Virus record (IMG/VR): IMGVR_UViG_3300026292_000003 | Coordinates: 62,001 to 126,000 of that record | Length of the DNA: 64,000 bases | Direction: 5' to 3' (one strand) | Part shown: positions 1-64,000 of the stretch, one piece after another | How positions within the stretch are numbered: the stretch's first letter is position 1 | How the letters are laid out: every line of letters begins with the position of its first letter | Notes under the pieces: generated by a model | Seen by the model: only the letters and a program-made list of their open reading frames with translations | Databases searched by the model: none | Told to the model about the DNA's origin: nothing | Position numbers and translations under genes: made by a program

Positions 1-1
1 C

Positions 2-1654
2 ACAGCTCAAACAGATACACAGAATTTAACTTTCCAAGTTAATGCAGTTCCTACTGCTCCAGATGGACTTGGAAATAAAACAATTTCACTAGTAGATCCT
101 GCACAAGGTACAGATCCAAAATTAGCATATAATTTCACAGACAATAGTGCAACATCACCATTAACAGCAGGTGACGATTTGGATACAACTACTGCAAGGA
201 GATATACAGGTGGAACACTTGACACGACAATAGCAGAGAATGCATACGATGGACTATCGGGAACTGTAACTGCAATAGTTAATGGTACCCCGAGTGGATC
301 AAAAACCTTTTCTACTTCCCTCAACGAAACTGGTACATTTAATGATTTAGTGATCACTCAACAAGATGATGCTCACAATACAATAAGTGCTTCGACATAC
401 CCAACTGGTTTCTACCAAACATTTGATTCAAAAATTTCTAAACCATTTGCAGAGTATGCTATTGGTGTTAATGATCAGAGAATAGAACATAGTACAACAG
501 GTGAAACAAATTACGTAACTGTTATGTGTGATGACCTAACAGACGTACCTACACTTGATGATACTAGTTCTATTCTTTCTGAGAGTGTTTCAGGAAATTA
601 CAGATACATATCAGGTATACCATACTATAATACAGGAAATCCAAAATTAACTTTATCAGGATTAAGTGTAACAAATTGGATAGGACAAGCATATAGAGAT
701 ACTAGTAATGTTTTAGAATTTAGTAATGGTACTAATTCAGAAGGTACTACAGGCGGAACAATTCAAACACAATTTGCAAGTTATGCAGATTTAGAAGATG
801 CTACATATCTAGTAAATGGTGTACCAACAGCTAATACATTAAGTTATTCATTTGCTGATCAAACTATTGATATTACACAATCAAACATAGCGGCAGTTGA
901 AACTATCAAAGCTAGAATTAAGAATGTTAATGGATCAAGTAGCTATAAAGAATTTAATACAAAAGTACAAGTACACAGATCTAATCCAACAGGTGTAATA
1001 GAAGATAGTATACCTGTAGCAGGTAGTTTAGGTAATGGAGCAATAACAGACAATGCAATACGTATAGCAGATTTTGTTTCAGATGGTACAGACAACCCAA
1101 CAATAGTAGGTGCAACAGATTATACAGCTACACCATTTACAGGTGCAGTAAGTGTAAGTGGAACACAAGAAGCAACTGTACGTTGGGGAACATTAGAACA
1201 CAATACAACAGATTATTCAACTGGGTATCTTCCAGTTGGTCCTGATAGAAGTGCAGATACAGGAACACAATATTTTACATTCGCATTCCGTAGACAGGTT
1301 GTAGCTAATTTTAGTATTACAATTAATACAACTGGTATAAGTGGATTGTGGGTAGCGGCACCAGGTACTGCTATTGATTCAGCAAGTGGATTAAATGGTT
1401 GGATAGATGGAACAGCTCAATACGCAGGTGTTGGTGTACCAGGTAGTAATACAGCTTCAGGTGGTAACGGAGGAGACGGTTGTGCGTTAACAGGTGCAGA
1501 CGTTATTCCAACTAATACAAGTATTAACTCAACTTATACAATGACATTAGGTAGTGAGAATATGAGTAATGCAACTAACAATGTTGTACTAGTTAGAGTA
1601 GCATTAGAAGCAGGAAAACAAATTACTAACTTACAAATAGGGGAGTCTAGCTAA
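2..1654 (+). CDS. Virion structural (tail/baseplate-associated) protein, 5'-truncated
   Basis: Frame is open from position 2 (TAQTDTQNLTFQVNAVP...), so the TTG at 179 is internal. Thr/Gly/Ser-rich beta-type composition; stop overlaps the next ATG. Confidence 0.7.
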   Translation, partial: TAQTDTQNLTFQVNAVPTAPDGLGNKTISLVDPAQGTDPKLAYNFTDNSATSPLTAGDDLDTTTARRYTGGTLDTTIAENAYDGLSGTVTAIVNGTPSGSKTFSTSLNETGTFNDLVITQQDDAHNTISASTYPTGFYQTFDSKISKPFAEYAIGVNDQRIEHSTTGETNYVTVMCDDLTDVPTLDDTSSILSESVSGNYRYISGIPYYNTGNPKLTLSGLSVTNWIGQAYRDTSNVLEFSNGTNSEGTTGGTIQTQFASYADLEDATYLVNGVPTANTLSYSFADQTIDITQSNIAAVETIKARIKNVNGSSSYKEFNTKVQVHRSNPTGVIEDSIPVAGSLGNGAITDNAIRIADFVSDGTDNPTIVGATDYTATPFTGAVSVSGTQEATVRWGTLEHNTTDYSTGYLPVGPDRSADTGTQYFTFAFRRQVVANFSITINTTGISGLWVAAPGTAIDSASGLNGWIDGTAQYAGVGVPGSNTASGGNGGDGCALTGADVIPTNTSINSTYTMTLGSENMSNATNNVVLVRVALEAGKQITNLQIGESS

Positions 1655-2844
1655 TGGCAATTAGTGATAATCAAAAAATTGACTACCTATTTAAAAAGAT
1701 TGGTTATGGTGCGACTAAAACAGATACCAATGCTAATAAGTTGGCGGCTAACGAATCAATTCCAAGTCCGTTATTATTACGTGGTGATAAAGTTTGGGCA
1801 GAAGCTGGCAACGTTCCAGCAGTTAAACCAAATGCAGATACAACTGTAGTCAAGTTATATAATGCTGTTGAATGTACAGAAGATATAACGTCAACAGGAA
1901 ATAGAACTTGGAAAACTAATATTACAGATTGGATTACACCAGAGTTTGGTAGTACATATCTAGTAAGTGTTTATATACATGACGCAAATGATTCAGCAGG
2001 TGCTGAAAGTTTAGCTAATAAAGTATTCGTAACAGGAAGTGGTAACAACGACGAATGGTTCTTTGATTACCAATCAGGTGTATTAAATTTTATTGGTGAT
2101 AGTTTACCAGATGGTAAATCATTTACAGGTAAGAGTGTATATATAAGTGGAGCAGTATATCAAGGTAGATTTGGTGTAGGTGATTCAACAGTAACACAAG
2201 GCCTACAAGATCAGATTGATAACATTATACAAAATACTGATCCAGCGGCACTTGACTCTTTAAGTGAAATTGTTACAGCTTTCCAAAGTGCTGATAGTGC
2301 CTTTGCTACAAGCACAGATCTAAATAGTTTAGAAGCATTATTAAGAAATGATTTAGCATTTCCTTCTACTAACATAGAGCCAGCACAATCATTTACAGGT
2401 GATGGTACAACAACAGAGTATCAACTAACAGCTACTGACTTACCTTCAGTAGAAGCTATTGATGTATACGTAGATGATGTGTTACAAAGACCAGATGTAT
2501 TCTCAATAGATTCAAATAATAAACTAGTATTTAATATTACACCAGATGCAGGTGCAGATATATATGTAAAATATAGATTTCATTTTGCAAGTATTACAGC
2601 ATTTCCTGATAACTGCATAGAAAATAGACATCTTAATTTGATATATAATAGTAGTCAGTATACTGGTGATGCTACAACTACACAATATACTATTGCAAGT
2701 GGTCATACTGTACATAGTGTATTAGTAATAGTAGATGGAGCAATACTTCCACCGACAGATTATACTGTAATAGGGTCTACCCTAACTATAACAAATGCTC
2801 CGGCAAGTGGAGCAGTAGTAGACTTTAGATTTCTTCCAATTTAA
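1654..2844 (+). CDS. Virion structural protein with DPAALDSL fibre motif and two 'GDG.TT.Y..V.VD' beta modules
   Basis: TAATG coupling; modules shared with the neighbouring fibre gene. Confidence 0.7.
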   Translation: MAISDNQKIDYLFKKIGYGATKTDTNANKLAANESIPSPLLLRGDKVWAEAGNVPAVKPNADTTVVKLYNAVECTEDITSTGNRTWKTNITDWITPEFGSTYLVSVYIHDANDSAGAESLANKVFVTGSGNNDEWFFDYQSGVLNFIGDSLPDGKSFTGKSVYISGAVYQGRFGVGDSTVTQGLQDQIDNIIQNTDPAALDSLSEIVTAFQSADSAFATSTDLNSLEALLRNDLAFPSTNIEPAQSFTGDGTTTEYQLTATDLPSVEAIDVYVDDVLQRPDVFSIDSNNKLVFNITPDAGADIYVKYRFHFASITAFPDNCIENRHLNLIYNSSQYTGDATTTQYTIASGHTVHSVLVIVDGAILPPTDYTVIGSTLTITNAPASGAVVDFRFLPI

Positions 2845-2878
2845 ATCAAATCATAATACTTAATAAACAGCAATATTG

Positions 2879-2887
2879 AATAAATAC
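2879..2887 (+). promoter_or_regulatory. T4-late-like promoter (AATAAATAC)
   Basis: ATAAATA core recurs upstream of about 20 structural/late genes; resembles T4 gp55-dependent TATAAATA. Confidence 0.75.
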
Positions 2888-2981
2888 ATTGCATGGGTTT
2901 CGTACCTATGTAGAATACGTAAGTATTCTTTGCTTATAAAGATTATAAGCAAATCAAATATATTTGATTGGAGAAATCTCT

Positions 2982-5900
2982 ATGGCTTTTAGACAAATTA
3001 AGAGTCCGGCGTTAGCTAACCAGGCGGTTATCGACACCAAATTAGATGTTAGTTCAGTTTCAGGCCAAACAGCAACTACATCTTTGAACTCACTAGATAC
3101 TCTTCTTATTCACGACAATGCAAACGCGGCGTTAAAGAGCATAACTGCGGCCAACTTAATCGCATCTTATGACACTGACGATTTAGGTGAAGGTTCAACG
3201 AACCTATTCTTTACCAATGCAAGAGCTCAATCAGCAGTAGCGGCAGATATCGCTTCAGCTGTAGCGGCGGAAGCATCAATTGCACGTGCGGCAGAAACTG
3301 CAAATGCAAACGATATCGCGGCTGAAATAACAAGAGCGACAACAGCAGAAGGTGTGAATGCGACAGACATAGCTAGTGAAATTACACGTGCAACAGCGGC
3401 AGAAACAGCCCTGGATACGGCGTATAAGGCGGCAGATGCTGGATTACAATCACAAATAAGTAATATTATATCAAACGTGGATCCTGCGGCACTTGACAGT
3501 TTATCTGAAATTGTTGCAGAATTTCAATCACAAGATAGTGCATTAACTGCGGCTATTACAGCTAACTCAACATTAATTAATAACGAGACAGCTAGAGCTC
3601 AAGCGGCAGAACAAGCAAATGCAACTGCAATTAGCAACGAGGCAACAAGAGCACAAGCGGCTGAAGCAACTAACGCATCTGATATTTCAACAGAAGCGGC
3701 AAGAGCAACAGCGGCTGAAAACGCACTTGATGCTAGAGTAACTGCTAATGAAGGTGACATTTCTACACTACAAACTGATTTAGCGGCAGAAATATCAGCA
3801 ACTAACGGTGAAATCACTACACTAACAAATGATTTAGCAAGTGAAATTTCACGTGCAACAGGTGCTGAACAAGCGAATGCTCAAGACATTGCAAACGAAG
3901 CAACGGCAAGAGCAAATGAAGACACAAGTATTAGAGCAGACTTTGCGACAGCAGATGCTACAACTTTAGCATCAGCTCAAACATATGCAGATACAGCAGA
4001 AGCAGATGCAATCGCTACAGCGGCGGCAGATGCAACTACTAAAGCAAACGCGGCACAAGCGGCGGCGGAAGCACACGCAGATACAGTATCGGCGGCAGAG
4101 ACAGCGGCTATCAATACAGCGGTAGCAGTAGTTGACGCTAAAGTTACTACAAACACTACAGACATTGCGGCTCTAGAAACTGTAGTTGGTGATGTAGCAA
4201 ATACACCACTTGACACTACAGCAACTTCTTTAGGTGGAGCGATTAACGAACTACATACTGAAGTTACTACAGCAACAACAAACATTGCAACTAACACAGC
4301 AGACATTGCAACTAACGCAACAGATATCGCAACTAATGCGGCAGATATTGCTAACATTATTAGTAATACTGACCCAGCGGCTCTGGATTCATTAACAGAA
4401 ATTGTTACTGCATTCCAAGCTGGTGATAGTGCGGCGACAGCGGCAATCAATGCTAACGCAACGTCAATTAGTAACGAAGCAACAGCTAGAGCAAACGCAG
4501 ATACAACACTACAAACTAACATCACTGCTGAAGAAACAAGAGCTACAGCGGCTGAAGGTGTTTTAACTGCAAACCTAGCAAGTGAAGTAACTAACAGACA
4601 AGCAGGTGACGCAACTACTTTAGCATCAGCACAAGCATATGCTGATCAAGCAGAAGCAGATGCAATTTCAACTGCGGCGGCTGACGCAACAACTAAAGCA
4701 GACTCTGCAGAAGCAGACGCTAAAGCATATGCTGACACTCTACAAGACACTTTAATTGGTGACAATACTGTAGACGGTACAGCAGGTAATACTGTTACAG
4801 ACAGAATTGCTACAGCTAAAGCGGGTGCAGAATCAACAGCAGAAGCTTATACTGACCAAGAAGTTCTAACTGAAAAGACTAGAGCTATGGCGGCAGAAGC
4901 GGCTAACGCATTAAATATTACAGCGAATACAGGTGATATTGCTACAAACGCAACAGACATTGCAACTAACGCATCAGCTATTTCAACAGAAGTAACTGAC
5001 AGAGTTAATGCAGTAGCTGGTGTAACAACTTCATTAAACAATGAAATAGCAAGAGCACAAGCGGCTGAATTAGTTAATACACAAGCTATTACTGCTGAAG
5101 AAACAAGAGCACTTGCGGCTGAAGCGGCAAACGCAACTGCAATCGCAAACGAAGTATCAAGATCAACAACAGCAGACACGACGCATACAGCTAACATTGC
5201 AACTAACACTAACGATATTGCTACTAACTTAACAAGTATCAATAACGAGGTGGCTAGAGCAACAGCGGCTGAACAAGCACTTACAACTAACCTGGCTACT
5301 GAAACAGCTAGAATTGATTCAATTCTAACTAACACGGACCCAGCGGCGTTAGATTCACTAACTGAAATTGTTTCAGCATTCCAAAGTGCTGATAACACAA
5401 TCAATGGTGCAATCACATCACTATCAACAACAGCCTCAACTGACAGAGCGGCAATACGTTCTGAATTTGCGGCGGCAGACACAGCATTAGACAATCGTCT
5501 AACTACTGAAGAAGCTAACGTTGACGCATTACAAGCCCTAGCAGGTAGTGCGGCACTAGCAACTACAGCTCAAACATTAACTGAAGCAATCAACGAACTG
5601 AACGCAGGTACAGCGGCTGATTTAACTTCTGTTAATAACGCAATTGATGCAGTAGAAAGTGGTGCAGGACTAGCAAGTGATGGCTCTTACTCAGCTCACA
5701 CTGGTACACACGCAATTGACTCAGCTGTGTCATTACATGACGCAGACAGTAAATTGGATGCGGCTATTTTAGCAGAGAAAACAAGAGCAGAAGCGGCTGA
5801 AGCAACATTAACTACTAATGTGGCAACAAACGCAACTAATATCGGAAATAACACAACAGACATTGCAACTAACACAACAGCTATTGCTACAAATGCAACT

Positions 5901-7778
5901 GCTATCTCTACTAATGCATCAGATCTTGCATCAGAAATTACTAGAGCTACAGCGGCAGAAACAGCAAATGCTAACGCAATCACAGCAGAAGCAAATACAG
6001 CTAGAGCGGCAGAAACAGTTAATGCCAACGCAATCGCGGCAGAAACTACTAGAGCACAAGCGGCTGAATCAGCTAATGCATCCGATATAGCAGACAATCT
6101 AACTGAAATTACTGCAACACAATCTGGTGCAGGATTAGCAAATGACGGTACTTACAATACACCTAGTGGATCAAATTACATTGATACTGCTACATCATTG
6201 GCAAGTGCTGACACGAAGTTAGATGCGGCAATCAAAGCTGAAGAAACTAGAGCGACAGCGGCAGAGGGTGTTTTAACTAACAACCTTACAGCTGAAACTA
6301 ATAGAGCTACAGCGGCGGAAGCACAGAACGCAACTGATATCGCGGCGGAAGCTACGAGAGCGGCGGCGGCAGAAACTGTGAATGCAAATGCCATAACAAC
6401 AGTAGCTACTGATTTAGCAACTGAAGTGACTCGTGCAACTGCGGCGGAAAACGCAAATGCGGCAGACATCACATCACTAACAAGCACAGTTAACGATATT
6501 ATCAGCAACACGGATCCAGCGGCGCTAGATTCATTAACTGAAATCGTTACTGCGTTCCAAAATGCGGACAGTACACTAACAGGTGCTGTAGCGGCAAACG
6601 GAACGGCTATTGCGGCAGAAGAAACAAGAGCACTAGCGGCAGAGGCGGCATTAAGCACAGCCTTAACAAATGAAGTAAACGACAACGACACTGACCACGC
6701 GGCGGCGACAACTGACAGGGCGGCTATCCGTACTGAGTTTGCGGCGGCTGATTCAGCTCAAGACGCTGTCATCGCAACTAAACTAGCACTTGCTGGTGGA
6801 ACAATGGCGGGTGACATTGCAATGGGCGGACAAATGGTATCAGGACTGGGTACAGCAGTTAATGCTGGTGACGCAGTTTCTAAAGCAGTTATGGATGCGG
6901 CTATTTCAGCACAAGATATCACTGTATACACTACAGATGATTTAGCTGAAGGTTCAAATCTATACTACACTGATACTAGATCACGTGCGGCAATTAGTGT
7001 CAATGACGTTGCAGGAAACGGCTTGGTAAGTTACGATAATAGCACAGGTGTTATTAGTGTAAATACTAACGAATCAGTTCTTGACTTAACAGATGTATCT
7101 GATACAGCATACACTGGCAAGGACGGATACGTATTAGCAGTTAATGCGAACGAAGACGGTATGGAACTGTCAAACCCACTAAACGTTTTCTCAACACAAG
7201 AGAGACAAACAATTAATGGTGATGGTGTTGCTACGCAATACTCATTAACTTTTACAACAACACAAGATCAAGCATATGTGTTTGTTGGAGGTGTTATTCA
7301 GGATCCATCAACTCACTACACTATCGATAGTGCGGCGAAAACTATCACGTTTAACTCAGCAGTACCAGTTGGTACACAAATTGTTGTGTTATCACCAGGT
7401 GCAGGACTTAACCCAGTACTACTTGCTAACTCAGTATCATTCGACAAATTAGCGGCTGATATTAAAGCATACGTACAAAAAGGTGAAGTATCAGCTACAG
7501 GTTCAACTACAGTTGATTCATTCAACGGTGCGTTGTATCGTTCAGCGAAGTACATCATGCAGGTTGATGACGGTGCAGGTAACTATGAGACACGTGAAGC
7601 TTTAGTAGTACATGATGGTAGTACTGCATACATTACAGAGTACGCAATGGTTTATACTGGTGCAGACTTAATTGGTGATGCAAGTGTTACTATGAACGGA
7701 AACCAAGTTGAATTAACTTATACTCCGACAAGTGGTACAGCTACAGTTAAAGTGATCGCTACTTACATTGATGTGTAA
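2982..7778 (+). CDS. Giant Ala/Thr-rich coiled-coil tail fibre protein (~1598 aa)
   Basis: GGAGA RBS precedes ATG 2982 (MAFRQIK). Repeated E.TRATAAE..NA..I coiled-coil units, four DPAALDSL motifs, TDDL.EG..NL motifs, C-terminal YRSAKY...VHDG domain. Confidence 0.85.
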   Translation: MAFRQIKSPALANQAVIDTKLDVSSVSGQTATTSLNSLDTLLIHDNANAALKSITAANLIASYDTDDLGEGSTNLFFTNARAQSAVAADIASAVAAEASIARAAETANANDIAAEITRATTAEGVNATDIASEITRATAAETALDTAYKAADAGLQSQISNIISNVDPAALDSLSEIVAEFQSQDSALTAAITANSTLINNETARAQAAEQANATAISNEATRAQAAEATNASDISTEAARATAAENALDARVTANEGDISTLQTDLAAEISATNGEITTLTNDLASEISRATGAEQANAQDIANEATARANEDTSIRADFATADATTLASAQTYADTAEADAIATAAADATTKANAAQAAAEAHADTVSAAETAAINTAVAVVDAKVTTNTTDIAALETVVGDVANTPLDTTATSLGGAINELHTEVTTATTNIATNTADIATNATDIATNAADIANIISNTDPAALDSLTEIVTAFQAGDSAATAAINANATSISNEATARANADTTLQTNITAEETRATAAEGVLTANLASEVTNRQAGDATTLASAQAYADQAEADAISTAAADATTKADSAEADAKAYADTLQDTLIGDNTVDGTAGNTVTDRIATAKAGAESTAEAYTDQEVLTEKTRAMAAEAANALNITANTGDIATNATDIATNASAISTEVTDRVNAVAGVTTSLNNEIARAQAAELVNTQAITAEETRALAAEAANATAIANEVSRSTTADTTHTANIATNTNDIATNLTSINNEVARATAAEQALTTNLATETARIDSILTNTDPAALDSLTEIVSAFQSADNTINGAITSLSTTASTDRAAIRSEFAAADTALDNRLTTEEANVDALQALAGSAALATTAQTLTEAINELNAGTAADLTSVNNAIDAVESGAGLASDGSYSAHTGTHAIDSAVSLHDADSKLDAAILAEKTRAEAAEATLTTNVATNATNIGNNTTDIATNTTAIATNATAISTNASDLASEITRATAAETANANAITAEANTARAAETVNANAIAAETTRAQAAESANASDIADNLTEITATQSGAGLANDGTYNTPSGSNYIDTATSLASADTKLDAAIKAEETRATAAEGVLTNNLTAETNRATAAEAQNATDIAAEATRAAAAETVNANAITTVATDLATEVTRATAAENANAADITSLTSTVNDIISNTDPAALDSLTEIVTAFQNADSTLTGAVAANGTAIAAEETRALAAEAALSTALTNEVNDNDTDHAAATTDRAAIRTEFAAADSAQDAVIATKLALAGGTMAGDIAMGGQMVSGLGTAVNAGDAVSKAVMDAAISAQDITVYTTDDLAEGSNLYYTDTRSRAAISVNDVAGNGLVSYDNSTGVISVNTNESVLDLTDVSDTAYTGKDGYVLAVNANEDGMELSNPLNVFSTQERQTINGDGVATQYSLTFTTTQDQAYVFVGGVIQDPSTHYTIDSAAKTITFNSAVPVGTQIVVLSPGAGLNPVLLANSVSFDKLAADIKAYVQKGEVSATGSTTVDSFNGALYRSAKYIMQVDDGAGNYETREALVVHDGSTAYITEYAMVYTGADLIGDASVTMNGNQVELTYTPTSGTATVKVIATYIDV

Positions 7779-7810
7779 GGAGTATATCGCTTCTTAAGTA
7801 ACCAAACTTA

Positions 7811-7844
7811 AAGGGGCGTAACAAATTAAGGTTACGCCTCTTTT
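7811..7844 (+). terminator. Rho-independent terminator
   Basis: GGGGCGTAAC-loop-GTTACGCCTC followed by TTTT. Confidence 0.8.
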
Positions 7845-7887
7845 AAAATAGCTTTATTATCAAAGCGGATAATATTGCTAGAAAAAG

Positions 7888-7896
7888 AATAAATAC
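7888..7896 (+). promoter_or_regulatory. Late promoter (AATAAATAC)
   Basis: Motif upstream of fibre gene with AAGGAG RBS. Confidence 0.7.
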
Positions 7897-7947
7897 TTTG
7901 CTACTCAATGTGGCAATAACTTTTTTGATCAAAAAGGAGTCATAAAA

Positions 7948-9810
7948 ATGGCACAAAGAAAATTTATAATTGACGGTGGTTTTAAAACTGATGACGCCTC
8001 AGAATTACTAGCCAATTTAACAATGGGTGGTTCAATCCTACCTAATGTTGATTCGGATGGTACAACTGGTTACGACTTAGGTTCGACTACTGCTAAATGG
8101 AAAGATTTATACCTTTCTCAAGGATCACTTTACATTAATAACCAAAAAGTAATCCATGATGATTCAGGTACAATCGTTTTCAAAGCAGATATGGACCAAG
8201 GCTTAACTGTTAAAACTGAGGGCACAGGAGTAATTACCCTGCAATCAACACAAACAGTAAATGTCGCTGGTACACTACAAATTACAGACGGCAAAAACAT
8301 CACTTCAAGTGGTGGAACTTCAGTTGGTTTTGGTGACAAAATTGATATGGGTTCAAATAAGATCATCAACGTTCCTAATCCAACGGATAACGGTGATGCG
8401 GCTAACAAAACTTACGTGGACTTACAGGTTGCAAACGTAATCAACGGTGCACCAGGTGCGTTAGACACACTTAACGAATTAGCAAATGCTTTAGGCGATG
8501 ATGCTAACTTCTCAACTACAGTAACAAACTCAATTGCGGCTAACGCATCTGATATTGTTGCTCTACAAACTACTTCAAGTAATAATGCGACAGCTATAGC
8601 AACAGCACAAACAGATATTGTTGCTAATACAACAGCTATTACAGCTGAAGCAGTAACAGCAAGAGCAAATGAACAAGCAAATACTGCGGCAATCAATGCT
8701 CTAGATTCTGCATACCAAACAGCTGATGCAACAATTAATTCAGCAGTAGCTTTAAAAGCAAACAAAACTTATGTTGATACACAAGACACAGCATTAGATA
8801 CATCTTTAAAAGCATACGCAGACTCAGCTGAAACAGATGCAGTAGCTACAGCTCAGTCATACACAGACGGCAGAGAAGCGGCAATCACAACTGCTTACAC
8901 AGCGGCGATTGCATCTTCAGCGTCATCAAGTGGTTCAACTGCTAACAGTTACACAGACACAGAAATTGCAACAGCAACTACAGCTATTACTTCAGCATAC
9001 CAAACTTATGCTGATACAGCTGAAACAGATGCAGTAGCAACAGCGGCGGCAGATGCAACTACTAAAGCAGATGCGGCACGTGCAGGTGCAGTAGCAGATG
9101 TTAAAGCCTCTGATTTAGATATGGGCGGAAACAAAGTTCTTTTCGGTAACGTTTATTCAACAGACGGCGATCTACCAAGTGCGGGTACATACCACGGTAT
9201 GTTTGCTCACGTACACACTGGCGGAAAAGCTGTTATGGCACATGACGGTAACTGGGTAGAACTAGCTAAAACATCAGACCTTACAACTGCGGTTAACAAC
9301 CTTGTTGACTCAGCACCAGGTGCTCTAGATACATTAAATGAACTAGCGGCGGCTATGGGTGATGATGCTAACTTTAGTACAACAATGACTAACAATTTAG
9401 CAGGCAAAGCGTCAACTGGTACTTCAATTACAGCAGGTAATGGATTATCAGGCGGTGGTGACTTTAGTACAGACAGAACAATATCTATGTCTGGTAACTT
9501 TACTGGTGACTTTACAGCAACTGGTGATATTACTGCTTACTCAGATGAAAGTTTAAAAACTAACATCCAAGTAATTGATGGTGCATTAGGTAAAGTAGAG
9601 AACATTAGTGGTTATACTTGGAATAGAATTGCAGATGATTCAAGAGCAACAGGTGTTGTTGCCCAAGAATTAGAAGCAGTACTTCCAGAAGCAGTACACA
9701 CTGATGCTGATGGTTTAAAATCAGTAGCATACGGTAACATTACAGGTCTACTAATTGAAGCGGTTAAAGAATTATCAGCTCAAGTAGCAGAACTTAAAGC
9801 TAACAAGTAA
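7948..9810 (+). CDS. Tail fibre protein with C-terminal peptidase S74 intramolecular chaperone
   Basis: C-terminus AYSDESLKTNI...GVVAQELEAVLPEAV...VAYGNITGLLIEAVKEL is the typical S74/ICD signature; APGALDTLNELA motifs. Confidence 0.9.
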   Translation: MAQRKFIIDGGFKTDDASELLANLTMGGSILPNVDSDGTTGYDLGSTTAKWKDLYLSQGSLYINNQKVIHDDSGTIVFKADMDQGLTVKTEGTGVITLQSTQTVNVAGTLQITDGKNITSSGGTSVGFGDKIDMGSNKIINVPNPTDNGDAANKTYVDLQVANVINGAPGALDTLNELANALGDDANFSTTVTNSIAANASDIVALQTTSSNNATAIATAQTDIVANTTAITAEAVTARANEQANTAAINALDSAYQTADATINSAVALKANKTYVDTQDTALDTSLKAYADSAETDAVATAQSYTDGREAAITTAYTAAIASSASSSGSTANSYTDTEIATATTAITSAYQTYADTAETDAVATAAADATTKADAARAGAVADVKASDLDMGGNKVLFGNVYSTDGDLPSAGTYHGMFAHVHTGGKAVMAHDGNWVELAKTSDLTTAVNNLVDSAPGALDTLNELAAAMGDDANFSTTMTNNLAGKASTGTSITAGNGLSGGGDFSTDRTISMSGNFTGDFTATGDITAYSDESLKTNIQVIDGALGKVENISGYTWNRIADDSRATGVVAQELEAVLPEAVHTDADGLKSVAYGNITGLLIEAVKELSAQVAELKANK

Positions 9811-9828
9811 TTATATTACTAATATATT

Positions 9829-9859
9829 AAAGCGGGTGTAAGAAATTACACTCGCTTTT
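9829..9859 (+). terminator. Rho-independent terminator
   Basis: AAAGCGGGTGTAA-loop-TTACACTCGCTTTT. Confidence 0.8.
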
Positions 9860-9922
9860 CTTATGGCTATGCTATACTTCAAAAAGCGATAAATAGTATT
9901 ATAATTAGCTGTAGGAGTAAAA

Positions 9923-10612
9923 ATGGCATTTAGAAAGATACAAGTAAGTAACTTACAAAGCACAGAATCTGCTGTCAAAGACCCTTTACTAATACTTAAT
10001 CAAGATTCATCAGAAGATGTTGATTCAGGTTTTTTAGCAAAAAGAGGTGTCAGTACATATTCTGGGCTAGTACGTGATTCAGCTACAGCAAAGTTCTATT
10101 TAATTGAATCAATTAATTTAGTAACAAATTCTCTTAATGATATTAGTGCAGTAGATGGTACGTTATCAAAGGGTATACTAGAACTAAATTCGTTAAATGC
10201 TACAACAATATATGTAACAGGTGCAAGTGGTGCAATACATACAACAAATTTAGTAACAGAAAATATTGGCTATTGGCCAGCAGATCCAACTGATACAACA
10301 AAACATATTTTAACAGTTGGTGACGCAACTACACCTGCAGAGTATATAGGTAATGTTACAGGTAACGTTACAGGTAATGTAGTAGGTAATATTGAAGGTA
10401 ATATTATTAATTCATTGGGACAACCAGTAGTTGATAACTCGGGTGCTCTTAATCCTACTAGATTTAAAGTACCAAAAGGATTAACTTCAGAACGCCCAAC
10501 ACCGGCCGCAGAAGGCGATATGTGGTTTAATACAGAAACAAAGATGTTTGAAGGGTATGATGGAACAGCATGGCAACAACTTGTGCCTTCACAGTTTCAA
10601 AGTACACCATAA
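9923..10612 (+). CDS. Tail-fibre-associated structural protein
   Basis: Late promoter GATAAATAG at 9888; GNVTGNVTGNVVGNIEG repeats; C-terminal PKG.TSERP...G.MWFNTETKMFEGYDG..W domain common in phage fibres. Confidence 0.7.
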   Translation: MAFRKIQVSNLQSTESAVKDPLLILNQDSSEDVDSGFLAKRGVSTYSGLVRDSATAKFYLIESINLVTNSLNDISAVDGTLSKGILELNSLNATTIYVTGASGAIHTTNLVTENIGYWPADPTDTTKHILTVGDATTPAEYIGNVTGNVTGNVVGNIEGNIINSLGQPVVDNSGALNPTRFKVPKGLTSERPTPAAEGDMWFNTETKMFEGYDGTAWQQLVPSQFQSTP

Positions 10613-10633
10613 ATAGTAGTAGAGGATATATAA

Positions 10634-12397
10634 ATGGCATTTAAAATTGGAAACAAAATAGTATTACATGACGCAGATCCTTCTGCAACACTATTAACAG
10701 AAAGTAACTTAGATAGGTTACAAATTAATGGTGTAGATGTATTAACGCATGACGGTACTACAGTTACATTAAAAAATGTAGATATTAATGACGCATTAGA
10801 GAGTACAATAAACACAGACAATCTTACAGAAGGAACTACAAATTTATTTTTTACAGATGCTAGAGCAGTATCAGCATTATCAGGTTTAGCAACAACAGTC
10901 AGTAATAATACTACAGCAATTAATAATAATGCTACAGCAATTTCAAATAATGCAACAGCAATCGCAAACAATGCCACAGCAATTACAAATAATGCTACAG
11001 CTATTACAAATAATGAAACAGCAATTAATAATAATGTTACAGCAATCGCAAACACACTAGTAGATGCAAAAGCATATACAGATACTAGAGAAACTGCAAT
11101 TACTACAGCATATACAGCGGCTATAGCGTCATCTACGTCAAGTGGTAGTACAGCGGCAAACGCATATACAGATGCAGAAATTGCTACAGCTACAGCAAGT
11201 ATAACATCAGCATATCAAACAGCTGATGCAACAACTTTATCTTCAGCTCAAACTTATGCGGATACAGCAGAAGCAGATGCAGTAACTACAGCTAACGCAT
11301 ATACAGATGCCAGAGAAGTCGCAATCACTACAGCATATCAAACTTATACAGATACAGCAGAAGCAGATGCAAAAGCATATGCAGATACACAAATTGCAAA
11401 TTTAGTTGATTCTGCACCAACTACATTAGACACACTAAATGAATTAGCGTCAGCACTAGGTGACGATGCTAACTTCTCAACTACAGTAACAAATTCAATA
11501 GCAACTAAACTTCCACTAGCTGGTGGAACAATGGCAGGAGATCTTACATTAAGTGGAGCTCCAACAAATAATCTTCATGCGGCTACTAAAGCATATGTTG
11601 ATTCAGCAGTAACTGGTGGAACAGGTGCATTAGATACAGACGATATTGCAGAAGGAACAACTAATTTATACTATACAGATGCTAGAGCAGATGCTAGAGC
11701 AACCTTAAGAATTAATGCGGCGACAACAGACAATATAGATGAAGGTAGTACTAATTTATATTATACAAATACTAGAGCAAGAACAGAAATAGAAGGTGCA
11801 GATTTAGATTTAGGTACAAACAAAATATTATATTCTAATGTTTATGCTACAACTGGTGATTTACCAAGTGCAACAAGTTATCATGGAATGTTTGCTCATG
11901 TACACGGCACAGGCAAAGGATATTTTGCTCATGCAAATAACTGGGTAGAACTAGCAAATCAAAGTGATATTCCAACAAACAATAATCAATTGACTAATGG
12001 TGCAGGTTATGTTACAACTGATACAAATACAACATATACAGCAGGTAACGGATTATCATTAGTTGGCACAGAATTTTTAATGAGTGGTAGTTACACAGGT
12101 GACTTTACAGCAACAGGTGATGTTACAGCATACTCAGATAAAAGATTAAAAAGAAATATTGAAACTATTAATAATGCAGTAGATACTGTAAGCAAATTAC
12201 GTGGTGTAAATTTTGAAAAAGATGGTAGACATAGCACTGGTGTAATAGCACAAGAAGTAGAAGAAGTTTTACCTCAAGTAGTACATACAGCTCCAGATGG
12301 TATGAAATCAGTAGCATATGGTAATATTGTAGGACTATTAATTGAGGCTATTAAAGAACAACAAAAAGAGATAGAGGAGTTAAAAAAGAAAATATAA
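10634..12397 (+). CDS. Second tail fibre protein with C-terminal peptidase S74 chaperone
   Basis: AYSDKRLKRNI...GVIAQEVEEVLPQVV...VAYGNIVGLLIEAIKE; late promoter CATAAATAG at 10608. Confidence 0.9.
   Translation: MAFKIGNKIVLHDADPSATLLTESNLDRLQINGVDVLTHDGTTVTLKNVDINDALESTINTDNLTEGTTNLFFTDARAVSALSGLATTVSNNTTAINNNATAISNNATAIANNATAITNNATAITNNETAINNNVTAIANTLVDAKAYTDTRETAITTAYTAAIASSTSSGSTAANAYTDAEIATATASITSAYQTADATTLSSAQTYADTAEADAVTTANAYTDAREVAITTAYQTYTDTAEADAKAYADTQIANLVDSAPTTLDTLNELASALGDDANFSTTVTNSIATKLPLAGGTMAGDLTLSGAPTNNLHAATKAYVDSAVTGGTGALDTDDIAEGTTNLYYTDARADARATLRINAATTDNIDEGSTNLYYTNTRARTEIEGADLDLGTNKILYSNVYATTGDLPSATSYHGMFAHVHGTGKGYFAHANNWVELANQSDIPTNNNQLTNGAGYVTTDTNTTYTAGNGLSLVGTEFLMSGSYTGDFTATGDVTAYSDKRLKRNIETINNAVDTVSKLRGVNFEKDGRHSTGVIAQEVEEVLPQVVHTAPDGMKSVAYGNIVGLLIEAIKEQQKEIEELKKKI
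10904..11050 (+). repeat. Seven degenerate 21-nt tandem repeats encoding NNxTAIx heptads
   Basis: AATAATGCTACAGCAATT-NNN-type units read directly from the sequence. Confidence 0.9.
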
Positions 12398-12412
12398 GCA
12401 TAAATATACTTT

Positions 12413-12817
12413 ATGAAAGTAAGCGATAATACACAGATATCAATGCCAATCCGTAATATGATTGCGATCATAGGAGCAATTTGTATGGGAGTTTGGGCTT
12501 ACTTTGGAATAACTGAAAAGTTAAATCAACATAGCAATACACTTACATTAATGCAAAAAGACCTAGAGTCAAATACTGAATTTCGTATTAAGTATCCACG
12601 TGGAGAATTAGGACAAAGTCAGAATGATTTAGAGCAGTTTATGTTAATAGAAGAATTATATAAAAGTGTTGAAAAAATGGAAAAAGTATTAGAATCAAAT
12701 ATGACTAACAAAGTTAACATTGACTTTTTAAAAGAACAAGTAGATAAAATGTTAAATGATATTGAGAAGTTAAAAGACAAGCAACGTGAGTTTGCTAACG
12801 GTAACGGAGGTCACTAA
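12413..12817 (+). CDS. Hypothetical membrane-anchored coiled-coil protein
   Basis: N-terminal TM segment (MIAIIGAICMGVWAYFGI) then coiled coil; late promoter CATAAATA at 12399. Confidence 0.6.
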   Translation: MKVSDNTQISMPIRNMIAIIGAICMGVWAYFGITEKLNQHSNTLTLMQKDLESNTEFRIKYPRGELGQSQNDLEQFMLIEELYKSVEKMEKVLESNMTNKVNIDFLKEQVDKMLNDIEKLKDKQREFANGNGGH

Positions 12818-13029
12818 TGGTAGAAACAGTAGTAGCCCTATTAATGCTTATAAACAACGAAATTAAAGAGCACAGAATACAAGAATCTATGGGTGTATGT
12901 TTAAGAGGTAAACGTACAGCAGAAAGACAATATTCAGAAGGTGTAAAATACCAATGCATCAAATCTAAAGCAAAACTTGAGTTAAACATAGATGGAACTA
13001 AAACAATTAAAGCTCTTATATTAGAATAA
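12817..13029 (+). CDS. Small hypothetical protein (two Cys), coupled to the previous gene
   Basis: TAATG overlap, GGAGG RBS. Confidence 0.6.
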   Translation: MVETVVALLMLINNEIKEHRIQESMGVCLRGKRTAERQYSEGVKYQCIKSKAKLELNIDGTKTIKALILE

Positions 13030-13131
13030 AGAGATTATAAACTACTATATAACACGAGCTATATAGATAAATAATAATACAAGCAATATGCTTGTAATTA
13101 ACGTTAATTACAATTATGACAGGAGAGTAAT

Positions 13132-13320
13132 ATGTCGACATTACCAGCAACCGGTTCAAATATTTCTATGTCAACTGTGCGTAACTATTTTGGATTAAGT
13201 GGAACAGTTTCCATGAGTACATTAGGTAGCACAATCTCACCGTCAGTGACGTCTAATATCAAACTTTCAGCTACATTTGGTGGTTGGCAGTATCCGTCAC
13301 CGTCTGGTTCACATCCATAA
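13132..13320 (+). CDS. 62-aa Ser/Thr-rich protein, probable fibre-tip cap (gp38-attachment-domain-like)
   Basis: Own late promoter (GATAAATA 13066) and AGGAGA RBS; M.TLP..G..ISMS.V start resembles small proteins that follow S74 fibres. Confidence 0.6.
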   Translation: MSTLPATGSNISMSTVRNYFGLSGTVSMSTLGSTISPSVTSNIKLSATFGGWQYPSPSGSHP

Positions 13321-13361
13321 GAAATATTGTAAAACATATTTAATAGGTACGTTGTTTATAC

Positions 13362-13396
13362 TTGACAACGTGCCTATTGTAATGTAAAATAAATAC
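13362..13396 (+). promoter_or_regulatory. Overlapping sigma70-like (TTGACA-N17-TAAAAT) and late (AATAAATAC) promoters
   Basis: Both motifs read directly; the -35 box lies in hairpin 13342-13378. Confidence 0.7.
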
Positions 13397-13455
13397 ACTT
13401 GTAAAAATTATTATTGTGACCAATAGTAAAAGTAAACTCAACACAGGAGAAAACA

Positions 13456-13875
13456 ATGATTAGAACTCGTTATGAGATTGAAACGTTTGTACTTGGAGCA
13501 CACCCGTCTCCAGCCAGAAAGGCACAAGTACTTACAGAAGAGCTAATGAAAGCTCGTGAAACAAAACACCCAGACCTTCCAATATTAGAAGCAATTTATA
13601 AAGATTTTTCTGCAGAACATAATGTAGAAGAACTTTCAAAAGATATTGAATCTACTGAAGAAGAATATTGGGTACACAGACTAGCAAAACTAGCGGCAAT
13701 TGATATTTTAACAATTGGTAAAGTACAACCAGAGCATATGGCTTATATGGTTGCGTTACCAGATGAAGCTTTCAAAGCATCAGTTAAAGAAGCCACAAGT
13801 ATTGCTAAACAACTAAATTATGAGGTTCAACAAATTGAAGCTGAACTTCAAGCAGATTTAGCATCTGCAAAATAA
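13456..13875 (+). CDS. Hypothetical helical protein, possible fibre assembly factor
   Basis: AGGAGA RBS; no motif recognised; role inferred from position only. Confidence 0.55.
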   Translation: MIRTRYEIETFVLGAHPSPARKAQVLTEELMKARETKHPDLPILEAIYKDFSAEHNVEELSKDIESTEEEYWVHRLAKLAAIDILTIGKVQPEHMAYMVALPDEAFKASVKEATSIAKQLNYEVQQIEAELQADLASAK

Positions 13876-13880
13876 ACTGA

Positions 13881-14531
13881 ATGGTAACCACTCCATCATT
13901 TTATCATAAAAAGAATAATTCCGCTTCTGTAGCTATTTGCGTTCCTGTGCGAGATAATGTTACTGCGGTCTTTGCTTACAGTCTTGCTATGCTTCAACGA
14001 AAGTGTGGTGAGGCTGGGTTAGCTACTTCTCTACATTTTATTATGGGTAGTGAAGTTACTATACAAAGACAACAGTTAGTATCTGAAGCACTAGAAACAA
14101 ATTGTACTCACATTATGTGGATTGATTCTGATATGCAATTTCCAGTAGATACCCTAAATATATTATTAGCGGCAGATAAAGATATTGTTGCTGGAAATTA
14201 TTCAACAAGAGTTCCACCACATAGACCAGTCGCTTTTAGAAGTAAAAATAATCTAGATGATAGAGTTTTTACTGGTACAGGCTTAGAAAAAGTTTGGGCT
14301 GTAGGAAGTGGAATGATGTTAGTAAAAAGAGAAGTTTATGAAAAGTTAAATTCACCTTTTTATAAAATTGAATATTCAGAAGACTATTCAAGTTTAGTAG
14401 GAGAAGACGTATATTTTTGTACAAAAGCTAACGAAGCAGGATATGAAGTATATGTAAGTCACGAACTGAGTGACAAAATAGCACACATAGGAACACGTGC
14501 ATTTACAGTTAAAGGCGATTGCAATGATTAA
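13881..14531 (+). CDS. GT-A fold (family 2-like) glycosyltransferase
   Basis: VAICVP start, WIDSDM DxD motif, G.GMMLVKREV, GEDVYFC, HIG. Confidence 0.85.
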   Translation: MVTTPSFYHKKNNSASVAICVPVRDNVTAVFAYSLAMLQRKCGEAGLATSLHFIMGSEVTIQRQQLVSEALETNCTHIMWIDSDMQFPVDTLNILLAADKDIVAGNYSTRVPPHRPVAFRSKNNLDDRVFTGTGLEKVWAVGSGMMLVKREVYEKLNSPFYKIEYSEDYSSLVGEDVYFCTKANEAGYEVYVSHELSDKIAHIGTRAFTVKGDCND

Positions 14532-15615
14532 TATAAAGAATAACCAAAAAGAATTTAAAGGACAAAACGTTGTCACACCTTGGGATAGACTTAAAAGGTT
14601 TATGTTTGATAGTTACCCAATTATTAAAACCCCAATAAGATTAAAAGACGAAGAAGATATTTTAGATATAGCAAAAAAATATAAAAACGAAGCAGATATG
14701 GCTTGGGTTGTATTTGATGAAATAGAAGTTAATCCAAAATTTCCTTGGCATTATAGACCAAGTGATATAGGTAAAAAGGTTATTCATACGTTTCCTAGAG
14801 TAGTTAAAAGAACAAACAGACCAGTGAGCTGGGGGGATGTTAGATTAGTTCCTACTAACGGAGTTTCCCACGGTGAGGTAGAAAATAAATTGGTAGCAAG
14901 TTTCCACGTTGCAGAATTTGATATCTTTATGATTAGTTACCACGAAGCTGAAGCAGATGAGAATTTTCAAAAATTAAAAAACAGATTTAAAGATGCACAA
15001 CACGTAAAGAACGTTGAAGGTATTGGTAATGCTCACAAACGTGTGGGTGAATTAGCAAAAACTGAAATGGTTTATATTGTTGATGCAGATGCAGATATTA
15101 TGGGTGACTTTAGTTTTGATTATATTCCACCAATGAGTAAAAGAAAAAATACAACATATGTATGGAGTGCTAGAAATCCTGTAAATGGATTAGAGTACGG
15201 GTATGGTGGAGTTAAGTTATTTCCAAAAGTTCAGTTATTAGAACTAGGACATGAATTGCCAGATTATACAACTGGTGCAAGTTTTTATCAGCCAATATCA
15301 GATGTATCAAATATTACAAGATTTAACAAAGACCCTTATAGAACTTGGAGAAGTGCATTTCGTGAATGTGTTAAACTAGCAAGTTCAGTTAATCCTAATC
15401 AAAAACAAAAAGAGACAGATGAAAGATTAGAAGCATGGTGTACAAAAGATGTTGGAGCCCGTTTTGGTCGTTACTGTTTAAAAGGTGCCTTAGAAGGCAA
15501 AGAGTATGGATTAGCAAACAAAGATAATAACGAAGCATTAGTTAAAATTAACGACTTTGAATGGTTACGTGAACAATTTGTTGCTAGTATGAAAAAGAGA
15601 GTCACTGACAAGTAA
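14524..15615 (+). CDS. Glycosyltransferase-like protein
   Basis: IVDADA DxD motif, GIGNAH, YGYGGVKLFP, WRSAFRECVKL; start placed at ATG 14524 overlapping the upstream gene. Confidence 0.6.
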   Translation: MINIKNNQKEFKGQNVVTPWDRLKRFMFDSYPIIKTPIRLKDEEDILDIAKKYKNEADMAWVVFDEIEVNPKFPWHYRPSDIGKKVIHTFPRVVKRTNRPVSWGDVRLVPTNGVSHGEVENKLVASFHVAEFDIFMISYHEAEADENFQKLKNRFKDAQHVKNVEGIGNAHKRVGELAKTEMVYIVDADADIMGDFSFDYIPPMSKRKNTTYVWSARNPVNGLEYGYGGVKLFPKVQLLELGHELPDYTTGASFYQPISDVSNITRFNKDPYRTWRSAFRECVKLASSVNPNQKQKETDERLEAWCTKDVGARFGRYCLKGALEGKEYGLANKDNNEALVKINDFEWLREQFVASMKKRVTDK

Positions 15616-15909
15616 ATGATTCAATGGTTAAAGAAATCAATTCATCATTTAAAAGTAGAAACAGGATGGGGCTACTTTTATCATTTATGGCATAGCCTTT
15701 GCAATAGCTGGGCTTTAATTGTTATAGCATTTAAAAGTGTAGTACACGGATTATTTCCTTGGATATGGAAAGCAGATGCACCTAAAGGGGTTATTCGTAT
15801 GTATCATCAAATTATGAGAATTGAACATATAGAAAAGATGGACAAGTTAAGAAAGTTACCAAAAGATGAACGATATAAATCCAATAAACCTATTGACCCT
15901 ATTGAATAG
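15616..15909 (+). CDS. Small membrane protein, DUF6356-like
   Basis: HL......YFYHL...VHGLFPWIW pattern. Confidence 0.55.
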   Translation: MIQWLKKSIHHLKVETGWGYFYHLWHSLCNSWALIVIAFKSVVHGLFPWIWKADAPKGVIRMYHQIMRIEHIEKMDKLRKLPKDERYKSNKPIDPIE

Positions 15910-16453
15910 TTATGGCGACGTAATAGAACTGAACCAAAAGCTAGACAGTAATAAGATTATTAATGAATTAGAAAGTTTACAATGGGAAAAAGGCCCTAAT
16001 GGTAAACAAGGCATTAATCTTACAGGACCAACAACAGGTCTTGGACTTGAAGATAAAAATAAACACGATAAAGATCAAGAAGCAAATGAAAATTTACTTA
16101 AATGTCCATCATTATATGAATTCTTTAAACAATGGTCAGACTTGGCTAGATGTAGAGCAGTAAAACTAGAAGCTGGTAGCTTCTTTACTATGCATCGAGA
16201 CGCATTTAGATTTAACCCTCAAATTAGAATTTTTATTCCATTAAATAAAACTGAAATACACCAATGGAACTTTTTATACGACGATAAACGTGTAGAGTTT
16301 AAACCAGGTGTTCCTTATGTATTAAATACTCGTAAGCAACACGGAAGTTTTGCAATGGATAGTGGAATATATCATATATTAATGAGTTTATATTTAACTG
16401 AAAATAATTTAAAAACAATTATACAATCATTACCAAACTGTAAGGAAAGATAA
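15866..16453 (+). CDS. 2OG-Fe(II) oxygenase (Asp/Asn beta-hydroxylase-like)
   Basis: HRD...RIFIPL...LNTRKQH (HxD...H triad). Confidence 0.8.
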   Translation: MNDINPINLLTLLNSYGDVIELNQKLDSNKIINELESLQWEKGPNGKQGINLTGPTTGLGLEDKNKHDKDQEANENLLKCPSLYEFFKQWSDLARCRAVKLEAGSFFTMHRDAFRFNPQIRIFIPLNKTEIHQWNFLYDDKRVEFKPGVPYVLNTRKQHGSFAMDSGIYHILMSLYLTENNLKTIIQSLPNCKER

Positions 16454-17403
16454 TGAAAGAAAAAACAGACAAAAATTATCATAGTGGCGAAAAGATTGAA
16501 GATTTATATAAAAATGTAAAAGATGCAGATCATAAAAAAGTAGAAGGTAATACACAAAAAGATAGTAACTACGAAGATGAAATGTATAGTGAAGAGCAAA
16601 TAGCTAGACACAATAAAATGGATAACATCTTTAAAGTTGATAATGTTCCAAGTAGATGGGAACACAATAAAACTCGTAGTACTTTTCATTTTGATCCTTT
16701 TGGTGATCCAACTGAACAAACATTTATTATTACAAATAGATTTGTAGGAGATTTTGAACCTGCGGTTAAGTATGCAATAGCAAATGCTAAAGAACAAACT
16801 ATAGGAAATTATAGGCCACGTAATTTAAGTAAACAAGATAAAGATTTACACGATGGAGAAATACAAGATATTATAACGGCATCAGGTAAAGATGATCTTA
16901 GTGCAATGTATCACGATTCAGTAATAAGAAGAAAAGTTGATGAAGACGGGAATTACAAAGTACAAGAAAATAGAATACCTGAATATGAGGTGTTGTTTAA
17001 TATGATAGATACATTAGGTGTAGAGGTTCATCAATCAAGATTACATATACAAAAGTTAGGACAAGTAACACCAGCACATATTGATCAGCAGATGAGATAT
17101 GCTAGGCCAGGTTGGCGTAAAATATGGACTGAAGCAGGAGCAGATAAGAATCCTTTAAAGTTAAGAAGGTTTTTAGTTATGTTGCAAGATTGGGATTACG
17201 GTCACGTATGGCAATTTGGTAACACTTATTATCAAGGATACAAAGCAGGTGAGTGTATAACATACGATTGGTGTAATATGCCACACGGTACGGCTAACTT
17301 TGGATATACTCCAAGAGTTACATTTCAGTTTACAGGATTTATAAGTGAAAAAACGCAAGAGTATATAAACAATCCAGATAAAAATAGAATCATTGAAGTA
17401 TGA
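16453..17403 (+). CDS. 2OG-Fe(II) oxygenase-like protein
   Basis: Q.TPAHID...DWDYGH...PHGTANFGYTPRVT (HxD...H...R). Confidence 0.75.
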   Translation: MKEKTDKNYHSGEKIEDLYKNVKDADHKKVEGNTQKDSNYEDEMYSEEQIARHNKMDNIFKVDNVPSRWEHNKTRSTFHFDPFGDPTEQTFIITNRFVGDFEPAVKYAIANAKEQTIGNYRPRNLSKQDKDLHDGEIQDIITASGKDDLSAMYHDSVIRRKVDEDGNYKVQENRIPEYEVLFNMIDTLGVEVHQSRLHIQKLGQVTPAHIDQQMRYARPGWRKIWTEAGADKNPLKLRRFLVMLQDWDYGHVWQFGNTYYQGYKAGECITYDWCNMPHGTANFGYTPRVTFQFTGFISEKTQEYINNPDKNRIIEV

Positions 17404-18209
17404 CAATAAAACGACCATTTACAACTATGACAGAAAAAGAAAAGTTAGAATGGACTTTTCGAGAAAAAATAGTAAAACAAAAAAGACAACCAAATACTAC
17501 AGTAGAAGAGTATGGGCATGATAAAGGTGGTAGATTTATTGTAGGAAAAACAGGAGCAGATGCTTGGACAGATGATGCAGTACAAAACATAGACTGGACT
17601 TTACCAGAAAATCAATTTAATTATACGTGGAATAAAAATGGTTATAGAGGACCAGATGATAATGGAGATGTAGATATTATTTTTGCTGGTAGTAGTTTAA
17701 CAATAGGAACAGGTGTTCCTTATGAAAAAAGTTATCCACACCTCGTCTCAGAAGAACTTAATCTTAAACATATTAATATAAGTGATTTTGATACACTATT
17801 AGATTTAGCAGATAGTTTACTTGACTTTAATCATTTAAATCCAAAGTATATTATATTAGGTGATTGCTGGGCAATTAATAGTACTAGTTGGTTAATGAGA
17901 TTTTGGTTAAAGAAAGAAAAAGATTTAGAAACAATAGATTTGGTAAGAAAGACTTTTTATGATAGCAATACCAAAGTATTTAAAATATTTGAGTTAGCAT
18001 TAAAGGAAGCATTTCCAAATGCAAAATGTTTTATATTTGAACCAGAAGAAAAAAGAAAGTTATGGTCATATGGACATGAGTTACAACATATTAAATCAGT
18101 AAAATATAAAAAGAGTGATATTATTGATCTAGGAAGAGATCAAACTCACCCTGGTCCAAAAACGCATAGAATATTTGCTGATAAAGTAAAGAGTTTAATT
18201 AATGAATAA
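17400..18209 (+). CDS. SGNH/GDSL hydrolase-like protein (esterase/acyltransferase)
   Basis: FAGSSLTIGTG block I; RDQTHPG DxxH block V. Confidence 0.7.
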   Translation: MTIKRPFTTMTEKEKLEWTFREKIVKQKRQPNTTVEEYGHDKGGRFIVGKTGADAWTDDAVQNIDWTLPENQFNYTWNKNGYRGPDDNGDVDIIFAGSSLTIGTGVPYEKSYPHLVSEELNLKHINISDFDTLLDLADSLLDFNHLNPKYIILGDCWAINSTSWLMRFWLKKEKDLETIDLVRKTFYDSNTKVFKIFELALKEAFPNAKCFIFEPEEKRKLWSYGHELQHIKSVKYKKSDIIDLGRDQTHPGPKTHRIFADKVKSLINE

Positions 18210-18984
18210 TAATGGTGAAGATTTAATATTGGCTATGGGAGCTCCAGGTTCAAGATGGAGTGGAGCAATACGTATACTATCTTTGATGTATGAAAATATT
18301 AATACATCGGATAACAATGACGAATGGAACTACGAAAAGTCTGTAAGTTATAACAAATATTTACAAGCTACTAGGCTTGAAGATAGACGTGAAGAACCAA
18401 ATAGACAAATTAAAGTTGGCTGGCATCGTGGTGCATATTGGGGTCCAGGAAATCCAGCAGGTGATAAATTTGATGTATTAGATACACTAACTAAAGAAGA
18501 GATAATAGAAGAATTTAAAAAGCCTTTTACTAATTGGGAACCAGGAATTAAAATAATTAAGAGTCACTGGTTCAGTTATCATATTCCTTTATTAAGAGAA
18601 TTATTTCCAAAAGCTATACTGTGGTCATTTCATGATACTGATAAGATTTGCCAAGACTGGTGGCATACTGTTGGCGGTTGGGAAATTTCCTATCCTAATT
18701 ATGATTGGTATAAAGATGACGAAACTATGCTTAAACAAATAGGCATAGAAAATAATAATATAAAAGATAATTTTAATTTAAAAAGATATACTACTTGGAA
18801 AGAAGCAGTTAAAGAGTTAGGCTTTCCTGTAGACATAAGAACGCCAGCAGAAATAATAGATATGGAACCAAAATTTATAGATTCTTTTAAACCGTCAATG
18901 TATAGTAATTCAGAAAACTTTAATAAGTTCTTAGATTCAGTTTTTAGCAGAAAAGAAATGGGTATTATTAACCCAACTTTGTAG
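18202..18984 (+). CDS. Sulfotransferase-like P-loop protein
   Basis: LILAMGAPGSRWS loop and IIKSHWF motif resemble PAPS-binding sulfotransferase folds, but are divergent. Confidence 0.45.
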   Translation: MNNNGEDLILAMGAPGSRWSGAIRILSLMYENINTSDNNDEWNYEKSVSYNKYLQATRLEDRREEPNRQIKVGWHRGAYWGPGNPAGDKFDVLDTLTKEEIIEEFKKPFTNWEPGIKIIKSHWFSYHIPLLRELFPKAILWSFHDTDKICQDWWHTVGGWEISYPNYDWYKDDETMLKQIGIENNNIKDNFNLKRYTTWKEAVKELGFPVDIRTPAEIIDMEPKFIDSFKPSMYSNSENFNKFLDSVFSRKEMGIINPTL

Positions 18985-19402
18985 AGTGTTGCTCGTATAC
19001 AGTTCTTACTTTTTTAATAAACTGTTTTGAGTTACATTGTATTTTAGCACCTGGGTGTAATGGTCTTGGCCAATTACCTATTTTAACCCAACAATAACCA
19101 TCACTTTCATTATTTAATATAGGAATAAATTCTTCATCTATAGTAACAACAAAGCTATGGTATATAAATTTTTTATTAGGACTTGTAAATTTATTAATAG
19201 GAATAACTTTTTTAATATCAGGAACTAATCCTAGTTCCTCTTCAATTTCTCTATACAATGTATCAATTGGTTTTTCGTTATTATCCGATTTGCCTCCGAA
19301 GAAGCCCCACGTTCTAGGGTGATTAACTTCACCACTTCTGTGTTGTAACATAACTCTTCCGGTATCAGTGCTAAGAAATATACATCCTGCGGCTGTTATC
19401 AT
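18968..19402 (-). CDS. NUDIX hydrolase
   Basis: Nudix box GGKSDNNEKPIDTLYREIEEELG; start at ATG 19402 (MITAAGCIF). Confidence 0.9.
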   Translation of the reverse strand: MITAAGCIFLSTDTGRVMLQHRSGEVNHPRTWGFFGGKSDNNEKPIDTLYREIEEELGLVPDIKKVIPINKFTSPNKKFIYHSFVVTIDEEFIPILNNESDGYCWVKIGNWPRPLHPGAKIQCNSKQFIKKVRTVYEQHSTKLG

Positions 19403-19479
19403 ATGTGTCCTATCCAATGTGTGCAATCGTCGTGTGGGTCATCGCATTCACTACAAGTAGAGTCTCCAGTATCCTGCAT
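19399..19479 (-). CDS. Putative 26-aa Cys/His micropeptide (MQDTGDSTCSECDDPHDDCTHWIGHI)
   Basis: AAGGA upstream; overlaps the gp15 end; ATGA-coupled to NUDIX. Confidence 0.45.
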   Translation of the reverse strand: MQDTGDSTCSECDDPHDDCTHWIGHI

Positions 19480-20812
19480 TATAGATTCCTTCATAACTGT
19501 TAACCCATTCTGTTCCGTTCCATTCTAATTGATCACTACTTGATAAGTTTGTAACGTATTGTGTATCGGATACTGTACTGCTATCAAAACTAACATTCCA
19601 AGATGAACCGTTGTATTCAATAATGTCATATTTGTTAGCAACTAATCCGCTCCAAGTTGGTGTTGATGGAATAGGATTGATTAATATATAACGTTGTCCT
19701 ATTGCTGAACTAGGAACTGTCCCGTCCCCTGGGTAATTAATTGATGGATCTAAAATAGCATTTACTGCTGATAATGTATTTGTAGGTAAAGTTGAAGTAT
19801 CAATGTCTACAGTTAATAAGTTAGGATTACTTGGGTGTTCATCTAAACGTCCAATAATATCTTCATCTTTAGCTCCTGGGTCTTTTGATTTTCTAAGTCT
19901 TAATTGACTTATTCCAGGTCTTAATACACCAAATGGAGTAAGTTCTTTAGTCCATTCTAAAACGTTTCCGTCATCATCTAAATTACTTCCGTTGGTATTT
20001 AATAGCTGAAGGTCATTGTTCTCATATTTTACTTTTCTGTTTTCATATGTTACAACTGTATATTGTAACGTTTCGTTATTAAATGGTTGTTCAGCTTTAA
20101 ATAGATCTAAGTTTTCATCATCCAAGTTATAAAGTTCACTAATGATTGTGTGAATTAATTTTTGTTGTTTAACCTTTGCAGGAGGATTTATATAAACTGG
20201 TATATCAAATGACATTGTAGCAACATCAATAATATCGTCAATACTTGATCCAACACTTCTTGTACTCCAAGTAGTATTAGTAAGTTCTACGTGAGATAAT
20301 GCAGTCCAGTCTAATGGACTAGCATTTGTTCTAATATCTAATGTAGGATTAAATAAAACAAGCATCTGTTCTAGTAACTGTAATTTTTGATCTGTATTTG
20401 ATGTCCATACGTCTGCGTTCATTTGCATTAAGTATGGAACAGGAGCATGACGCTCTACAGTATAACTATTACCTTTTTCGTTTTTATATTCTCCAGTAGT
20501 TTGGTCGTATTTCTTTTCGTATACCTGAACTTTATCGACATGATCTTGGTAAGTACGTCTTTCAGGTATTAAATTTAAATTAGTTACATAACAACTTATA
20601 AATGGAACAGTATTCATAATGTTTTCACTGTTCTCTCTTGTTATGTGAGCCGCCATTCTGTTTATGTCACCATAACGTACTGGAACTTTATGATATACTG
20701 GAAGACCAGAATCTTCATTTTTGCCCATTTGTACACTGAAGCCACTAAACAATCTTATAAATTGTTGAATGTATCTTCTTATTTGTTTATCATAAAAGTA
20801 TTGTTGGCTCAT
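19451..20812 (-). CDS. T4 gp15-like tail terminator/sheath stabiliser with C-terminal extension
   Basis: YFYDKQIRRYI..F..LFS, VPVRYG, PVPY, QLLEQMLVLFNP motifs. Confidence 0.85.
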   Translation of the reverse strand: MSQQYFYDKQIRRYIQQFIRLFSGFSVQMGKNEDSGLPVYHKVPVRYGDINRMAAHITRENSENIMNTVPFISCYVTNLNLIPERRTYQDHVDKVQVYEKKYDQTTGEYKNEKGNSYTVERHAPVPYLMQMNADVWTSNTDQKLQLLEQMLVLFNPTLDIRTNASPLDWTALSHVELTNTTWSTRSVGSSIDDIIDVATMSFDIPVYINPPAKVKQQKLIHTIISELYNLDDENLDLFKAEQPFNNETLQYTVVTYENRKVKYENNDLQLLNTNGSNLDDDGNVLEWTKELTPFGVLRPGISQLRLRKSKDPGAKDEDIIGRLDEHPSNPNLLTVDIDTSTLPTNTLSAVNAILDPSINYPGDGTVPSSAIGQRYILINPIPSTPTWSGLVANKYDIIEYNGSSWNVSFDSSTVSDTQYVTNLSSSDQLEWNGTEWVNSYEGIYNAGYWRLYL

Positions 20813-21879
20813 TTTTTGAAATCACTTTTTGGTTTAATAACTTGAGATAGAGGCTGACGTTCTGGAAATTCCTGATCGTCAATAATTGTTGTAGCCTTGT
20901 TATTGATAAAGCTACTAGCATTATAAGTTCTATCACTCCAAGTTTGTTCAGTGACATTATCATATAGTCTATGCCACTTACTTCCACGCCTTACAAATAA
21001 TCTATTAGGCGTAAAGTCTGTTCTAATAAAGTATTCACCTTCTTTCGGGTTAGCTGGAAACTGGTCACCTTGTTGTAAAGTTTCACCATGTTTGTATTCG
21101 CTGTCAACTTCTTCTTGACCAAATAAATGTTCTGCAAGTGGTAAACCTAATGGATCAGCTTCTTCGGCACTTTTCACAATAGCATTACTAATATTAAGTT
21201 CTGTTTTATAAGCACTAACTTTATTTTTAAGGCTATCTGGATCTTTAGCACTACCAAGTATATCTTTGTATTCTTGTGTATCTGTTAATGGTGCTACTTT
21301 AATTCTCCAAATGTGTGGGTACCAAGTTTGTGAAAATCCTTCACTACCCCTTGCGGCATCTTGAACTACATAAAACTTATTAATAGCATCTCTATCGTTG
21401 CTTAATAATAGTTCATCTCTAAGGTGAGGTAATTCAATAACATCTCCTGGCATTAATCTTCTACCAAGTCTTTCTACCATATCGTTTATATGAAAAGATA
21501 TAAACAAAGTATCGTTAGTTAAAAATAAACCAAATTGAGTTAAGTCAAAGTCGTTATCACTAACGTTATACACGCCACGAAGTTCAAAAATATCAGGATC
21601 ATATTTACGATCTCTGTTTTCCATAAACAGTAAGTCTTGTATGTTAGTTTCATCAATTATACCTTCTGGATTTACTTCTTCACTTGTTACATTATCTATT
21701 TCCATACCACTGCCGTAGTTCGGCTCGCTAGGATCATTGTTGCCTTGTTGAGGTTGTGGACCCAAATACTTGTGAACGTGTATAGCCGTACCGCCTATAT
21801 CGAACTGTTCTCGTATAGTTCTGTCCATGAATTTGTAATCATTACCTTTATAAGGCTTATATAGTGTAAAACGTGGCAT
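20809..21879 (-). CDS. T4 gp14-like neck/head-closure protein
   Basis: DLLFMENRDRKY, DLTQFGLFL, PGDVIELPH; adjacent to gp15; minus-strand late promoter CATAAATA at 21901-21908. Confidence 0.75.
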   Translation of the reverse strand: MPRFTLYKPYKGNDYKFMDRTIREQFDIGGTAIHVHKYLGPQPQQGNNDPSEPNYGSGMEIDNVTSEEVNPEGIIDETNIQDLLFMENRDRKYDPDIFELRGVYNVSDNDFDLTQFGLFLTNDTLFISFHINDMVERLGRRLMPGDVIELPHLRDELLLSNDRDAINKFYVVQDAARGSEGFSQTWYPHIWRIKVAPLTDTQEYKDILGSAKDPDSLKNKVSAYKTELNISNAIVKSAEEADPLGLPLAEHLFGQEEVDSEYKHGETLQQGDQFPANPKEGEYFIRTDFTPNRLFVRRGSKWHRLYDNVTEQTWSDRTYNASSFINNKATTIIDDQEFPERQPLSQVIKPKSDFKK

Positions 21880-21900
21880 ATGGTTTTCCTTGTTATGTTG

Positions 21901-21940
21901 TATTTATGCCTTTTGATACTAATATGATTATGGATAAATA
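21901..21940. promoter_or_regulatory. Divergent pair of late promoters
   Basis: TATTTATG (minus-strand CATAAATA) at 21901 and GATAAATA at 21933. Confidence 0.7.
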
Positions 21941-21972
21941 TTATATACTCACATAATATAAGGAATCACAAT

Positions 21973-22941
21973 ATGTTTAGATTTTATACAGAAAGAAAAT
22001 GGGCGTTATGGGCTTGGTTAGGTTCAGCAATCATTTTATCATCTTTATGGGTTCAAGTAAAAATTGACGTTAAAATCAATGAATGGTTTGGTCAGTTTTA
22101 CGATATGATCCAAAAAGCACTGGCTACACCTAATGCAATTACCATAGGTGAATACTGGGCCAGTTTATTATCTTTTATTACACTAGCAGGAATATATGTA
22201 GCACTAGCAGTAGCAATAAGTTTCTTTACAGCTCACTTCTTGTTTAGATGGAGAACTGCAATGGTAGAATGGTATCATGCAGTTTATGATAGAGCAAGAA
22301 AAATAGAAGGAGCGGCACAAAGGGTACAAGAAGATACTATAAAATTCTCTAGAATAATGGAATCACTTGGTACAAGTTTAATTGAATCAATTATGGTTCT
22401 TGTGCAGTTTGTTCCAATCTTGTTAGGACTATCAATAGGTATACCAATATTCTTTTTTGGTGATTGGCAATATGGATTAGTTACGGGTGCTATTATTTGG
22501 TCCGTAGGTGGTACATTATTTTTAATTGCATTAGGTTGGTTACTAAGATTAGTTGGCGTTGAATATGACTTGCAAAAGAAAGAAGCCGCTTATCGTAAAA
22601 TACTTGTTATAGCAGAAGATGACGATAACGTCAGACCTAAAACAATAAATGAGTTATTTGATGATGTTAGGAAAATTCATTTCTTATCATATATTAAATA
22701 TCTTTATTTTAATATTGGTCGTATTGCTTATTTACAAGCAAACGTTTTAAGTGCCTACGTATTTCTTGCACCAGCCATTGTAGCAGGCGTTGTTACATTA
22801 GGTGTGATGCAACAAATAATTAGAGCATTTGGTCGTGTAGAAGGAAGTATGCAATACTTACTTAAAGCATGGCCTACAATTATTGAATTAATGAGTGTAT
22901 ATAGACGTTTAAGAGAGTTTGAAAAACAGATTACTAAATAA
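21973..22941 (+). CDS. sbmA: SbmA/BacA-family peptide transporter (TM domain only)
   Basis: INEWFGQFYDMIQKAL, FRWRTAM, IEGAAQRVQEDT, EAAYRKILV, W.TIIELMSVYRRL. Confidence 0.9.
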   Translation: MFRFYTERKWALWAWLGSAIILSSLWVQVKIDVKINEWFGQFYDMIQKALATPNAITIGEYWASLLSFITLAGIYVALAVAISFFTAHFLFRWRTAMVEWYHAVYDRARKIEGAAQRVQEDTIKFSRIMESLGTSLIESIMVLVQFVPILLGLSIGIPIFFFGDWQYGLVTGAIIWSVGGTLFLIALGWLLRLVGVEYDLQKKEAAYRKILVIAEDDDNVRPKTINELFDDVRKIHFLSYIKYLYFNIGRIAYLQANVLSAYVFLAPAIVAGVVTLGVMQQIIRAFGRVEGSMQYLLKAWPTIIELMSVYRRLREFEKQITK

Positions 22942-22958
22942 TCATAGAGGAGAGATTT

Positions 22959-23453
22959 ATGAAATCAGTTCAATTACAAGTAGCTTCAGACCATAGAGGT
23001 ATGGAGTTAAAAGATCAATTATCAAATTGGTTAACACCTGTTGACGAAGATGTACCTACTAAATTTGGTATAGATTTATTTCACGATATAGGAATTTACG
23101 ATGATAAGAAAAAAGTAGACTATCCTCGAATAGTACAAATGTTCTGTAAGGATATATCTACTCCTGATAAAGTAACTGCAGGTTGGACAGTATACAATAA
23201 AGGAATACTTATTTGTGGATCTGGCTATGGAGTTTCTATAGCGGCCAACAGGCATCCATATGTTAGAGCAGTAGTTTGTAGAACTGCTAAAGAAGCAGAG
23301 ATGTCACGTAAACACAATGATGCTAATGTACTATGTTTAGGTGCTGACTTTACATCATTAAACCAAGCAAAGAAAATATGCGAAGCATTTTTTACTACTG
23401 ACTTTGAAGGTGGAAGACACTTGAAAAGAATAAAAAGTATAAGCACATACTAA
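22959..23453 (+). CDS. rpiB: Ribose-5-phosphate isomerase B (RpiB/LacAB)
   Basis: ASDHRG, VDYP, GILICGSGYGVSIAAN, SRKHNDANVLCLG, FEGGRH..R. Confidence 0.93.
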   Translation: MKSVQLQVASDHRGMELKDQLSNWLTPVDEDVPTKFGIDLFHDIGIYDDKKKVDYPRIVQMFCKDISTPDKVTAGWTVYNKGILICGSGYGVSIAANRHPYVRAVVCRTAKEAEMSRKHNDANVLCLGADFTSLNQAKKICEAFFTTDFEGGRHLKRIKSISTY

Positions 23454-23454
23454 T

Positions 23455-23826
23455 ATGATATTAATATTATTAACAACTTTTTTATTATGGGCTATATTAG
23501 TTTATATAACTTATTCTGCAACCGGGTTAACACGTGTACGAGAAGTGTACACAATGTGGTTCGATAAACAATATTGGAAAAAAAGATATAATGTTGTTGA
23601 AGCACTAGCCTGGAGCGGAAAGTTATTAGTTATATTGCCTGCTATATTCTTTGGGTATGAAGTATGGTGGGCTCATATAATTACACTAGCAACATCTGCT
23701 CTTTTAATATGGGTTAGTGAACAAAAACTATTACCTACTCTTTTAGCATTTAATACATTATGGATAGGTATAAGTTCATATATATTAGTTAGATACTTTT
23801 ATACAAATTATTGGATGATACAATGA
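23455..23826 (+). CDS. Hypothetical multi-pass membrane protein
   Basis: About four hydrophobic segments. Confidence 0.65.
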   Translation: MILILLTTFLLWAILVYITYSATGLTRVREVYTMWFDKQYWKKRYNVVEALAWSGKLLVILPAIFFGYEVWWAHIITLATSALLIWVSEQKLLPTLLAFNTLWIGISSYILVRYFYTNYWMIQ

Positions 23827-25031
23827 AGATATGCATAATTGGTGGCGGAACAGCCGGTTGGTGGTGTGCAGGTTATATGGAAAAGTTTTTACCTGACGCA
23901 GAACTAACACTTATAGAAAGTGATCAAATTCCTACAATAGGAGTAGGAGAAGGAACACTTCCACAGATTGGTGTATTTTTTGAAGAACTAGGCATTCCAG
24001 AAAAAGAATGGATGGATGGTTGTAATGCAGTTCACAAATATGGTAACATAAAATATGAATGGGATGAACTTGGTGCAGATCCATACTTAATGACATTCTG
24101 GCAAAACGAACCAAAGTCATTATTTAATGATTGGTATCAACAATACAAGCAAGGTAAAAAAGTTAGAGATGATATTAATCCAGACTTATATGATAAAGAA
24201 GGTTGGAGAGCAGTAGCATATCATTTAGATGCTAATCTTGCAGGACACGTTGTACGTGATCATTGTAAACGTGTTAATCATGTTATTGATACATTAGAAG
24301 AACTTCCTCCAGGATATGACTTATATGTAGATGCTACAGGATTTCGCAGACAGTTTGTAAAAGATAAAACTGAAGAAACATTTAGTGAACATCATAAAGT
24401 TAATCGTTCTTGGGTTAGACCATTAGAGTTAGAAGATGAAATTACACCATATACAAGAACACTAGCTAGACCTGACGGTTGGCAGTTTATGGTAGACTTA
24501 CAACATAGAACAGGAACAGGTTATGTTTTTAGTACTGATTTTGTAAGTGAAGAAGAAGCATTAGAAAAGTTTAAAGGATGGACTGCACATAGAACTCCTT
24601 TTAAAGGTATAGAACCACGACTACTAAAATGGAAACCTGGAGTATTAAAGAATCCTTGGGTAGACAATGTAGTCTCTATTGGACTAGGTCAAGGATTTGT
24701 AGATCCATTAGAAGCAAATGGATTATTTTTAGTGCAATACAGTATTACGTTATTAGTAAGATGTATACTAAAAGGTTCATCACCAAAAGCATATAATAAG
24801 GCAATAATGAAAGTACAAAAAGATAATTCAGACTACATATTACATCACTATATGTTAAGTGATCGTACAGATACTGAATTTTGGAAATACTATAGTAAGT
24901 TTGATGCAAGTAAAACTCTATGGGAAAGCTATACAAAGAATTCTAACAAGTATACTAGTCTATATCCTGATGCAATATGGGCATCTTTGGGCTTATATTT
25001 TGACAATTTTAAGCATTATCCAGGAAAATAA
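23823..25031 (+). CDS. Flavin-dependent tryptophan-halogenase-family protein
   Basis: IIGGGTAGW, IGVGEGT, catalytic-Lys region AVHKYG, VDATGF, GFVDPLEANG. Confidence 0.88.
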   Translation: MKICIIGGGTAGWWCAGYMEKFLPDAELTLIESDQIPTIGVGEGTLPQIGVFFEELGIPEKEWMDGCNAVHKYGNIKYEWDELGADPYLMTFWQNEPKSLFNDWYQQYKQGKKVRDDINPDLYDKEGWRAVAYHLDANLAGHVVRDHCKRVNHVIDTLEELPPGYDLYVDATGFRRQFVKDKTEETFSEHHKVNRSWVRPLELEDEITPYTRTLARPDGWQFMVDLQHRTGTGYVFSTDFVSEEEALEKFKGWTAHRTPFKGIEPRLLKWKPGVLKNPWVDNVVSIGLGQGFVDPLEANGLFLVQYSITLLVRCILKGSSPKAYNKAIMKVQKDNSDYILHHYMLSDRTDTEFWKYYSKFDASKTLWESYTKNSNKYTSLYPDAIWASLGLYFDNFKHYPGK

Positions 25032-25096
25032 ATCAACAAAAAACAAAAAAAGATGTAAGTCCTTGATTTTTAAGGGTTTTTTTCTGCTGAATAAGG

Positions 25097-25125
25097 TTGA
25101 CATATAAGACGTCTTACTGTAAACT
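25097..25125 (+). promoter_or_regulatory. Sigma70-like early/middle promoter
   Basis: TTGACA-N17-TAAACT. Confidence 0.75.
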
Positions 25126-25156
25126 GTAAGTATAGTTAGAAACAAAGGAGCAATAA

Positions 25157-25510
25157 ATGATGAAATATAAACTTTTTCAAATCCACGTTACAAAAGCAGA
25201 GCATGATAAAATTAATGCTGAAGGTCACGATTCTGTAGAAAAGCATAAACTTAAACTTGATATGTCTTTCGCTAGAGATAAAACTTCATCGATTGCTAAA
25301 GAAGCATTTGATAAAGGTTATTACACACACGTTTCAAATATTACAACTGAAAAAGGTCTTGAAGGTGTATTTGAAGTAGGTAATATTGGTCCAGAAGAAA
25401 ATATTGAAAGACTTCACCCTATGTATTCAACTTCAGTAGGTGATATTGTTGTTGATCCTGAAGGCAACAAACACGTTGTTGCTAGTTATGGTTTCCAAGA
25501 GGTAGAATAA
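25157..25510 (+). CDS. Hypothetical early protein (YodL-like S.SVGDIVV motif)
   Basis: AAGGAG RBS; MYSTSVGDIVV...V..YGF. Confidence 0.55.
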   Translation: MMKYKLFQIHVTKAEHDKINAEGHDSVEKHKLKLDMSFARDKTSSIAKEAFDKGYYTHVSNITTEKGLEGVFEVGNIGPEENIERLHPMYSTSVGDIVVDPEGNKHVVASYGFQEVE

Positions 25511-25704
25511 TGAAACTACAGCCTGAAGAAGTCGTTGAGGCTATTGCTCGTTTAGATCACGAAAGCAAACAAGAATTCGCAAACATTTTAGTAACTAAAT
25601 GGTCCACACTTGCAGGACACATATCATCTATGATTGACATAGAACTGCAAGATAAAGACGTAAACAGCCATTTTTCTGCTAAAGATGATATATACAAAAA
25701 ATAA
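25510..25704 (+). CDS. Hypothetical protein
   Basis: TAATG coupling, GAGG RBS. Confidence 0.55.
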   Translation: MKLQPEEVVEAIARLDHESKQEFANILVTKWSTLAGHISSMIDIELQDKDVNSHFSAKDDIYKK

Positions 25705-25720
25705 CTAAAGGAGATTTCTG

Positions 25721-27028
25721 ATGGGACTACTGAAGTCCACTAAAAGAAAGAAGCCAAGAGCTTCAGTATATCGCACACCTAAATCCAAACTACAAGAACC
25801 TAAATGGGATGGTTGGGAAGAATGGTCTGGCGAACAATTTCATAGAGCATCTAGTTCTGCTAATAGTTGGTATTATGAACATTATAATTCTAGTGAACTA
25901 CAAGAACATATATGGCCTTGGATGTTAGCTAATGGATATGACAAACAAGATATTCGTAAAGCTAAAGCAGGTTCAGTTCACTTGTCAGCAGTAGTAGGCT
26001 ATAATTGTAGACAGCTAACATTAGGTAAACCGGATTATAATGAGAAAGAAGATCAGTATTGGGATAGTTTACCAGGTACAATGGGTAAAATGAAACCTAC
26101 TTCTGAATTTCTACATAAACAAATTAAAAAAGCAATGGCAGATGGTGCAGAAAAAGTAGAAGAAGCAGAAAGAAAAAAAGCTGAAGAAGAACGTAGGGAG
26201 AAATTAAAGAAAACTCCTAGTATACAAGATCGTCTTCGTCATGCTTCTTTAGAGATGACTTTGCCAATTGAAGAATTTTTAGATAAATGGTATAATGAAT
26301 ACGATAAAAAAGTATTAGATGAATTTGATCCTGCTAAACTGTTTCGTAGGTTAGGAGTAAAACAAGCTCATGCTCGTATCATAAGAGGTTATTATGCTCC
26401 AGGCTTAAAAGAAATGGAAGATTTAAATAGTCCTCCAACAAAAGCTGAACTTGATAAAATGGAAGAAAAAGAAAGAGACCTTGCAGAGCAATTACAAGAA
26501 GGATATGATCATTTAGATCCTAAAAAGAAAAAATTAGCTCTACAATGTTTTAGAAAAATCGTAGATGCTTGTGATATCCTTGAAGCTGAAGGAAAAGCTA
26601 ATCGTAAAACACGTAAAGTAAAATTAAAGAGTCCAGAAGATATAGTTAAGAAGCTTAAATTTAAGCAAAGCGATACTACACACGGTTTAGCTAGTGTAGA
26701 ACCTAGTAATATACCTTATACACGTATCTTAGTAGTGTTTAATACAAAGAATCGTAAGCTAGGTGCTTATTATGCTAAAAATGTAGATCCACTTAATGCT
26801 AAAAGACCTGGTACAGGGTTAAGTGTTAAAGGAACTACAATAACAGGGTATGATGAGACTAAAAGTGTACAAATGACACTACGAAAACCAACAGAATTCT
26901 TACCAGAGATCAAAAAAGCTACTAGACATAAGTTTGAGAAGCAATTTGAGACCCTTAAAACAACCCAAACTAAACTAAACGGTAGAATTAACAACGAGAC
27001 CATCCTATTAGCCTGCTACGATAAGTAA
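25721..27028 (+). CDS. Hypothetical basic protein
   Basis: AAGGAGA RBS; C-terminal FNTKNRKLG..LSVKGTT..TLRKP..LNGRIN. Confidence 0.7.
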   Translation: MGLLKSTKRKKPRASVYRTPKSKLQEPKWDGWEEWSGEQFHRASSSANSWYYEHYNSSELQEHIWPWMLANGYDKQDIRKAKAGSVHLSAVVGYNCRQLTLGKPDYNEKEDQYWDSLPGTMGKMKPTSEFLHKQIKKAMADGAEKVEEAERKKAEEERREKLKKTPSIQDRLRHASLEMTLPIEEFLDKWYNEYDKKVLDEFDPAKLFRRLGVKQAHARIIRGYYAPGLKEMEDLNSPPTKAELDKMEEKERDLAEQLQEGYDHLDPKKKKLALQCFRKIVDACDILEAEGKANRKTRKVKLKSPEDIVKKLKFKQSDTTHGLASVEPSNIPYTRILVVFNTKNRKLGAYYAKNVDPLNAKRPGTGLSVKGTTITGYDETKSVQMTLRKPTEFLPEIKKATRHKFEKQFETLKTTQTKLNGRINNETILLACYDK

Positions 27029-27067
27029 AATCTGATAAATACAATACGTAGTAGGAGAAACTAACAT

Positions 27068-27808
27068 ATGGCGAATGCATTTAACAAACTTCAAAAAGAA
27101 ATAGAACTCCGTATGGGTGGAGGAATGATTGATGTTGAGCTAGATCCTGAACATTATGAACTAGCAATAAACAAGTCATTACAAAAATACCGTCAACGTG
27201 CAGAAAATGCAGTTGAAGAGAGTCTAATGATTCTTGAAATAATTGAAGGCCAAGCAGAATACACATTACCAGAAGAAGTAATGGAAGTTAAAGACATTTA
27301 CAGACGTACAACAGGCGTAAGCAGTGGTACTGGTAATGACATCGAGCCTTTCCAGGCGGCATACTTAAATACATACCTATTAGGTAGTACACGTAATGGT
27401 GGATTATCTAGTTTTGATTTTTTACAACAAAATAGAGAAACAATGGGTAGACTATTTGGTGCAGAATTATTGTTTACTTGGAGACCTCAAGATAAAAAGT
27501 TAATCCTACATAGAAAAATTAAAGCAGATGACAATGCAGTTCTGCATTGTTACAATTATAGACCAACTGAAAGTCTATTAGAAGACACTTATGCGGCTCC
27601 GTGGTTAAAAGACTATGCCTTTGCTCATGCTAAAATGATTTTATCAGAAGCACGTGGTAAGTTTACACAGATAGCAGGACCACAAGGTGGTACTACAATG
27701 AACGCAGATCAATTAAGAGCTGATGCCCAGGCTGAAATTGATAAACTTGAACAAGAACTAACATTGTACAATGATGGTAGCACAGGTTTAAGTTTTGTAA
27801 TAGGGTAA
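27068..27808 (+). CDS. T4 gp13-like neck protein
   Basis: GGGMIDVELD, WLKDYAFA.AK.IL..ARGKF..IAGPQGG..MN; late promoter GATAAATAC 27034. Confidence 0.85.
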   Translation: MANAFNKLQKEIELRMGGGMIDVELDPEHYELAINKSLQKYRQRAENAVEESLMILEIIEGQAEYTLPEEVMEVKDIYRRTTGVSSGTGNDIEPFQAAYLNTYLLGSTRNGGLSSFDFLQQNRETMGRLFGAELLFTWRPQDKKLILHRKIKADDNAVLHCYNYRPTESLLEDTYAAPWLKDYAFAHAKMILSEARGKFTQIAGPQGGTTMNADQLRADAQAEIDKLEQELTLYNDGSTGLSFVIG

Positions 27809-27819
27809 AAAGGAATATT

Positions 27820-28125
27820 ATGATTATAACAATAGTAGGTGAGCAAGATTTTGTAAAGACTTCAGGAACTACAGTAAATGGTGCTAAAAGAGTTTATATA
27901 TCTTGGGTAAAAAGTTCTGTTGATCCAGAGAGCAAGTTTGTTGAACATAAAAGATTAAAAGATCAAAATTTACCACATGATGAAGAAACAAATCCTTATG
28001 AATCAATTGGTAAAATATATATAACTAAACAAGCACCAGTTATCTTACAAAAACATCCAACAGATATGCTTTTTGCAAATACTGGTTCAGCACATATATC
28101 AGCTACACCAATTTTTGACAGATAA
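27820..28125 (+). CDS. Hypothetical protein
   Basis: AAGGA RBS, 101-aa ORF. Confidence 0.55.
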   Translation: MIITIVGEQDFVKTSGTTVNGAKRVYISWVKSSVDPESKFVEHKRLKDQNLPHDEETNPYESIGKIYITKQAPVILQKHPTDMLFANTGSAHISATPIFDR

Positions 28126-28140
28126 TAAAGGTTTTATTAA

Positions 28141-28767
28141 ATGCAATTATCAAAGCACCACGTAGTAGTGGATGAGATCACATACGATCAAACCGCACTA
28201 CGACAATTATATCAAAAAATGGCTCATTGTGCATTAGAATGGAATGAGTATAAAACTGCAATTAAAGATCGTATAGGAGAAACACATATACACCAAGGAA
28301 GAACTGACGGATTTAAAGGTAGATTAATGGGTGTATATAGTCCTGCATACGAAGGTAAGCATATGGGCGAGTACGATGAAGTAAAAGATATAGTAAGTAA
28401 ATTTAATTTTTTAAAACCCTTAGGCAATGATGATATTACATTTATGTATTATGAGCCAGGGTTTGTTTTTAAACCACACACTGATAGACAAATGCATTAT
28501 AATATTATGTTACCTATATTACCAGACGATGGTTTCGAAAAGATTACGTTTTGGGAAGGTACAGATGCAGAAAGAGATAATCCAAGAGGTAAAGAATATA
28601 CATATGAGTACAGCCATACTCATCCTAGCATTTTTAATGGCAAAACCCTGCATAGTGTAGAAGAGATTAAAGAAGAACGAGTTATGTTTAGAATTAAAAT
28701 TACACATGAAACATTTGAAGAAATGATAGAAAGATATAAAGCAGGAAAATTTATTAATAATACTTGA
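28141..28767 (+). CDS. 2OG-Fe(II) oxygenase-like protein
   Basis: PHTD...IMLPI...LHSV...RVMFRI. Confidence 0.7.
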   Translation: MQLSKHHVVVDEITYDQTALRQLYQKMAHCALEWNEYKTAIKDRIGETHIHQGRTDGFKGRLMGVYSPAYEGKHMGEYDEVKDIVSKFNFLKPLGNDDITFMYYEPGFVFKPHTDRQMHYNIMLPILPDDGFEKITFWEGTDAERDNPRGKEYTYEYSHTHPSIFNGKTLHSVEEIKEERVMFRIKITHETFEEMIERYKAGKFINNT

Positions 28768-28792
28768 CAATCAGCATAAGATTTAATATAAT
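28764..28792 (+). promoter_or_regulatory. Consensus sigma70 promoter, leaderless geometry
   Basis: TTGACA-N17-TATAAT; ATG begins at the 7th nt after the -10 box. Confidence 0.85.
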
Positions 28793-28798
28793 AACATT

Positions 28799-29437
28799 AT
28801 GAAAAAAGTAATAGGTATATGTGGCCTCATCGGTCACGGAAAAGATACAGCCGCAGGATTTTTAATTGAAGAAGGATTTCAAAGAGTAAGTTTCGCTGGA
28901 ATACTAAAAGATGCCTGTGCAAATATATTTGGTTGGGATAGAATATTATTAGAAGGTAATACACCAGAAAGTAGAGCATTCAGAGAACAACCAGATGAAT
29001 GGTGGAGCAAACGTTTAGATATACCTGACTTTACACCACGTTATGCACTACAGTATGTAGGTACAGATGTTTTAAGAACACACTTTCATCCAGACATATG
29101 GGTTGCGGCTTGTGAAAGACAAGTACAACAATCTGAGAAAAATGTAGTTATTAGTGATTGTAGATTTTACAATGAATTAGAAGCTATACAAAATATGGGT
29201 GGTAAAACTGTAGTGGTATGGAGAAATGAAAAACCAGAATGGTGGCACTCTGCCTCAGAATTGAATCAAGCTAATTATAAAAAAACATCAAATATGATAG
29301 ATAGCATGAAATCAAATTATCCAGATGTACACAAAAGTGAATGGAGCTGGGCTGGTTGGGATTTTGACATACAACTAGACAATAATTCAACATTAGAATC
29401 ATTTAAAGCACAAACAATCAATAAAATCGTAGCATAA
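28799..29437 (+). CDS. Deoxynucleoside monophosphate kinase (T4 gp1-like)
   Basis: GICGLIGHGKDT, SFA..LK, TPRYALQYVGTD, ISDCRF.NE, HKSE. Confidence 0.92.
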   Translation: MKKVIGICGLIGHGKDTAAGFLIEEGFQRVSFAGILKDACANIFGWDRILLEGNTPESRAFREQPDEWWSKRLDIPDFTPRYALQYVGTDVLRTHFHPDIWVAACERQVQQSEKNVVISDCRFYNELEAIQNMGGKTVVVWRNEKPEWWHSASELNQANYKKTSNMIDSMKSNYPDVHKSEWSWAGWDFDIQLDNNSTLESFKAQTINKIVA

Positions 29438-29459
29438 ATATGTTATATGGAGGTAGCAT

Positions 29460-30914
29460 ATGTTCGAGCATGATTTCTGGCAACTAAAAAATCACAATAA
29501 AGAAATAACAGTTGGCTGGTTATATAATAATAATATTAAAGATGATTTTGCAAAAGGTTATACAAAAAATTTAACTGATTATTGGAGTGTAGAACTTGCT
29601 CATTTCTTTCCAACTCAATTTGCTGAAGAAACTGTAAATGATTTATTAAAAAAAGCATACGATAATGGGTTTTCAAGTATACTTGTTTTTAAGCAAGGTT
29701 GTACTTTACGTGGACCTAATTTTTTATCAATTTTTAGAAAGTTTCTTGATAAGCATACTGGTGTTAAGTTTATTGGCCATATATTAGATAGAGAAGAAGC
29801 TTACTACGAAATACATCCACAAACATTTTTTATAGATCTTAAATGGTGGGCAGAAGCAGGTTTTCCTGAATGGGGAGAAAGAGATGTGGATTTGCCACTT
29901 GAAACATTAGAGCCAGTACGTAGTGAAGAAAATCATCATGACCAATATACTCCATTATGGATTTGTCCGCCAATAACAAAAAATTTAAAAACATATCAAG
30001 GGCCATTAGGCGAAGGTTGGAATATGGTAAAGGCATTGATAGAATCTGGACAAAAGATAGTATCATGGAATAAAGATTGTAGAATATCAAAACAATATGC
30101 TTATGCAGAAGTTGAAGTAGATGCTCCTAGACACAGAGCAGATCTTTTAGAAGAAGTTAATCAAGACAAATCGTGTTTTGTTGCTAATACTGAAAATGTT
30201 CAAAATCTTGATGATTTTATTAAACAACGTATGCATCAAATGCCAGACTGGAATGGGCGTTTCCAACAAGTAGTAACTCCTGCATCTGGTATTAGTACAC
30301 TTGTATATGCGTTTAAACTAGGTTTAAAAGCAGGTGATAGGATTGTAATATACGATATATCTAAATTTGCTATTGAATATACAGATAAATTAATTAAAGA
30401 ATGGGATGCTAATACTAGTTATACGGAATTTGTATTAAATCAAAAAAAGAATAAACATGGCAACTATAAAGGTATACAACAATTAAGTCATACTGAAGAA
30501 TTAATAGATGAATTAAACAAAGAAGGCTTTTCTGAATGGGTTAATAACGATCTTAGAAAAATAAGTATTGCAACAATGGAAACTGATTTATACAATCAAC
30601 CAGAACATAAAAACTTTCTTAAACCTGTTGATCCTAAATTAATGACATATTTTCATTTTACTAATATATTTCATTATATGCCCTTATCGTTTTATTACAG
30701 TCTAAGGCAAAAATGGCAATTATCTAACGACTTAATTGGTAAAATACAAAATAAATACAGTAAGAACAATAATGCATTAATAAATTTATACAGAGGAACA
30801 TATTGTAATAGCAGAACATTCTCTTCAGCATTTTGGATAGATGATGCAGATACAAGAGAATTTTCTGAAATATCAGGAGATAATATATTTAGGTTATTAA
30901 AATGGAACAAATAG
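29460..30914 (+). CDS. Hypothetical protein; C-terminal half weakly SAM-methyltransferase-like
   Basis: Late promoter CATAAATA 29433; VVTPASG...IVIYDIS...TNIF pattern (weak). Confidence 0.5.
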   Translation: MFEHDFWQLKNHNKEITVGWLYNNNIKDDFAKGYTKNLTDYWSVELAHFFPTQFAEETVNDLLKKAYDNGFSSILVFKQGCTLRGPNFLSIFRKFLDKHTGVKFIGHILDREEAYYEIHPQTFFIDLKWWAEAGFPEWGERDVDLPLETLEPVRSEENHHDQYTPLWICPPITKNLKTYQGPLGEGWNMVKALIESGQKIVSWNKDCRISKQYAYAEVEVDAPRHRADLLEEVNQDKSCFVANTENVQNLDDFIKQRMHQMPDWNGRFQQVVTPASGISTLVYAFKLGLKAGDRIVIYDISKFAIEYTDKLIKEWDANTSYTEFVLNQKKNKHGNYKGIQQLSHTEELIDELNKEGFSEWVNNDLRKISIATMETDLYNQPEHKNFLKPVDPKLMTYFHFTNIFHYMPLSFYYSLRQKWQLSNDLIGKIQNKYSKNNNALINLYRGTYCNSRTFSSAFWIDDADTREFSEISGDNIFRLLKWNK

Positions 30915-31684
30915 AAAAAGATAAAGTGTATTTACGTAATTTAGAAAAAGTAAAAGAGTTTATTACTGGGTGTAAACAAAAAGAACATTATCAAGATTTA
31001 AAAATGCCTAGTGATGAGTTTACTAACTGGAAAACTGATGACCGTGCTAAAATGAAGTATGCAAAATGGGTTATACAAGAAAGTAATTGTCCTAGTTTAC
31101 TTTTAGATATGCCACTTCCTTATAAAGAAATGACAATAGAAGCAGAAAAGTTTCTTGATAGGTTTGTTAAACATAGAGGAGATATACATCCTGGTTGGAG
31201 TAGTATTGCAGTACACGGACAATCCGCAGAAAGAACACAACCTTCAAATTATTATGTAGAAAAAGGAATTGATACTCCAGATAATATACCTCCTTATACT
31301 TGGACAGAAATTGCAAAAGATTGTCCTGCTACAGTAGACTGGTTAAAAAGTTTTCCAATTAAAGAATTCCAAAGAGTAAGATATATGTTATTAGAACCGG
31401 GTGGTTTTATTCAACCACACCAAGACTTTGATAGAAGAAACATGGCCGCATTTAACGTATCTTTAAGTAATCCTCCTGGTGTAGAATTTGCACAAGAAGA
31501 TGCAGGTTTAATACCTTGGGAACCAGGCGAAGCACGTGCTATTGACATAGGCAGAAAGCATTGTGTATGGCACGGAGGAACAGAAAATAGAATTCATATG
31601 ATTATTCATGGTCAATGGGGCGAAGGCTTTGAAGAACTAATTTGTCGTAGTTTTGACCGCCTTTTAGACACAATTAAAACATAA
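30902..31684 (+). CDS. 2OG-Fe(II) oxygenase (Asp/Asn beta-hydroxylase-like)
   Basis: RVRYMLLEPGGFIQPHQD...KHCVWH...NRIHMIIHG. Confidence 0.85.
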   Translation: MEQIEKDKVYLRNLEKVKEFITGCKQKEHYQDLKMPSDEFTNWKTDDRAKMKYAKWVIQESNCPSLLLDMPLPYKEMTIEAEKFLDRFVKHRGDIHPGWSSIAVHGQSAERTQPSNYYVEKGIDTPDNIPPYTWTEIAKDCPATVDWLKSFPIKEFQRVRYMLLEPGGFIQPHQDFDRRNMAAFNVSLSNPPGVEFAQEDAGLIPWEPGEARAIDIGRKHCVWHGGTENRIHMIIHGQWGEGFEELICRSFDRLLDTIKT

Positions 31685-31786
31685 TATAACTCTGTAAACG
31701 GTGTTTTTACACGATTTTAAATAAATACTACATATAAGAGATTACTAAAAAATTAGAATAATCTAATATTTAAAAAGGAGCATATC

Positions 31787-34216
31787 ATGGCAAATCTTGT
31801 TTCACCTGGCGTACAGGTAACAGTAACAGACGAATCAGTATACGGCCCAGCAGGCGCTGGTACAGTTCCTATGTTATTCATTGCCACTGGTCAGGACAAG
31901 GTTGATCCAACCCTTACTGAGTCAGACGGCATAGCGAAATACACAAAGTCTGCTAATGCAAACAAACCAATATTAGTTACATCGCAGAGAGAGTTAACTC
32001 AATACTTTGGTAATGTTGACTTCCGTAAGGTAAGTGGAACAGTACAACAAGGTGATGAAACTAACGAATATGGTTTATTAGCGGCATACTCATTTTTAGG
32101 TCAAGCTTCAGCGGCATATATAACACGTGCAGATGTTGACTTAAATGCATTAAGACCGGTTTCATCAGAGCCAACTGGAGATCCAGCAAATTTAACATAC
32201 TGGATTAAACCTTCAACTTCATCTTTTGGTATTTGGAAGTATAGTACTGCAAATACTGAGTGGACTGAACAAACTCCAACAGTTGAAATTACATCAAGTG
32301 GTGCACCTACTGCGGCAGTAGTAGCAGGTGGATATCACGTTGTATTAGAAAATGGTTCAGCTGGAACAACAATAAAATATTTTGCGGCTAGTGGCGGCGC
32401 TTGGGTTGATAATTTTGGCCCAACAATGGCACCACACTATTCAGCACCAAGTTCACCATCAGATGGTGATGTTTGGATTAAAACTACAAAACCAGGTGGT
32501 GGATTGGACTTAGACGTTCAATTATTTACAACATCAGCAGGTAACTTTGTTAAACAAAGTGTAGTTTATGTACAAGACACAGCACCGGCAGGTACAACTT
32601 CAGATGTATTTGCAGACGGTACTTCAGCAACTGCAAGAACATTAACTGACGGAGATATCTGGATGGATATTTCTGCAACTGATGCATCATTAATCTTAAA
32701 CAGATATGATAGTATTGGAAATGGTTTTGATCAGGTTGCAACAGACTCATCAGTAGCAACTGGTGGTTATGTAATGGAAGTTAAAGCAACAGAACCAGTA
32801 GGCGCACCAGCAAATGGTACTATATGGTTTGACCCAGATGTAAATGAATTAGCAATTTACGAAGTAGTAAGCGATTCAGGAACACAAAAATGGCAAAGAG
32901 CATCAGACGTACAATACGTTACAACTGCACCAACAACAGATGGTTCAGGTGGTTCTTTATCAGCAGGTGACTATTGGGTAGATACAGATGCTTCAGGGTA
33001 TCCTGTAATTTACAGACACAATGGTACTGCTTGGGTAGCAAAAGATAAAGCAGATCAATCAACTGCGGCAGGATGTGTATTTGGAGATATTACTGCAAAC
33101 GATACATCAGCAGGCGCATTTGAAGCAACTCTATTAACAGGTGCACCAGATCCGTTAACACACCCAGTAGGTATTACTGGAATTAATATGTGTAGATCAG
33201 GTGGAACAGTTAGAAAATATAATTCAGCTCTAACTACAACTTGGAAATGGAGAGTTGAAGCAGGTAATCAAGCAGATGGCAGTGGTTCATTTGGTAGAAT
33301 TGCACAAAGAAAAGTAGTAGTAACAGCTATGCAGGCGGCGGCAGGCGTAAGTGATCTACAACAAGATACAATTCAATTCCGTTTACTTGCGGCACCAGGT
33401 TATCCTGAACTATATGATGAAATGGTTTCATTAAACAGTAATAGAGATGAAACTGCATTTATCATTGTTGACGCACCATTCCGTTTAAATCCAACAGAAG
33501 CAGTATCTTGGATTCAAGGAACAGGCGCAACTACAAATGGTGAAGGCGGCCTAGTAACAAAGAATACTTACTCAGCAGTTTATTATCCACACGCATACAC
33601 AACTAACCCTGTAACAGGCGATAACGTTGTAGCACCAGCATCACACATTGCATTATACACTTATGCGTATAGTGACAATGTATCATTTCAATGGTTTGCA
33701 CCAGCTGGTCTAACACGTGGTGTTGTACAAAATGCATCAAACGTTGGATACTTAAACAATGAAGATGAGTTTGTGTCATTAGCAGTAACTCAAGGTCAAA
33801 GAGACTCAATGTATGATAAAAAATTAAATCCAATAGCTAAATTTCCTGCAGAAGGTGTTGTAGTATTTGGACAAAAATCATTACACGCGAGTGCTTCAGC
33901 ATTAGACAGAGTTAATGTTGCTAGATTGACAGCTTACCTAAGAGAACGTTTTGCAGTTATTTCAAGACCGTTCTTATTTGAGCCAAATGATGCTAGTACT
34001 AGAGCAAATGCTAAACAAGTATTTGACGGTTTCCTAGCTAATATTTTACAACAACGTGGAATATATGACTTTGCAGTAGTTTGTGATACAACAAACAATA
34101 CACCGGCAAGAATAGATGCCAATGAATTTTACATTGACGTTGCTATTGAGCCAACTAAATCAGCAGAGTTTATTTACATTCCAATTAGAATTGTAAACAC
34201 TGGCGAATTAAGCTAA
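31787..34216 (+). CDS. Tail sheath protein (T4 gp18-like)
   Basis: LVSPGVQV, WFAPAGLTRG, GQKSL..SALDRVNVARL, FEPND, VCDTTNNTPARID, IEPTKSAEFIYIP. Confidence 0.97.
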   Translation: MANLVSPGVQVTVTDESVYGPAGAGTVPMLFIATGQDKVDPTLTESDGIAKYTKSANANKPILVTSQRELTQYFGNVDFRKVSGTVQQGDETNEYGLLAAYSFLGQASAAYITRADVDLNALRPVSSEPTGDPANLTYWIKPSTSSFGIWKYSTANTEWTEQTPTVEITSSGAPTAAVVAGGYHVVLENGSAGTTIKYFAASGGAWVDNFGPTMAPHYSAPSSPSDGDVWIKTTKPGGGLDLDVQLFTTSAGNFVKQSVVYVQDTAPAGTTSDVFADGTSATARTLTDGDIWMDISATDASLILNRYDSIGNGFDQVATDSSVATGGYVMEVKATEPVGAPANGTIWFDPDVNELAIYEVVSDSGTQKWQRASDVQYVTTAPTTDGSGGSLSAGDYWVDTDASGYPVIYRHNGTAWVAKDKADQSTAAGCVFGDITANDTSAGAFEATLLTGAPDPLTHPVGITGINMCRSGGTVRKYNSALTTTWKWRVEAGNQADGSGSFGRIAQRKVVVTAMQAAAGVSDLQQDTIQFRLLAAPGYPELYDEMVSLNSNRDETAFIIVDAPFRLNPTEAVSWIQGTGATTNGEGGLVTKNTYSAVYYPHAYTTNPVTGDNVVAPASHIALYTYAYSDNVSFQWFAPAGLTRGVVQNASNVGYLNNEDEFVSLAVTQGQRDSMYDKKLNPIAKFPAEGVVVFGQKSLHASASALDRVNVARLTAYLRERFAVISRPFLFEPNDASTRANAKQVFDGFLANILQQRGIYDFAVVCDTTNNTPARIDANEFYIDVAIEPTKSAEFIYIPIRIVNTGELS

Positions 34217-34236
34217 TAAGACACTACAAATAAATG

Positions 34237-34378
34237 AAAGGGCTACTATTTTTTAATAGTAGCCTTTTTCTATTTGTAACTATTCGATAAATACTATGCT
34301 ACTATATCGATATAGCAAATACTATCGTGTAAAGATTATGCGATTTTAAATCTTGAAATTTAAGGAGTACTCAAATGG
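34237..34378 (+). repeat. Cassette element copy 1: terminator + late promoter + structured leader + RBS
   Basis: GGGCTACTATT..AATAGTAGCCTTTTTC, TTCGATAAATACTA and TAAGGAGTACTCAAATGG are shared with 35007-35144. Confidence 0.85.
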
Positions 34379-34989
34379 ACGGAAAAAAAATGCACAAATT
34401 TGATTCTCATCATTTCTTTACTGCACTTGGCCATTGTATGCCACTAGACCACTGGTTATCGAAAGAAGCTGGTATGGAACTAGATGCACTTAACAATGAC
34501 GCAAACATGGTTGAGGAGAAAAGAGAAATGGGTAGTGACGATACAGGTAAAATGATGATTCACTATAAGTCAGCACCTACAAAATGGGACTTTGGAGATC
34601 TAAAAACTTCAGAAGCTGGTTACATTGAATATAACAGAGGTCACTTTATTTCACCTCACCGTGATAAGTTACGTAATGTTACTGAACCAAATCAATCAAT
34701 AAGATTAATGTGTTTCCTAAATCATACTCATCCTGAGGAAAATTGTTTTGTCTATGATGGACAAATAACACAATTTGAACCATGCAGATGGTATATGGTA
34801 AACACTCAACGTATGCACTATGGTTTTTCATTTGTTGACGGCGTTAAGCACTTAGGTATTACCCTAAAACTTACTGACGATGCATATGAAGCTACTACAA
34901 AATGGATACTAGATCATACTAATGGCGTACACTCAAAAGGTCATCACCAAACAGGTGAAGGCAGAATGTCAGTTTACAAACCATTCTAA
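34375..34989 (+). CDS. 2OG-Fe(II) oxygenase-like protein
   Basis: ISPHRD...IRLMCFLN...VNTQRMHYG. Confidence 0.7.
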   Translation: MDGKKMHKFDSHHFFTALGHCMPLDHWLSKEAGMELDALNNDANMVEEKREMGSDDTGKMMIHYKSAPTKWDFGDLKTSEAGYIEYNRGHFISPHRDKLRNVTEPNQSIRLMCFLNHTHPEENCFVYDGQITQFEPCRWYMVNTQRMHYGFSFVDGVKHLGITLKLTDDAYEATTKWILDHTNGVHSKGHHQTGEGRMSVYKPF

Positions 34990-35006
34990 TTAGAATATAA
35001 GGAATA

Positions 35007-35144
35007 TAGGGCTACTATTATTATTAATAGTAGCCTTTTTCTTTTCAGTGATTTCGATAAATACTAATGCAAATTGCAAACGCACTTGTAGTCTCAGATG
35101 AGATTGCAAATTTTTAAATTTAAAAATAAGGAGTACTCAAATGG
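35007..35144 (+). repeat. Cassette element copy 2
   Basis: Same terminator, promoter and RBS blocks as 34237-34378. Confidence 0.85.
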
Positions 35145-35458
35145 CAAACGATAATTTCAGGTTTAGAATAATCAAAGCTCCAGGCGGCGAATATTCTACA
35201 GTTGATGCATTTAAGGCTTCTCCAGCTTATGCAAGTATACAAACACTACTTGCTGGCAAGCCAGAGGCTTCTGGTACTATACACGTTTCATATAAATTAT
35301 ATGAAGGTGGCGTGTGGATCAGATATGACTTTGATAATGAAGAAGCTAGATTAGCATATAAACAATATGTTTTAGATGCTGGGTCAGATTTAGGTCAAAA
35401 ACCAAATGAAGTGGGTTTAGACAACGAAACCTTCCCAACATACGGATTCTTAGCATAG
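35141..35458 (+). CDS. Hypothetical late protein
   Basis: Own late promoter and TAAGGAG RBS. Confidence 0.65.
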   Translation: MANDNFRFRIIKAPGGEYSTVDAFKASPAYASIQTLLAGKPEASGTIHVSYKLYEGGVWIRYDFDNEEARLAYKQYVLDAGSDLGQKPNEVGLDNETFPTYGFLA

Positions 35459-35514
35459 CATTTTTCAACAATTTGGCAGGTTACAACTAGTAGCCTGTCA
35501 AATTACCAGTAAAA

Positions 35515-35544
35515 TGGGCTTCTTTTAAAGAAGCCTATCTTTTT
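35515..35544 (+). terminator. Terminator-like hairpin before the tail tube promoter
   Basis: GGCTTCTT-TTA-AAGAAGCC then T-rich run. Confidence 0.6.
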
Positions 35545-35610
35545 GAACACGGATTTGATAAATACAATATAAGATAAACAATACTACAGTAAGTATATAG
35601 GAGAAACAAA

Positions 35611-36219
35611 ATGGCTGTAATTACAAACTTTGGAGTACCGACTGACTCTTCAGCAGGAACAACTTTAATGCCTAAATTAAGTTATAGGTTTAGAGTTACC
35701 TTTGAAGATCTTGGTGGTGCTACAGCGACAGATGAAGTAACTCAGAACGTTATTAGTGCAGGCAGACCGTCAATGACACATGAAGAGGTTGTAGTTGATT
35801 CTTACAACTCAAAAATGTACCTAGCGGGTAAACACGCCTGGGAACCAGTATCAATCGTATTCAGAGATGACATGAAATCTAACGTTATCAAAAAACTTGG
35901 TAACCAATTAAATAGACAAGTTGACCACGCAGATCAACATAGTTCAATTTCAGGTAATGCATATAAATTTGGTGTAACATTAGAAACACTAGATGGTGCA
36001 AATGGTAGTACATCACCAACTGTATTTGACAAATGGGAATTGCAAGGTTGTTATATTTCTAACATTCAATACGGTGACCTAAACTATGCAGATTCAACAA
36101 TGATTCAAGTAACAGTACAACTTCGTTACGATAGTGCGGTTCACTCAATTGATGGTTCAGACGCTTTAAGTGAAAAATCTGCATCTAGCGACTCAGCACA
36201 ATCTGGCGCTACTAGATAA
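35611..36219 (+). CDS. Tail tube protein (T4 gp19-like)
   Basis: PKLSYRFRVTF, YLAGKHAW, W.LQGC, GDLNY, LRYD; late promoter 35557. Confidence 0.88.
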   Translation: MAVITNFGVPTDSSAGTTLMPKLSYRFRVTFEDLGGATATDEVTQNVISAGRPSMTHEEVVVDSYNSKMYLAGKHAWEPVSIVFRDDMKSNVIKKLGNQLNRQVDHADQHSSISGNAYKFGVTLETLDGANGSTSPTVFDKWELQGCYISNIQYGDLNYADSTMIQVTVQLRYDSAVHSIDGSDALSEKSASSDSAQSGATR

Positions 36220-36234
36220 TAAGAGGATTCTTTA

Positions 36235-37104
36235 ATGGCGATCGGCGACTCAGCATATAAAGTCTATAGTCAAGGTCAGCGAAGAGGTGAAATTGACGCA
36301 GTACCAAGAAATAAATATTCTTTTACTGTATCTTTAAATTATATTGATAGCCCAACACCGTTGAGCCTTGTTAGAATTGCAAACGTGCAAATCCCGACCT
36401 ATGTTTTTAGGTCGCAGACATTGAATGCATATAACGCAAAGAAAACTGTTCTTACAGGTATTGATTATACTCCTATAACAATAACCGCTTACGATACTAA
36501 AGATGCAGTTTTTGAAAAATTCTTAAAAGACTATACAGCTCATTATGTTGATGGTCCTTTTAATAATGATGATTATAATGCATTTCTAAATAATCCAAAA
36601 GGAATTAGAACTCCTGAATCTAGAAATTATATTAGAAGTATAATTATTAATAGAAAAGATTCAAAGAATTTAGAAAACGTTATTGAAATATACAATCCTT
36701 ACATTCTTAATATTGATTCTGATACATTAGATTATGCAGATAGTTCTCCAGCAATTTATAGAATTACTTTCACATATGAAGGTTTTAAAATTTTAAGTTC
36801 TGGAAAAGCTACAACTGAAGCAGAAATATTACAAGCAGAAGAATTTATGAATGCACCAACTGCTGATGATGGTTTTGTTGAAGTTGATGACTTTGCAGAA
36901 TATGAAGTAGATGATGCTAATAATATTGATGGCTTACAAACTACAGGCGGTAACGTAACTAGTAACCAAGCACCTTTGAAAAAGGTTGAAACTAAAAATG
37001 ACAATCCAGATAATTTACAAGTATTCAAAGGTAAATTAAAAAAGGGTGAAAAATTAAGAAACATTAATGGTAAATCCTACATAGTGCCGGCTCCAAAGGA
37101 GTAA
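36235..37104 (+). CDS. Tube-like baseplate/tube initiator protein (gp54/gp48-like)
   Basis: Tube-fold pattern (YN.K....GIDY.PITIT.YDT; LDYADS...ITFTYE); follows the tube gene. Confidence 0.6.
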   Translation: MAIGDSAYKVYSQGQRRGEIDAVPRNKYSFTVSLNYIDSPTPLSLVRIANVQIPTYVFRSQTLNAYNAKKTVLTGIDYTPITITAYDTKDAVFEKFLKDYTAHYVDGPFNNDDYNAFLNNPKGIRTPESRNYIRSIIINRKDSKNLENVIEIYNPYILNIDSDTLDYADSSPAIYRITFTYEGFKILSSGKATTEAEILQAEEFMNAPTADDGFVEVDDFAEYEVDDANNIDGLQTTGGNVTSNQAPLKKVETKNDNPDNLQVFKGKLKKGEKLRNINGKSYIVPAPKE

Positions 37105-37108
37105 GGCA

Positions 37109-37555
37109 ATGAGGAAATTTCAACAAGGACAATTCACTCCTAGCAACCCCGATAAATACTTAGGTAAAAGAGTTCCAAAGTACAGAAGTGGATGGGAACT
37201 TGCAGTTATGAGAATGTGTGATAATCACCCTTCAATATTAGGTTGGGGAAGTGAAACACACAGGATTCCATATAAAAATCCACTCACTGGTAAACAGAGT
37301 ACATATGTGCCAGACTTGTTAATTGTTTATAAAGATAAAAAAGGTGCAAACCACGCAGAGTTTGTAGAAATAAAACCAGCAAGTCAAACATTAGGTGAAG
37401 CAAGAACACAGGCACAAAAAGCGGCGGCAGTAGTTAATCACGAAAAGTGGAAAGCGGCTAATGCATATTGTAAAGCTAAAGGTATGGGTTTCAGAGTAAT
37501 AACTGAAAAACAAATCTTTAATAAACCGCAGAATTCTAAAAGGAAAAAGAAATGA
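37109..37555 (+). CDS. Head completion nuclease (T4 gp4-like, TnsA-type PD-(D/E)xK)
   Basis: P.NPDKY.G, YRSGWE, WGSE, IPY, YVPD, VEIKP, KWKAA, FRVITE. Confidence 0.9.
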   Translation: MRKFQQGQFTPSNPDKYLGKRVPKYRSGWELAVMRMCDNHPSILGWGSETHRIPYKNPLTGKQSTYVPDLLIVYKDKKGANHAEFVEIKPASQTLGEARTQAQKAAAVVNHEKWKAANAYCKAKGMGFRVITEKQIFNKPQNSKRKKK

Positions 37556-38094
37556 CAAAAAAATTAGAGGAAGAATTAAACTTACCAAACTTGGAAGAAT
37601 TACTTCCTGAGGATGAACCCGAAAAAGCACCAACTGCTGAAGAAATTAAACAAGAAATAGAAAAGTATAAAGGCGATCTTAGTATGGTCGAAAGAGCAGA
37701 TGCGGCTTTACCAACAGTAGAAGGGTTAGAACAATTAGATAGAGAAATGGACGAATATGCAGGTAAAGCAATGAATACATTTGAAGACCTAGTTGACCTT
37801 GGTAAAAATGTAGAAGATAGACACGCGGCTCCTATATTTGATAGTGCAAGTAAAATGTTAACCGCGGCACTACAAGCAAAAGAAGCTAAAATGACTAAAA
37901 AGATGAAAATGATAGAATTACAGATGCGTCAAGCTAGACTTATTAAAGATAGCGAAAAAATAGACGCATATGTACAAGCTAGACGCAGAGAAGCTGGTTT
38001 AGACGAGGAAGAAATAGCTGAAGGCAGAATTATTGGTGATCGTACTGCAATGTTAGCAGAAATTATGAAAAATCTTCCAGAAAAAGATAAATAG
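37552..38094 (+). CDS. Probable terminase small subunit (gp16-like)
   Basis: Helical protein with a C-terminal 'IIGDRTAMLAEI' strand-helix; position between gp4 and TerL. Confidence 0.55.
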   Translation: MTKKLEEELNLPNLEELLPEDEPEKAPTAEEIKQEIEKYKGDLSMVERADAALPTVEGLEQLDREMDEYAGKAMNTFEDLVDLGKNVEDRHAAPIFDSASKMLTAALQAKEAKMTKKMKMIELQMRQARLIKDSEKIDAYVQARRREAGLDEEEIAEGRIIGDRTAMLAEIMKNLPEKDK

Positions 38095-38114
38095 TATTAT
38101 AGGAGAACTACGTA

Positions 38115-38615
38115 ATGAAGACGTTTAAACAATATTTAACAGAATCTAACAAATCATGGAAGTTTAAAATAAAAACTATACATGAGCTTACCGACGAACA
38201 ATGTGATCGTATTGAGAAGCACCTAACAAAATATGACTCAACAGGACTTGGTGCTGTGAAGAAAACAATACTACAAAGTGCACCACGTGATTTTCCAAAT
38301 CATAAAGGATATGAAGTATTTACATATGAATTTGAAACTGAAAGAGTAGCAAGTGGATGGCAAATACAAAATGATATCCGTAATATGCTAGGAGTATCAC
38401 ACACAGGTTTTAAAGTAAAAGGCGAACACGAACCGGATGAAGAAATTCCAGCAGGTAAGCAAGAAGAATATAAAGTTAAGTTAGCAGATGAAAAATATTC
38501 AGAACAAGAAAAAGTTAACCATAAAGATCATTATGGTGAAGATCATAAATCGAAATTTATTGATGAACTTTTAAAGTTACGTAAGAAAGACAAAAAGGAG
38601 AAGGGCAATGAGTGA
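38115..38615 (+). CDS. Probable head-internal protein with capsid-targeting-like N-terminus
   Basis: MKTFKQYLTES resembles T4 internal-protein targeting sequences; late promoter 38086. Confidence 0.55.
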   Translation: MKTFKQYLTESNKSWKFKIKTIHELTDEQCDRIEKHLTKYDSTGLGAVKKTILQSAPRDFPNHKGYEVFTYEFETERVASGWQIQNDIRNMLGVSHTGFKVKGEHEPDEEIPAGKQEEYKVKLADEKYSEQEKVNHKDHYGEDHKSKFIDELLKLRKKDKKEKGNE

Positions 38616-40128
38616 TTTAGATAGATTACTAAAGCTGTCTGGACAAAATGCTCAGAGCCAGACTCAAGATAAAGTAGATAATAGAGAATTTAAAGAAGCA
38701 GTAGGCGAATTTGCAGAACCAATTTATGATTTAATTGATATGCATTTTGAAGGCGACTGCCAACCAGTATTTGATGAACTAGTTCGTTATATGAGCGGTG
38801 ATCAAATTAAAGATTTCGTAGCAGACTTTAGACGTCATCATGAACTACCAAGTCAAGATGAAATTGATGCTGATGTTAATGTAATAGACGATGATGATCC
38901 AAGATATGCAGATGATGAAAATCTTCCAAAAGATGAATCAGTTGAACCAACAGAACCTTCAACAGAAGAAGGTAACGAATTCTCAGGCGAATTAGCTAAA
39001 GCTAAAGCGGCTGGTAAAAAAGAATTTGAAGTTGACGGCAAGAAATATAAAGTTGAAGAAGACGAAACTGAAATTGAAGAAGCAACAGGTAAATGTGAAG
39101 ACTGTGGTTGTGTTATAGATGCTCCAGTAGAAGGTTGCGAATGCCCACACGATTCTCATGATGCAAGTCAAGACAACTGGGTAAAAGAAGCAAATAGATT
39201 AAGAGAGCTTTCAGGAATGTCTGCAATTGAAGAAACTCCAGTAGACGAAGACAAAAGCAGAAAACCTTTCCCAGGTGAATATGATTATACTGATGAGAAG
39301 TATATGGATGCTGATGGTACACCAAAATCAGATGACGATGACGATGACGACGATAAGAAAAAATCTAAAGAGTCAGTTGAAGAAGCACCATTACAAGAAA
39401 CAGGTCCAAAAACTATTAAAGTTGACAAGTTAGTTCCACTAGCAGGAGATAGTATTTGGGATAAAGAAGGCGAAAATCCAAAACAAGTTAAAGTAAGTTC
39501 AATTACTATTATGAATCCATATGAAGATGGTGGATATATGGACGACGAAGAAGATGATGGTTACAGATCAGTAACAGTTGAACATGATGGACCTTGGGAT
39601 ATCTATACAGACACAGGTTTTGAAAAAGCAATTTCAGGCATGATAGGTTTTAATGTAGACTTTACAGAACAAGGTATGCAAGAAGATGGCCATGCAAGTA
39701 TGGAAGGTAATATGAATGAAGATGTTAAGTCAGAAGCTTTCGCAGGCTACAAGCCAAACAGATTTAAAGATATGCCAAAAGGCATGAATGAAGAAGATAA
39801 AGTAGAAAACGAAGAAGAAACTATTGAAGAGGCTCCAACTATGGATACAACACAACTAATTACACTTCTTAAAAACTCAGGCTTATCAGAAGAGCAAATT
39901 AAAGAAAGAGTTAACGAGTGGGCAAACACACCAGCAGTAGGTGCATCAGAAGACAAAGAAACTAGTCATGGTGAACCATATGAGAATTTTGCACAATCAG
40001 TTAATTTAAGTCTGAAAAAATACTTAGATGCTGAAGATTTTAAAGTAGGCTTAAAAGAACATAAAGTTGAAGATATTAAAGAAGCATATAAGAAATCAAA
40101 AGAAGATAAAGAAGCTAAAAAAGACTAA
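38608..40128 (+). CDS. Highly acidic, probable prohead core/internal protein
   Basis: D/E-rich; repeated RL..LSG motifs and many hydrophobic-x-E sites. Confidence 0.55.
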   Translation: MSDLDRLLKLSGQNAQSQTQDKVDNREFKEAVGEFAEPIYDLIDMHFEGDCQPVFDELVRYMSGDQIKDFVADFRRHHELPSQDEIDADVNVIDDDDPRYADDENLPKDESVEPTEPSTEEGNEFSGELAKAKAAGKKEFEVDGKKYKVEEDETEIEEATGKCEDCGCVIDAPVEGCECPHDSHDASQDNWVKEANRLRELSGMSAIEETPVDEDKSRKPFPGEYDYTDEKYMDADGTPKSDDDDDDDDKKKSKESVEEAPLQETGPKTIKVDKLVPLAGDSIWDKEGENPKQVKVSSITIMNPYEDGGYMDDEEDDGYRSVTVEHDGPWDIYTDTGFEKAISGMIGFNVDFTEQGMQEDGHASMEGNMNEDVKSEAFAGYKPNRFKDMPKGMNEEDKVENEEETIEEAPTMDTTQLITLLKNSGLSEEQIKERVNEWANTPAVGASEDKETSHGEPYENFAQSVNLSLKKYLDAEDFKVGLKEHKVEDIKEAYKKSKEDKEAKKD

Positions 40129-40152
40129 ATTAAGATTTCCCCTCCCGAAATA

Positions 40153-40182
40153 TAACCGTGCGGTGTATTAACTGCACGGTTA
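40153..40182 (+). terminator. Hairpin (terminator-like) immediately before late promoter TATAAATAC (40188)
   Basis: TAACCGTGCGGT-loop-ACTGCACGGTTA. Confidence 0.6.
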
Positions 40183-40213
40183 ATTCATATAAATACAATG
40201 CAGGAGGATTAAC

Positions 40214-41770
40214 GTGGCAGTAGACACAAAATTAACCAAAACCCCTTATAGAAAAGAAAAGTATACAGAAGCTCAACTTACAGAGTTGGCTAGATGTGCC
40301 AATGACCCAAAATATTTTATGAGGGAGCATTGTTATATTCAGCATCCTACTCAAGGACGTCTAAAATTTGATCTATATGATTTTCAAGACGAGTTAGTAG
40401 ATGTATATCATAAAAATAGATATAGTATTAGTATGTTAGCTAGGCAGATGGGTAAGTCAACCTGTGCGGCTGGTTACTTGTTATGGTATGCTATGTTTAA
40501 TCCTGATCAAACAATTTTAGTAGCGGCACACAAATATGCAGGTGCAAGTGAAATTATGCAACGTGTTAGATTTGCATATGAAACATTACCAGATTTTATA
40601 CGTGCAGGTGTTACTTCTTATAACAAAGGAAGTTTAGAATTTGATAACGGAAGTAGAATTATTGCACAATCAACAACAGAAAACACAGGTAGAGGTTTAT
40701 CTATTTCATTAGTATACTTAGACGAGTTTGCATTTGTTAGACCAAACATAGCTAAAGAATTTTGGACCTCACTTTCTCCTACACTAGCAACAGGTGGTAA
40801 ATGTATTATTACAAGTACGCCAAATATGGACGATGATCAGTTTGCACAAATTTGGAGAGATGCATTAAAGAATCAAGATGAATTTGGAAATGAAACAGAT
40901 ACAGGTTCAAATGGTTTTGCTCATTATATGGCAACTTGGGAAAGTCACCCAGATAGAGACGAAGATTGGGCTGAAGTTGAATTAGGAAAAATTGGCGAAG
41001 AAAGATTTAGACGTGAACATAAATGTGAATTTATTGCATTTGACGAAACATTAATTGATAGTATTAAACTTGCAAATATGGAAGCAAGGGATCCTTATGC
41101 AGTAGCAGGACAAGTTAGATGGTATTCGCCTTTAGCAAAAGGTAAACTTTATATGATAGCATTAGATCCTAGTTTAGGTACAGGTGGAGATAATAGTGCT
41201 ATACAAGTTTATCAGATGCCAGGAATGAAACAAATGGCAGAGTGGATGCATAATAGAACTACAGTACAAGGACAAGTAAAAATTGTACGTGAAATTGCAC
41301 AATACATTGAAAGTGAAACAAATGGAGATTGTGAAATATATTATAGTATGGAAAACAATACACTTGGTGAAGCGGCCCTAGTTACAGTAGAAGAAATTGG
41401 AGAAGAAATGTTTCCTGGTACATTTTTAACTGAAACAAAACAACACGGAAATTCTAGAAGATATAGAAGAGGGTTTACAACAACACACAAATCAAAAATA
41501 TCAGCCTGTGCTAAACTAAAGCATTGGATTGAGACGGAGAAATTAGAGGTAGCAAGTAAACCTCTATTAAGAGAATTAAAAACATTTATAGCTAGAGGAA
41601 ATAGTTATGCGGCCAAAGATGGTGAGAATGATGACTTGGTAATGGCACTAGTATTAATAGTACGTATGAGTATGGAAGTGTCAAAATACGAAGAATCTGC
41701 ATTTGAGTACCTTAACGACGACTTTGAAGATGGTGATGGAATGGAGCCAATGCCATTTAGCCTACTATAA
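40214..41770 (+). CDS. terL: Terminase large subunit (T4 gp17-like)
   Basis: LYDFQ, ARQMGKST Walker A, YLDEFAFV Walker B, TSTPN, LDPSLG, ENN, DDLVMA. Confidence 0.97.
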   Translation: MAVDTKLTKTPYRKEKYTEAQLTELARCANDPKYFMREHCYIQHPTQGRLKFDLYDFQDELVDVYHKNRYSISMLARQMGKSTCAAGYLLWYAMFNPDQTILVAAHKYAGASEIMQRVRFAYETLPDFIRAGVTSYNKGSLEFDNGSRIIAQSTTENTGRGLSISLVYLDEFAFVRPNIAKEFWTSLSPTLATGGKCIITSTPNMDDDQFAQIWRDALKNQDEFGNETDTGSNGFAHYMATWESHPDRDEDWAEVELGKIGEERFRREHKCEFIAFDETLIDSIKLANMEARDPYAVAGQVRWYSPLAKGKLYMIALDPSLGTGGDNSAIQVYQMPGMKQMAEWMHNRTTVQGQVKIVREIAQYIESETNGDCEIYYSMENNTLGEAALVTVEEIGEEMFPGTFLTETKQHGNSRRYRRGFTTTHKSKISACAKLKHWIETEKLEVASKPLLRELKTFIARGNSYAAKDGENDDLVMALVLIVRMSMEVSKYEESAFEYLNDDFEDGDGMEPMPFSLL

Positions 41771-41810
41771 TGCTTAAAATGATAAATACATTAAAGGATA
41801 ACTAAACACA

Positions 41811-43283
41811 ATGGAATTATCGACAGAAATTTTTAATATACTAAAAGGTGCCAATATCAAATTAAAGTTATTTGATGAGATGGGTGCTAAAACACTAGAT
41901 CCTGAATCAGCTTCTAGATTTTATGCATACGAAGATGATTTTTTAGTAACAAAAAGAATTGAGAATGAAGATACGGAAATTGTAGTTCAAGCAGGTGCAG
42001 ACTTTAGTTTTGATAAAAACAAAGCCATGCTTGACAGTATAAAGAAAGCAGGACATAACGCCATGGCAGAATATAACGTAAGAAAATTTGATAAAAACAT
42101 AGTTCCAAAAGACTTTGTAGCTGAAGGCTATGAAAAAACTTGTTTAAATACTATTAAAGATGCAGGATTAGATGGTTTCTTTAATAACGGAACATTATAC
42201 ATTGAAGGTGGTAAAGCTGATGTACAATCGGCTAGAGAAGCTATACAAGCTGAACCAGATATTTACAAAGCACCTCCTATTGCTAAAGATACAGAATTTT
42301 ATGGTATGAATGATTTTACTGAAACAGTAAATGAAGCATACAAAAAAGCAACAGGTACATTAAAGTCGAGTTATATTATGTTTCCTGAATCAAGATTAGT
42401 TATCAGACACAACAAAGCTATAGACGAAGAAATACGTGGTAGTAGATCACGTAATATTAAAGGCCTGTTTGTTGAAAATTCAGCAGGTGAAAGATTTAGA
42501 TTTCCATACAAATACTTAAATGGTGCAAAAGCTATGGCCAACCATGTAAGTAACGGTGGAACTCCATATGATGCAATTGGTGAATCGATACTATCTATTT
42601 GTGAAGAAGTTTCACAAATAAATCAGTTTGTAAGACACGTTCGTTCAAATAAATTAGTTAACGAAACAAACGAAAATATTTTAGAGGCTTGTAAAAGAAA
42701 ACTACATTCTCTAAAACGTACAGTTGAAAGTTTACAGACAGTAAGAGGATACAATGATTACCAAGTAAAAGAGAAGGTAATAGAAAATTCAGATAAACCG
42801 GTTGACATTGCAGATAAATTCATGTACAATACGTTTAAGAATGCAGATATGAATGCAGTTCTTGAAACAGTGGCTCGTATTGTAAAAGAGGCAGATTCGA
42901 TGGATGATATGGTAAATGACGCAATCATGAAGTTATACAAAATGATTACAGATAAAGTTGATTTTAAACTTACTATTGATCCTAACGATCCGGATCATCC
43001 AGACAACGAAGATCCTGTTAAATACTCAGGTGGTATGGGAGCAATGGCAAAATTAAGTAGCCTACTATCATACCTTGCTATGAACAGTAAAAATGATGAA
43101 GCATTTAATCATTTACAATTAGTTGGTAGTGAATTAAGTCGTTTATCACAAAAGCAAATGATGTTGGTAAACAAAATGGCTATGTTCTTAGACAAGCATT
43201 ATAAAGCACCAGCTAAAGAAAAAGCACCAGCTGAGAGTATTGTAGAATCATCGGTAAAAAGTTTACGTAGAAAAATTGCGTAA
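41811..43283 (+). CDS. Hypothetical late protein
   Basis: Late promoter GATAAATAC 41781; RSRNIK..FVEN..GERF..P..L.GAKAMA.HV..GG.PYD. Confidence 0.65.
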   Translation: MELSTEIFNILKGANIKLKLFDEMGAKTLDPESASRFYAYEDDFLVTKRIENEDTEIVVQAGADFSFDKNKAMLDSIKKAGHNAMAEYNVRKFDKNIVPKDFVAEGYEKTCLNTIKDAGLDGFFNNGTLYIEGGKADVQSAREAIQAEPDIYKAPPIAKDTEFYGMNDFTETVNEAYKKATGTLKSSYIMFPESRLVIRHNKAIDEEIRGSRSRNIKGLFVENSAGERFRFPYKYLNGAKAMANHVSNGGTPYDAIGESILSICEEVSQINQFVRHVRSNKLVNETNENILEACKRKLHSLKRTVESLQTVRGYNDYQVKEKVIENSDKPVDIADKFMYNTFKNADMNAVLETVARIVKEADSMDDMVNDAIMKLYKMITDKVDFKLTIDPNDPDHPDNEDPVKYSGGMGAMAKLSSLLSYLAMNSKNDEAFNHLQLVGSELSRLSQKQMMLVNKMAMFLDKHYKAPAKEKAPAESIVESSVKSLRRKIA

Positions 43284-43290
43284 AAAGTAC

Positions 43291-43319
43291 TTGACAGTAA
43301 GTACTATAAACTGTATACT
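43291..43319 (+). promoter_or_regulatory. Sigma70-like promoter of the gp32-UvsX-UvsY operon
   Basis: TTGACA-N17-TATACT. Confidence 0.8.
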
Positions 43320-43414
43320 GTACGGGCTAACAAAGGCAAACGTAATCAATAGATTACACTAAAAAGTTAACACAGAGTTAACTTACTATTATAGGCTAAT
43401 AAAGGAGATACATT

Positions 43415-44437
43415 ATGGCATCTTTAGCAGATATCCGTGCTAAATTACAAGCACAAGAAACAAAGAGCTCAAGCTCAAGTATGGCGTCCGATAACGCCAT
43501 TTTCGCTCACTGGAATATTCCAGAAGGCACATCAGCAACACTTAGATTCTTACCAGACGCAGACGAGAACAATACTTTCTTTTGGAAAGAAAGACAAATG
43601 ATTCGTTTGAGTTTTCCTGGTGTAAAGGGTCAAGACGAAACTAAACCAGTAACAGTACAGGTTCCTTGCGTTGAAATGTGGGGAGAACAATGCCCAGTTC
43701 ATGCAGAAATCCGTCCTTGGTTTAAAGATACGACTATGGAAGATATGGGTCGTAAGTATTGGAAAAAACGTTCATACATTTTCCAAGGTTTTGTAACTGC
43801 AAGTGATATGCAGGAAGACAGTCTTCCAGAAAATCCAATCAGACGATTTGTTATTTCACCTCAGATTTATAAAATTATCAGTTCAGCATTAATGGATCCT
43901 GAATTTCAGGAGATACCAACTGATTATGAAGCAGGTACAGATTTTGTAATTAAGAAATCTACCAAAGGTCAGTATGCTGATTATTCAACATCTAATTGGG
44001 CTCGTAGAGAACGTAGTCTAGATCAAGCAGAACGTGATGCTATTGCAAAACACGGTTTGTTTAATCTAAATGACTTCCTTCCTAAGAAGCCAGATGCAGA
44101 ATCGCTAAACGCAATTTTTGAAATGTTTGAAGCGAGTGTTGATGGACAACTATATGATCCAGAACGTTTTGGTTCTTATTATCGTCCATATGGTGTAGAT
44201 GCACCAAGTGGTAGTTCACCAAAGCCAGAAGCTAAGGTGGCAGAAGCTACTGCTAGTACACCGCAACCAGCACCTCAACCGGCGCCAGTAGTACCAGTTA
44301 CTCCAACGCCAACGCCAGCACCAGCGGCACCAGTAGTTAATAAGGAACCAGAAATGGCAACTGCTACTGCGGCACCAGCAGGTGATGCACCGAGTGCTCA
44401 AGACATTTTAGCGGCTATTAGAAATAGAAAGCAGTAA
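43415..44437 (+). CDS. Single-stranded DNA-binding protein (T4 gp32-like)
   Basis: LRFLPD, C..MWGEQCPV, YWKKRSY, GTDF.IKK..KG.YADYS.S; Pro/Ala linker. Confidence 0.9.
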   Translation: MASLADIRAKLQAQETKSSSSSMASDNAIFAHWNIPEGTSATLRFLPDADENNTFFWKERQMIRLSFPGVKGQDETKPVTVQVPCVEMWGEQCPVHAEIRPWFKDTTMEDMGRKYWKKRSYIFQGFVTASDMQEDSLPENPIRRFVISPQIYKIISSALMDPEFQEIPTDYEAGTDFVIKKSTKGQYADYSTSNWARRERSLDQAERDAIAKHGLFNLNDFLPKKPDAESLNAIFEMFEASVDGQLYDPERFGSYYRPYGVDAPSGSSPKPEAKVAEATASTPQPAPQPAPVVPVTPTPTPAPAAPVVNKEPEMATATAAPAGDAPSAQDILAAIRNRKQ

Positions 44438-44445
44438 TATAAATT

Positions 44446-44473
44446 GAGAGTGTAGCTTCGGCTACACTCTTTT
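44446..44473 (+). terminator. Rho-independent terminator with cUUCGg tetraloop
   Basis: AGAGTGTAGC-TTCG-GCTACACTCT-TTT. Confidence 0.9.
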
Positions 44474-44491
44474 AACAAGGAGAAAAAACAT

Positions 44492-45586
44492 ATGGCAAAA
44501 CCATTTGACGTAAGTAAATTCCGTAAAAGTATTACAAAGTCAGTTCCAGGTCTTTCTATAGGCTTTAACGATCCTGACACTTGGATATCTACAGGAAATT
44601 ATACATTAAACAAACTTATCAGTGATGACTTTCATAAAGGTGTACCACTAGGTAAGGTTACAGTACTTGCAGGAGAATCAGGTGCTGGTAAATCATTTAT
44701 TGCCGCCGGCAATATTGTAAAAAATGCACAAGACCAAGGTATATTTGTTATTCTTATTGATAGTGAGAACGCACTAGATGAGAAATGGCTACACGCCTTG
44801 GACGTTGACACAGATCCAGAAAAACTATTAAAGTTAAACATGAGTATGATTGATGATGTTGCTAAAACAGTTAGTGACTTTATGAGAGATTATAAAGCAG
44901 AATATGCTGAAGCAGATCCAGAATCAAGACCTAAAGTACTTTTTGTAGTTGATAGTTTGGGTATGTTATTAACACCAACAGATGTTGATCAGTTTAACAA
45001 AGGTGATATGAAAGGTGATATGGGTCGTAAGCCTAAAGCACTAACAGCCTTGGTTAGAAATACTGTTAATATGTTTGGTGAATACAATGTGGGTATGGTA
45101 TGTACTAATCATACATATGCTTCGCAAGATATGTTTGATCCAGATGATAAAATATCAGGTGGACAAGGTTTTATCTATGCAAGTAGTATTGTTATTGCTA
45201 TGCGAAAACTTAAATTAAAAGTTGATGCAGATGGTAACAAAACAAGTGAAGTACATGGTATCAGAGCCGCTTGTAAAGTTATGAAGACAAGATATTCTAA
45301 ACCATTTGAAAGTGTACAAGTTGAAATTCCTTATGAAACAGGAATGAGTCCACACAGTGGTTTGGTAGACTTCTTTGAAGGCAAAGGTGCCCTTAAAAAG
45401 ACAGGAAACAGGCTTGAATATACAAGTCCTGTAACAGGAGAAGTTATTACAAAATTCCGTAAGGCTTGGGCAAGTAATGAAGATCAACACTTGGATCTAG
45501 TTATGACGGAATGGGATAAGCAACCTCAAGATGTGCAAGATGCACTTCCAGAACAAGAAGCACCTGAAGTAATAACCGAGGAGTAA
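44492..45586 (+). CDS. uvsX: RecA-like recombinase UvsX
   Basis: ISTGNYTLN, AGESGAGKS, IDSENA, VDSLG, NHTY, SGG.GFIYASS. Confidence 0.95.
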   Translation: MAKPFDVSKFRKSITKSVPGLSIGFNDPDTWISTGNYTLNKLISDDFHKGVPLGKVTVLAGESGAGKSFIAAGNIVKNAQDQGIFVILIDSENALDEKWLHALDVDTDPEKLLKLNMSMIDDVAKTVSDFMRDYKAEYAEADPESRPKVLFVVDSLGMLLTPTDVDQFNKGDMKGDMGRKPKALTALVRNTVNMFGEYNVGMVCTNHTYASQDMFDPDDKISGGQGFIYASSIVIAMRKLKLKVDADGNKTSEVHGIRAACKVMKTRYSKPFESVQVEIPYETGMSPHSGLVDFFEGKGALKKTGNRLEYTSPVTGEVITKFRKAWASNEDQHLDLVMTEWDKQPQDVQDALPEQEAPEVITEE

Positions 45587-45588
45587 GG

Positions 45589-45870
45589 ATGAATATAACA
45601 GATGGAGACTTTGAATTATTGTTTAATCTGTATGATGAAGCTAAAGAGTTTATTAGTGAAAAAGATAAACCTGAATTTGCTAATAAATTCATTTATCATT
45701 TGTCTGATTATGGGTTTGAAATAAAATCTGCGGCAAAAGAGATAGCTGATCATTGTGATTATCTTGCAGATGCAATGGATGAATATTTAGAACATAACGA
45801 TGATGATGAAGATCCGTATGATGACTATAGTGAAGGCTATAGTGATGACGATGACAATGAAGACTATTAA
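45589..45870 (+). CDS. Acidic hypothetical protein
   Basis: GAGGAG RBS; lies between uvsX and uvsY. Confidence 0.65.
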   Translation: MNITDGDFELLFNLYDEAKEFISEKDKPEFANKFIYHLSDYGFEIKSAAKEIADHCDYLADAMDEYLEHNDDDEDPYDDYSEGYSDDDDNEDY

Positions 45871-45873
45871 ACT

Positions 45874-46332
45874 ATGAGTGTATGGTATCGTAAAGTAACT
45901 GCCCAATTAGGCGAGATAGTTAATGCTATTTCTCACTTTGAGAAAGAAATTGATCAAGCTCGTTATGAATGTGGGATGAAAGGTAATCTCGAAAAACAAA
46001 GTAGAGATATGCCTGGAATTGTTGAACATAGATTCAACCAGTTACAGGAAGTGGAAGCCATATTAGAGTTTCTCAATACAGAAATGAGAAAATTACGTGC
46101 TAAAACGTTTAGGAAGTACTTGGAAAACTACAATAAAGCATTAAGCAGTAGAGATGCTGAAAAGTATGTAGACGGAGAACAAGAAGTAGTGGATTTACAG
46201 TACTTGATCAATGATTTTAGTTTAGTACGTAACAGATATATAGGGATTATTAAGGCTTTAGAAGCTAAACAATTCCAAATAAACAACATAGTTAAGCTAA
46301 GAGCGGCTGGTTTAGAAGATATTTCGTTATAA
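45874..46332 (+). CDS. uvsY: Recombination mediator UvsY
   Basis: Helical; KYVDGE, K.FQINNIVKLR.AG C-terminus; synteny with uvsX. Confidence 0.8.
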   Translation: MSVWYRKVTAQLGEIVNAISHFEKEIDQARYECGMKGNLEKQSRDMPGIVEHRFNQLQEVEAILEFLNTEMRKLRAKTFRKYLENYNKALSSRDAEKYVDGEQEVVDLQYLINDFSLVRNRYIGIIKALEAKQFQINNIVKLRAAGLEDISL

Positions 46333-46346
46333 CGCCATATTATTGG

Positions 46347-46375
46347 TTGACAAAAATTTTTTTAAGCCGTATAAT
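46347..46375 (+). promoter_or_regulatory. Consensus sigma70 promoter
   Basis: TTGACA-N17-TATAAT. Confidence 0.85.
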
Positions 46376-46431
46376 TAACGTATAGATTGTAAAAACCAAC
46401 AGGGCGGACATCCCAAACACAGGAGCAAACT

Positions 46432-47145
46432 ATGCCAAAAAATTTATTCAATAAAATTACCACACTTGATGTAATGTGTGCTTCTGTTGAAGTATACAAG
46501 TCACAAGGCTTCATTAAAAGCGGCCATGGGTACACAGATACTGATGCAAAAAGCGGTAAAGATATAACAATAGAAGATAATAAAACTATGATGTTATCTT
46601 TGCTAAAAGCAAAAGATGCCGGTAAGGTAAATTTTACAACAGAAACTGTAGAAGAAGCTAATAATCTTATTAATAGTATTAATGGTAAATTAATGCTAAA
46701 AAAGATGACCAATACTCTTAATAATTTTGAGAGTAATGTTGTTAAAGCATTATCAGAAGCTGATGTGAATAAATTTTCAATAAGCATTATCGCAAGTTTA
46801 CCACATAGTGTTAGTATTGACAAAAAACGTGAGCAGGTTGCAGATCGTATGTCAAGTCTAAAACATAGTAGCCAATATTTTGGTGAAAAAGGTAAACGTT
46901 TCGATATTGATGTAGAAGTACTTGATGTTAAGTTTATTCAAACTAGTAATGTCTATATGATTTCTACTTGTTATGCAGAAAAAGATATTGTTAAGTTTTG
47001 GTGGAGAGATCAACCAGACATTAGCGATATTATTGCTAACAAAACTATTAAAATTCGTGCTACAGTTAATAAGCACGAATTATCTAAATACACAGGTGCC
47101 AAAGAGACTATGGTAAACCGTGTTAAAATTTTAAGTATTAAATAA
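46432..47145 (+). CDS. Hypothetical protein with probable C-terminal OB-fold
   Basis: YFGEKGKR...I.ATV.KH.....ET.VNRVK pattern. Confidence 0.6.
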   Translation: MPKNLFNKITTLDVMCASVEVYKSQGFIKSGHGYTDTDAKSGKDITIEDNKTMMLSLLKAKDAGKVNFTTETVEEANNLINSINGKLMLKKMTNTLNNFESNVVKALSEADVNKFSISIIASLPHSVSIDKKREQVADRMSSLKHSSQYFGEKGKRFDIDVEVLDVKFIQTSNVYMISTCYAEKDIVKFWWRDQPDISDIIANKTIKIRATVNKHELSKYTGAKETMVNRVKILSIK

Positions 47146-47475
47146 ATGATGCTAGATATATTGGTAAAATCTGTCGTTGGTGGTGTGATTATTGGTGTAG
47201 TAAGTACCATAGCACAAAAGTATCCAACAATAGGTGCCTTTATAATGGGAATACCTATAGTAACTTTTATTACATTGGTAATTCTTTATTATAATGGAAT
47301 AGATTATCAAACTTTAAAAACTTTTAGTTACCAAACGGTATACTTTGTATTGGTAAGTTTGATTTTCTTTCCTTTATTCATTTGGTTTTATCCAGGTGGG
47401 TTTTGGATAGCACTTCTTGGTAGTGCGGCCATTGTTGGTACAATGATGGTAATCCTAGCAAAAATAATTGCTTGA
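47146..47475 (+). CDS. Four-TM membrane protein (DUF3147-like)
   Basis: K..VGG.II..VS.IA.KYP.IGA.I.GIP. Confidence 0.65.
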   Translation: MMLDILVKSVVGGVIIGVVSTIAQKYPTIGAFIMGIPIVTFITLVILYYNGIDYQTLKTFSYQTVYFVLVSLIFFPLFIWFYPGGFWIALLGSAAIVGTMMVILAKIIA

Positions 47476-47536
47476 CATATTTCGCATTTTATTATATAGT
47501 AATACTTAATTTAATTTATTAAATTAATTTAATAAA
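47472..47536 (+). promoter_or_regulatory. Sigma70-like promoter plus 22-bp palindrome
   Basis: TTGACA-N17-TATAGT; TTTATTAAATTAATTTAATAAA at 47515-47536. Confidence 0.7.
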
Positions 47537-47554
47537 AACAAGGGAGAAAATAAA

Positions 47555-47815
47555 ATGGCAAGATCAAATGCAAAAGGTGCTACTTTCTTTTCAGAAGGTA
47601 CACAAAATCAACAAATCCTAGCTAATTTTTGGGGAACAGGCAAAACGTTTACAATGAACGATCTAAGAAATGACTTAGATATTGCTTCTCCAGCGGCTAG
47701 ATTGCTTGAGCTAAAAGAAGCTGGCTTTAACGTAAGAGCTAAAGCAGTTGATTCAGGCGCAGTAGGCAGACCTGAAATGGAATATTCAATTCCAAGAAGA
47801 AGAGTAGTAGCATAG
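47555..47815 (+). CDS. Small winged helix-turn-helix DNA-binding protein
   Basis: T..DL...LDIASPAARLLELKEAGFNV. Confidence 0.7.
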   Translation: MARSNAKGATFFSEGTQNQQILANFWGTGKTFTMNDLRNDLDIASPAARLLELKEAGFNVRAKAVDSGAVGRPEMEYSIPRRRVVA

Positions 47816-47834
47816 TCTACTTAATACCGAAAAC

Positions 47835-47861
47835 AGGGCCCGTTTTATAATGGGCCCTTTT
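47835..47861 (+). terminator. Rho-independent terminator
   Basis: AGGGCCCGTT-loop-AATGGGCCCT-TTT. Confidence 0.85.
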
Positions 47862-47868
47862 CTACGAT

Positions 47869-48009
47869 ATGAGAATAATTTGCTATAAATCATATAACGA
47901 TTATATTACACACGATTTTCCAAAAGAAGAATTAGAAGAAATACTGAAAATTTGCAAAGAATTAGAAATAAAATGGTATTGTATTGTGTATGATTCTCAC
48001 CCAGAATAA
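47869..48009 (+). CDS. Putative 46-aa protein (MRIICYKSYNDY...WYCIVYDSHPE)
   Basis: Open frame below the ORF-track cutoff that fills the gap; no clear RBS. Confidence 0.4.
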   Translation: MRIICYKSYNDYITHDFPKEELEEILKICKELEIKWYCIVYDSHPE

Positions 48010-48071
48010 AAAACCCTTATATTTCAAGGGTTTACACATCAAAAAAAATTAAAAAAAAGTGCATAAAAAGG

Positions 48072-48100
48072 TTGACCTTTTCACCAAGATGTCTTATTAT
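48072..48100 (+). promoter_or_regulatory. Sigma70-like early promoter related to the one at 25097
   Basis: TTGACC-N17-TATTAT; shared flanking blocks. Confidence 0.65.
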
Positions 48101-48143
48101 ATATGTATAGTTAGAAAATAAACAATTAAGAAAGAGGTCTCAA

Positions 48144-49007
48144 ATGGCACAATTAAAAAGACAAAGGAAGAATAAAAAAGGCGAAACAATCGTTGAAGTA
48201 CTTCCTACTAAAGTAAAAGACAATCCAAACGAAACTGATGATCAAATCATAGAACGTATGAGAGAAAGGTTCTGCATACTTGATGATATGACACAGGCTT
48301 CAATAGATGGTGTTGTTAGGGGTATGGTAGTAACAGGCCCTCCAGGTGTTGGTAAATCATTTGGTGTTGAACAAGTTCTAGAAAAGAATTCATTGTTTGA
48401 TGTACTAGGTGGTAAAAAAGCAAAATTTGAAACTGTAAAGGGTGCTTCAAGTGCAATAGGTTTGTACAAAGTTCTTTACAATAATGCAGACAAGTCAAAT
48501 GTATTAGTACTTGATGATTGTGATACAGTACTATATGATGAAACTAGTTTGAACTTGTTAAAGGCGGCTTTGGATTCTAGTAAGAAAAGAAAGCTATGTT
48601 GGAATACAGATTCAGCCCTATTAAGACGTGAAGGTATACCTGATACATTTGAATTTAATGGTTCAGTTATATTCATCACTAACCTTAAGTTTGATAATGT
48701 TAGGGGTAAAATTAAAGATCACCTTGATGCTATAATGTCAAGATGTCATTACTTAGATCTTACTATGGATACAACTAGGGAGAAAGTTCTTAGATGTAAG
48801 CAAATAGTTAAAGACGGTATGCTTAACGAGTATATGTTTAGCGAAGCTGAAAAAGATGATGTAATGAATTTCATGATCGATAACAAAGATAAGATGAGAG
48901 AAATAAGTTTGAGAATGGTTACCAAACTTGCAGATCTTAAAAAGTCTATGGGTGACAAGTGGAAAAGAACCGCTGAAGTCACTTGTATGAGGCGAACTGT
49001 TTCTTAA
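48144..49007 (+). CDS. AAA-type P-loop ATPase
   Basis: GPPGVGKS, VLVLDDCD, IFITN, A..SR. Confidence 0.88.
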   Translation: MAQLKRQRKNKKGETIVEVLPTKVKDNPNETDDQIIERMRERFCILDDMTQASIDGVVRGMVVTGPPGVGKSFGVEQVLEKNSLFDVLGGKKAKFETVKGASSAIGLYKVLYNNADKSNVLVLDDCDTVLYDETSLNLLKAALDSSKKRKLCWNTDSALLRREGIPDTFEFNGSVIFITNLKFDNVRGKIKDHLDAIMSRCHYLDLTMDTTREKVLRCKQIVKDGMLNEYMFSEAEKDDVMNFMIDNKDKMREISLRMVTKLADLKKSMGDKWKRTAEVTCMRRTVS

Positions 49008-49025
49008 AACAGTTTTCTAACTATA

Positions 49026-49050
49026 GAAGAGGGGTGAAATTCCCCTCTTC
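49026..49050 (+). terminator. Terminator-like hairpin
   Basis: GAAGAGGGG-loop-CCCCTCTTC. Confidence 0.65.
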
Positions 49051-49073
49051 GACTTTCATAAAGGAATTGGATA

Positions 49074-49511
49074 TTGGATGTATTTGCAGACCTTTTTAAA
49101 ATTACAAATAATGCAGAAGTTACAAAAAAAGTTTGTACAAAGTGTAATAAAAATTTACCAATAACAAATTTTAGTAAAAGCTCTGGAGCAAATTTTCTAA
49201 GACCAGAGTGTAGAGCTTGTAATAATAAATTATCTAAAATAAGAAAACAATTAAATCAAACATATGGTAAACCACCGCAAGGCTATACTTGTCCTATATG
49301 TCAACGAGAAGCAAAAGAAGTAATAAACAAAGGTGGTAAGTCAGGTGCTTGGGTTGTAGATCATTGTCATACTACTGATAAATTTAGAGGTTGGTTATGT
49401 CATTCATGTAACCGACTCCTTGGTATATGCAATGATGATATTTCTAATTTGAAAAGAGCAATTAAATATTTAAAAAAATCGCAACTTTCATTGACAATTC
49501 AAGATAAGTAA
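49074..49511 (+). CDS. Endonuclease VII-family nuclease with N-terminal Zn finger
   Basis: CTKC..CRAC; CPIC...VDHCH....RGWLCHSCN.LLG. Confidence 0.88.
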   Translation: MDVFADLFKITNNAEVTKKVCTKCNKNLPITNFSKSSGANFLRPECRACNNKLSKIRKQLNQTYGKPPQGYTCPICQREAKEVINKGGKSGAWVVDHCHTTDKFRGWLCHSCNRLLGICNDDISNLKRAIKYLKKSQLSLTIQDK

Positions 49512-49519
49512 TGTAATAT
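49491..49519 (+). promoter_or_regulatory. Sigma70-like promoter for uvsW, leaderless geometry
   Basis: TTGACA-N17-TAATAT; ATG begins at the 7th nt after the -10 box. Confidence 0.75.
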
Positions 49520-49525
49520 ATAGTT

Positions 49526-50977
49526 ATGAAATGTAAGATAACTCTGAAAGATGAAGTGAATTGCAAAGTAGAAGGCTTAGATATAGACACACGTAGAAAG
49601 TGTGAAAAAGAATTAAAGTTTTTTCTTCCTTATGCATATCACGTACCAGCATTTAAGCTAGGTAGATGGGATGGATGTACGTCTTATTTCACTATAGGTG
49701 GAATTACGTATACTAACCTATTAGATAAAGTATTGCCTATTATTATGGGCCAGGGTTATGAGATAGATCTAAATGATTTACGTTTTAAATATGACTTTCA
49801 ATTTGATCCTGTAGACGAAACTTCATATCAACATAAAGTATGGCCAAAAGGTCACGTTGTAGAAGGCGAACCCGTAACCTTAAGAGATTATCAAGTAGAA
49901 ATTATTAACAAATATCTAGCAACACCACATTGTTTACAAGAAATTGCAACAGGTGCAGGTAAAACTCTTATAACTGCGGCATTAAGCAACAAAGTAGAAA
50001 AGTATGGAAGGAGCATTGTTATTGTACCTAATAAAGATTTAGTTACACAGACATATGCTGATTATGCAAACCTCGGACTAGACGTTGGCGTATATTACGG
50101 CGACAAGAAAGAATTAGGACACACCCACACTATTTGTACTTGGCAGAGTTTAAACAGTATAAGAAAACGATTTAAAGAAGGTGAAAGTGATTTAAGTTTA
50201 GTAGATTTTGCAGATGGTGTAGTTTGTGTAATAGTTGACGAAGTACACCAAGCAAAGGCAGAAGTATTAAAAGAATTATTAACAAAAGATTTTTCAAACA
50301 TTCCATTAAGATGGGGACTAACAGGTACTATACCAAAAGCTGATCATGAGAAGGTTAGTTTACAGGCTTGTTTAGGAGAAGTAACACACAAACTGGCGGC
50401 TAGTGAATTACAAGAAAAAGATGTTCTTAGTCAATGCCACGTTAACGTTGTGCAATTAAAAGAGGTAGCAGAGTATAATAACTATCAGAGTGAATTAACT
50501 TATTTAACTACTAATGCTTCACGTATGAAGTATATAAGTGGGTTAATTAAAAAAGTATCAGCATCTGGTAATACTCTTGTGCTAGTAGATAGAATTAAAG
50601 CTGGGCAATTAATATGCGACAATATAGCTGAAGCTAACTTTGTTAGTGGAGAGATGAAAACTACTACACGTAAAGATCATTATGATGACATTAATGAAGG
50701 AACTAATCAAATTGTTGTAGCAACATATGGTGTTGCGGCAGTAGGTATTAATATTCCACGTATATTTAATCTTGTTTTAATAGAACCAGGAAAGAGCTTT
50801 GTTAGAGTTATACAAAGTATTGGACGTGGTATTAGAAAAGCAGAAGATAAAGATAATGTGCAGATATGGGATATTACAAGTTCAGCTAAATTTAGTAAAA
50901 GACATCTTACAGAACGTAAGAAATTTTACAAAGAAGCAAATTATCCATTTACTATTGAAAAAGTAAATTGGCTTTAA
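49526..50977 (+). CDS. uvsW: SF2 helicase UvsW
   Basis: WDG, LRDYQ, ATGAGKT, VDEVH, GLTGT, QSIGRGIR. Confidence 0.93.
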   Translation: MKCKITLKDEVNCKVEGLDIDTRRKCEKELKFFLPYAYHVPAFKLGRWDGCTSYFTIGGITYTNLLDKVLPIIMGQGYEIDLNDLRFKYDFQFDPVDETSYQHKVWPKGHVVEGEPVTLRDYQVEIINKYLATPHCLQEIATGAGKTLITAALSNKVEKYGRSIVIVPNKDLVTQTYADYANLGLDVGVYYGDKKELGHTHTICTWQSLNSIRKRFKEGESDLSLVDFADGVVCVIVDEVHQAKAEVLKELLTKDFSNIPLRWGLTGTIPKADHEKVSLQACLGEVTHKLAASELQEKDVLSQCHVNVVQLKEVAEYNNYQSELTYLTTNASRMKYISGLIKKVSASGNTLVLVDRIKAGQLICDNIAEANFVSGEMKTTTRKDHYDDINEGTNQIVVATYGVAAVGINIPRIFNLVLIEPGKSFVRVIQSIGRGIRKAEDKDNVQIWDITSSAKFSKRHLTERKKFYKEANYPFTIEKVNWL

Positions 50978-50986
50978 GGAATAAAA

Positions 50987-51487
50987 ATGAAAATATTAAC
51001 AGTAGACAACAAGACGTATGAACTAGATGACATACCAGATACAATAGAAGACTTAAGATACAGTATTTTAGATTATAGTAATCCTAGTCATATAGATTAT
51101 TATTTTATACCACTAGTATTTTTAGAAAGTTTTTATGCACCTGCCGCAGTATTAAAAATTGGTGAACATAGTATTACAATGCCACTTGATTGGAGTGTAG
51201 TAATTTGTGACCCGGCTGTAGGAGATCCAGAAGTAGTAAGTTTAATGAGTTTAAATGATAGAGGATTTAGTGTATTTGCATTTAATCCTATTACAGGATA
51301 TACACCAAAGTTTATGGATATTCAAATTACCAACATTTATACTGATGTAAAATGGTATGCACCTAAATTAAAATTTGGACATTTATTAAATGTTCCATTA
51401 AACGATAAAGATAATGCACCTTGTGTATTGTTTGTTAAAGAAGCTAACAAACTTCCTGAGGTACTTGACATAAGTGAACTTTGGTAG
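50987..51487 (+). CDS. Hypothetical protein
   Basis: AAGGA RBS; follows uvsW. Confidence 0.65.
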   Translation: MKILTVDNKTYELDDIPDTIEDLRYSILDYSNPSHIDYYFIPLVFLESFYAPAAVLKIGEHSITMPLDWSVVICDPAVGDPEVVSLMSLNDRGFSVFAFNPITGYTPKFMDIQITNIYTDVKWYAPKLKFGHLLNVPLNDKDNAPCVLFVKEANKLPEVLDISELW

Positions 51488-51491
51488 TATT

Positions 51492-51683
51492 ATGAAGAAA
51501 CAAGAAGAAGATCCATTTAAACCAAAAGATACTTGCAGTATATGTAGTAGTGAATATGACGAAGATGCAGGTGGAGTACAAGGCTACTTTGGTATATTAC
51601 CAGTTACATTTTGTGAATGGTGTTACAGTAGTATATACGATATGGTATCACAAGATATAAAGGCTAATGATATAGATGAGTAA
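51492..51683 (+). CDS. Small Zn-ribbon protein
   Basis: CSIC...CEWC. Confidence 0.55.
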   Translation: MKKQEEDPFKPKDTCSICSSEYDEDAGGVQGYFGILPVTFCEWCYSSIYDMVSQDIKANDIDE

Positions 51684-52131
51684 GTTAGATATTAAAAGCG
51701 AAATGAGAGCTATTGATACTAAAGATAGGAAATGGTATAATAGTCTTACTGATGAAGAAAAAAGTAAATTAAGTCTTTGGCCATTAATGAGATATACAAG
51801 TAGTGCAGGTGATAGAAACTTTACAGAGCATTATTTAGAATGGACTAACGAAGTAGTTAATGTTCATTTTAACAAGTTAAGAAATCATCCAGAGCTACAG
51901 TTTAAGCTATTACAATTAGTAGGGCTTGGAAAGCCTACATATCACCCTTGGATAGCACCAGGTAAACGAGGCAAGAAAAACAAAGTACAAGAATGGGTAG
52001 TTAAAAACTACAGTCATTTAAATGATGACGAAGTTGATATTTTTATAAGCACAAAAACTAAAGAAGATTTTATTGAACTATTTGAGGAATACGGAATGAC
52101 TAAAAAAGAAATAAAAGATTTATTAAAATGA
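51676..52131 (+). CDS. Possible clamp-loader small subunit (gp62-like)
   Basis: MRY.S...NE.VN...HPELQF.LL...HPWI pattern loosely resembles gp62; replication context. Confidence 0.45.
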   Translation: MSKLDIKSEMRAIDTKDRKWYNSLTDEEKSKLSLWPLMRYTSSAGDRNFTEHYLEWTNEVVNVHFNKLRNHPELQFKLLQLVGLGKPTYHPWIAPGKRGKKNKVQEWVVKNYSHLNDDEVDIFISTKTKEDFIELFEEYGMTKKEIKDLLK

Positions 52132-52454
52132 AGTATAATATAATGGACATTGGCGGAGAAGTTATTAAAGATAATGAAACTTATACATTAAAAGATAACA
52201 AGGCATTAAAAAATTTAGTATTAAGCAGTACACAATTACACCCATATCAAACAACACGTGGGCATAACCATAGTGGGCAAGAAGAAGTATATTACTTTGT
52301 TAAAGGGTCAGGTACTATGTGGCTAGATGAAAAAGAAATGTTTGTAAAAGAAGGTGATGTTGTATTAATAGAAGATGGAGTATTTCATAAAGTTAAATGT
52401 GGACCACATGGTTTATACTTTGTATGTGTCTTTGATGGGAAGAGAAATCATTAA
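52128..52454 (+). CDS. Cupin-domain protein
   Basis: GHNH..QEEVYYFVKGSG; GDVVLI.DGVFH. Confidence 0.88.
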   Translation: MKYNIMDIGGEVIKDNETYTLKDNKALKNLVLSSTQLHPYQTTRGHNHSGQEEVYYFVKGSGTMWLDEKEMFVKEGDVVLIEDGVFHKVKCGPHGLYFVCVFDGKRNH

Positions 52455-53125
52455 TGTTTAAGTGTAACTATTGTAAAAAGTCATTTGCAAAAGAAAGTAC
52501 ACTAGCAGTACATATGTGTGAGCAAAAACGTAGGTTCTTGCAAAAAGATGAGAAGCACGTGCAATTAGGATTTAGAGCTTATCAATTATTTTATAGGATA
52601 GGTACTAATTCTAAAAATGAAAAGACATATGATGAATTTGCAACAAGTCCTTATTATATTGCGTTTGTAAAATTTGGATATTATTGTAGAGATATTGGAG
52701 TAGATGATGTACCAGCATTTACAGAATGGTTAGTTAGAAATCAAGTGAGACTAGATCATTGGAGTAGAGATGCACAATTTAAAAAGTGGATGAAAGAACG
52801 TTTAAAAACTGAAAGTGTTGACAGAGGTGTAGAACGTACTATATTATTTTTACAAGAATGGGCAAAAGAAAACAGTACAACATACAACAAATACTTTACT
52901 GAAGTATCTACAAATTTAGCAGTATTTCATATTTGTAGTGGAAAAATATCTCCTTGGGTATTATTTCATAGCAATGAAGCACAAACTATGATAGATAATT
53001 TTAATACAGAACAGTTAAAAATGGTTAATGAATTTTTAGAAATAGATTACTGGCAAAGAGCCATGAGTGTAAACCCACAAGATAGTAGATGGGTTACAGA
53101 AATATTACAAAAGGCAGAACTTTGA
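52454..53125 (+). CDS. Hypothetical protein with N-terminal zinc finger
   Basis: FKCNYCKKSF.....L..H.C; GKISPW. Confidence 0.7.
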   Translation: MFKCNYCKKSFAKESTLAVHMCEQKRRFLQKDEKHVQLGFRAYQLFYRIGTNSKNEKTYDEFATSPYYIAFVKFGYYCRDIGVDDVPAFTEWLVRNQVRLDHWSRDAQFKKWMKERLKTESVDRGVERTILFLQEWAKENSTTYNKYFTEVSTNLAVFHICSGKISPWVLFHSNEAQTMIDNFNTEQLKMVNEFLEIDYWQRAMSVNPQDSRWVTEILQKAEL

Positions 53126-53214
53126 TAACAGCCATACTTTTTACGTTATGTTGTTTTATAATTCCTGTTTTATTGTTATATAAAATGAATAAAGAGGACC
53201 CAAATGATCGTTAA
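53122..53214 (+). CDS. Putative 30-aa single-TM peptide
   Basis: TTGA overlap with upstream stop; (M)ITAILFTLCCFIIPVLLLYKMNKEDPNDR. Confidence 0.4.
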   Translation: MITAILFTLCCFIIPVLLLYKMNKEDPNDR

Positions 53215-53788
53215 TACAGATATTGATATTGATGTAGCAGATAGAGATAAACTTTTAAAATTAATTAAAGGTACTACTGCTATGATATTAAGAGATAATA
53301 AGCAAACAAAACATAATACAGGTGTGTACTTTCACGAGATGCCTAGCAATCCATTTACAGGATTATCTAGTGTAGACTACAAAGAAGCAGAAGATATGGG
53401 CTACTTTAAAATTGATGTATTAAACGTGGGTTTATATAAAGATATAAAATCAAAAGAACATTTACATGAGTTATTAGCAATGGAACCAATGTGGGAATTG
53501 TTAGAACATAAAGAGGTAGTAGAAAAATGTTTTCATATACACAAACACTTTGATATAGTCAAAACTTTAAAACCAAAAAGTGTAGAACAGTTAGCGGCAG
53601 TATTAGCAATAATAAGACCTGCAAAACGTCATTTGTTAAAGCAAAATTGGAATGAGATAAATGCGAATGTGTGGAAGAGGCCAAAGGGTGATGAATACTT
53701 TTTTAAAAAAGCTCATGCTCATGCATATGCATTAGCTATTGTTCTGCAATTAAATATGATGGCTACGGGCCTTTCTTTACAAGATTAA
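53204..53788 (+). CDS. Minimal DNA polymerase III alpha (family C)-like protein
   Basis: DIDID, HNTGV, GYFKIDVL, KPKS.EQLAAVLAIIRP and YFFKKAHAHAYA match DnaE motifs (PDxDxD, HAxG, GLxKxDxLG, LxRPG, YxFNKSHxxxY) in order. Confidence 0.8.
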   Translation: MIVNTDIDIDVADRDKLLKLIKGTTAMILRDNKQTKHNTGVYFHEMPSNPFTGLSSVDYKEAEDMGYFKIDVLNVGLYKDIKSKEHLHELLAMEPMWELLEHKEVVEKCFHIHKHFDIVKTLKPKSVEQLAAVLAIIRPAKRHLLKQNWNEINANVWKRPKGDEYFFKKAHAHAYALAIVLQLNMMATGLSLQD

Positions 53789-54134
53789 TACTTCTACGTT
53801 TAATTCTTTTTGTAATACTATTACTTAATCTAACTTCTGGCCCTGCTATTACTTCCATTTGTTTTACATTAAAACTTTGAACACAATGACCAAAGTTCCA
53901 TCTATTAAGTAATGCTATGTTTATTGGAAGTTTCCGGTTAGTTTCCCACCACCATTCTTCGCCCAATTCTAAAAATTTCATTTTTTCATTCTCATCCCAT
54001 AAGCGATCGTAGATGTACATACTAGCTACGTGGCTATCGATGTTCTGCATAATACCCAAATACTCGTTGCCTGCGTATTCAATAACGGTTAGAAATGGAT
54101 ATTGCTCTAAGAGTTTCTGGTGTTTGGTTTGCAT
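53763..54134 (-). CDS. Hypothetical protein
   Basis: 123-aa ORF (YPFL...EYLGI.QN...WWWETNR.LPIN); minus-strand CTAAATA upstream. Confidence 0.65.
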   Translation of the reverse strand: MQTKHQKLLEQYPFLTVIEYAGNEYLGIMQNIDSHVASMYIYDRLWDENEKMKFLELGEEWWWETNRKLPINIALLNRWNFGHCVQSFNVKQMEVIAGPEVRLSNSITKRIKRRSINLVKKGP

Positions 54135-54195
54135 TCTATAGGTATTTAGCCTTTTGAAATCTCCACTTTGGATAAATACTACATAGGAGTAATAT

Positions 54196-55029
54196 ATGTC
54201 AAATTATGGAACTACATATCAAGTTAATCAACAAGGCGATCTTTATACATTAGAAGATCACGGAACACCAGCAGGACAAGCAAAATACGCAGGTGCAAAA
54301 GGTACCGCAGTTAATAGTCCTATGAACTATAGGTTCTTAAAACTGTTTCGTGGGTTTGATAATGAGTTTTTCTTCTTTGTAAAGAATCAAGATAGAAAAC
54401 CAATAATGTTACAAGGTACTACAGTATATTGTTCTTTTATTGATAGAGATGATAGAGCAACCACAGTAAGTAAAAAAGCAATAATTACAGATTATGTACA
54501 AGGTGGGATTAAAGTAGTAGTAACAGTTGGTGAAAGTGGAAGATTTAGACAAGGTCATTATGATTTAGTGTTTAGTTATACTACTGACACAGGTTTAACA
54601 GTTCCATTATATTGTGATCTAAATATGAGACCTAACTTTACTGTTGATGTAAGTGAAGAAGGTGACGCATTACCACTTACTACACAAATTGATAGTAACT
54701 TCCAACAACAAACAACCAATAATACAACATATTATTATAGTAGCCAATTAAAAGCAACAGGATACTATGACAAACCAAATGGGTTAGTAACAATAGGAGT
54801 ATATGGTACAGGTTACACTGGTAACTTTTATATTCAAGGCGCATTAAGTGATAACCCTACAGAAGGAGATTGGTTTGATATTACTCTTGGTACTCATACA
54901 GTAACATATTTTCCATACCAAAACCTTACCGGTATAGATCCTTGGACTTTTAGAACAAACGTTAAATATCTAAGAGCAAAATTCACACAACCTGCAGGAA
55001 CACTTGACAAAGTCGTAATTAGAGTGTAA
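54196..55029 (+). CDS. Late structural protein (BppU/baseplate-like beta domains)
   Basis: Late promoter GATAAATAC 54171, AGGAG RBS; FF.VKNQDRKP, G.Y.L.F pattern. Confidence 0.55.
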   Translation: MSNYGTTYQVNQQGDLYTLEDHGTPAGQAKYAGAKGTAVNSPMNYRFLKLFRGFDNEFFFFVKNQDRKPIMLQGTTVYCSFIDRDDRATTVSKKAIITDYVQGGIKVVVTVGESGRFRQGHYDLVFSYTTDTGLTVPLYCDLNMRPNFTVDVSEEGDALPLTTQIDSNFQQQTTNNTTYYYSSQLKATGYYDKPNGLVTIGVYGTGYTGNFYIQGALSDNPTEGDWFDITLGTHTVTYFPYQNLTGIDPWTFRTNVKYLRAKFTQPAGTLDKVVIRV

Positions 55030-55032
55030 TAT
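55004..55032 (+). promoter_or_regulatory. Sigma70-like promoter for primase, leaderless geometry
   Basis: TTGACA-N17-TAATAT; ATG begins at the 7th nt after the -10 box. Confidence 0.75.
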
Positions 55033-55038
55033 ACACGT

Positions 55039-56049
55039 ATGACTCTGATGAATGACTACGTACGAACTCTGATACCTACTAACTGGCGAAGTAATCCAAA
55101 TGGGTGGGTTTCTGGTAATTGCCCTATGTGTGTACGAAACGGTGAAAGTAGACCAGATACAAAAGGAAGAGGCGGGTTTTATTTTGAAGAAGATCATTTT
55201 CAATATAATTGTTTTAATTGTAGTTACAAAACAGGTTGGACAATAAACAACAGAATAACAAACAAGCTAAAAAAATTGTTAATAGTATTAGGTGCTGATG
55301 AGAATGACATACACCGTATACAGTTAGAATTATTAAGAGAACAAGACGTTGCTACATTATTAATTAAAAAAGAAAAGCCAAAGAAGTTAAATATTGGTTG
55401 GGATAAAAAAGCATTACCAGAAGGTGCAAAGCCTTTTATGGAATTTAAAGATCCTGATCAAAATTGGATTGATGCAGTAGCATATTTAACTGGCAGAGGC
55501 TTTGATGTAACAGATGCTAGACTTATGTATAGTCCTAGTAAGCAGTTTGGTAGAATGAATAGAAGATTTATTATACCATTTACATATAAAAATGAAATAG
55601 TAGGTTATACTGCTAGATGGATTGGAACTCCACCTAAAGAAGTAGCAAAATATTATAATCAACAACCTAAAGCAGATTTTGTTTATGGACTTGATAGGCA
55701 AACAAATAATAGAGAAATGGTTATAGTTACAGAAGGTCAACTTGATGCTATAGTAACAGATGGTTGTGCTACAGGTAGAAATAATATAAATGATGAACAA
55801 GCAGAAATATTGAAAAGTTTAGAAAAAGAAATTATAGTTTTACCAGATCAAGACGAAGCTGGTAAAATGATGTGTAAGTCTGCTATAAGACATGGTTTCA
55901 GTGTATCCTTTCCAGAGTGGAAAGATTGTAAAGATGCAAGTGATGCCTTGACAAAATACGGAAGATTGTATACAATAAGAAGTATTATAAATAGTAGAGA
56001 AAAAAATCCAACAAAAATTGAACTATTAATGAGGAAGGTTTGCAAATGA
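55039..56049 (+). CDS. DnaG-type DNA primase (gp61-like)
   Basis: CPMC...RGG...CFNC Zn domain, IIPF, GYTAR, TOPRIM VTEGQLDA, PDQDEAG, KDASD. Confidence 0.93.
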   Translation: MTLMNDYVRTLIPTNWRSNPNGWVSGNCPMCVRNGESRPDTKGRGGFYFEEDHFQYNCFNCSYKTGWTINNRITNKLKKLLIVLGADENDIHRIQLELLREQDVATLLIKKEKPKKLNIGWDKKALPEGAKPFMEFKDPDQNWIDAVAYLTGRGFDVTDARLMYSPSKQFGRMNRRFIIPFTYKNEIVGYTARWIGTPPKEVAKYYNQQPKADFVYGLDRQTNNREMVIVTEGQLDAIVTDGCATGRNNINDEQAEILKSLEKEIIVLPDQDEAGKMMCKSAIRHGFSVSFPEWKDCKDASDALTKYGRLYTIRSIINSREKNPTKIELLMRKVCK

Positions 56050-57446
56050 ACGAAGGTAAAGAATATTCAGTAGATTTACAAAGATTATTTGTAGAATTTC
56101 TGTCTCAAGATCAAGATTTATTTGTTAGGGTAAATGCAATATTAGATCCACAGTTCTTTGACAGAGAGCTACGTAAAACTGTTGAATTTGTACAAAGTCA
56201 TGCAACACAATATCAAGCATTGCCTACACTAGATCAAATTAAAGCAAACACAAATTTAGAATTACAGCCATTAAAAGATGTAGATGATAGACATAAGAAG
56301 TGGTTTATAGATGAGTTTGAAATATTTTGTAGACACAAAGCATTGGAAAGTGCAATATTAAAAAGTGCTGATCTTTTAGAAAAGGGCGAGTATGGTCCTG
56401 TAGAGAGAATGGTGAAAGAAGCAGTACAATTAGGACTTGCAAAACATATGGGTACAGATTATTGGAAGAGTCCAGCAGAACGTATTGAACGTATAAGAAA
56501 TCAACGTGGTGGTATTAGTACAGGTTGGGCTGAAGTAGATAAAAAACTATATGGTGGATTTAATAGAGGTGAGTTAAACATATTTGCCGCACCTTCAGGT
56601 GGTGGTAAAAGTTTATTCTTACAGAATTTAGCATTAAATTGGGCTTTAGCAGGACAGAATGTAATATACATAAGTTTAGAATTAAGTGAAGAATTATGTA
56701 GTATGCGATTAGATAGTATGCTAACAGGAATGAATACTAGGGAAGTATTTAAAAATGCAGATGATGTAGATTTAAAAGTACGTATGCAAGGTAAAGATGC
56801 AGGTAAGTTACAAATTGTACAATTACCTAATGGTATTACAGTTAATACTATTACAAGTTTTATTAAAGAATATGAAGTAAAAAATAATATAAAAATTGAC
56901 GGAGTATGTGTTGACTATTTAGATTTAATGATGCCAGCACAGAGCAAGGTAAGTCCAAGTGATTTGTTTATTAAAGATAAATTTGTATCAGAAGAATTAC
57001 GTAATTTTGCAGTAGAAAACGATATATTACTAGCGACAGCTTCACAGTTAAATAGAAGTGCAGTAGAAGAAGTAGAATTTGATCACTCTCATATTGCAGG
57101 TGGTTTAAGTAAGATTCAGACAGCAGATAACGTTATTGGTATCTTTAGTAGCCAAGCAATGCGTGAAAGAGGCAGATATCAAATACAGTTTATGAAGACT
57201 AGAAGTAGTAGTGGAGTAGGGCAAAAAGTAGATCTAGCATTTGATATATCAGGGCTTCGTATTAGCGATTTATCAGAAGATGAGCAAGGATCTACAGTGA
57301 ATCAGCCTAGTGCTATGTTTGAAAAGATTAAAGCACAGAACAAAACAACCCATCAAGAGAAGAGCATAGCTGAAAATAGTGTAGTAGAGAACACTTTATC
57401 AGGGCACGACAAGCTTCGCAGTATGCTGAAAAGAAGTAATAATTAG
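56046..57446 (+). CDS. DnaB-like replicative helicase (gp41-like)
   Basis: APSGGGKS, ISLELSE, VDYLDL, TASQLNR, TAD, KTR. Confidence 0.95.
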   Translation: MNEGKEYSVDLQRLFVEFLSQDQDLFVRVNAILDPQFFDRELRKTVEFVQSHATQYQALPTLDQIKANTNLELQPLKDVDDRHKKWFIDEFEIFCRHKALESAILKSADLLEKGEYGPVERMVKEAVQLGLAKHMGTDYWKSPAERIERIRNQRGGISTGWAEVDKKLYGGFNRGELNIFAAPSGGGKSLFLQNLALNWALAGQNVIYISLELSEELCSMRLDSMLTGMNTREVFKNADDVDLKVRMQGKDAGKLQIVQLPNGITVNTITSFIKEYEVKNNIKIDGVCVDYLDLMMPAQSKVSPSDLFIKDKFVSEELRNFAVENDILLATASQLNRSAVEEVEFDHSHIAGGLSKIQTADNVIGIFSSQAMRERGRYQIQFMKTRSSSGVGQKVDLAFDISGLRISDLSEDEQGSTVNQPSAMFEKIKAQNKTTHQEKSIAENSVVENTLSGHDKLRSMLKRSNN

Positions 57447-57485
57447 ATAAATACAGTTATAGTAAATTATTACTGGAGATATATA

Positions 57486-57734
57486 ATGAAAAAACGCACT
57501 CGTAGCTTGTTAGAGGAAATTAATTCTTTAGCACCCAAAAAGGATAAGAATGCAATTCTAGAGAGTAGAGGTACTAATGCTATTAGTAGTATTATTAATA
57601 TTCTAGAAATGATCGATGCGAATTTTGATTCTGAAACAGCTCAAGATTTAAACAAAAGGATTATGTTAAGTATTAAAAATAGAGATCCTGAACGTTTTAA
57701 TAGAGGTATTAAGAAAATCAGGACATCAAGATGA
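57486..57734 (+). CDS. Hypothetical late protein
   Basis: Late promoter GATAAATAC 57446; GGAGA RBS. Confidence 0.65.
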   Translation: MKKRTRSLLEEINSLAPKKDKNAILESRGTNAISSIINILEMIDANFDSETAQDLNKRIMLSIKNRDPERFNRGIKKIRTSR

Positions 57735-58876
57735 AAGTAAACGAAATAATTGTTGGGTCTAAGAAACGTAAATCCAGAGATAACAGAAAACACAGAATTA
57801 CTCAAAAAGATTTATATACAGTAAAACTTAAAGAGAACGCAAGAATACAACACCTTGAAGATTTAATTCTTTGGGATGGAGTTGCTGGCGGTAAAAAAGC
57901 AATTAGTACACTACATCAAGTTGAACAAAATCCTAATTCAGTTACTATTAAATGGGACGGAAGACCAGCAATAGTATTTGGACGTAATGAAAAAGGTGAG
58001 TTTGTTTTAACTGATAAGTCAGGATTTGGTGCAGTAAAATACAATGGTAGAGTAACTAGTTCTAAAGGACTAGAAGATATGATAGTTAATAGAAACCCAG
58101 ACAATGCAGACTTTGCAAAAACAATGGCTGGTATATGGGATAAAGTAGAAAGTACAGTTCCTGATACATTCAGAGGTTACGTTATAGGTGATCTATTATG
58201 GATGAAAAAGCCTACTGCAAGTGATAACAAAATTACTCTTATGCCAAATACTACAAAATATGAAGTTGTTGCTAATAGCGATATTGGAAAAAAGATACTT
58301 GCAAGTGAAGTAGGAGTTGTGATACACAAAGCAATAGGATTAGATGGTACTACTAGCAACGTTGATATGGGACAGTTCCAACAAGGAGCAACAATGATTA
58401 TGCCACCAGTTACAGTATCAAAAGCACCAGGGGTTGATATACCACAGGTAGATGAATTAGAAAATTATTTAACACAGAACGCAAAATCAATAGATGATTT
58501 ATTTAATGTACCAGCAGAACTTAAAATGAAAAATTTTGGTGATATACTTTATCAATATATAAATGCTAGTGTAAAAAATAAATCACTAGATAATTTAGGA
58601 GCAAATTTTGTACAATGGGTAGAAGGTAGTAATTTATCTGCACCCAAAAAAGAGAGATTATTAAATTATGTAAATACTAAAGCAAAAGGCTTTAATGCTA
58701 CATTTAATTTTATTAAAGGAATTAAGAATATAAAAAATAAAGTAATTGAATTATTAGATAGTCAAAAAGCTGATATACAAGCAGTAAAAGACGGCGAAGG
58801 TTATGTAGTAGATAAAGATGTTAAGTTGGTTAATAGATCAACATTTTCACAAGCAAATTTTGCAAGGAATAATTAA
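57731..58876 (+). CDS. DUF6267-like protein with ligase-type nucleotidyltransferase motifs
   Basis: HLED, TIKWDGRPA (KxDG), GDLLW, EGYVV, VKLVNR..FS. Confidence 0.65.
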   Translation: MKVNEIIVGSKKRKSRDNRKHRITQKDLYTVKLKENARIQHLEDLILWDGVAGGKKAISTLHQVEQNPNSVTIKWDGRPAIVFGRNEKGEFVLTDKSGFGAVKYNGRVTSSKGLEDMIVNRNPDNADFAKTMAGIWDKVESTVPDTFRGYVIGDLLWMKKPTASDNKITLMPNTTKYEVVANSDIGKKILASEVGVVIHKAIGLDGTTSNVDMGQFQQGATMIMPPVTVSKAPGVDIPQVDELENYLTQNAKSIDDLFNVPAELKMKNFGDILYQYINASVKNKSLDNLGANFVQWVEGSNLSAPKKERLLNYVNTKAKGFNATFNFIKGIKNIKNKVIELLDSQKADIQAVKDGEGYVVDKDVKLVNRSTFSQANFARNN

Positions 58877-59640
58877 TGAGCGATAACAAATATACATTAC
58901 AACAATATGCGGCAATGCAAGGTGGACATGAAATGCCTAAAGATAGCGAAGAGCCATATTTAGAATTTATTAATTCATTAGGCGAAGCTAGAATGTTTAG
59001 AACACGTGATATGATTCAAAAGCAAGGTGCTAGAACATTAACTGATCACTTCTTTGTAAGTATGATGAGTTTATATGCAATGGCAAATGATTACAAGTAT
59101 GCACCAGTTGCTAAAGAGTATGCACGTAGAACCAGTATGTTTTCAAATTGGAATAAACCTAGTCCAAGTGGAACAGATTTATACCAAACAATACATTCAA
59201 CAGTTAAACCAAAAGGTTTAGCAGATAGTGATGCAGATAAGCTATTACTTAACAAAGTTAATGTAGAACAAAAGAGAGTTAGAAACTTTTTAAAGCAAAT
59301 AGAATCTGGAAAAATAAATTCAGGACAAGCACAGGCTTTCTTTTACAGATTAGAAAAAAATTTAGCAATACAAGATCCGAAACTTAGAGCGGCAAGAAGA
59401 TTAGTAGGAGAATGGGACACTCTAAATACTACACAAAGACAATTAGCGGCTTCTCAATTAACAAAGTATTATAGACTAAATGCTAGAAGAAGTGATTTAA
59501 ATCCAATATTTCAAAAGTATGCAAATGAACAAGGATTAGAGATAGACGATAAGAAAAAAGGTAGTATAGGTAAACGTATTGCACGTGGAGCGGCGGCATT
59601 TGCGGCTGGATATACTGCTGGTAAAATGACAGGTATGTAA
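58876..59640 (+). CDS. Hypothetical late protein
   Basis: TAATG coupling; C-terminal Gly/Ala hydrophobic helix. Confidence 0.65.
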   Translation: MSDNKYTLQQYAAMQGGHEMPKDSEEPYLEFINSLGEARMFRTRDMIQKQGARTLTDHFFVSMMSLYAMANDYKYAPVAKEYARRTSMFSNWNKPSPSGTDLYQTIHSTVKPKGLADSDADKLLLNKVNVEQKRVRNFLKQIESGKINSGQAQAFFYRLEKNLAIQDPKLRAARRLVGEWDTLNTTQRQLAASQLTKYYRLNARRSDLNPIFQKYANEQGLEIDDKKKGSIGKRIARGAAAFAAGYTAGKMTGM

Positions 59641-59641
59641 T

Positions 59642-60100
59642 ATGGCAGTCTCAAGGCCAGTTGAGGTTCTAACAGGCTCAACTGATTTTTACACGGTTTA
59701 CACCTTAGTTGATATAACAGATTCTGGTGTAGTAAGTCCAAAAACAAGTGCAAGTGGGTATTTCCAAGCACAAAACCTGAATACATTTATCCAAAGTATC
59801 AGTTTAAGATCTCAACCAGTTTTAAGTAGTATACAAGTGCTAGAATCGCAAGATTTAAGCGATTATGAATTTGGTACAAGTTTTACAGGAACTCATACTG
59901 TATGGGTGTTTAAATTTGCTAGTGAAACAGCAGATGCCTGGAAAAAAGATAATAATGATGTTTATATGTTAACCGAAGATTTCAATAAAATGCCTATACA
60001 TAAAGATTTAAATGAAACAATAAGCATTGATCCTGAAATAATCGACACAAATACAGTAAGTAAGAAAAATACTTACTTTAAATATAGTGAAAACATATAA
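59642..60100 (+). CDS. Hypothetical protein
   Basis: YTLVDIT.SG...QN.NT..Q.I.LR.Q. Confidence 0.65.
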   Translation: MAVSRPVEVLTGSTDFYTVYTLVDITDSGVVSPKTSASGYFQAQNLNTFIQSISLRSQPVLSSIQVLESQDLSDYEFGTSFTGTHTVWVFKFASETADAWKKDNNDVYMLTEDFNKMPIHKDLNETISIDPEIIDTNTVSKKNTYFKYSENI

Positions 60101-60179
60101 ATAGTAGTAGAGTACGAATGATTGTACCCTTACTAATCAGCTCTTATTAAGACGCTGTCAAAGAATGTGAGAACATAAT

Positions 60180-60467
60180 ATGGCAATGAATCAGTCAAGG
60201 CTTGAGCGTGAAAATCTAGAGGCGCACGTAGATCTGTGTGCGGAAAGGTATCGCGTGTTGGAAGAAAAATTAAATAGATTAGAAACTAAAGTAGATGGCT
60301 TAACGACCGCTATGAGTAAAGTAGCAGAAAAGCAAACTTCAGCAAGTATGTCTAGTAACAAGCTAATTATTGGAGCCGCGGCAACGGTTATTGCAGGTTT
60401 GCTCTCAACAATAGTATTGTTGTTACTGAATTTGAATACAGTAACTCCATTATTGGGTAGCGGGTAG
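60180..60467 (+). CDS. Coiled-coil protein with C-terminal TM helix (XhlA/holin-like topology)
   Basis: LEAHVDLCAERY coiled coil plus IIGAAATVIAGLLSTIVLLLL; late promoter TATAAATAG 60096. Confidence 0.55.
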   Translation: MAMNQSRLERENLEAHVDLCAERYRVLEEKLNRLETKVDGLTTAMSKVAEKQTSASMSSNKLIIGAAATVIAGLLSTIVLLLLNLNTVTPLLGSG

Positions 60468-60755
60468 ATGTTATTAAACGAATCGTACAATACAGTAATT
60501 TCTGAAGCAAAATTAATTTTTGCTAGAAGAGGCAAGGCTGTAACTAGGAAGTTTCGTTGCACAGTTGGTATTCGTAAGAATAGAATTGTAGCAAATCCTA
60601 GTCAATGTGCGGCACCTATGGATCTCAAAAAGAGATTCGTAATGAGAAAAACAAGAGCACAAAAAGGTGCTCGTATGCAAAAAGCGGCAGTACGTTCTAA
60701 AAGGTTAAATCCTGCAAGTCGTATTGTTGCTAGATTAAATAAAGCTAGAGGTTAA
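60468..60755 (+). CDS. Very basic small protein (prohead-core-like)
   Basis: Arg/Lys-rich after an N-terminal LLNE...ISE segment. Confidence 0.55.
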   Translation: MLLNESYNTVISEAKLIFARRGKAVTRKFRCTVGIRKNRIVANPSQCAAPMDLKKRFVMRKTRAQKGARMQKAAVRSKRLNPASRIVARLNKARG

Positions 60756-60756
60756 G

Positions 60757-61272
60757 ATGGAAATAGTAAACAATAGTACAGTAGATAGTGTAATAGATTA
60801 TGCTAACGTTAAGTTTGGATTAGAGCTTAATAAAGATGATGTAGTAGAACAATTAAAAGGTTTATCTTTTGGAGATACACTTCATTTGTTAGATTCTATC
60901 AAAGCTGAAAACAATGATAAATTTTCATCAATTATAGATTTAAGTAGAGTTAACGAAGCTGGTTATGGAACAATTAATACAGCCAAGCCAAGTAATGCTA
61001 CAATAAGAGCATCAAACAATGGCAATGATCAAAGAGACTTTACTAATGCACAACAAGATGCAAAAAGAGATTCAAGCAACCCACAAAGATTTGTAGCGGG
61101 TGGAAATAAACAAGCTACTGGACAAGGAGCCAACAGAGCTTCAACTAATCCAGATCCAGATGATGTACATAGAGCACAGAATTCACAAACTGCCAGTCAA
61201 GCGGCCAACCAGGCAAACGCAAACGCACAAGAAATTGAAAGACTTAAACAATTGGCAATGGGAGGTAGTTAA
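60757..61272 (+). CDS. Hypothetical protein, Gln/Asn-rich tail
   Basis: Ends EIERLKQLAMGG. Confidence 0.6.
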   Translation: MEIVNNSTVDSVIDYANVKFGLELNKDDVVEQLKGLSFGDTLHLLDSIKAENNDKFSSIIDLSRVNEAGYGTINTAKPSNATIRASNNGNDQRDFTNAQQDAKRDSSNPQRFVAGGNKQATGQGANRASTNPDPDDVHRAQNSQTASQAANQANANAQEIERLKQLAMGGS

Positions 61273-61481
61273 TGAAAACTATTGAACAACCAGGCGGTAT
61301 TCCAGTATTCATTTCAGTTCAAGAAAATCGTTGTTACGAGAACTTATTAGAACGTAAATGTAAAGATGATTTAAATGAACGAGAACTATATTTAATTCAA
61401 AGTTTAGTCAACAAAAATGTTGTTAAAAAAATAGTTGAAAATAATAAAGTATTCTATGAAAGAATGAAAGGAAGCCTATAA
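61272..61481 (+). CDS. Small hypothetical protein
   Basis: TAATG coupling, GGAGG RBS. Confidence 0.6.
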   Translation: MKTIEQPGGIPVFISVQENRCYENLLERKCKDDLNERELYLIQSLVNKNVVKKIVENNKVFYERMKGSL

Positions 61482-62089
61482 TGCCAACACAAGAAGAAAC
61501 AAAAGGAATGAAAGAACTTATTCAAAAGTTAAATGAGAGTTCAAAAGTTCCTACAGAAACTGAACAAAAAAGCAATCCAAAATTAAAAGCAAATTTGTTG
61601 AATAGTGTTAGCAAAGATGCTAAAGGTATGTATGATATACTGCAAAGACTAGATGAAGCTACAACAAAGGTGGCTGAAGAAGCAGTAGAAGAAGCATACG
61701 AAGATCCAATGATGGCCGTAGCAACCAAAAAAGGAAATAGTGTTAAAATTGCAGAATATGAAATCACTATGGATAAACAACAGGTTGTTCCAGGTATCAA
61801 AAAAGTATTTTATACCATCAAGGAAGATGGTAAGGTATTGCACGAACAAATAGCATTATTTGAGACTGCTATGGGAGTAGTTAAAGGTTTGATGCACGGT
61901 AAAACTAATAATATTAATCATTTATTAGATTTAGATGTGCGTTATGGAAGCCAATTAGCTGAAGCGGCGTTTTACAAGCAAAAATCTAAAATAAGTGAAG
62001 GATTTAAGCTAGATTTAGCGATGGCCAAGCAAGGTCAAGCGGTTCAGAAGATGAATGAGGCGAAAAAACAGATCAAATCCTGCCTATAA
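61481..62089 (+). CDS. Hypothetical protein
   Basis: TAATG coupling. Confidence 0.65.
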   Translation: MPTQEETKGMKELIQKLNESSKVPTETEQKSNPKLKANLLNSVSKDAKGMYDILQRLDEATTKVAEEAVEEAYEDPMMAVATKKGNSVKIAEYEITMDKQQVVPGIKKVFYTIKEDGKVLHEQIALFETAMGVVKGLMHGKTNNINHLLDLDVRYGSQLAEAAFYKQKSKISEGFKLDLAMAKQGQAVQKMNEAKKQIKSCL

Positions 62090-62132
62090 GCATAAATACA
62101 ATATATTACAAAAAACCTGAAGGGGTCAAATT

Positions 62133-62891
62133 ATGGATTTAAACAATTTAAAAGTAAACAAAATAACGAAATTAGATTCAGCTCTAAAAGAGGTATTTGG
62201 TGTTAACTTTAACTTTGGTGCAGACGGTGCCAAACTACAAAAAGTTAAAACATTTACAGAATCTAAAATTAAGTCATTACGTGATAATGGTATCGCAGTA
62301 AATGACAAACAATATCAGAAGTTATTGTTAGTATTAGAAGGTATAAAAGAAGCTATGTCAAATAAACCAGTAATGGAAAGCGAATTAGACCAAGCTGAAG
62401 TACTTCTAGCCGCAAAACAAATGGCTGACGACTTACAAAAAATGGCTGAAAATTTAGCAAGTATGCAAGTAGAAGAATTAATGAGTATCACTAACGCAAT
62501 GAAAGAAGAAGTTGGTGTTGCAGAAGCTGAAACATTTTCACAAAGTGCAGAGATGGCAATTGGTACAGCTCTTGAAGCAGTTAAAAAAGCCAACGATGAT
62601 GTAAGTAACGCAGTATTAGTAGCACAAGGTCAAGCACCAGAAACAGATATGAGTATGGAGCCTGCACCAGAAGCACCTATGGATATGGATGCACCTGCTG
62701 AAGAACCAGCTGGTGATGATTTTGAAGGTGTTGATGCCGCTAGTGCAGAGTCAGATGCTGAAGGTAGAGAGATGAAAGAAGAATCAGTCGATCCTTATCT
62801 TAAAGCAATCAAGATGGTTAAAGAAGCACAATCAGAAGGTAAAGTTAGCAAAGACGTTCTTAAAAGAGCATTTGCGGAACTAAAGAGGTAG
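62133..62891 (+). CDS. Acidic helical late protein (prohead core/scaffold-like)
   Basis: Late promoter CATAAATAC 62091; acidic Pro-rich C-terminal linker. Confidence 0.55.
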   Translation: MDLNNLKVNKITKLDSALKEVFGVNFNFGADGAKLQKVKTFTESKIKSLRDNGIAVNDKQYQKLLLVLEGIKEAMSNKPVMESELDQAEVLLAAKQMADDLQKMAENLASMQVEELMSITNAMKEEVGVAEAETFSQSAEMAIGTALEAVKKANDDVSNAVLVAQGQAPETDMSMEPAPEAPMDMDAPAEEPAGDDFEGVDAASAESDAEGREMKEESVDPYLKAIKMVKEAQSEGKVSKDVLKRAFAELKR

Positions 62892-62895
62892 TAAC

Positions 62896-63225
62896 GTGAG
62901 GTACGCTGAACTCTTCGAATTAAATTCTGAAGTAGATTCAAAAGTAATTGATCTGCTTTCAATTCTAAGTAGCGAAGGCGTTGATAATATTCCTCTCGAA
63001 ACTTTAGTTAATGAGCTTAAGGCTATGGGTGTTGATGCTGATGTTGAATCATTATTTGATGAGATATCAAATTTACCTATAGTTAATAATATAAAAGATG
63101 GAATGGTTTATTTTAATACTTCAAGTCTTGATGCTAGTAATTTAAACAAGGTTGACCCCGAAAAAGCAGATAAGACCGTAACTAATATGGCTAAGAAGCA
63201 AGTTAAAAAAGAGTTAAACAAATGA
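62896..63225 (+). CDS. Hypothetical protein
   Basis: GTG start with GAGG RBS; MRYAELFE N-terminus. Confidence 0.6.
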   Translation: MRYAELFELNSEVDSKVIDLLSILSSEGVDNIPLETLVNELKAMGVDADVESLFDEISNLPIVNNIKDGMVYFNTSSLDASNLNKVDPEKADKTVTNMAKKQVKKELNK

Positions 63226-63839
63226 GTGTAGGACTAAACGCGGCACAAGCAAGATCAAAAGCATCACAAGATATGATTGTGTTTACTGAAACGCAAGAAA
63301 TAATGAAAGCAATTATTTCAGAAAGTGCATTAGGTAATTTTGAAGCATATGTAGATGATGCTACAACAATGACAGAAGCTACTCCAAGTATTCAAAAAAT
63401 TGGAACACAATTAAATCCAACAATTACAGTAGGCGACACTCTTATATTTGATAATAATACAATCACACTAGGTACTACAGGAACATCATTAAATGCAATA
63501 GTTGCAGATATTAATGATGCAAACGTCGCAGGATTGACAGCATCAAAAGATAGTAGTTATCTTGTACTTACTATTTCAGAGCCACAAGGTTCTACATGGT
63601 CATATGAGATAGGTGCAGGTACTGCAAATACAGCTCTTGGATTTGTAGCAGGTGTATACAGTATAGCAAATCCATCAAGTGTTGATTATTTTAATATTTG
63701 GCAAGGTACTGCTACTGATCGTGGATTAACAAATCAAATGGAACAAGTAATTAAATATTTCCAAAACCTAGGATACAAAATAGAAAGACTAACCAATACT
63801 AATACCAGTAAAACTTTTAAATGGTATGTGTATTGGTAA
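63222..63839 (+). CDS. Probable structural protein
   Basis: ATGA coupling; L..IV.DIN.A...GLTAS...ALG...G.Y beta insertion. Confidence 0.55.
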   Translation: MSVGLNAAQARSKASQDMIVFTETQEIMKAIISESALGNFEAYVDDATTMTEATPSIQKIGTQLNPTITVGDTLIFDNNTITLGTTGTSLNAIVADINDANVAGLTASKDSSYLVLTISEPQGSTWSYEIGAGTANTALGFVAGVYSIANPSSVDYFNIWQGTATDRGLTNQMEQVIKYFQNLGYKIERLTNTNTSKTFKWYVYW

Positions 63840-64000
63840 ATGAAAATCGCAATCATAGGCTGTAGTTATTCAGCATATTCTCACACAAACGTAGAAAAAG
63901 ATAGCTGGTCTTACCAGTTATATGAACGTTTCCCACAACATACATATTATAATTATGCATTAGGAGGTAGAGGTATAGACTATGCTCAATGGTGTATACT
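63840..64000 (+). CDS. SGNH-hydrolase-like protein, 3'-truncated
   Basis: MKIAIIGCSYS...SW...L...NYALGGRG, open to the window end. Confidence 0.6.
   Translation, partial: MKIAIIGCSYSAYSHTNVEKDSWSYQLYERFPQHTYYNYALGGRGIDYAQWCI

What the first reader, a model, noticed from the sequence alone, without database searches (positions are those of the whole stretch)
21933..25031. Late operon joining an SbmA/BacA peptide importer, RpiB, a membrane protein and a flavin halogenase
Seen: four co-oriented, closely spaced genes behind a late promoter. Known: SbmA/BacA import peptides such as microcins and NCR peptides; RpiB interconverts pentose phosphates. Inference: either nutrient (peptide) scavenging plus nucleotide or sugar precursor supply, or part of a peptide/small-molecule pathway with the halogenase and the oxygenases.
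Basis: partly seen in the sequence, partly recalled or inferred. Interest (0 to 1): 0.6.

Follow-up and report, generated by a model that had tools for sequence, protein, structure and literature searches.

The report
Phage late-gene island anchored by SbmA importer
A large marine phage carries, behind one of its own late promoters, a well-preserved copy of a bacterial SbmA-type membrane importer followed by three swappable accessory genes; the importer is shared by many ocean phages, but the four genes do not form one pathway.

Summary
Four same-strand genes lie at 21973-25031 with gaps of 17, 1 and -4 nt: an SbmA/BacA-family transporter, RpiB, a small membrane protein and a flavin-halogenase-family enzyme. 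A GATAAATA motif sits 39 nt upstream. This genome places that motif before tail fibre, sheath and tube genes, so "late promoter" is reasonable but unproven.

The window comes from a marine jumbo myophage: a 221-kb record, with the same proteins on a 330-kb contig.

Only the transporter is a fixed feature. Among 27 distinct relatives at the same locus:
- 1 has all four genes (this phage).
- 3 have RpiB plus a halogenase.
- 4 have the membrane protein plus a halogenase.
- 3 have a halogenase alone.
- 16 have none of the three.

So this is a mosaic accessory-gene island, not a pathway operon.

The transporter matches the six-helix core of E. coli SbmA. It keeps all five proton-ladder glutamates, lacks the TM0 domain, and is under strong purifying selection (dN/dS 0.02-0.10). 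About 207 IMG/VR stretches encode a relative, in at least four or five genomic contexts. It is near-universal in SAR11 genomes (115 of 121).

Substrate and host remain unknown. The halogenase is a short, motif-divergent subtype.

The parts
19451..20812 (-). gp15-like tail sheath stabiliser. It marks the flank as the structural (late) module.
   Evidence: PF16724 E 1e-24 and phrog_11196 E 6e-99. Best phage hits are jumbo myophages (Phosso, PA5oct, Atu_ph07) at 34-38% identity.
20809..21879 (-). Virion structural protein, transcribed divergently from the island. It is the conserved left anchor of the locus in relatives.
   Evidence: phrog_11591 E 3e-94. It lies next to SbmA in all syntenic IMG/VR loci.
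21901..21907 (-). Late-promoter-like ATAAATA motif facing the structural gene, 28 nt before its start.
   Evidence: Motif census of the genome.
21933..21940 (+). Late-promoter-like GATAAATA motif, 39 nt before the SbmA ATG.
   Evidence: The motif is enriched upstream of genes: GATAAATA is seen 18 times against 0.5 expected, and ATAAATA occurs in 32 of 100 upstream regions. It lies before tail fibre, sheath and tube genes. An [A/C]TAAATA[G/T] element is kept 38-53 nt before the SbmA start in syntenic relatives.
21973..22941 (+). SbmA/BacA-family (SLiPT) inner-membrane importer. It comprises core TM1-6 only, with no TM0 domain and no ATPase domain.
   Evidence: PF05992 E 1e-138. It aligns to E. 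coli SbmA residues 77-393 at E 3e-89, with E193, E203, E276, E287, E378, R190, R280, K281, D288, Y116 and Y368 kept and Y285 replaced by Ile (residue roles from PMC8442886). dN/dS is 0.02-0.10.
22959..23453 (+). RpiB-type sugar-phosphate isomerase carrying two short insertions.
   Evidence: PF02502 E 6e-41. It aligns to solved RpiB structures at E 2e-24, with the DH, CGSG (Cys), HND and GGRH..R motifs kept. A GAGGAG ribosome-binding site precedes it.
23455..23826 (+). Small membrane protein of unknown function (123 aa, 3-4 hydrophobic segments).
   Evidence: No Pfam or PHROG family. Hydropathy. There are 319 relatives, none named; cellular ones are about 53% identical and have no conserved context. 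Feature-based look-alikes are viral clusters of unknown function.
23823..25031 (+). Short flavin-dependent-halogenase-family enzyme (402 aa). Its start overlaps the preceding stop as ATGA; an alternative TTG start lies at 23811.
   Evidence: PF04820 E 2e-70 and phrog_2928 E 1e-82. Against RebH and SttH, the FAD motif, catalytic Lys and PLE Glu are kept, WxWxIP is replaced by GWQFMVDL, and the C-terminal substrate module is absent.
25057..25085 (+). Weak hairpin followed by a T run after the halogenase stop. It may mark the end of the unit, but the fold is not significant.
   Evidence: Fold energy is -7.3 kcal/mol with z-score -0.03. The terminator scan did not call it.
25097..25125 (+). Sigma-70-like promoter (TTGACA, 17 nt, TAAACT) before the next gene at 25157. 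It marks the right boundary of the unit.
   Evidence: GGTTGACA-type motifs form a second enriched upstream class in this genome.

Best explanation
The region is a mosaic accessory-gene island inserted in the tail/neck structural module of a marine jumbo myophage. It is probably read as one late transcript from a phage-specific GATAAATA promoter.

Its fixed element is a working SbmA-type, proton-coupled inner-membrane importer. The phage probably makes this protein late in infection to keep or raise uptake of some hydrophilic or peptide-like solute while host gene expression decays. The logic is the same as for other phage copies of key host membrane proteins.

The three downstream genes are independent, exchangeable cassettes that ride on the same transcript:
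- RpiB would convert ribulose-5-phosphate to ribose-5-phosphate for nucleotide synthesis.
- The small membrane protein and the short flavin-halogenase-like enzyme have unknown substrates.

Shown: gene identities, residue conservation, purifying selection, promoter-motif placement and independent assortment. Inferred: late co-transcription, direction and substrate of transport, and the benefit to the phage.
For: - Family matches and tight junctions.
- The promoter motif is genome-wide specific to gene starts, including structural genes. It is present before SbmA, conserved in relatives and absent inside the island.
- SbmA keeps all five glutamates that E. coli mutagenesis shows are needed for proton-driven transport (PMC8442886).
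- SbmA dN/dS is 0.02-0.10 in phage-phage and phage-cell pairs.
- About 207 IMG/VR stretches encode a relative, in at least four or five unrelated genomic contexts.
- The family is near-core in Pelagibacter's family: 115 of 121 sampled genomes.
- Cassette tally over 27 distinct syntenic alleles: 1 with all four genes, 3 with RpiB plus Hal, 4 with the membrane protein plus Hal, 3 with Hal only, 16 with none.
- RpiB, the halogenase and the membrane protein each also occur in viral contigs without SbmA.
- This phage's halogenase is 96% identical to that of a lineage whose backbone genes are only 78-87% identical, which points to cassette exchange.
- Other phage contigs place the membrane protein after an ammonium transporter and PRPP synthetase. 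That fits an uptake and nucleotide-supply theme.
- Contigs from one metatranscriptome lie at 100% identity on the neighbouring structural gene and on RpiB.
Against: - No direct evidence of transcription timing or of a single transcript. The RNA-library contigs are short, do not bridge genes, miss the membrane protein and halogenase, and could be DNA carry-over.
- The substrate is unknown, and direction of transport is assumed from E. coli SbmA.
- The cytoplasmic-gate Tyr285 is Ile, and the TM0 domain is missing, so behaviour may differ from the studied proteins.
- The membrane protein is found near halogenases in three different arrangements. Those two genes may therefore be functionally linked after all.
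- The hairpin after the island is not significant, so transcription may read through.
Confidence: 0.6

Rival explanations
1. The four genes form one pathway. A peptide or small molecule would be imported by SbmA, handled by the membrane protein and halogenated by the flavoenzyme, with RpiB supplying a sugar moiety.
For: The genes are tightly packed, with a translationally coupled ATGA overlap between the membrane protein and the halogenase. The membrane protein recurs near halogenases in three arrangements, including one with a distant 478-aa halogenase plus a 2OG oxygenase and a methyltransferase.
Against: Only 1 of 27 distinct syntenic alleles has all four genes, and 16 have SbmA with none of the others. 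Each of the three also occurs without SbmA. The closest membrane-protein relatives (80%) sit next to Amt and PRPP synthetase, with no halogenase within 5 kb. No precursor peptide or flavin reductase gene was seen in the island.
Confidence: 0.1
2. The phage SbmA serves conflict rather than nutrition. It might change the infected cell's sensitivity to peptide toxins, exclude other phages, or perturb membrane potential to time lysis.
For: In enterobacteria SbmA is best known as the entry route of microcins, bleomycin and Bac7 (PMC8442886). Late expression next to virion genes would suit a lysis-timing or exclusion role.
Against: The phage copies keep the full proton ladder and gate residues. They evolve under the same tight constraint as the near-universal chromosomal copies of free-living SAR11. 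That argues for the same transport activity rather than a derived role. No holin, endolysin or immunity genes are adjacent.
Confidence: 0.12
3. The transporter imports a cofactor such as cobalamin, as its structural relatives Rv1819c and ABCD4 do, to feed a phage enzyme.
For: The SbmA fold resembles the membrane domain of the cobalamin transporter Rv1819c (PMC8442886). In one other phage context, SbmA lies three genes upstream of an ATPase with a weak match to a PHROG annotated 'porphyrin biosynthesis' (phrog_249, E 5e-5).
Against: This phage encodes a class I ribonucleotide reductase, with NrdA and NrdB both present. No B12-dependent enzyme was identified. From my own recollection, not checked here, SAR11 is not known to need B12.
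Confidence: 0.05
4. The island is decaying cargo: recently captured host genes with no role for the phage.
For: The region is a recombination hot-spot with variable content.
Against: All four frames are intact with catalytic or functional residues kept. SbmA dN/dS is 0.02-0.10 among phage copies whose synonymous sites are saturated. SbmA is retained across phage lineages whose structural proteins are only 65-80% identical. In the five candidate-host genomes tested, RpiB is only 42-43% identical, and the halogenase and membrane protein were not found.
Confidence: 0.03

Closest known systems
E. coli SbmA / Sinorhizobium BacA (SLiPT secondary peptide importers; PDB 7P34)
   Same: Full-length PF05992 match. 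It aligns over the whole TM1-6 core at E 3e-89. All five proton-ladder glutamates, R190, R280, K281, D288, Y116 and Y368 are conserved. There is no nucleotide-binding domain.
   Different: It is 322 aa rather than 406 aa and lacks the whole TM0 domain (E. coli residues 1-73). The stop-to-stop frame is only 337 aa. Tyr285 of the cytoplasmic gate is Ile. The substrate is unknown. The gene is phage-encoded and belongs to a marine subfamily that is 80-96% identical across SAR11, SAR116-labelled and gammaproteobacterial genomes.
Chromosomal SbmA-like gene of Pelagibacter (conserved locus nhaA - gpx - Zn-ribbon | sbmA - glpX - recJ)
   Same: 83-89% protein identity, the same length and the same TM0-less architecture.
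   Different: Synonymous divergence is saturated (dS 1.2-2.7), so the similarity reflects constraint rather than recent capture. This phage's copy falls in the other half of the tree from the main Pelagibacter clade. It is driven by a phage late-type promoter rather than the host context.
sbmA annotated in Acinetobacter phage MD-2021a (254 kb)
   Same: A jumbo-sized phage record carrying an SbmA-family gene, annotated 'putative microcin B17 uptake protein'.
   Different: Only 42% identical, and from a different host group and habitat. Apart from two short unannotated Salmonella and Escherichia records, no other record in the 50,697-record phage collection matched.
Accessory metabolic genes of T4-like marine phages (cyanophage talC/zwf/gnd/CP12 and pstS; the HTVC008M halogenase and dioxygenase)
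   Same: Host-like metabolic and uptake genes are inserted among late or structural genes. In HTVC008M a halogenase and a PhyH dioxygenase sit in the same module, between gp15/terS and terL/sheath. RpiB fits the pentose-phosphate-to-nucleotide theme (my recollection of the cyanophage literature, not checked here).
   Different: I found no paper linking SbmA with phage auxiliary genes or with SAR11 in the held library. The pelagimyophage survey does not mention it. This phage's structural genes are closest to jumbo myophages, not to HTVC008M or cyanophages.
VirX1 (cyanophage Syn10 halogenase, PDB 6QGM) and tryptophan halogenases RebH, PrnA and SttH
   Same: PF04820 family with the GGGTAGW FAD motif. 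The catalytic Lys and the PLE Glu are invariant in the alignment.
   Different: About 30% identity and 110-150 aa shorter, lacking the C-terminal substrate module. WxWxIP is replaced by GWQF..[D/G]L in this whole short phage clade, and Ser becomes Ala in the FxxPxxSxG motif. Activity and substrate are untested.

Membership tests
SbmA/BacA (SLiPT, PF05992) | Full-length match to the family profile | tested here: met
   E 1.3e-138, covering profile positions 2-314 of 315.
SbmA/BacA (SLiPT, PF05992) | Glutamate ladder needed for proton-driven transport (E193, E203, E276, E287, E378 in E. coli) | tested here: met
   These align to E120, E130, E204, E215 and E305 (positions read off the printed alignment). 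Their roles come from PMC8442886.
SbmA/BacA (SLiPT, PF05992) | Gate and cavity residues (R190, R280, K281, Y285, D288, Y368, Y116) | tested here: inconclusive
   Six of the seven are kept. The cytoplasmic-gate Tyr285 is Ile213.
SbmA/BacA (SLiPT, PF05992) | N-terminal TM0 domain (TM0a/0b), described as a hallmark of SbmA and BacA | tested here: not met
   The alignment starts at E. coli residue 77. The stop-to-stop frame is 337 aa. Pelagibacter homologues are also 320-340 aa.
SbmA/BacA (SLiPT, PF05992) | Secondary transporter without a fused or adjacent ABC ATPase | tested here: met
   The protein ends at residue 322 and the next gene is RpiB. No ATPase domain is present in the island.
SbmA/BacA (SLiPT, PF05992) | Import of peptides or bleomycin | not testable with these tools
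   This needs complementation of an E. coli sbmA mutant or a proteoliposome assay.
RpiB/LacAB sugar-phosphate isomerase (PF02502) | Family profile plus active-site motifs (Asp-His near the N terminus, catalytic Cys in CGxG, His-Asn, Arg-His..Arg) | tested here: met
   E 6e-41. The SDHRG, CGSGYG, HNDANV and GGRHLKR motifs align to the same motifs in solved RpiB structures 4EM8 and 3HE8. Residue roles are from my memory of the E. coli RpiB literature.
Flavin-dependent (tryptophan) halogenase (PF04820) | FAD-binding GxGxxG, catalytic Lys (RebH K79) and conserved Glu | tested here: met
   GGGTAGW, Lys72 and the PLE motif are invariant in alignment A1 with VirX1 and the HTVC008M enzyme.
Flavin-dependent (tryptophan) halogenase (PF04820) | WxWxIP signature motif | tested here: not met
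   This protein has GWQFMVDL. Two close short relatives have GWQFKIGL and GWQFIIDL. VirX1, HTVC008M and a 478-aa phage enzyme keep W-x-W.
Flavin-dependent (tryptophan) halogenase (PF04820) | C-terminal substrate-binding module of tryptophan halogenases (proteins of 511-550 aa) | tested here: not met
   The protein is 402 aa. Most alignments to solved enzymes end near query residues 355-369, which corresponds to chain residues about 409-448 of 511-550. Relatives of this clade are 386-410 aa.
T4-type late promoter | TATAAATA box a short distance upstream of late genes | tested here: inconclusive
   The exact consensus is depleted (3 found, 12.9 expected). The variant [G/C/A]ATAAATA is strongly enriched before gene starts, including structural genes and SbmA. 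The phage late sigma factor and transcription timing were not tested.
Operon encoding one pathway | Co-transcription: same strand, short gaps, one promoter, no internal promoter motif | tested here: inconclusive
   The anatomy fits. RNA-library contigs cover only parts of the region and do not bridge genes.
Operon encoding one pathway | Conserved co-occurrence of the member genes in relatives | tested here: not met
   1 of 27 distinct syntenic alleles has all four genes, and 16 have SbmA alone. Each other gene also occurs without SbmA.

The most novel reading that the evidence does not exclude
A TM0-less SbmA-type importer is a near-core gene of SAR11 and other streamlined ocean bacteria. It is also the fixed, late-expressed accessory gene of a cosmopolitan family of marine jumbo myophages, and it has moved between phages and cells more than once. 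If so, uptake of one still-unknown solute through this single-protein, proton-driven importer limits phage production in the oligotrophic ocean. Phages would also be vehicles that spread the gene across bacterial classes.
Probability: 0.35. Interest if true: 0.65.

Novelty: new member of a known kind. Interest (0 to 1): 0.5.

Why it matters
Phage-borne uptake genes such as pstS and amt show which resources limit virus production in the sea. An SbmA-type importer has not, as far as the searched literature shows, been discussed as such a gene. Yet about 207 IMG/VR stretches encode a relative, it is under strong constraint, and it mirrors a near-universal SAR11 gene of unknown substrate.

Finding the cargo would say something about both SAR11 physiology and phage reprogramming of it. 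The TM0-less form is also a natural minimal version of the SLiPT fold for structural work.

The negative result matters too. The attractive "importer plus halogenase pathway" reading should not be carried forward.

Tried and rejected
- T4 consensus late promoter: the exact TATAAATA box is depleted. It was replaced by the genome-specific variant found by k-mer enrichment.
- Intrinsic terminator after the halogenase: the hairpin is no better than shuffled sequence.
- Host inference from SbmA. Identity is 80-90% to Pelagibacter, SAR116-labelled, GC-35% flagellated alphaproteobacterial and GC-46-50% gammaproteobacterial genomes alike, and dS is saturated. This phage's copy does not fall in the Pelagibacter clade.
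- Independent acquisitions. A second phage group clusters with Pelagibacter (SH-aLRT 95). However, an AU test does not reject a single clade of all phage copies (p 0.09, with the group named after seeing the tree). More than one acquisition is therefore suggested, not shown.
- Host search with the conserved structural protein. Nothing was found in 401 genomes of Pelagibacter's order, 351 of the order of the GC-35% group or 351 of the order of the Litoricola-like group.
- Taxonomy of candidate genomes was not returned by the tool.
- Cobalamin-import idea: the phage has a class I RNR with both NrdA and NrdB.
- Function of the 123-aa membrane protein. It has no Pfam or PHROG family, no structural hit in the Atlas and no conserved cellular neighbourhood.
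- The nucleotide search of the phage collection found nothing.
- There are no Rfam families or tRNAs in the window.
- The literature search found no paper linking SbmA to phage auxiliary genes or to SAR11.
- No structure prediction, complex prediction or large representative search was run, because no open question here depended on them.
Full report
**What is there.** The window is bases 62001-126000 of a 221,643-bp IMG/VR virus record that CheckV rates about 60% complete. The same proteins occur on a 329,779-bp metagenomic contig. GC content is about 33%. The region lies in a structural module. To the left, on the minus strand, are a NUDIX hydrolase, a gp15-like tail sheath stabiliser and a virion protein. 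To the right are a protein matching a head-tail adaptor PHROG family, the tail sheath, the tail tube and the large terminase. The gp15-like protein is closest to jumbo myophages (Sinorhizobium phage Phosso, Pseudomonas phage PA5oct, Agrobacterium phage Atu_ph07) at 34-38% identity. It is not closest to Pelagibacter phage HTVC008M or the cyanophages.

**The four genes.**
- ORF 21973-22941 is a full-length SbmA_BacA protein (E 1e-138).
- ORF 22959-23453 is an RpiB-type isomerase (E 6e-41).
- ORF 23455-23826 has no family and 3-4 hydrophobic segments.
- The last ORF is a Trp_halogenase-family protein (E 2e-70).

The gaps between them are 17 nt (with a GAGGAG ribosome-binding site), 1 nt and a 4-nt ATGA overlap. 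The overlap makes ATG 23823 a better halogenase start than the TTG at 23811. After the last stop there is only a weak, non-significant hairpin. It is followed by a sigma-70-like promoter for the next gene.

**The promoter.** The T4 late box TATAAATA is under-represented: 3 copies against 12.9 expected. A k-mer enrichment over 100 upstream regions of the whole record picked out [G/C/A]ATAAATA instead. GATAAATA appears 18 times against 0.5 expected. Of 78 genomic copies of ATAAATA, about 50 lie within 80 nt upstream of a same-strand start. Those starts include tail fibre genes, the sheath, the tube and virion proteins. The 93-nt divergent spacer carries two copies, one per strand. One lies 28 nt before the structural gene and one 39 nt before SbmA. 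No copy lies inside the island, and the next is at 27035. Syntenic relatives keep an [A/C]TAAATA[G/T] element 38-53 nt before SbmA. Late co-transcription is therefore a reasonable inference, but it has not been measured. In one metatranscriptome, short contigs match the structural gene and RpiB at 100% and SbmA at 96%. They do not bridge genes, they miss the last two genes, and DNA carry-over cannot be excluded.

**The transporter.** The protein aligns to E. coli SbmA residues 77-393 (E 3e-89). The published structure assigns residues 1-73 to a TM0 domain outside the dimeric TM1-6 core (PMC8442886), and that domain is absent here. There is no room for it upstream, because the stop-to-stop frame is 337 aa. 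All five glutamates whose mutation abolishes proton-driven transport are present, as are R190, R280, K281, D288, Y116 and Y368. Only the gate residue Tyr285 differs, being Ile. Pairwise dN/dS is 0.02-0.10 in every comparison.

**How widespread the transporter is.**
- About 207 IMG/VR stretches encode a relative.
- Among the best 80, roughly 47 share this locus. Others sit in at least three or four unrelated contexts, some on contigs of 242 and 328 kb that share other genes with this phage.
- In bacteria the same TM0-less protein is found in 115 of 121 sampled genomes of Pelagibacter's family. There it sits in a conserved chromosomal locus next to nhaA, gpx, glpX and recJ.
- It is also found in SAR116-labelled, GC-35% flagellated alphaproteobacterial and GC-46-50% gammaproteobacterial genomes. 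All are 80-89% identical to the phage protein.

**Why identity is not a host clue.** Synonymous divergence from every other copy is 0.9 or higher. This holds even against the closest phage relatives, whose flanking structural genes show dS of 0.2-0.45. Meanwhile dN stays near 0.07-0.13 whether the partner is a close phage, a distant phage or a bacterium. The 85-90% identity is therefore a constraint plateau, and the higher dS at SbmA between close relatives points to allele replacement at this hot-spot. In the tree, this phage's copy lies in the half that holds most phage copies, the GC-35% alphaproteobacteria and a Litoricola-like group. A second phage group joins the main Pelagibacter clade with SH-aLRT 95. 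An AU test does not reject one clade of all phage copies (p 0.09). Searches for the phage's structural protein in about 1,100 genomes of three candidate orders found nothing. The host is unresolved.

**The other three genes.**
- *RpiB* keeps the active-site motifs of solved RpiB enzymes and has two short insertions. It is only 42-43% identical to the RpiB of three of the five candidate-host genomes tested, and no match was found in the other two.
- *The halogenase-family protein* keeps the FAD motif, the catalytic Lys and the PLE Glu. It replaces WxWxIP with GWQFMVDL, changes Ser to Ala in the second signature motif, and lacks the C-terminal substrate module. It belongs to a large clade of 386-410-aa proteins from marine metagenomes, found on contigs up to 375 kb. 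It has no match in the five candidate-host genomes tested.
- *The 123-aa membrane protein* has only unnamed relatives and no conserved cellular neighbourhood.

**Linkage.** Among 27 distinct SbmA alleles at the syntenic locus:
- 1 has all four genes (this phage).
- 3 have RpiB plus a 56-57%-identical halogenase.
- 4 have the membrane protein (63-65%) plus a 94-96%-identical halogenase.
- 3 have a 60%-identical halogenase alone.
- 16 have none of the three. In those, the distance from the SbmA stop to the next anchor gene is 148-1925 nt; the longer intervals hold unrelated ORFs.

RpiB relatives (27 loci), halogenase relatives (12) and membrane-protein relatives (13) also occur in viral contigs without SbmA. 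This phage's halogenase is 96% identical to that of a lineage whose backbone proteins are 78-87% identical, so cassettes move between lineages. The only recurrent pairing is the membrane protein with a halogenase, seen in three arrangements. Even so, its closest relatives (80%) follow an ammonium transporter and PRPP synthetase.

**Interpretation.** The best-supported reading is a late-transcribed accessory island. Its constant member is a functional proton-coupled importer, and its remaining members are independent cassettes. One of them, RpiB, plausibly feeds ribose-5-phosphate into nucleotide synthesis. The idea that the importer brings in cobalamin finds no support, because the phage has a class I reductase. 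The substrate, the timing and the host need experiments.

**Comparison and novelty.** Accessory uptake and pentose-phosphate genes in marine T4-like phages are a known kind. HTVC008M even carries a halogenase and a dioxygenase at the equivalent place in its structural module. An SbmA-family gene is annotated in one Acinetobacter jumbo phage record at 42% identity. I found no paper in the held library that connects SbmA with phage auxiliary genes or with SAR11. I therefore file the island as a new member of a known kind. A more interesting but unproven possibility is that this importer is a general, exchanged determinant of phage production in oligotrophic bacterioplankton.

Noticed in passing
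L066:4353-5909 and L075 (IMG/VR relatives of the locus): In one phage lineage, SbmA is preceded by a MotA/TolQ/ExbB-family proton-channel protein (PF01618, E 1e-9) and two unknown ORFs. It is followed by an Asp/Arg beta-hydroxylase-like protein. This hints at a TonB-type energiser paired with the importer.
   Followed up: partly
L231:2530-5363 (117-kb IMG/VR contig): An 80%-identical relative of the 123-aa membrane protein follows an ammonium transporter (PF00909) and a PRPP synthetase. A solute-binding-protein-like gene lies further downstream. This is another uptake-plus-nucleotide-precursor island.
   Followed up: partly
L236:1905-6073: A 69%-identical relative of the membrane protein lies beside a full-length (478-aa) Trp_halogenase, a 2OG-Fe(II) oxygenase and a SAM methyltransferase, in divergent orientation.
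   Followed up: partly
window 21973-22941 versus flanks, compared with L004 and L011: Between close relatives, SbmA is more diverged (dS 0.91-0.96, dN 0.07-0.10) than the flanking structural genes (dS 0.22-0.57, dN 0.013-0.026). This points to allele replacement by recombination at this spot.
   Followed up: partly
window 25097-25125 and about 7-17 other upstream regions of the 221-kb record: A second class of upstream motif pairs GGTTGACA (-35-like) with AAGATGTCTTA-type words. This is probably the early or middle promoter class of this phage, and one copy precedes the gene after the island.
   Followed up: no
window 2964-7778: A 1604-aa ORF with no clear family (weak phrog_13589 match) coincides with a GC rise to 0.43-0.44, against about 0.33 elsewhere in the window.
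   Followed up: no
window 18968-20812 (- strand): A NUDIX/MutT hydrolase sits directly beside the gp15-like sheath stabiliser. The same pairing is annotated in PA5oct-like Pseudomonas jumbo phages, so this is conserved micro-synteny with that group.
   Followed up: no
L260 (Pelagibacter phage HTVC008M 63198-65157): HTVC008M carries a phytanoyl-CoA dioxygenase and a tryptophan halogenase between gp15/terS and terL/sheath. This is the equivalent hot-spot of the structural module.
   Followed up: partly
L222:5001-6191: A 73%-identical halogenase relative on a 152-kb viral contig has an in-frame stop within the matched range. It may be a pseudogene, or the coordinates may be slightly off.
   Followed up: no
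L090 and nine similar loci (GC about 35%): A cellular group of flagellated alphaproteobacteria (genome at least 2.2 Mb, with molybdopterin genes next to sbmA) has SbmA copies nested among the phage copies in the tree. Phage-to-cell transfer is possible.
   Followed up: partly

What the first reader, a model, noticed from the sequence alone, without database searches (positions are those of the whole stretch)
28764..55041. Three DNA-metabolism genes share exact leaderless-mRNA geometry
Seen: dNMP kinase (28799), uvsW (49526) and primase (55039) each have TTGACA-N17-TA(T/A)(A/T)AT with the ATG at the 7th nt after the -10 box and no Shine-Dalgarno. Each -35 box sits in the tail of the upstream gene. 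The late gene at 12413 has the same spacing after ATAAATA. Inference: leaderless translation is used for low-dosage replication enzymes, possibly to escape a translational shut-off, and implies a host that handles leaderless mRNA well.
Basis: partly seen in the sequence, partly recalled or inferred. Interest (0 to 1): 0.6.

Follow-up and report, generated by a model that had tools for sequence, protein, structure and literature searches.

The report
Conserved leaderless replication genes, marine jumbo phage
In an uncultured marine jumbo phage, several DNA-replication genes sit exactly one transcription-start distance behind a textbook host-type promoter and lack a ribosome-binding site, and hundreds of related phages keep this layout, so the messages very probably begin at the AUG itself (leaderless mRNAs), although no transcript start has been mapped.

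Summary
dNMP kinase (ATG 28799), a UvsW-like helicase (49526) and the primase (55039) each carry TTGACA-N17-TA(T/A)(A/T)AT-N6-ATG. The strict pattern occurs 3 times in the window against 0.04 expected. None has a Shine-Dalgarno (pairing energy about 0, against a genome median of -6.1 kcal/mol). A fourth exact case, a PD-(D/E)XK exonuclease, lies just past the window.

Conservation is the decisive evidence. In 146 distinct upstream sequences from IMG/VR relatives of these four genes, 130 keep a 5-7 nt gap (115 exactly 6). The spacer and the gap sequence vary freely. Of 16 variants without the geometry, 13 carry an SD. The base before the ATG is a pyrimidine in 92%, which fits the polymerase start-site rule. 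Pseudomonas phage PA5oct, the nearest cultured relative, keeps the layout at its primase and exonuclease.

The late-gene example at 12413 is not conserved. The set is not limited to DNA metabolism, because a glucosaminidase and, in this lineage, a radical-SAM gene also fit. Dosage, escape from shut-off and host inferences remain untested, and no transcription start could be mapped.

The phage also encodes IF3 and ribosomal protein bS21, which suggests a testable link to initiation control.

This is a new variant of a known mechanism, of moderate to high interest.

The parts
28764..28792 (+). Sigma-70-type promoter of the dNMP kinase gene: TTGACA (28764-69), 17-nt spacer, TATAAT (28787-92). The -35 box overlaps the TGA stop of the upstream ORF.
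   Evidence: 12 of 12 consensus match. Kept in 26 of 38 distinct relatives with a 6-7 nt gap.
28799..29437 (+). dNMP kinase CDS (212 aa). The ATG is the 7th nt after the -10 box and there is no SD.
   Evidence: SD dG +0.4; PF21448; phrog_139, E 3.5e-44.
49491..49519 (+). Promoter of the UvsW-like helicase: TTGACA, 17 nt, TAATAT. It lies in the last codons of the endonuclease VII gene and the 14-nt gap after it.
   Evidence: 36 of 38 distinct relatives have a 6-7 nt gap.
49526..50977 (+). SF2 (UvsW-like) DNA helicase CDS (483 aa), predicted to be leaderless.
   Evidence: (SD dG -0.1). The N-terminus aligns with the PA5oct homologue.
55004..55032 (+). Promoter of the primase: TTGACA, 17 nt, TAATAT. 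The -10 box overlaps the TAA stop of the upstream structural-protein-like gene.
   Evidence: 22 of 23 distinct relatives have a gap of 6, down to 44% aa identity. PA5oct has TTGACA-N17-TATAAT-N6-GTG.
55039..56049 (+). Toprim DNA primase CDS (336 aa), predicted to be leaderless. The second in-frame ATG at 55048 has no SD and is lost in more distant relatives.
28141..28767 (+). Upstream same-strand ORF whose end carries the -35 box. No + strand terminator-like site lies between it and the kinase gene.
49074..49511 (+). Endonuclease VII gene whose 3' end carries the helicase promoter's -35 box.
54196..55029 (+). Virion-structural-protein-like gene, preceded by the late-type ATAAATA motif at 54172, whose 3' end carries the primase promoter. 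The same synteny occurs in PA5oct.
12400..12415 (+). ATAAATA, 6 nt, ATG of a 134-aa gene (phrog_20984). The geometry is present here but is not conserved.
55948..55976 (+). Comparator: a leadered promoter of the same class (TTGACA-N17-TACAAT) ahead of the DnaB-like helicase. That gene has a long leader with a GAGGAAGG SD and ATG at 56046.

Best explanation
These are leaderless early genes. Host RNA polymerase with its primary sigma factor recognises a near-consensus -35/-10 promoter. It starts transcription on the A of the ATG, which is the 7th base after the -10 hexamer. The message therefore begins with AUG and carries no Shine-Dalgarno. Ribosomes, presumably 70S with fMet-tRNA as for lambda cI, initiate on the 5'-terminal AUG.

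The genes lie on the same strand as, and directly behind, other genes. Some of those have late-type ATAAATA promoters, and no terminator intervenes. An internal, SD-less copy of the start codon on a read-through transcript should be translated poorly. The likely consequence, which is inferred and not shown, is that protein output is tied to the activity of this one promoter. That gives modest, promoter-gated (early) expression of replication and recombination enzymes.

Shown here: the geometry, its excess over chance, its conservation, the covariation with SD, and the pyrimidine at -1.

Inferred: the transcription start, 70S-type initiation, and the gating and dosage role.
For: - Exact geometry at three window genes, with 3 matches against 0.04 expected. 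A fourth exact case is the exonuclease at L001:558-595.
- The same promoter class occurs 40 times on the coding strand and 9 times on the other strand. It normally has leaders of about 20-60 nt with AGGAG, so it is a real promoter class.
- Across IMG/VR relatives, counting distinct upstream sequences: helicase 34 of 38 have a gap of 6 and 2 have 7; primase 22 of 23 have 6; kinase 24 of 38 have 6 and 2 have 7; exonuclease 35 of 47 have 6, 10 have 5 and 1 has 7. The spacer and the 6-nt gap sequence differ freely.
- Covariation with SD: 130 sequences with the geometry have mean SD energy -0.84 kcal/mol (6% at or below -4). The 16 without it average -5.26 (81% at or below -4). Mann-Whitney p = 6e-8.
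- The -1 base is C or T in 106 of 115 gap-6 sequences, against 80 of 197 for SD-led genes (Fisher p = 4e-21). This matches the Y(-1)R(+1) start-site preference.
- The start codon was ATG in every relative resolved (282 of 286 loci; the script looked only for ATG), while about 10% of genes in this genome use GTG or TTG.
- PA5oct (TerL 54% identical) keeps the layout at its primase (GTG) and exonuclease.
- A distant complete relative has the layout at its DnaB-like helicase.
- Literature: a -10 motif abutting the ORF is the validated signature of leaderless genes (PMC12340547). Leaderless initiation prefers a 5' AUG (PMC9031893).
Against: - No transcription start was mapped. The only RNA data were assembled metatranscriptome contigs, which cannot show 5' ends. 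Some of them bridge the promoter and the ATG (X6 49401-51097 and 54106-55339; X3 54817-55166). Read-through RNA, or DNA carried into the libraries, therefore exists.
- The related sequences are not phylogenetically independent, so the p-values overstate the evidence.
- The first 40 nt of the kinase message is predicted to be fairly structured (-8.8 kcal/mol).
- The PA5oct primase would start with GUG, which is a poor leaderless start in E. coli.
- The functional reading (gating, low dosage) has no direct support.
Confidence: 0.8

Rival explanations
1. The promoters are real, but most protein comes from polycistronic read-through transcripts. Termination-reinitiation or 70S scanning after the upstream stop, which lies only 9-31 nt before the ATG, would drive translation. 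The exact spacing would then be incidental to translation.
For: - The upstream stops lie 31, 14 and 9 nt before the ATGs.
- There are no + strand terminator-like sites upstream.
- Metatranscriptome contigs bridge the junctions.
Against: - Coupling does not explain why the -10 to ATG distance is held at 5-7 nt in 130 of 146 distinct sequences, or why -1 is a pyrimidine.
- Upstream context differs widely among kinase and exonuclease relatives while the promoter-ATG unit is kept.
- Scanning ribosomes are reported to need a canonical binding site to reinitiate (PMC9031893).
Confidence: 0.1
2. Transcription starts a few bases away from the A, giving leaders of 1-3 nt or starts inside the codon. These would then be near-leaderless rather than strictly leaderless messages, possibly with a different efficiency for each gene.
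For: - Gaps of 5, 7 and 8 nt occur naturally: exonuclease 10 of 47 with a gap of 5, glucosaminidase with a conserved gap of 8, PA5oct exonuclease with 7.
- Start-site choice normally varies by about 1 nt.
Against: - The sharp mode at exactly 6 (115 of 130).
- The Y(-1)A(+1) pattern favours the A of the ATG.
Confidence: 0.07
3. The match is chance, or the conserved block is another kind of DNA or RNA element (a regulator-binding or replication-related site) that only resembles a promoter.
For: The genome is AT-rich (33.6% GC), so TAnnnT is common.
Against: - 3 matches observed against 0.04 expected.
- The reversed control pattern hits 0-1 times per relative, against 2-4 real hits, always on the coding strand.
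- The same hexamers and 17-nt spacing serve about 40 ordinary leadered genes and tRNA clusters in the genome.
Confidence: 0.03

Closest known systems
Lambda cI transcribed from pRM, and other classic phage or transposon leaderless mRNAs
   Same: - A sigma-70 promoter places the transcription start on the A of the AUG.
- There is no SD.
- Translation starts on a 5'-terminal AUG by 70S-type initiation (PMC10491246, PMC9031893).
- The same gene can also be present on another transcript in a non-leaderless context. For lambda pRE this is from my own knowledge.
   Different: - The present case is in a lytic jumbo phage, not a temperate-phage repressor.
- It concerns a set of at least four replication or recombination genes rather than one regulator.
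- The layout is conserved across hundreds of environmental genomes.
- No transcript or protein data exist for it.
Genome-wide '-10 motif adjacent to the ORF' leaderless genes of Deinococcus-Thermus (also common in Actinobacteria and Archaea)
   Same: TAnnnT lies at a fixed short distance from the start codon with no SD. That spacing was shown to be required for expression (PMC12340547).
   Different: There it is the dominant expression mode of the organism. In this phage it is a small minority (about 4-7 of roughly 270 genes) against a background of strong AGGAG SDs, and each case has a full consensus -35 box.
PA5oct early promoters (Arenbergviridae, Wroclawvirus)
   Same: - The same promoter motifs (TTGAC / TATAATA), identified around RNA-seq transcript starts (PMC7318152).
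- The same synteny: structural gene, primase, helicase.
- Leaderless-type spacing at the primase and exonuclease.
   Different: - That paper never uses the word 'leaderless'.
- The PA5oct helicase has an SD leader.
- The PA5oct primase start would be GTG.
- PA5oct lacks the IF3 gene found in the marine clade.
Jumbo phages with mapped transcript starts (phiKZ, AR9)
   Same: Large lytic phages whose 5' UTRs have been surveyed.
   Different: phiKZ showed no leaderless transcripts (PMC8244752). AR9 UTRs are 26-491 nt (PMC5312081). Both use their own polymerases, whereas this phage uses host-type promoters.

Membership tests
Leaderless mRNA genes | Transcription start at, or within a few nt of, the start codon | not testable with these tools
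   The start is predicted only from promoter geometry: the ATG is the 7th nt after the -10 box, and -1 is a pyrimidine in 92% of relatives. Metatranscriptome contigs cannot show 5' ends.
Leaderless mRNA genes | No Shine-Dalgarno upstream of the start codon | tested here: met
   Anti-SD pairing energy is +0.4 (kinase) and -0.1 (helicase), against a genome median of -6.1 kcal/mol. No value was printed for the primase start, which has no SD by eye. The mean is -0.84 over 130 related sequences.
Leaderless mRNA genes | AUG as the 5'-terminal start codon | tested here: met
   ATG at all four genes and in every relative resolved (282 of 286 loci; the script looked only for ATG). The exception is the PA5oct primase, which has GTG.
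Leaderless mRNA genes | Protein made from the 5'-terminal AUG | not testable with these tools
   Indirect support only. The N-termini are conserved from this ATG, an in-frame stop lies 4-5 codons upstream, and the kinase P-loop starts at residue 6.
Sigma-70-type (primary sigma) promoters | -35 TTGACA, 17 +/- 1 bp spacer, -10 TAnnnT | tested here: met
   10 to 12 of 12 consensus positions match at the three sites. There are 7 matches in the window against 0.67 expected.
Sigma-70-type (primary sigma) promoters | Placement upstream of genes on the coding strand, with conservation in relatives | tested here: met
   40 occurrences on the + strand against 9 on the - strand, mostly 20-60 nt ahead of SD-led starts or tRNAs. 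The boxes are conserved while the spacers vary.
Sigma-70-type (primary sigma) promoters | Initiation by host holoenzyme at these sites | not testable with these tools
   By analogy only: PA5oct depends on the host polymerase, and such motifs lie around its transcript starts (PMC7318152).
   Only 8 of 66 distinct relatives have any TAAATA within 40 nt, at gaps of 2-28 nt, and none has a gap of 6. ATAAATA normally has 17-30 nt leaders with an SD.

The most novel reading that the evidence does not exclude
The leaderless genes and the phage's own initiation machinery form one circuit. This phage and its marine relatives encode IF3 and ribosomal protein bS21, next to ClpX and ClpS. Excess IF3 is known to repress leaderless translation, and bS21 is reported to mediate SD pairing between mRNA and 16S rRNA. 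As these phage proteins accumulate, they would selectively switch off, or retune, the leaderless replication genes relative to the SD-led genes. That would be a virus-encoded timer acting at the level of initiation mode. It would be layered on promoter-gated translation that keeps these genes silent on late read-through transcripts.
Probability: 0.2. Interest if true: 0.8.

Novelty: new variant of a known kind. Interest (0 to 1): 0.6.

Why it matters
Leaderless mRNAs in phages are known mainly from single genes such as lambda cI. In my literature searches, the two jumbo phages with surveyed 5' UTRs (phiKZ and AR9) showed none.

This case is a small, evolutionarily stable set of replication and recombination genes in a globally distributed marine jumbo-phage clade. 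It extends in part to the cultivable Pseudomonas phage PA5oct. Natural switches between the leaderless state and the SD-led state occur in some lineages.

Three things follow.
- It offers a clean natural system for asking what leaderless initiation is for in an organism that otherwise uses strong SDs: dosage, timing, or insulation from read-through.
- It gives gene-callers a concrete rule for placing starts. The annotated PA5oct primase start lies 6 nt upstream of the in-frame GTG that fits the geometry, so it may be two codons too long.
- Together with the phage-encoded IF3 and bS21, it makes viral control of initiation mode directly testable with reporter fusions.

Tried and rejected
- DNA-level search of cultured phages found nothing. 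The closest cultured relatives are PA5oct-like phages, at 39-54% protein identity.
- Transcript-start evidence was sought in public RNA runs. Only Logan contigs of marine metatranscriptomes hold parts of the region (shares of 0.13 or less). Laying four of them on 49400-55390 (5,991 letters, within the operators' limit) showed presence and some contigs bridging the starts, but no 5'-end information.
- The PA5oct promoter table (Supplementary Table S3) is not held.
- A RegA-type translational repressor (PF01818) was not found, but the control genomes were also silent, so this is uninformative.
- No Sigma70_r4 domain was found in the 60%-complete record.
- I looked for a phage initiator tRNA that might boost leaderless initiation. 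The single tRNA-Met(CAT) is not initiator-like.
- I tried to find the host through the tmRNA tag peptide. The only exact hits were Clostridia with ordinary tmRNAs, so there is no host clue.
- Predicted 5' structure of the first 40 nt shows no common trend.
- The ATAAATA-N6-ATG idea for gene 12413 was rejected for lack of conservation.
- The search for homologous proteins, structure prediction and complex prediction were not needed.
Full report
**What the window is.** The 64-kb window is bases 62,001-126,000 of a 221,643-bp linear IMG/VR virus record with 33.6% GC. CheckV estimates it is about 60% complete. Nearly all genes are on the + strand. No cultured phage matches at the DNA level. By protein, the nearest cultured relatives are PA5oct-like Pseudomonas jumbo phages: primase 39% and large terminase 54% identical. 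Relatives are abundant in IMG/VR, and parts of the region occur in marine metatranscriptomes. One distant relative is a complete 342.6-kb genome with terminal repeats.

**Check of the observation.** Every coordinate in the finding is right.
- dNMP kinase: TTGACA 28764-69, N17, TATAAT 28787-92, N6, ATG 28799.
- Helicase: TTGACA 49491-96, N17, TAATAT 49514-19, N6, ATG 49526.
- Primase: TTGACA 55004-09, N17, TAATAT 55027-32, N6, ATG 55039.

The strict pattern occurs 3 times in the window, against 0.04 in shuffles. The looser promoter pattern occurs 7 times against 0.67 expected, all on the + strand. The gene names hold: PF21448/phrog_139 dNMP kinase, a ResIII plus Helicase_C SF2 helicase, and a Toprim primase.

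Each ATG is the only usable start. An in-frame stop lies 4-5 codons upstream, and the kinase P-loop begins at residue 6. The helicase N-terminus aligns with its PA5oct homologue. The alternative primase ATG at 55048 has no SD and disappears in more distant relatives. The -35 boxes do lie in the tails of the upstream ORFs, and two of the upstream stop codons overlap a promoter box.

**Context in the whole genome.** TTGACA-N16-18-TAnnnT occurs 40 times on the + strand and 9 times on the - strand. It typically lies 20-60 nt ahead of a start with an AGGAG-type SD, or ahead of tRNA genes. This is therefore the phage's ordinary host-type promoter. The median anti-SD pairing energy of heuristically called starts is -6.1 kcal/mol. 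The candidate genes score about 0.

A gene-start-centred search found a fourth exact case about 560 nt beyond the window end: TTGACA-N17-TAAACT-atgagt-ATG in front of a PD-(D/E)XK exonuclease (phrog_298, E 6e-57; L001:558-1270). It also found looser cases:
- a radical-SAM gene (TTGACT, gap 5);
- a glucosaminidase or endolysin-like gene (gap 8);
- an unknown 170-aa gene on the - strand (gap 9).

**Conservation, the decisive test.** I fetched relatives of the four genes from IMG/VR, located each N-terminus by tblastn, and collapsed identical upstream sequences. The table counts distinct upstream sequences.

| Gene | Distinct sequences | Gap 6 | Gap 5 | Gap 7 | Other |
|---|---|---|---|---|---|
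| Helicase | 38 | 34 | 0 | 2 | 2 with a 23-26 nt leader carrying AAAGGA |
| Primase | 23 | 22 | 0 | 0 | 1 without a promoter |
| dNMP kinase | 38 | 24 | 0 | 2 | 2 with a 23-nt leader and ACGGAG; 9 with no nearby promoter but a GAGG SD; 1 unclear |
| Exonuclease | 47 | 35 | 10 | 1 | 1 with a 39-nt leader |

The primase result holds down to 44% protein identity. The 17-nt spacer, the 6-nt gap and the flanks vary freely, while the two hexamers and the position of the ATG stay fixed.

Three further results support a start at the ATG.
- SD strength covaries with geometry. The 130 sequences with the geometry average -0.84 kcal/mol and the 16 without it average -5.26 (Mann-Whitney p = 6e-8).
- The base before the ATG is C or T in 106 of 115 gap-6 sequences. 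For SD-led genes it is C or T in 80 of 197 (Fisher p = 4e-21). It alternates between T and C, as expected if the A is the initiating purine.
- Whole-record pattern searches in five relatives gave 2-4 hits each, always on the coding strand. A reversed control pattern gave 0-1.

The sequences are related to one another, so these p-values are descriptive rather than exact.

**Reach of the feature.** In PA5oct the synteny of structural gene, primase and helicase is kept. The primase has TTGACA-N17-TATAAT-gtgcgc-GTG. The annotated start is the GTG directly after the -10 box, but an in-frame GTG lies 6 nt further on. The PA5oct exonuclease has TTGACA-N17-TATAAT-N7-ATG. Its helicase has an AGGA leader, and its kinase context is unclear.

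The PA5oct paper reports 32 TTGAC/TATAATA promoters around RNA-seq transcript starts and dependence on the host polymerase. It never uses the word 'leaderless'.

In the complete 342.6-kb relative the kinase is SD-led, but the DnaB-like helicase has the strict geometry. The radical-SAM gene is leaderless-type only in this genome and its 98% kin. Relatives at 78-84% identity mostly have a 17-21 nt leader with AAGAG(G/A). The glucosaminidase keeps an 8-nt gap and no SD down to 56% identity. So the two states interconvert in evolution, and the set is enriched for DNA-metabolism genes but not restricted to them.

**The late-gene example.** ATAAATA is the most enriched non-SD upstream word: 64 occurrences on the + strand, 37 of them within 60 nt of a start. 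It usually has 17-30 nt leaders with an SD, and it sits ahead of the tail sheath, terminase and other structural genes. ATAAATA-N6-ATG at 12413 is real, but 66 distinct relatives of that gene show no such spacing. I treat it as unsupported.

**How it most likely works.** Host holoenzyme initiates on the A of the ATG. The message starts with AUG and is translated by the leaderless route. This matches lambda cI from pRM and the '-10 adjacent to ORF' genes of Deinococcus (PMC10491246, PMC12340547, PMC9031893).

The genes follow other same-strand genes, some with late-type promoters, and no terminator-like site intervenes. Read-through transcripts should therefore carry the ATG internally without an SD. 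I infer that protein output is tied to this promoter alone, giving modest early expression that is insulated from late read-through.

**Direct RNA evidence.** None could be obtained. Only assembled contigs of marine metatranscriptomes hold parts of the region. They show that the phage group is present, and some contigs bridge the promoter-ATG junctions. They cannot show 5' ends, strand or expression level.

**Side findings that bear on mechanism and host.**
- The record encodes 12 tRNAs and a permuted tmRNA that matches the Alphaproteobacteria model (RF01849, 97 bits). This is a lead to an alphaproteobacterial host. A tag-peptide scan gave no host.
- The record also encodes a cluster of a ClpX-like C-terminus, IF3 (PF05198 plus PF00707), bS21 (PF01165) and ClpS.
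- IF3 is present in three of four marine relatives tested, including the complete one, and is absent from PA5oct.
- Excess IF3 represses leaderless translation in E. coli (PMC9031893), and bS21 mediates SD pairing (PMC6375957). A phage-run switch between initiation modes is therefore a testable and more novel reading. I give it about 0.2.
- Phage-encoded bS21 is documented (PMC6375957, PMC9723584). That huge phages can encode initiation factors is from my own recollection of the literature and was not checked here.

**Verdict.**
- The leaderless reading is well supported by comparative evidence (confidence about 0.8), but no transcript start has been mapped.
- The mechanism is a known one. A conserved, multi-gene use of it in a lytic jumbo-phage clade that also carries its own IF3 and bS21 is a new variant. 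I rate the interest at about 0.6.

Noticed in passing
G000:C1:162260-162602 (L390:460-802, +), outside the window: The phage encodes a permuted two-piece tmRNA. It matches Rfam alpha_tmRNA (RF01849, 97 bits, E 2.5e-26) and tmRNA_permuted (RF04321). The tag peptide is AEDNFAIAA, and the gene has its own TTGACA promoter. This suggests an alphaproteobacterial host. A tag-based scan of prokaryote genomes hit only Clostridia and gave no host.
   Followed up: partly
G000:C1:154616-155824 (L438:832-2039, +), outside the window: Gene cluster of a ClpX-like C-terminus, translation initiation factor IF3 (IF3_N plus IF3_C), ribosomal protein bS21, and ClpS. IF3 is also present in marine relatives G001, G004 and the complete G005, and is absent from PA5oct. 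It may be linked to control of leaderless versus SD-led initiation.
   Followed up: partly
L371:1400-1437 (PA5oct MK797984, about 145,855-145,892): The annotated PA5oct primase start (GTG directly after the -10 box) may be two codons too far upstream. An in-frame GTG lies exactly 6 nt after TATAAT, in the same geometry as in the marine clade.
   Followed up: partly
L382:1501-1538 (G005 = IMGVR_UViG_3300020469_003050, 254,266-254,303): In the complete 342.6-kb relative the DnaB-like replicative helicase has the strict leaderless geometry. In the window's phage the same gene (ATG 56046) has a long leader with a GAGGAAGG SD.
   Followed up: partly
L002:560-596 (G000:C1:192560-192596), with relatives L392-L408: The radical-SAM/SPASM gene has TTGACT-N17-TATAAT-N5-ATG and no SD, only in this genome and its 98% kin. 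Relatives at 78-84% identity mostly have 17-21 nt leaders with AAGAG(G/A). This is a natural switch between the leaderless and SD-led states.
   Followed up: yes
Window 27035, 29434, 31721, 40189, 41782, 54172 and others; genome-wide: ATAAATA (often followed by C) is a strongly enriched upstream motif: 64 on the + strand, 37 within 60 nt of starts. It sits ahead of the tail sheath, terminase and other structural genes, so it is likely the late promoter. A few other ATAAATA sites lie 5-6 nt from an ATG (genome 57234, 176652 and 161100 on the - strand). These were not tested for conservation.
   Followed up: partly
G000:C1:220738-220701 (- strand; L004:692-1201): An unknown 170-aa gene has TTGACA-N16-TATAAT-N9-ATG and a weak SD. 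It has no Pfam or PHROG match.
   Followed up: no
Window 55948-56046: The DnaB-like helicase gene has both an early-type promoter (TTGACA-N17-TACAAT) and an ATAAATA motif 10 nt downstream of it. This suggests dual early and late transcription.
   Followed up: no

What the first reader, a model, noticed from the sequence alone, without database searches (positions are those of the whole stretch)
34237..35565. Two self-contained expression cassettes with duplicated regulatory blocks between the sheath and tube genes
Seen: each cassette begins with the same hairpin (GGGCTACTATT..AATAGTAGCCTTTTTC), then TTCGATAAATACTA, a divergent hairpin-containing leader and an identical 18-nt TAAGGAGTACTCAAATGG. 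The genes that follow are unrelated (an oxygenase-like gene and an unknown). Known: sheath and tube genes are adjacent in T4. Inference: a moron-like insertion hotspot where genes are gained or lost by recombination between repeated terminator/promoter blocks.
Basis: partly seen in the sequence, partly recalled or inferred. Interest (0 to 1): 0.65.

Follow-up and report, generated by a model that had tools for sequence, protein, structure and literature searches.

The report
Variable accessory-gene slot between sheath and tube
In an uncultured marine jumbo phage, the gap between the tail sheath and tail tube genes holds two small late-expressed accessory genes, each with its own terminator and late promoter; related phages carry 0, 1 or 2 genes in this gap, so it is a real but fairly ordinary recombination hotspot of a known general kind.

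Summary
The same terminator hairpin, the 14-nt TTCGATAAATACTA and the 18-nt ribosome-site/start block each occur twice, in register about 770 nt apart. The hairpin and the 18-mer occur nowhere else in the 221.6-kb genome.

The blocks are not all special:
- ATAAATAC is this phage's generic T4-type late promoter: 33 copies, 28 intergenic, upstream of adaptor, sheath, tube, terminase and virion genes. The genome encodes a gp55-like late sigma.
- The hairpin is the orthologous sheath terminator, found after the sheath gene in the 66 IMG/VR relatives whose locus includes that spot (L021 has deleted it).

Across relatives the sheath-tube gap holds 0 genes (152-210 nt), 1 gene (466-632 nt) or 2 genes (1241-1330 nt). 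In two-gene relatives the genes form one operon. Only this genome has a second terminator-promoter copy between them.

Compared with one-gene relatives, the window has a ~770-nt insertion (new leader, orf204, second copy). orf204 has a 2OG/Fe(II)-dioxygenase fold. It is 36-39% identical to the resident allele and 74% to a single-cassette homologue in a distant phage. Flanks are 94-100% identical while the cassette genes have saturated synonymous divergence.

Best reading: short-homology recombination between co-infecting relatives, analogous to PeSL or moron shuffling but with late signals. No deletion junctions were seen in contigs.

The parts
31787..34216 (+). Tail sheath gene (809 aa), left conserved flank
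   Evidence: phrog_10581 E 9e-203; Pfam Phage_sheath_1C E 3e-13. The 3' 600 nt are 94-98% identical to group-A relatives.
34236..34270 (+). Terminator copy 1: the orthologous sheath terminator hairpin plus T-run
   Evidence: Fold -18.8 kcal/mol, z -5.9. Terminator-like scan. Present once after the sheath gene in 66 related loci.
34283..34296 (+). Late-promoter block copy 1 (TTCGATAAATACTA; core ATAAATAC at 34287-34294)
   Evidence: ATAAATAC occurs 33 times in the genome, 28 intergenic and 29 on the + strand, 16-120 nt upstream of starts. It sits upstream of structural genes. A late sigma factor is encoded in the genome.
34297..34360 (+). Leader A, specific to the orf204 cassette, with two small hairpins. 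It does not match the leader conserved in relatives.
   Evidence: Alignment, fold (z -0.4), comparison with relatives.
34361..34378 (+). Ribosome-site/start block copy 1 (TAAGGAGTACTCAAATGG)
   Evidence: Only two copies in the genome. A similar block precedes the orf204 homologue in L081.
34375..34989 (+). orf204: 2OG/Fe(II)-dioxygenase-fold protein (conserved HxD...H), a divergent allele
   Evidence: All top 50 VIA matches are Fe/2OG dioxygenases, Z 5.8-8.3. Foldseek top hits are P4H, ALKBH and AspH at E about 0.01. PHRD and a distal His are invariant. Distant relative P0023 passes Pfam PF05118. 36-39% identical to the orf222 alleles, 74% to L081. Only 20 relatives among 1.84 billion representatives.
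35008..35041 (+). Terminator copy 2: same stem, longer loop
   Evidence: Fold -19.2 kcal/mol, z -5.7; scan. A contig from an independent run links the orf204 stop to this hairpin with 0 mismatches (record 7).
35053..35066 (+). Late-promoter block copy 2
   Evidence: Identical 14-mer; generic late motif.
35067..35126 (+). Leader B: the leader conserved in all cassette-bearing relatives (TGCAAATTGCA palindrome, then a terminator-like hairpin at 35086-35109 with a U-run)
   Evidence: Alignment A6, terminator-like scan, comparison.
35127..35144 (+). Ribosome-site/start block copy 2. Its TAA corresponds to the stop codon of the resident large gene in operon-type relatives.
   Evidence: Relatives read TAAGGAGAACTAAAATGG at the orf222-orf105 junction. 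The window differs at 2 positions, and both match copy 1.
35141..35458 (+). orf105: small alpha/beta (ferredoxin-like) protein of unknown function, highly variable family
   Evidence: Model pLDDT 84; no specific structural match, best Z 5.5; no Pfam or PHROG hit. 55-89% identity among phages whose flanks are 96-100% identical; dS 0.4 to above 1.5.
35470..35504 (+). Strong hairpin without a U-run downstream of orf105
   Evidence: -20.1 kcal/mol, z -7.3. Present with changed stem letters in group-A relatives.
35514..35545 (+). Terminator T3 (unrelated stem), right boundary of the variable region
   Evidence: Fold -15 kcal/mol, z -4.2; scan. 90-100% identical to group-A relatives, while the sequence to its left drops to 45-74%.
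35554..35567 (+). Late promoter of the tube gene (TTTGATAAATACAA)
35611..36219 (+). Tail tube gene (202 aa), right conserved flank
   Evidence: phrog_4542 E 2e-50. 96-100% aa identity to group-A relatives.

Best explanation
The sheath-tube gap of this marine jumbo myovirus lineage is a recombination-prone accessory slot that normally holds a late bicistronic operon.

Normal layout in relatives: sheath terminator, gp55-type late promoter, conserved leader, a 2OG/Fe(II)-oxygenase-like gene, a small ferredoxin-like gene, a second terminator, then the tube promoter.

Inferred history in the window's phage:
1. The resident oxygenase gene was lost by a join between the two ribosome sites.
2. A very divergent oxygenase allele (orf204), with its own leader and ribosome site, was joined in by short-homology (unequal) recombination with a co-infecting relative.
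3. The joint lies at the stop codon of orf204 and the stop codon of a sheath gene.
4. As a result, the ~80 nt that normally follow the sheath gene (spacer, terminator, late promoter) now occur twice, once before and once after orf204.

Inferred consequence: both genes are now separate monocistronic late units. Promoter 34287 would run to the terminator at 35008-35041, and promoter 35057 to the terminator at 35514-35545.

Shown: the anatomy, the variation among relatives, the insertion boundaries, the allele divergence and the fold of orf204.
Inferred: promoter and terminator activity, the order of events and the recombination mechanism.
For: - Block anatomy and uniqueness.
- Late-promoter nature of ATAAATAC: 33 sites, 28 intergenic; located upstream of adaptor, sheath, tube, terminase and virion genes; late sigma factor phrog_12791 at E 3e-89.
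- The hairpin is the orthologous sheath terminator, with one copy in 66 related loci and two only in this genome's own copies.
- Interval length falls into three classes: 152-210, 466-632 and 1241-1397 nt.
- Relatives with two genes are operons joined by TAAGGAGAACTAAAATGG.
- The single terminator-promoter block of one-gene relatives aligns to both window copies, so the window equals that backbone plus about 770 nt.
- The conserved leader sits in cassette 2, not cassette 1.
- Homology to the sheath-downstream spacer starts right at the orf204 stop codon.
- The two copies are 84% alike. This is no closer than each is to the same block in other genomes (74-88%), so they look like two alleles.
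- Flanks have dS 0.04-0.36, against dS at least 1.9 for orf204 and 0.95 to saturated for orf105; flanks are 94-100% identical against 45-74% inside the interval.
- orf204's nearest relative (74%) sits alone in the same slot of another phage, with unrelated terminators.
- Independent deletions in relatives have junctions in the regulatory motifs: L021 vs L019 at AAGG; one-gene forms keep a relic of the orf222 start; empty cassettes occur in L056, L073 and L080.
Against: - No transcript data: promoter, terminator and monocistronic expression are predicted from sequence only.
- No donor genome carrying orf204 next to a sheath-type terminator was found.
- The proposed junction microhomology is only about 4-5 nt and the allele comparison rests on about 80 nt, so the direction and mechanism of the event are not proven.
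- Only one genome (possibly assembled twice from one sample) shows the full duplicated arrangement. Contigs from independent runs cover orf204 and orf105 but do not bridge 35031-35059.
Confidence: 0.68

Rival explanations
1. Mini-circle route, as proposed for PeSL elements. A small circular DNA carrying one terminator-promoter block plus leader A and orf204 integrated by homologous recombination into the resident block after the sheath gene. This would duplicate the block on both sides of the insert, and the reverse reaction could excise orf204 again.
For: - The product structure (block, insert, block) is exactly what Campbell-type integration gives.
- PeSL mini-circles were shown physically in phages phi1 and RB49 (PMC2839356).
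- The genome also carries PeSL-like early blocks elsewhere.
Against: - The perfect identity stretches are short (17, 14 and 11 nt) and the copies are only 84% alike.
- The spacer upstream of copy 2 begins at the orf204 stop codon, which fits an end-to-end unequal join equally well.
- No circle or excision junction was found in contigs, though contigs cannot show rare forms.
Confidence: 0.15
2. In-place tandem duplication of the whole regulatory region within this genome, followed by divergence. Only the functional blocks would have been kept identical by selection, and orf204 would be a fast-evolved resident gene.
For: - The identical blocks are the functional parts (stem, T-run, promoter, ribosome site) and the unlike parts are spacers.
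- The last 40 nt before the two start codons are 78% alike.
Against: - The copies are no more alike than alleles from different genomes.
- The conserved leader lies only in copy 2.
- orf204 has saturated dS and 36-39% identity to a resident allele that otherwise tracks the backbone at 83-94%, while flanking dS is 0.06-0.36.
- orf204's ribosome site and N-terminus match its homologue in L081.
Confidence: 0.07
3. Assembly chimera: two strain variants (one with orf204, one with orf105 in the slot) were joined by the assembler through the shared blocks.
For: - The arrangement is seen in only one genome.
- Contigs from other runs break near the repeated blocks.
Against: - The longest perfectly shared stretches are 18 nt or less, shorter than the 31-mers of Logan contigs, so the blocks create no graph ambiguity.
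- One 16,950-nt contig of the source run covers 33600-36300 with no difference (record 1).
- A contig from an independent run joins the orf204 3' end to the copy-2-specific spacer and loop with 0 mismatches (record 7).
- Another runs from promoter copy 2 into orf105 (record 22).
Confidence: 0.04
4. Nothing special: the likeness of the two regions is only convergence on generic late signals, with no shared origin and no role in gene flux.
For: The promoter core is generic. Terminator-then-late-promoter pairs with unrelated hairpins occur at other genes.
Against: - The hairpin stem is identical over 11+10 nt and unique to these two sites.
- The spacer before copy 2 is homologous to the spacer that follows the sheath gene in relatives.
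- The interval is clearly variable in relatives.
Confidence: 0.04

Closest known systems
PeSL (promoter-early stem-loop) regulatory cassettes of T4-type phages (Arbiol et al. 2010, PMC2839356; Comeau et al. 2014, PMC4122927)
   Same: - A composite terminator stem-loop plus promoter plus ribosome site flanks small accessory ORFs.
- Close relatives differ by insertion, deletion or replacement of the flanked ORF.
- A genome with the block on both sides of an ORF pairs with a relative that has a single block.
   Different: - PeSLs carry sigma-70-type early promoters. Here the promoter is the T4-late-type ATAAATAC.
- PeSLs number about 50 per genome, mostly in hyperplastic non-structural regions. 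This hairpin has only two copies and sits inside the tail module.
- Mini-circles have not been shown here.
- The same genome does hold PeSL-like early blocks elsewhere.
Morons of lambdoid phages
   Same: An independent transcription unit with its own promoter and terminator sits between two genes that are adjacent in relatives.
   Different: - Classic morons are expressed from the prophage and often differ in base composition. Here the signals are late lytic ones.
- The composition difference is slight (GC3 0.27 vs 0.17-0.23).
- The cargo belongs to gene families that are resident at this locus.
T4 late promoters (TATAAATA, read by gp55 with gp33 and gp45; general knowledge; T4 record annotations)
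   Same: An A/T-rich octamer matches 7 of the 8 letters, lies upstream of structural genes on the coding strand, and a gp55-like late sigma is encoded.
   Different: The consensus here is (G)ATAAATAC rather than TATAAATA. Activity and start sites are untested.
Homing-endonuclease insertion between sheath and tube in Pseudomonas phage PA5oct
   Same: The same intergenic position in a distantly related jumbo phage (sheath 37% identical) holds an extra gene. GAP32 has none.
   Different: The cargo there is a self-mobile Hef-like endonuclease. No endonuclease is present here.

Membership tests
PeSL regulatory cassette | Strong sigma-70-like early promoter (-35/-10) in the block | tested here: not met
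   Sigma-70 scan of 33800-36000 found 9 sites against 9.5 expected, none in the blocks. The block carries ATAAATAC instead.
PeSL regulatory cassette | Stem-loop acting as terminator or attenuator next to the promoter | tested here: met
   Stable hairpins with T-runs lie 12-13 nt upstream of the promoter block. This is a sequence-level test only.
PeSL regulatory cassette | Block repeated many times, concentrated in hyperplastic regions | tested here: not met
   The hairpin and ribosome-site blocks occur only twice. Only the promoter core is frequent.
PeSL regulatory cassette | Flanks ORFs that are present or absent between close relatives | tested here: met
   One-gene relatives have one block where the window has block, orf204, block.
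PeSL regulatory cassette | Excised mini-circles | not testable with these tools
   Only contigs could be laid and no joints were seen. Contigs drop rare forms.
Moron | Own promoter and terminator; inserted between genes that are adjacent in relatives | tested here: met
   Predicted signals. Sheath and tube are 152-155 nt apart in many relatives.
Moron | Expression independent of the surrounding operon (for example from a prophage) and foreign base composition | tested here: inconclusive
   The late-type promoter is the same as for neighbouring genes. GC3 is 0.27 against 0.17-0.23. No expression data.
T4-type late promoter | TATAAATA-like element upstream of late genes | tested here: met
   ATAAATAC lies 16-120 nt upstream of structural genes with strong strand bias. 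GATAAATAC occurs 8 times against 1.1 expected.
T4-type late promoter | Phage-encoded gp55-type sigma | tested here: met
   L087:985-1869 matches phrog_12791 'sigma factor for late transcription' at E 3e-89. T4 gp55 hits it weakly at E 2e-4.
T4-type late promoter | Transcription starts a few bases downstream, late in infection | not testable with these tools
   No RNA runs hold the sequence (0 RNA rows).
2OG/Fe(II)-dependent dioxygenase superfamily (orf204) | Double-stranded beta-helix fold | tested here: met
   All top 50 VIA matches are Fe/2OG dioxygenases, Z up to 8.3 over 153 residues. The model is only moderate: pLDDT 63, pTM 0.68.
2OG/Fe(II)-dependent dioxygenase superfamily (orf204) | HxD/E...H iron-binding triad | tested here: met
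   H95-R-D97 and H148 are invariant in 9 homologues.
2OG/Fe(II)-dependent dioxygenase superfamily (orf204) | Significant match to a family profile | tested here: inconclusive
   orf204 itself scores only E 0.076 against PF13640. Its distant relative P0023 passes the PF05118 cut-off (26.1 vs 22.6 bits).

The most novel reading that the evidence does not exclude
The sheath-terminator/late-promoter block and the shared ribosome-site block may act as a dedicated exchange point, a late-gene counterpart of PeSLs placed inside the tail module. Co-infecting marine jumbo phages would use it to swap alleles of a fast-turning accessory pair (a protein-hydroxylase-like enzyme and a small partner protein). 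That pair might act on tail proteins or on a host system that senses them, which would make the slot an arms-race locus.
Probability: 0.2. Interest if true: 0.6.

Novelty: new variant of a known kind. Interest (0 to 1): 0.4.

Why it matters
This is a clean natural example of how accessory genes enter and leave the otherwise conserved structural module of large uncultured marine phages.
- Conserved transcription signals mark the edges of a segment whose genes have far deeper ancestry than their flanks.
- One genome has caught the block-insert-block state that the PeSL and moron models predict, but with late-type signals.
- It defines a small, testable pair of late accessory proteins (a 2OG-oxygenase-like enzyme and a 100-aa partner) that sits next to the sheath and tube genes in many ocean phages.

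It does not reveal a new mechanism.

Tried and rejected
- Nucleotide search of GenBank phages with 33000-37000: no match. The closest sheath proteins are only 37-41% identical (PA5oct, Atu_ph07, Rak2-like phages).
- orf105: no hit by tblastn in phages, Pfam, PHROGs or fold search. Function left open.
- orf204 as a paralogue of the neighbouring PF05118 hydroxylase (30902-31684): only a weak local match around the HxD motif, E 0.04. Not a recent paralogue.
- Search for an orf204 donor context: IMG/VR and JGI metagenome scans returned only this genome's own copies. The exhaustive representative search gave 20 relatives, only one above 41% identity.
- Deletion junctions in reads: all four runs are kept as contigs and show no joints. 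This is uninformative about rare variants.
- Known RNA families in the leaders: nothing near any gathering score.
- Covariation in the leader-B hairpin: only 1 compensatory pair, so support is weak.
- Assembly chimera and pure convergence: considered and judged unlikely (see the rival explanations).
Full report
**1. What is there**

The window is part of a single 221,643-bp contig with 33.6% G+C, from a marine metagenome.

Genes in the region:
- 31787-34216 encodes a tail sheath protein.
- 35611-36219 and 36235-37104 encode two tail tube paralogues.
- Between sheath and tube lie two ORFs on the same strand: orf204 (34375-34989) and orf105 (35141-35458). They are unrelated to each other.

Each ORF is preceded by the same set of elements:
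- a strong hairpin with a T-run, at 34236-34270 and 35008-35041. The stems are identical and the loops differ. Folding energies are -18.8 and -19.2 kcal/mol with z about -5.8, and both are scored terminator-like;
- 12-13 unlike bases;
- the 14-mer TTCGATAAATACTA;
- a 64-nt or 60-nt leader;
- the 18-mer TAAGGAGTACTCAAATGG, which contains the ribosome site and the start codon.

A third, unrelated terminator (35514-35545) and TTTGATAAATACAA (35554-35567) precede the tube gene. In the whole genome the hairpin arm and the 18-mer occur only at these two places.

**2. Which blocks are generic**

The core ATAAATAC is a genome-wide motif:
- It occurs 33 times in the genome: 28 are intergenic, 29 are on the + strand, and they typically lie 16-120 nt upstream of a start codon.
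- In the window it precedes the head-tail adaptor, sheath, tube, large terminase and two virion-protein genes.
- It matches 7 of the 8 letters of the T4 late promoter TATAAATA (general knowledge).
- The genome encodes a late sigma factor: L087:985-1869 matches phrog_12791 at E 3e-89, and T4 gp55 hits the same ORF weakly.

So the promoter block is the phage's ordinary late signal. Other late genes also have a hairpin just upstream of this motif, but with unrelated stems.

**3. Relatives**

A scan of IMG/VR with the tube protein returned 80 loci from many marine samples, at 67-100% tube identity. I located the sheath end and the tube start in each. The interval falls into three size classes:

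| Interval (nt) | Content | Where found |
|---|---|---|
| 152-210 | no gene | tube identity 67-74% |
| 466-632 | an orf105 homologue only | closer relatives |
| 1241-1330 (1397 in the window's own copy, L040) | a large gene (221-222 aa, homologous to orf204) plus an orf105 homologue | closer relatives |

The sheath hairpin is present once, right after the sheath gene, in 66 loci. Of the 14 loci where the pattern found none, most do not reach the sheath end, two or three carry a stem variant the pattern missed, L021 has deleted the hairpin, and L081 is a distant phage with an unrelated hairpin. Only this genome's own copies have two. The hairpin is thus the orthologous sheath terminator, not a mobile repeat.

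In every other two-gene relative the two genes form one operon. Its layout is terminator, late promoter, conserved leader (TGCAAATTGCA palindrome, then a hairpin with a U-run), large gene, stop codon TAA fused to the next ribosome site (TAAGGAGAACTAAAATGG), small gene. There is no terminator or promoter between the genes.

**4. How the window differs**

- One-gene relatives (L001, L002, L016, L008) align with the window from the sheath gene to 34299, and again from 34995-35013 onward. Their single terminator-promoter block matches both window copies. The window therefore equals such a backbone plus about 770 nt: leader A, ribosome site, orf204 and a second copy of spacer, terminator and promoter.
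- The leader conserved in all relatives lies in cassette 2. Leader A is new.
- Homology of copy 2 to the spacer that normally follows the sheath stop codon begins at the orf204 stop codon.
- The two copies are 84% alike. Each is about equally similar to the same block in other genomes (74-88%), so they look like two alleles brought together rather than a fresh internal duplication.
- In cassette 2 the conserved leader runs directly into TAAGGAG. The resident large gene and its own ribosome site are missing, which points to an earlier join between the two ribosome sites.

**5. Depth of divergence**

- Compared with group-A relatives, the sheath 3' end is 94-98% identical in DNA.
- The region from terminator T3 through the tube gene is 89-100% identical.
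- Everything from the sheath stop to T3 is only 45-74% identical, apart from the hairpin (76-94% across its whole length, loop included) and the promoter block.
- Synonymous divergence is 0.04-0.36 in the flanks. For orf105 it is 0.95 to saturated between the window and its relatives, and 0.4-0.7 among the relatives themselves. For orf204 against the resident large gene it is at least 1.9.
- The resident large gene otherwise tracks the backbone (83-94% among relatives), while orf204 is 36-39% identical to all of those alleles.
- Its one close relative (74% identical) lies on a 942-nt contig of another phage. There it is the only gene between sheath and tube, with unrelated terminators but a similar ribosome-site/start region.
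- An exhaustive search of 1.84 billion representatives found only 20 relatives.

These data show import of divergent alleles by recombination, not fast change in place.

**6. Losses in relatives**

- L021 is identical to L019 in its flanks but lacks 784 nt (terminator, promoter, leader and large gene). The joint lies at AAGG, which is shared by the foot of the terminator and the ribosome site.
- Group-A one-gene forms retain what looks like the first codons of the large gene fused to the small gene's ribosome site.
- L056, L073 and L080 retain a promoter but no gene between it and the tube promoter; L056 and L073 also keep half of the second terminator. These are 'empty cassettes'.

Gene loss at this slot has thus happened several times, with joints in or next to the regulatory motifs. 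In these cases the joints used microhomology, not recombination between two terminator-promoter copies.

**7. Is the arrangement real?**

- The longest perfectly shared stretches (18 nt or less) are shorter than the 31-mers used for the public contigs, so they cannot cause a false join.
- One 16,950-nt contig of the probable source run covers 33600-36300 without a difference.
- In other studies' runs, contigs with zero differences link the orf204 3' end to the copy-2-specific spacer and loop (34455-35030), and link promoter copy 2 to orf105 (35060-35432).
- Runs X2 and X3 look like one data set filed twice and are counted once.
- No contig from an independent run bridges 35031-35059.
- No joints were reported. 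All runs were contigs, so rare deletion forms could not be seen.

**8. The genes**

orf204:
- It has no significant family hit of its own.
- Its model (pLDDT 63, pTM 0.68) matches only Fe(II)/2OG dioxygenases among the top 50 by VIA-align (Z 5.8-8.3), and mainly such enzymes by Foldseek.
- H95, D97 and H148 are invariant in nine homologues.
- One distant relative passes the Pfam aspartyl/asparaginyl hydroxylase threshold.
- I read it as a 2OG-oxygenase-fold enzyme of unknown substrate.

orf105:
- It folds confidently (pLDDT 84) into a small ferredoxin-like alpha/beta domain with no specific match.
- Its function is unknown.
- Among close alleles dN/dS is about 0.15-0.4, which means it is constrained but variable.

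**9. Comparison with known systems**

- The closest described system is the PeSL cassette of T4-type phages. PeSLs are terminator/promoter composites that flank ORFans and mediate insertion, deletion and replacement, including via mini-circles (PMC2839356; PMC4122927).
- The present case shares the block-ORF-block against single-block pattern. It differs in using a late promoter, in lying inside the tail module (where the PeSL authors say such elements are rare), and in having only two copies.
- It also fits the moron idea in form.
- In PA5oct the same slot holds a homing endonuclease.

**10. Verdict**

- The finding is real.
- The inference overstates how special and how repeated the blocks are.
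- It is a new variant of a known kind of phage genome plasticity, of moderate interest.

Noticed in passing
window 48007-48120; also genome 145793, 148159, 212949 and 214230 (outside the window): A much stronger repeated intergenic family. It is a ~50-nt sigma-70-like promoter block (GGTTGACA/C, 17 nt, TATTAT) with a conserved leader and ribosome site, 88-100% identical at five sites. Several of the copies have a hairpin of the type AAACCCTT...AAGGGTTT shortly upstream. These look like true PeSL-type early cassettes.
   Followed up: partly
window 35067-35126: The leader conserved in all cassette-bearing relatives has a TGCAAATTGCA palindrome (unique in the genome) just after the late promoter. 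It also has a terminator-like hairpin with a U-run (35086-35109) before the ribosome site, a possible attenuator or 5' stabiliser. Only one compensatory pair was found.
   Followed up: partly
window 35470-35504: A very stable hairpin without a U-run (-20.1 kcal/mol, z -7.3) lies between orf105 and terminator T3. Group-A relatives keep it with changed letters on both stem arms, for example GGCAGG/CCTGTC against AGTGGG/CCACTA. Its role is unknown.
   Followed up: partly
window 30902-31684: A second cupin/2OG-type gene (Pfam Asp_Arg_Hydrox, E 5e-10) lies immediately upstream of the sheath gene. It is only weakly similar to orf204 around the HxD motif.
   Followed up: partly
L021:2471-2938 compared with L019:3360-4611: Two otherwise identical relatives differ by a 784-nt deletion that removes terminator, promoter, leader and the large gene. 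The joint is at the 4-nt AAGG, and the small gene is left without its own promoter.
   Followed up: yes
L056:1360-1564, L073:5790-6001, L080:4764-4961: 'Empty cassettes' in more distant relatives: sheath terminator and late promoter with no gene before the tube promoter; L056 and L073 also keep the 3' half of the second terminator.
   Followed up: partly
L084 (PA5oct, NC_071039.1 121410-123026): A Hef-like homing endonuclease sits between sheath and tube in a distantly related jumbo phage. GAP32 has nothing there. The sheath-tube gap may be a recurrent insertion site in large myoviruses.
   Followed up: no
L087:985-1869 (genome 38691-39575, outside the window): A late sigma factor gene (phrog_12791, E 3e-89). 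At 294 aa it is longer than T4 gp55 (185 aa).
   Followed up: partly
window 35611-36219 and 36235-37104: Two adjacent tube-protein paralogues, both matching phrog_4542, as in PA5oct and GAP32.
   Followed up: no
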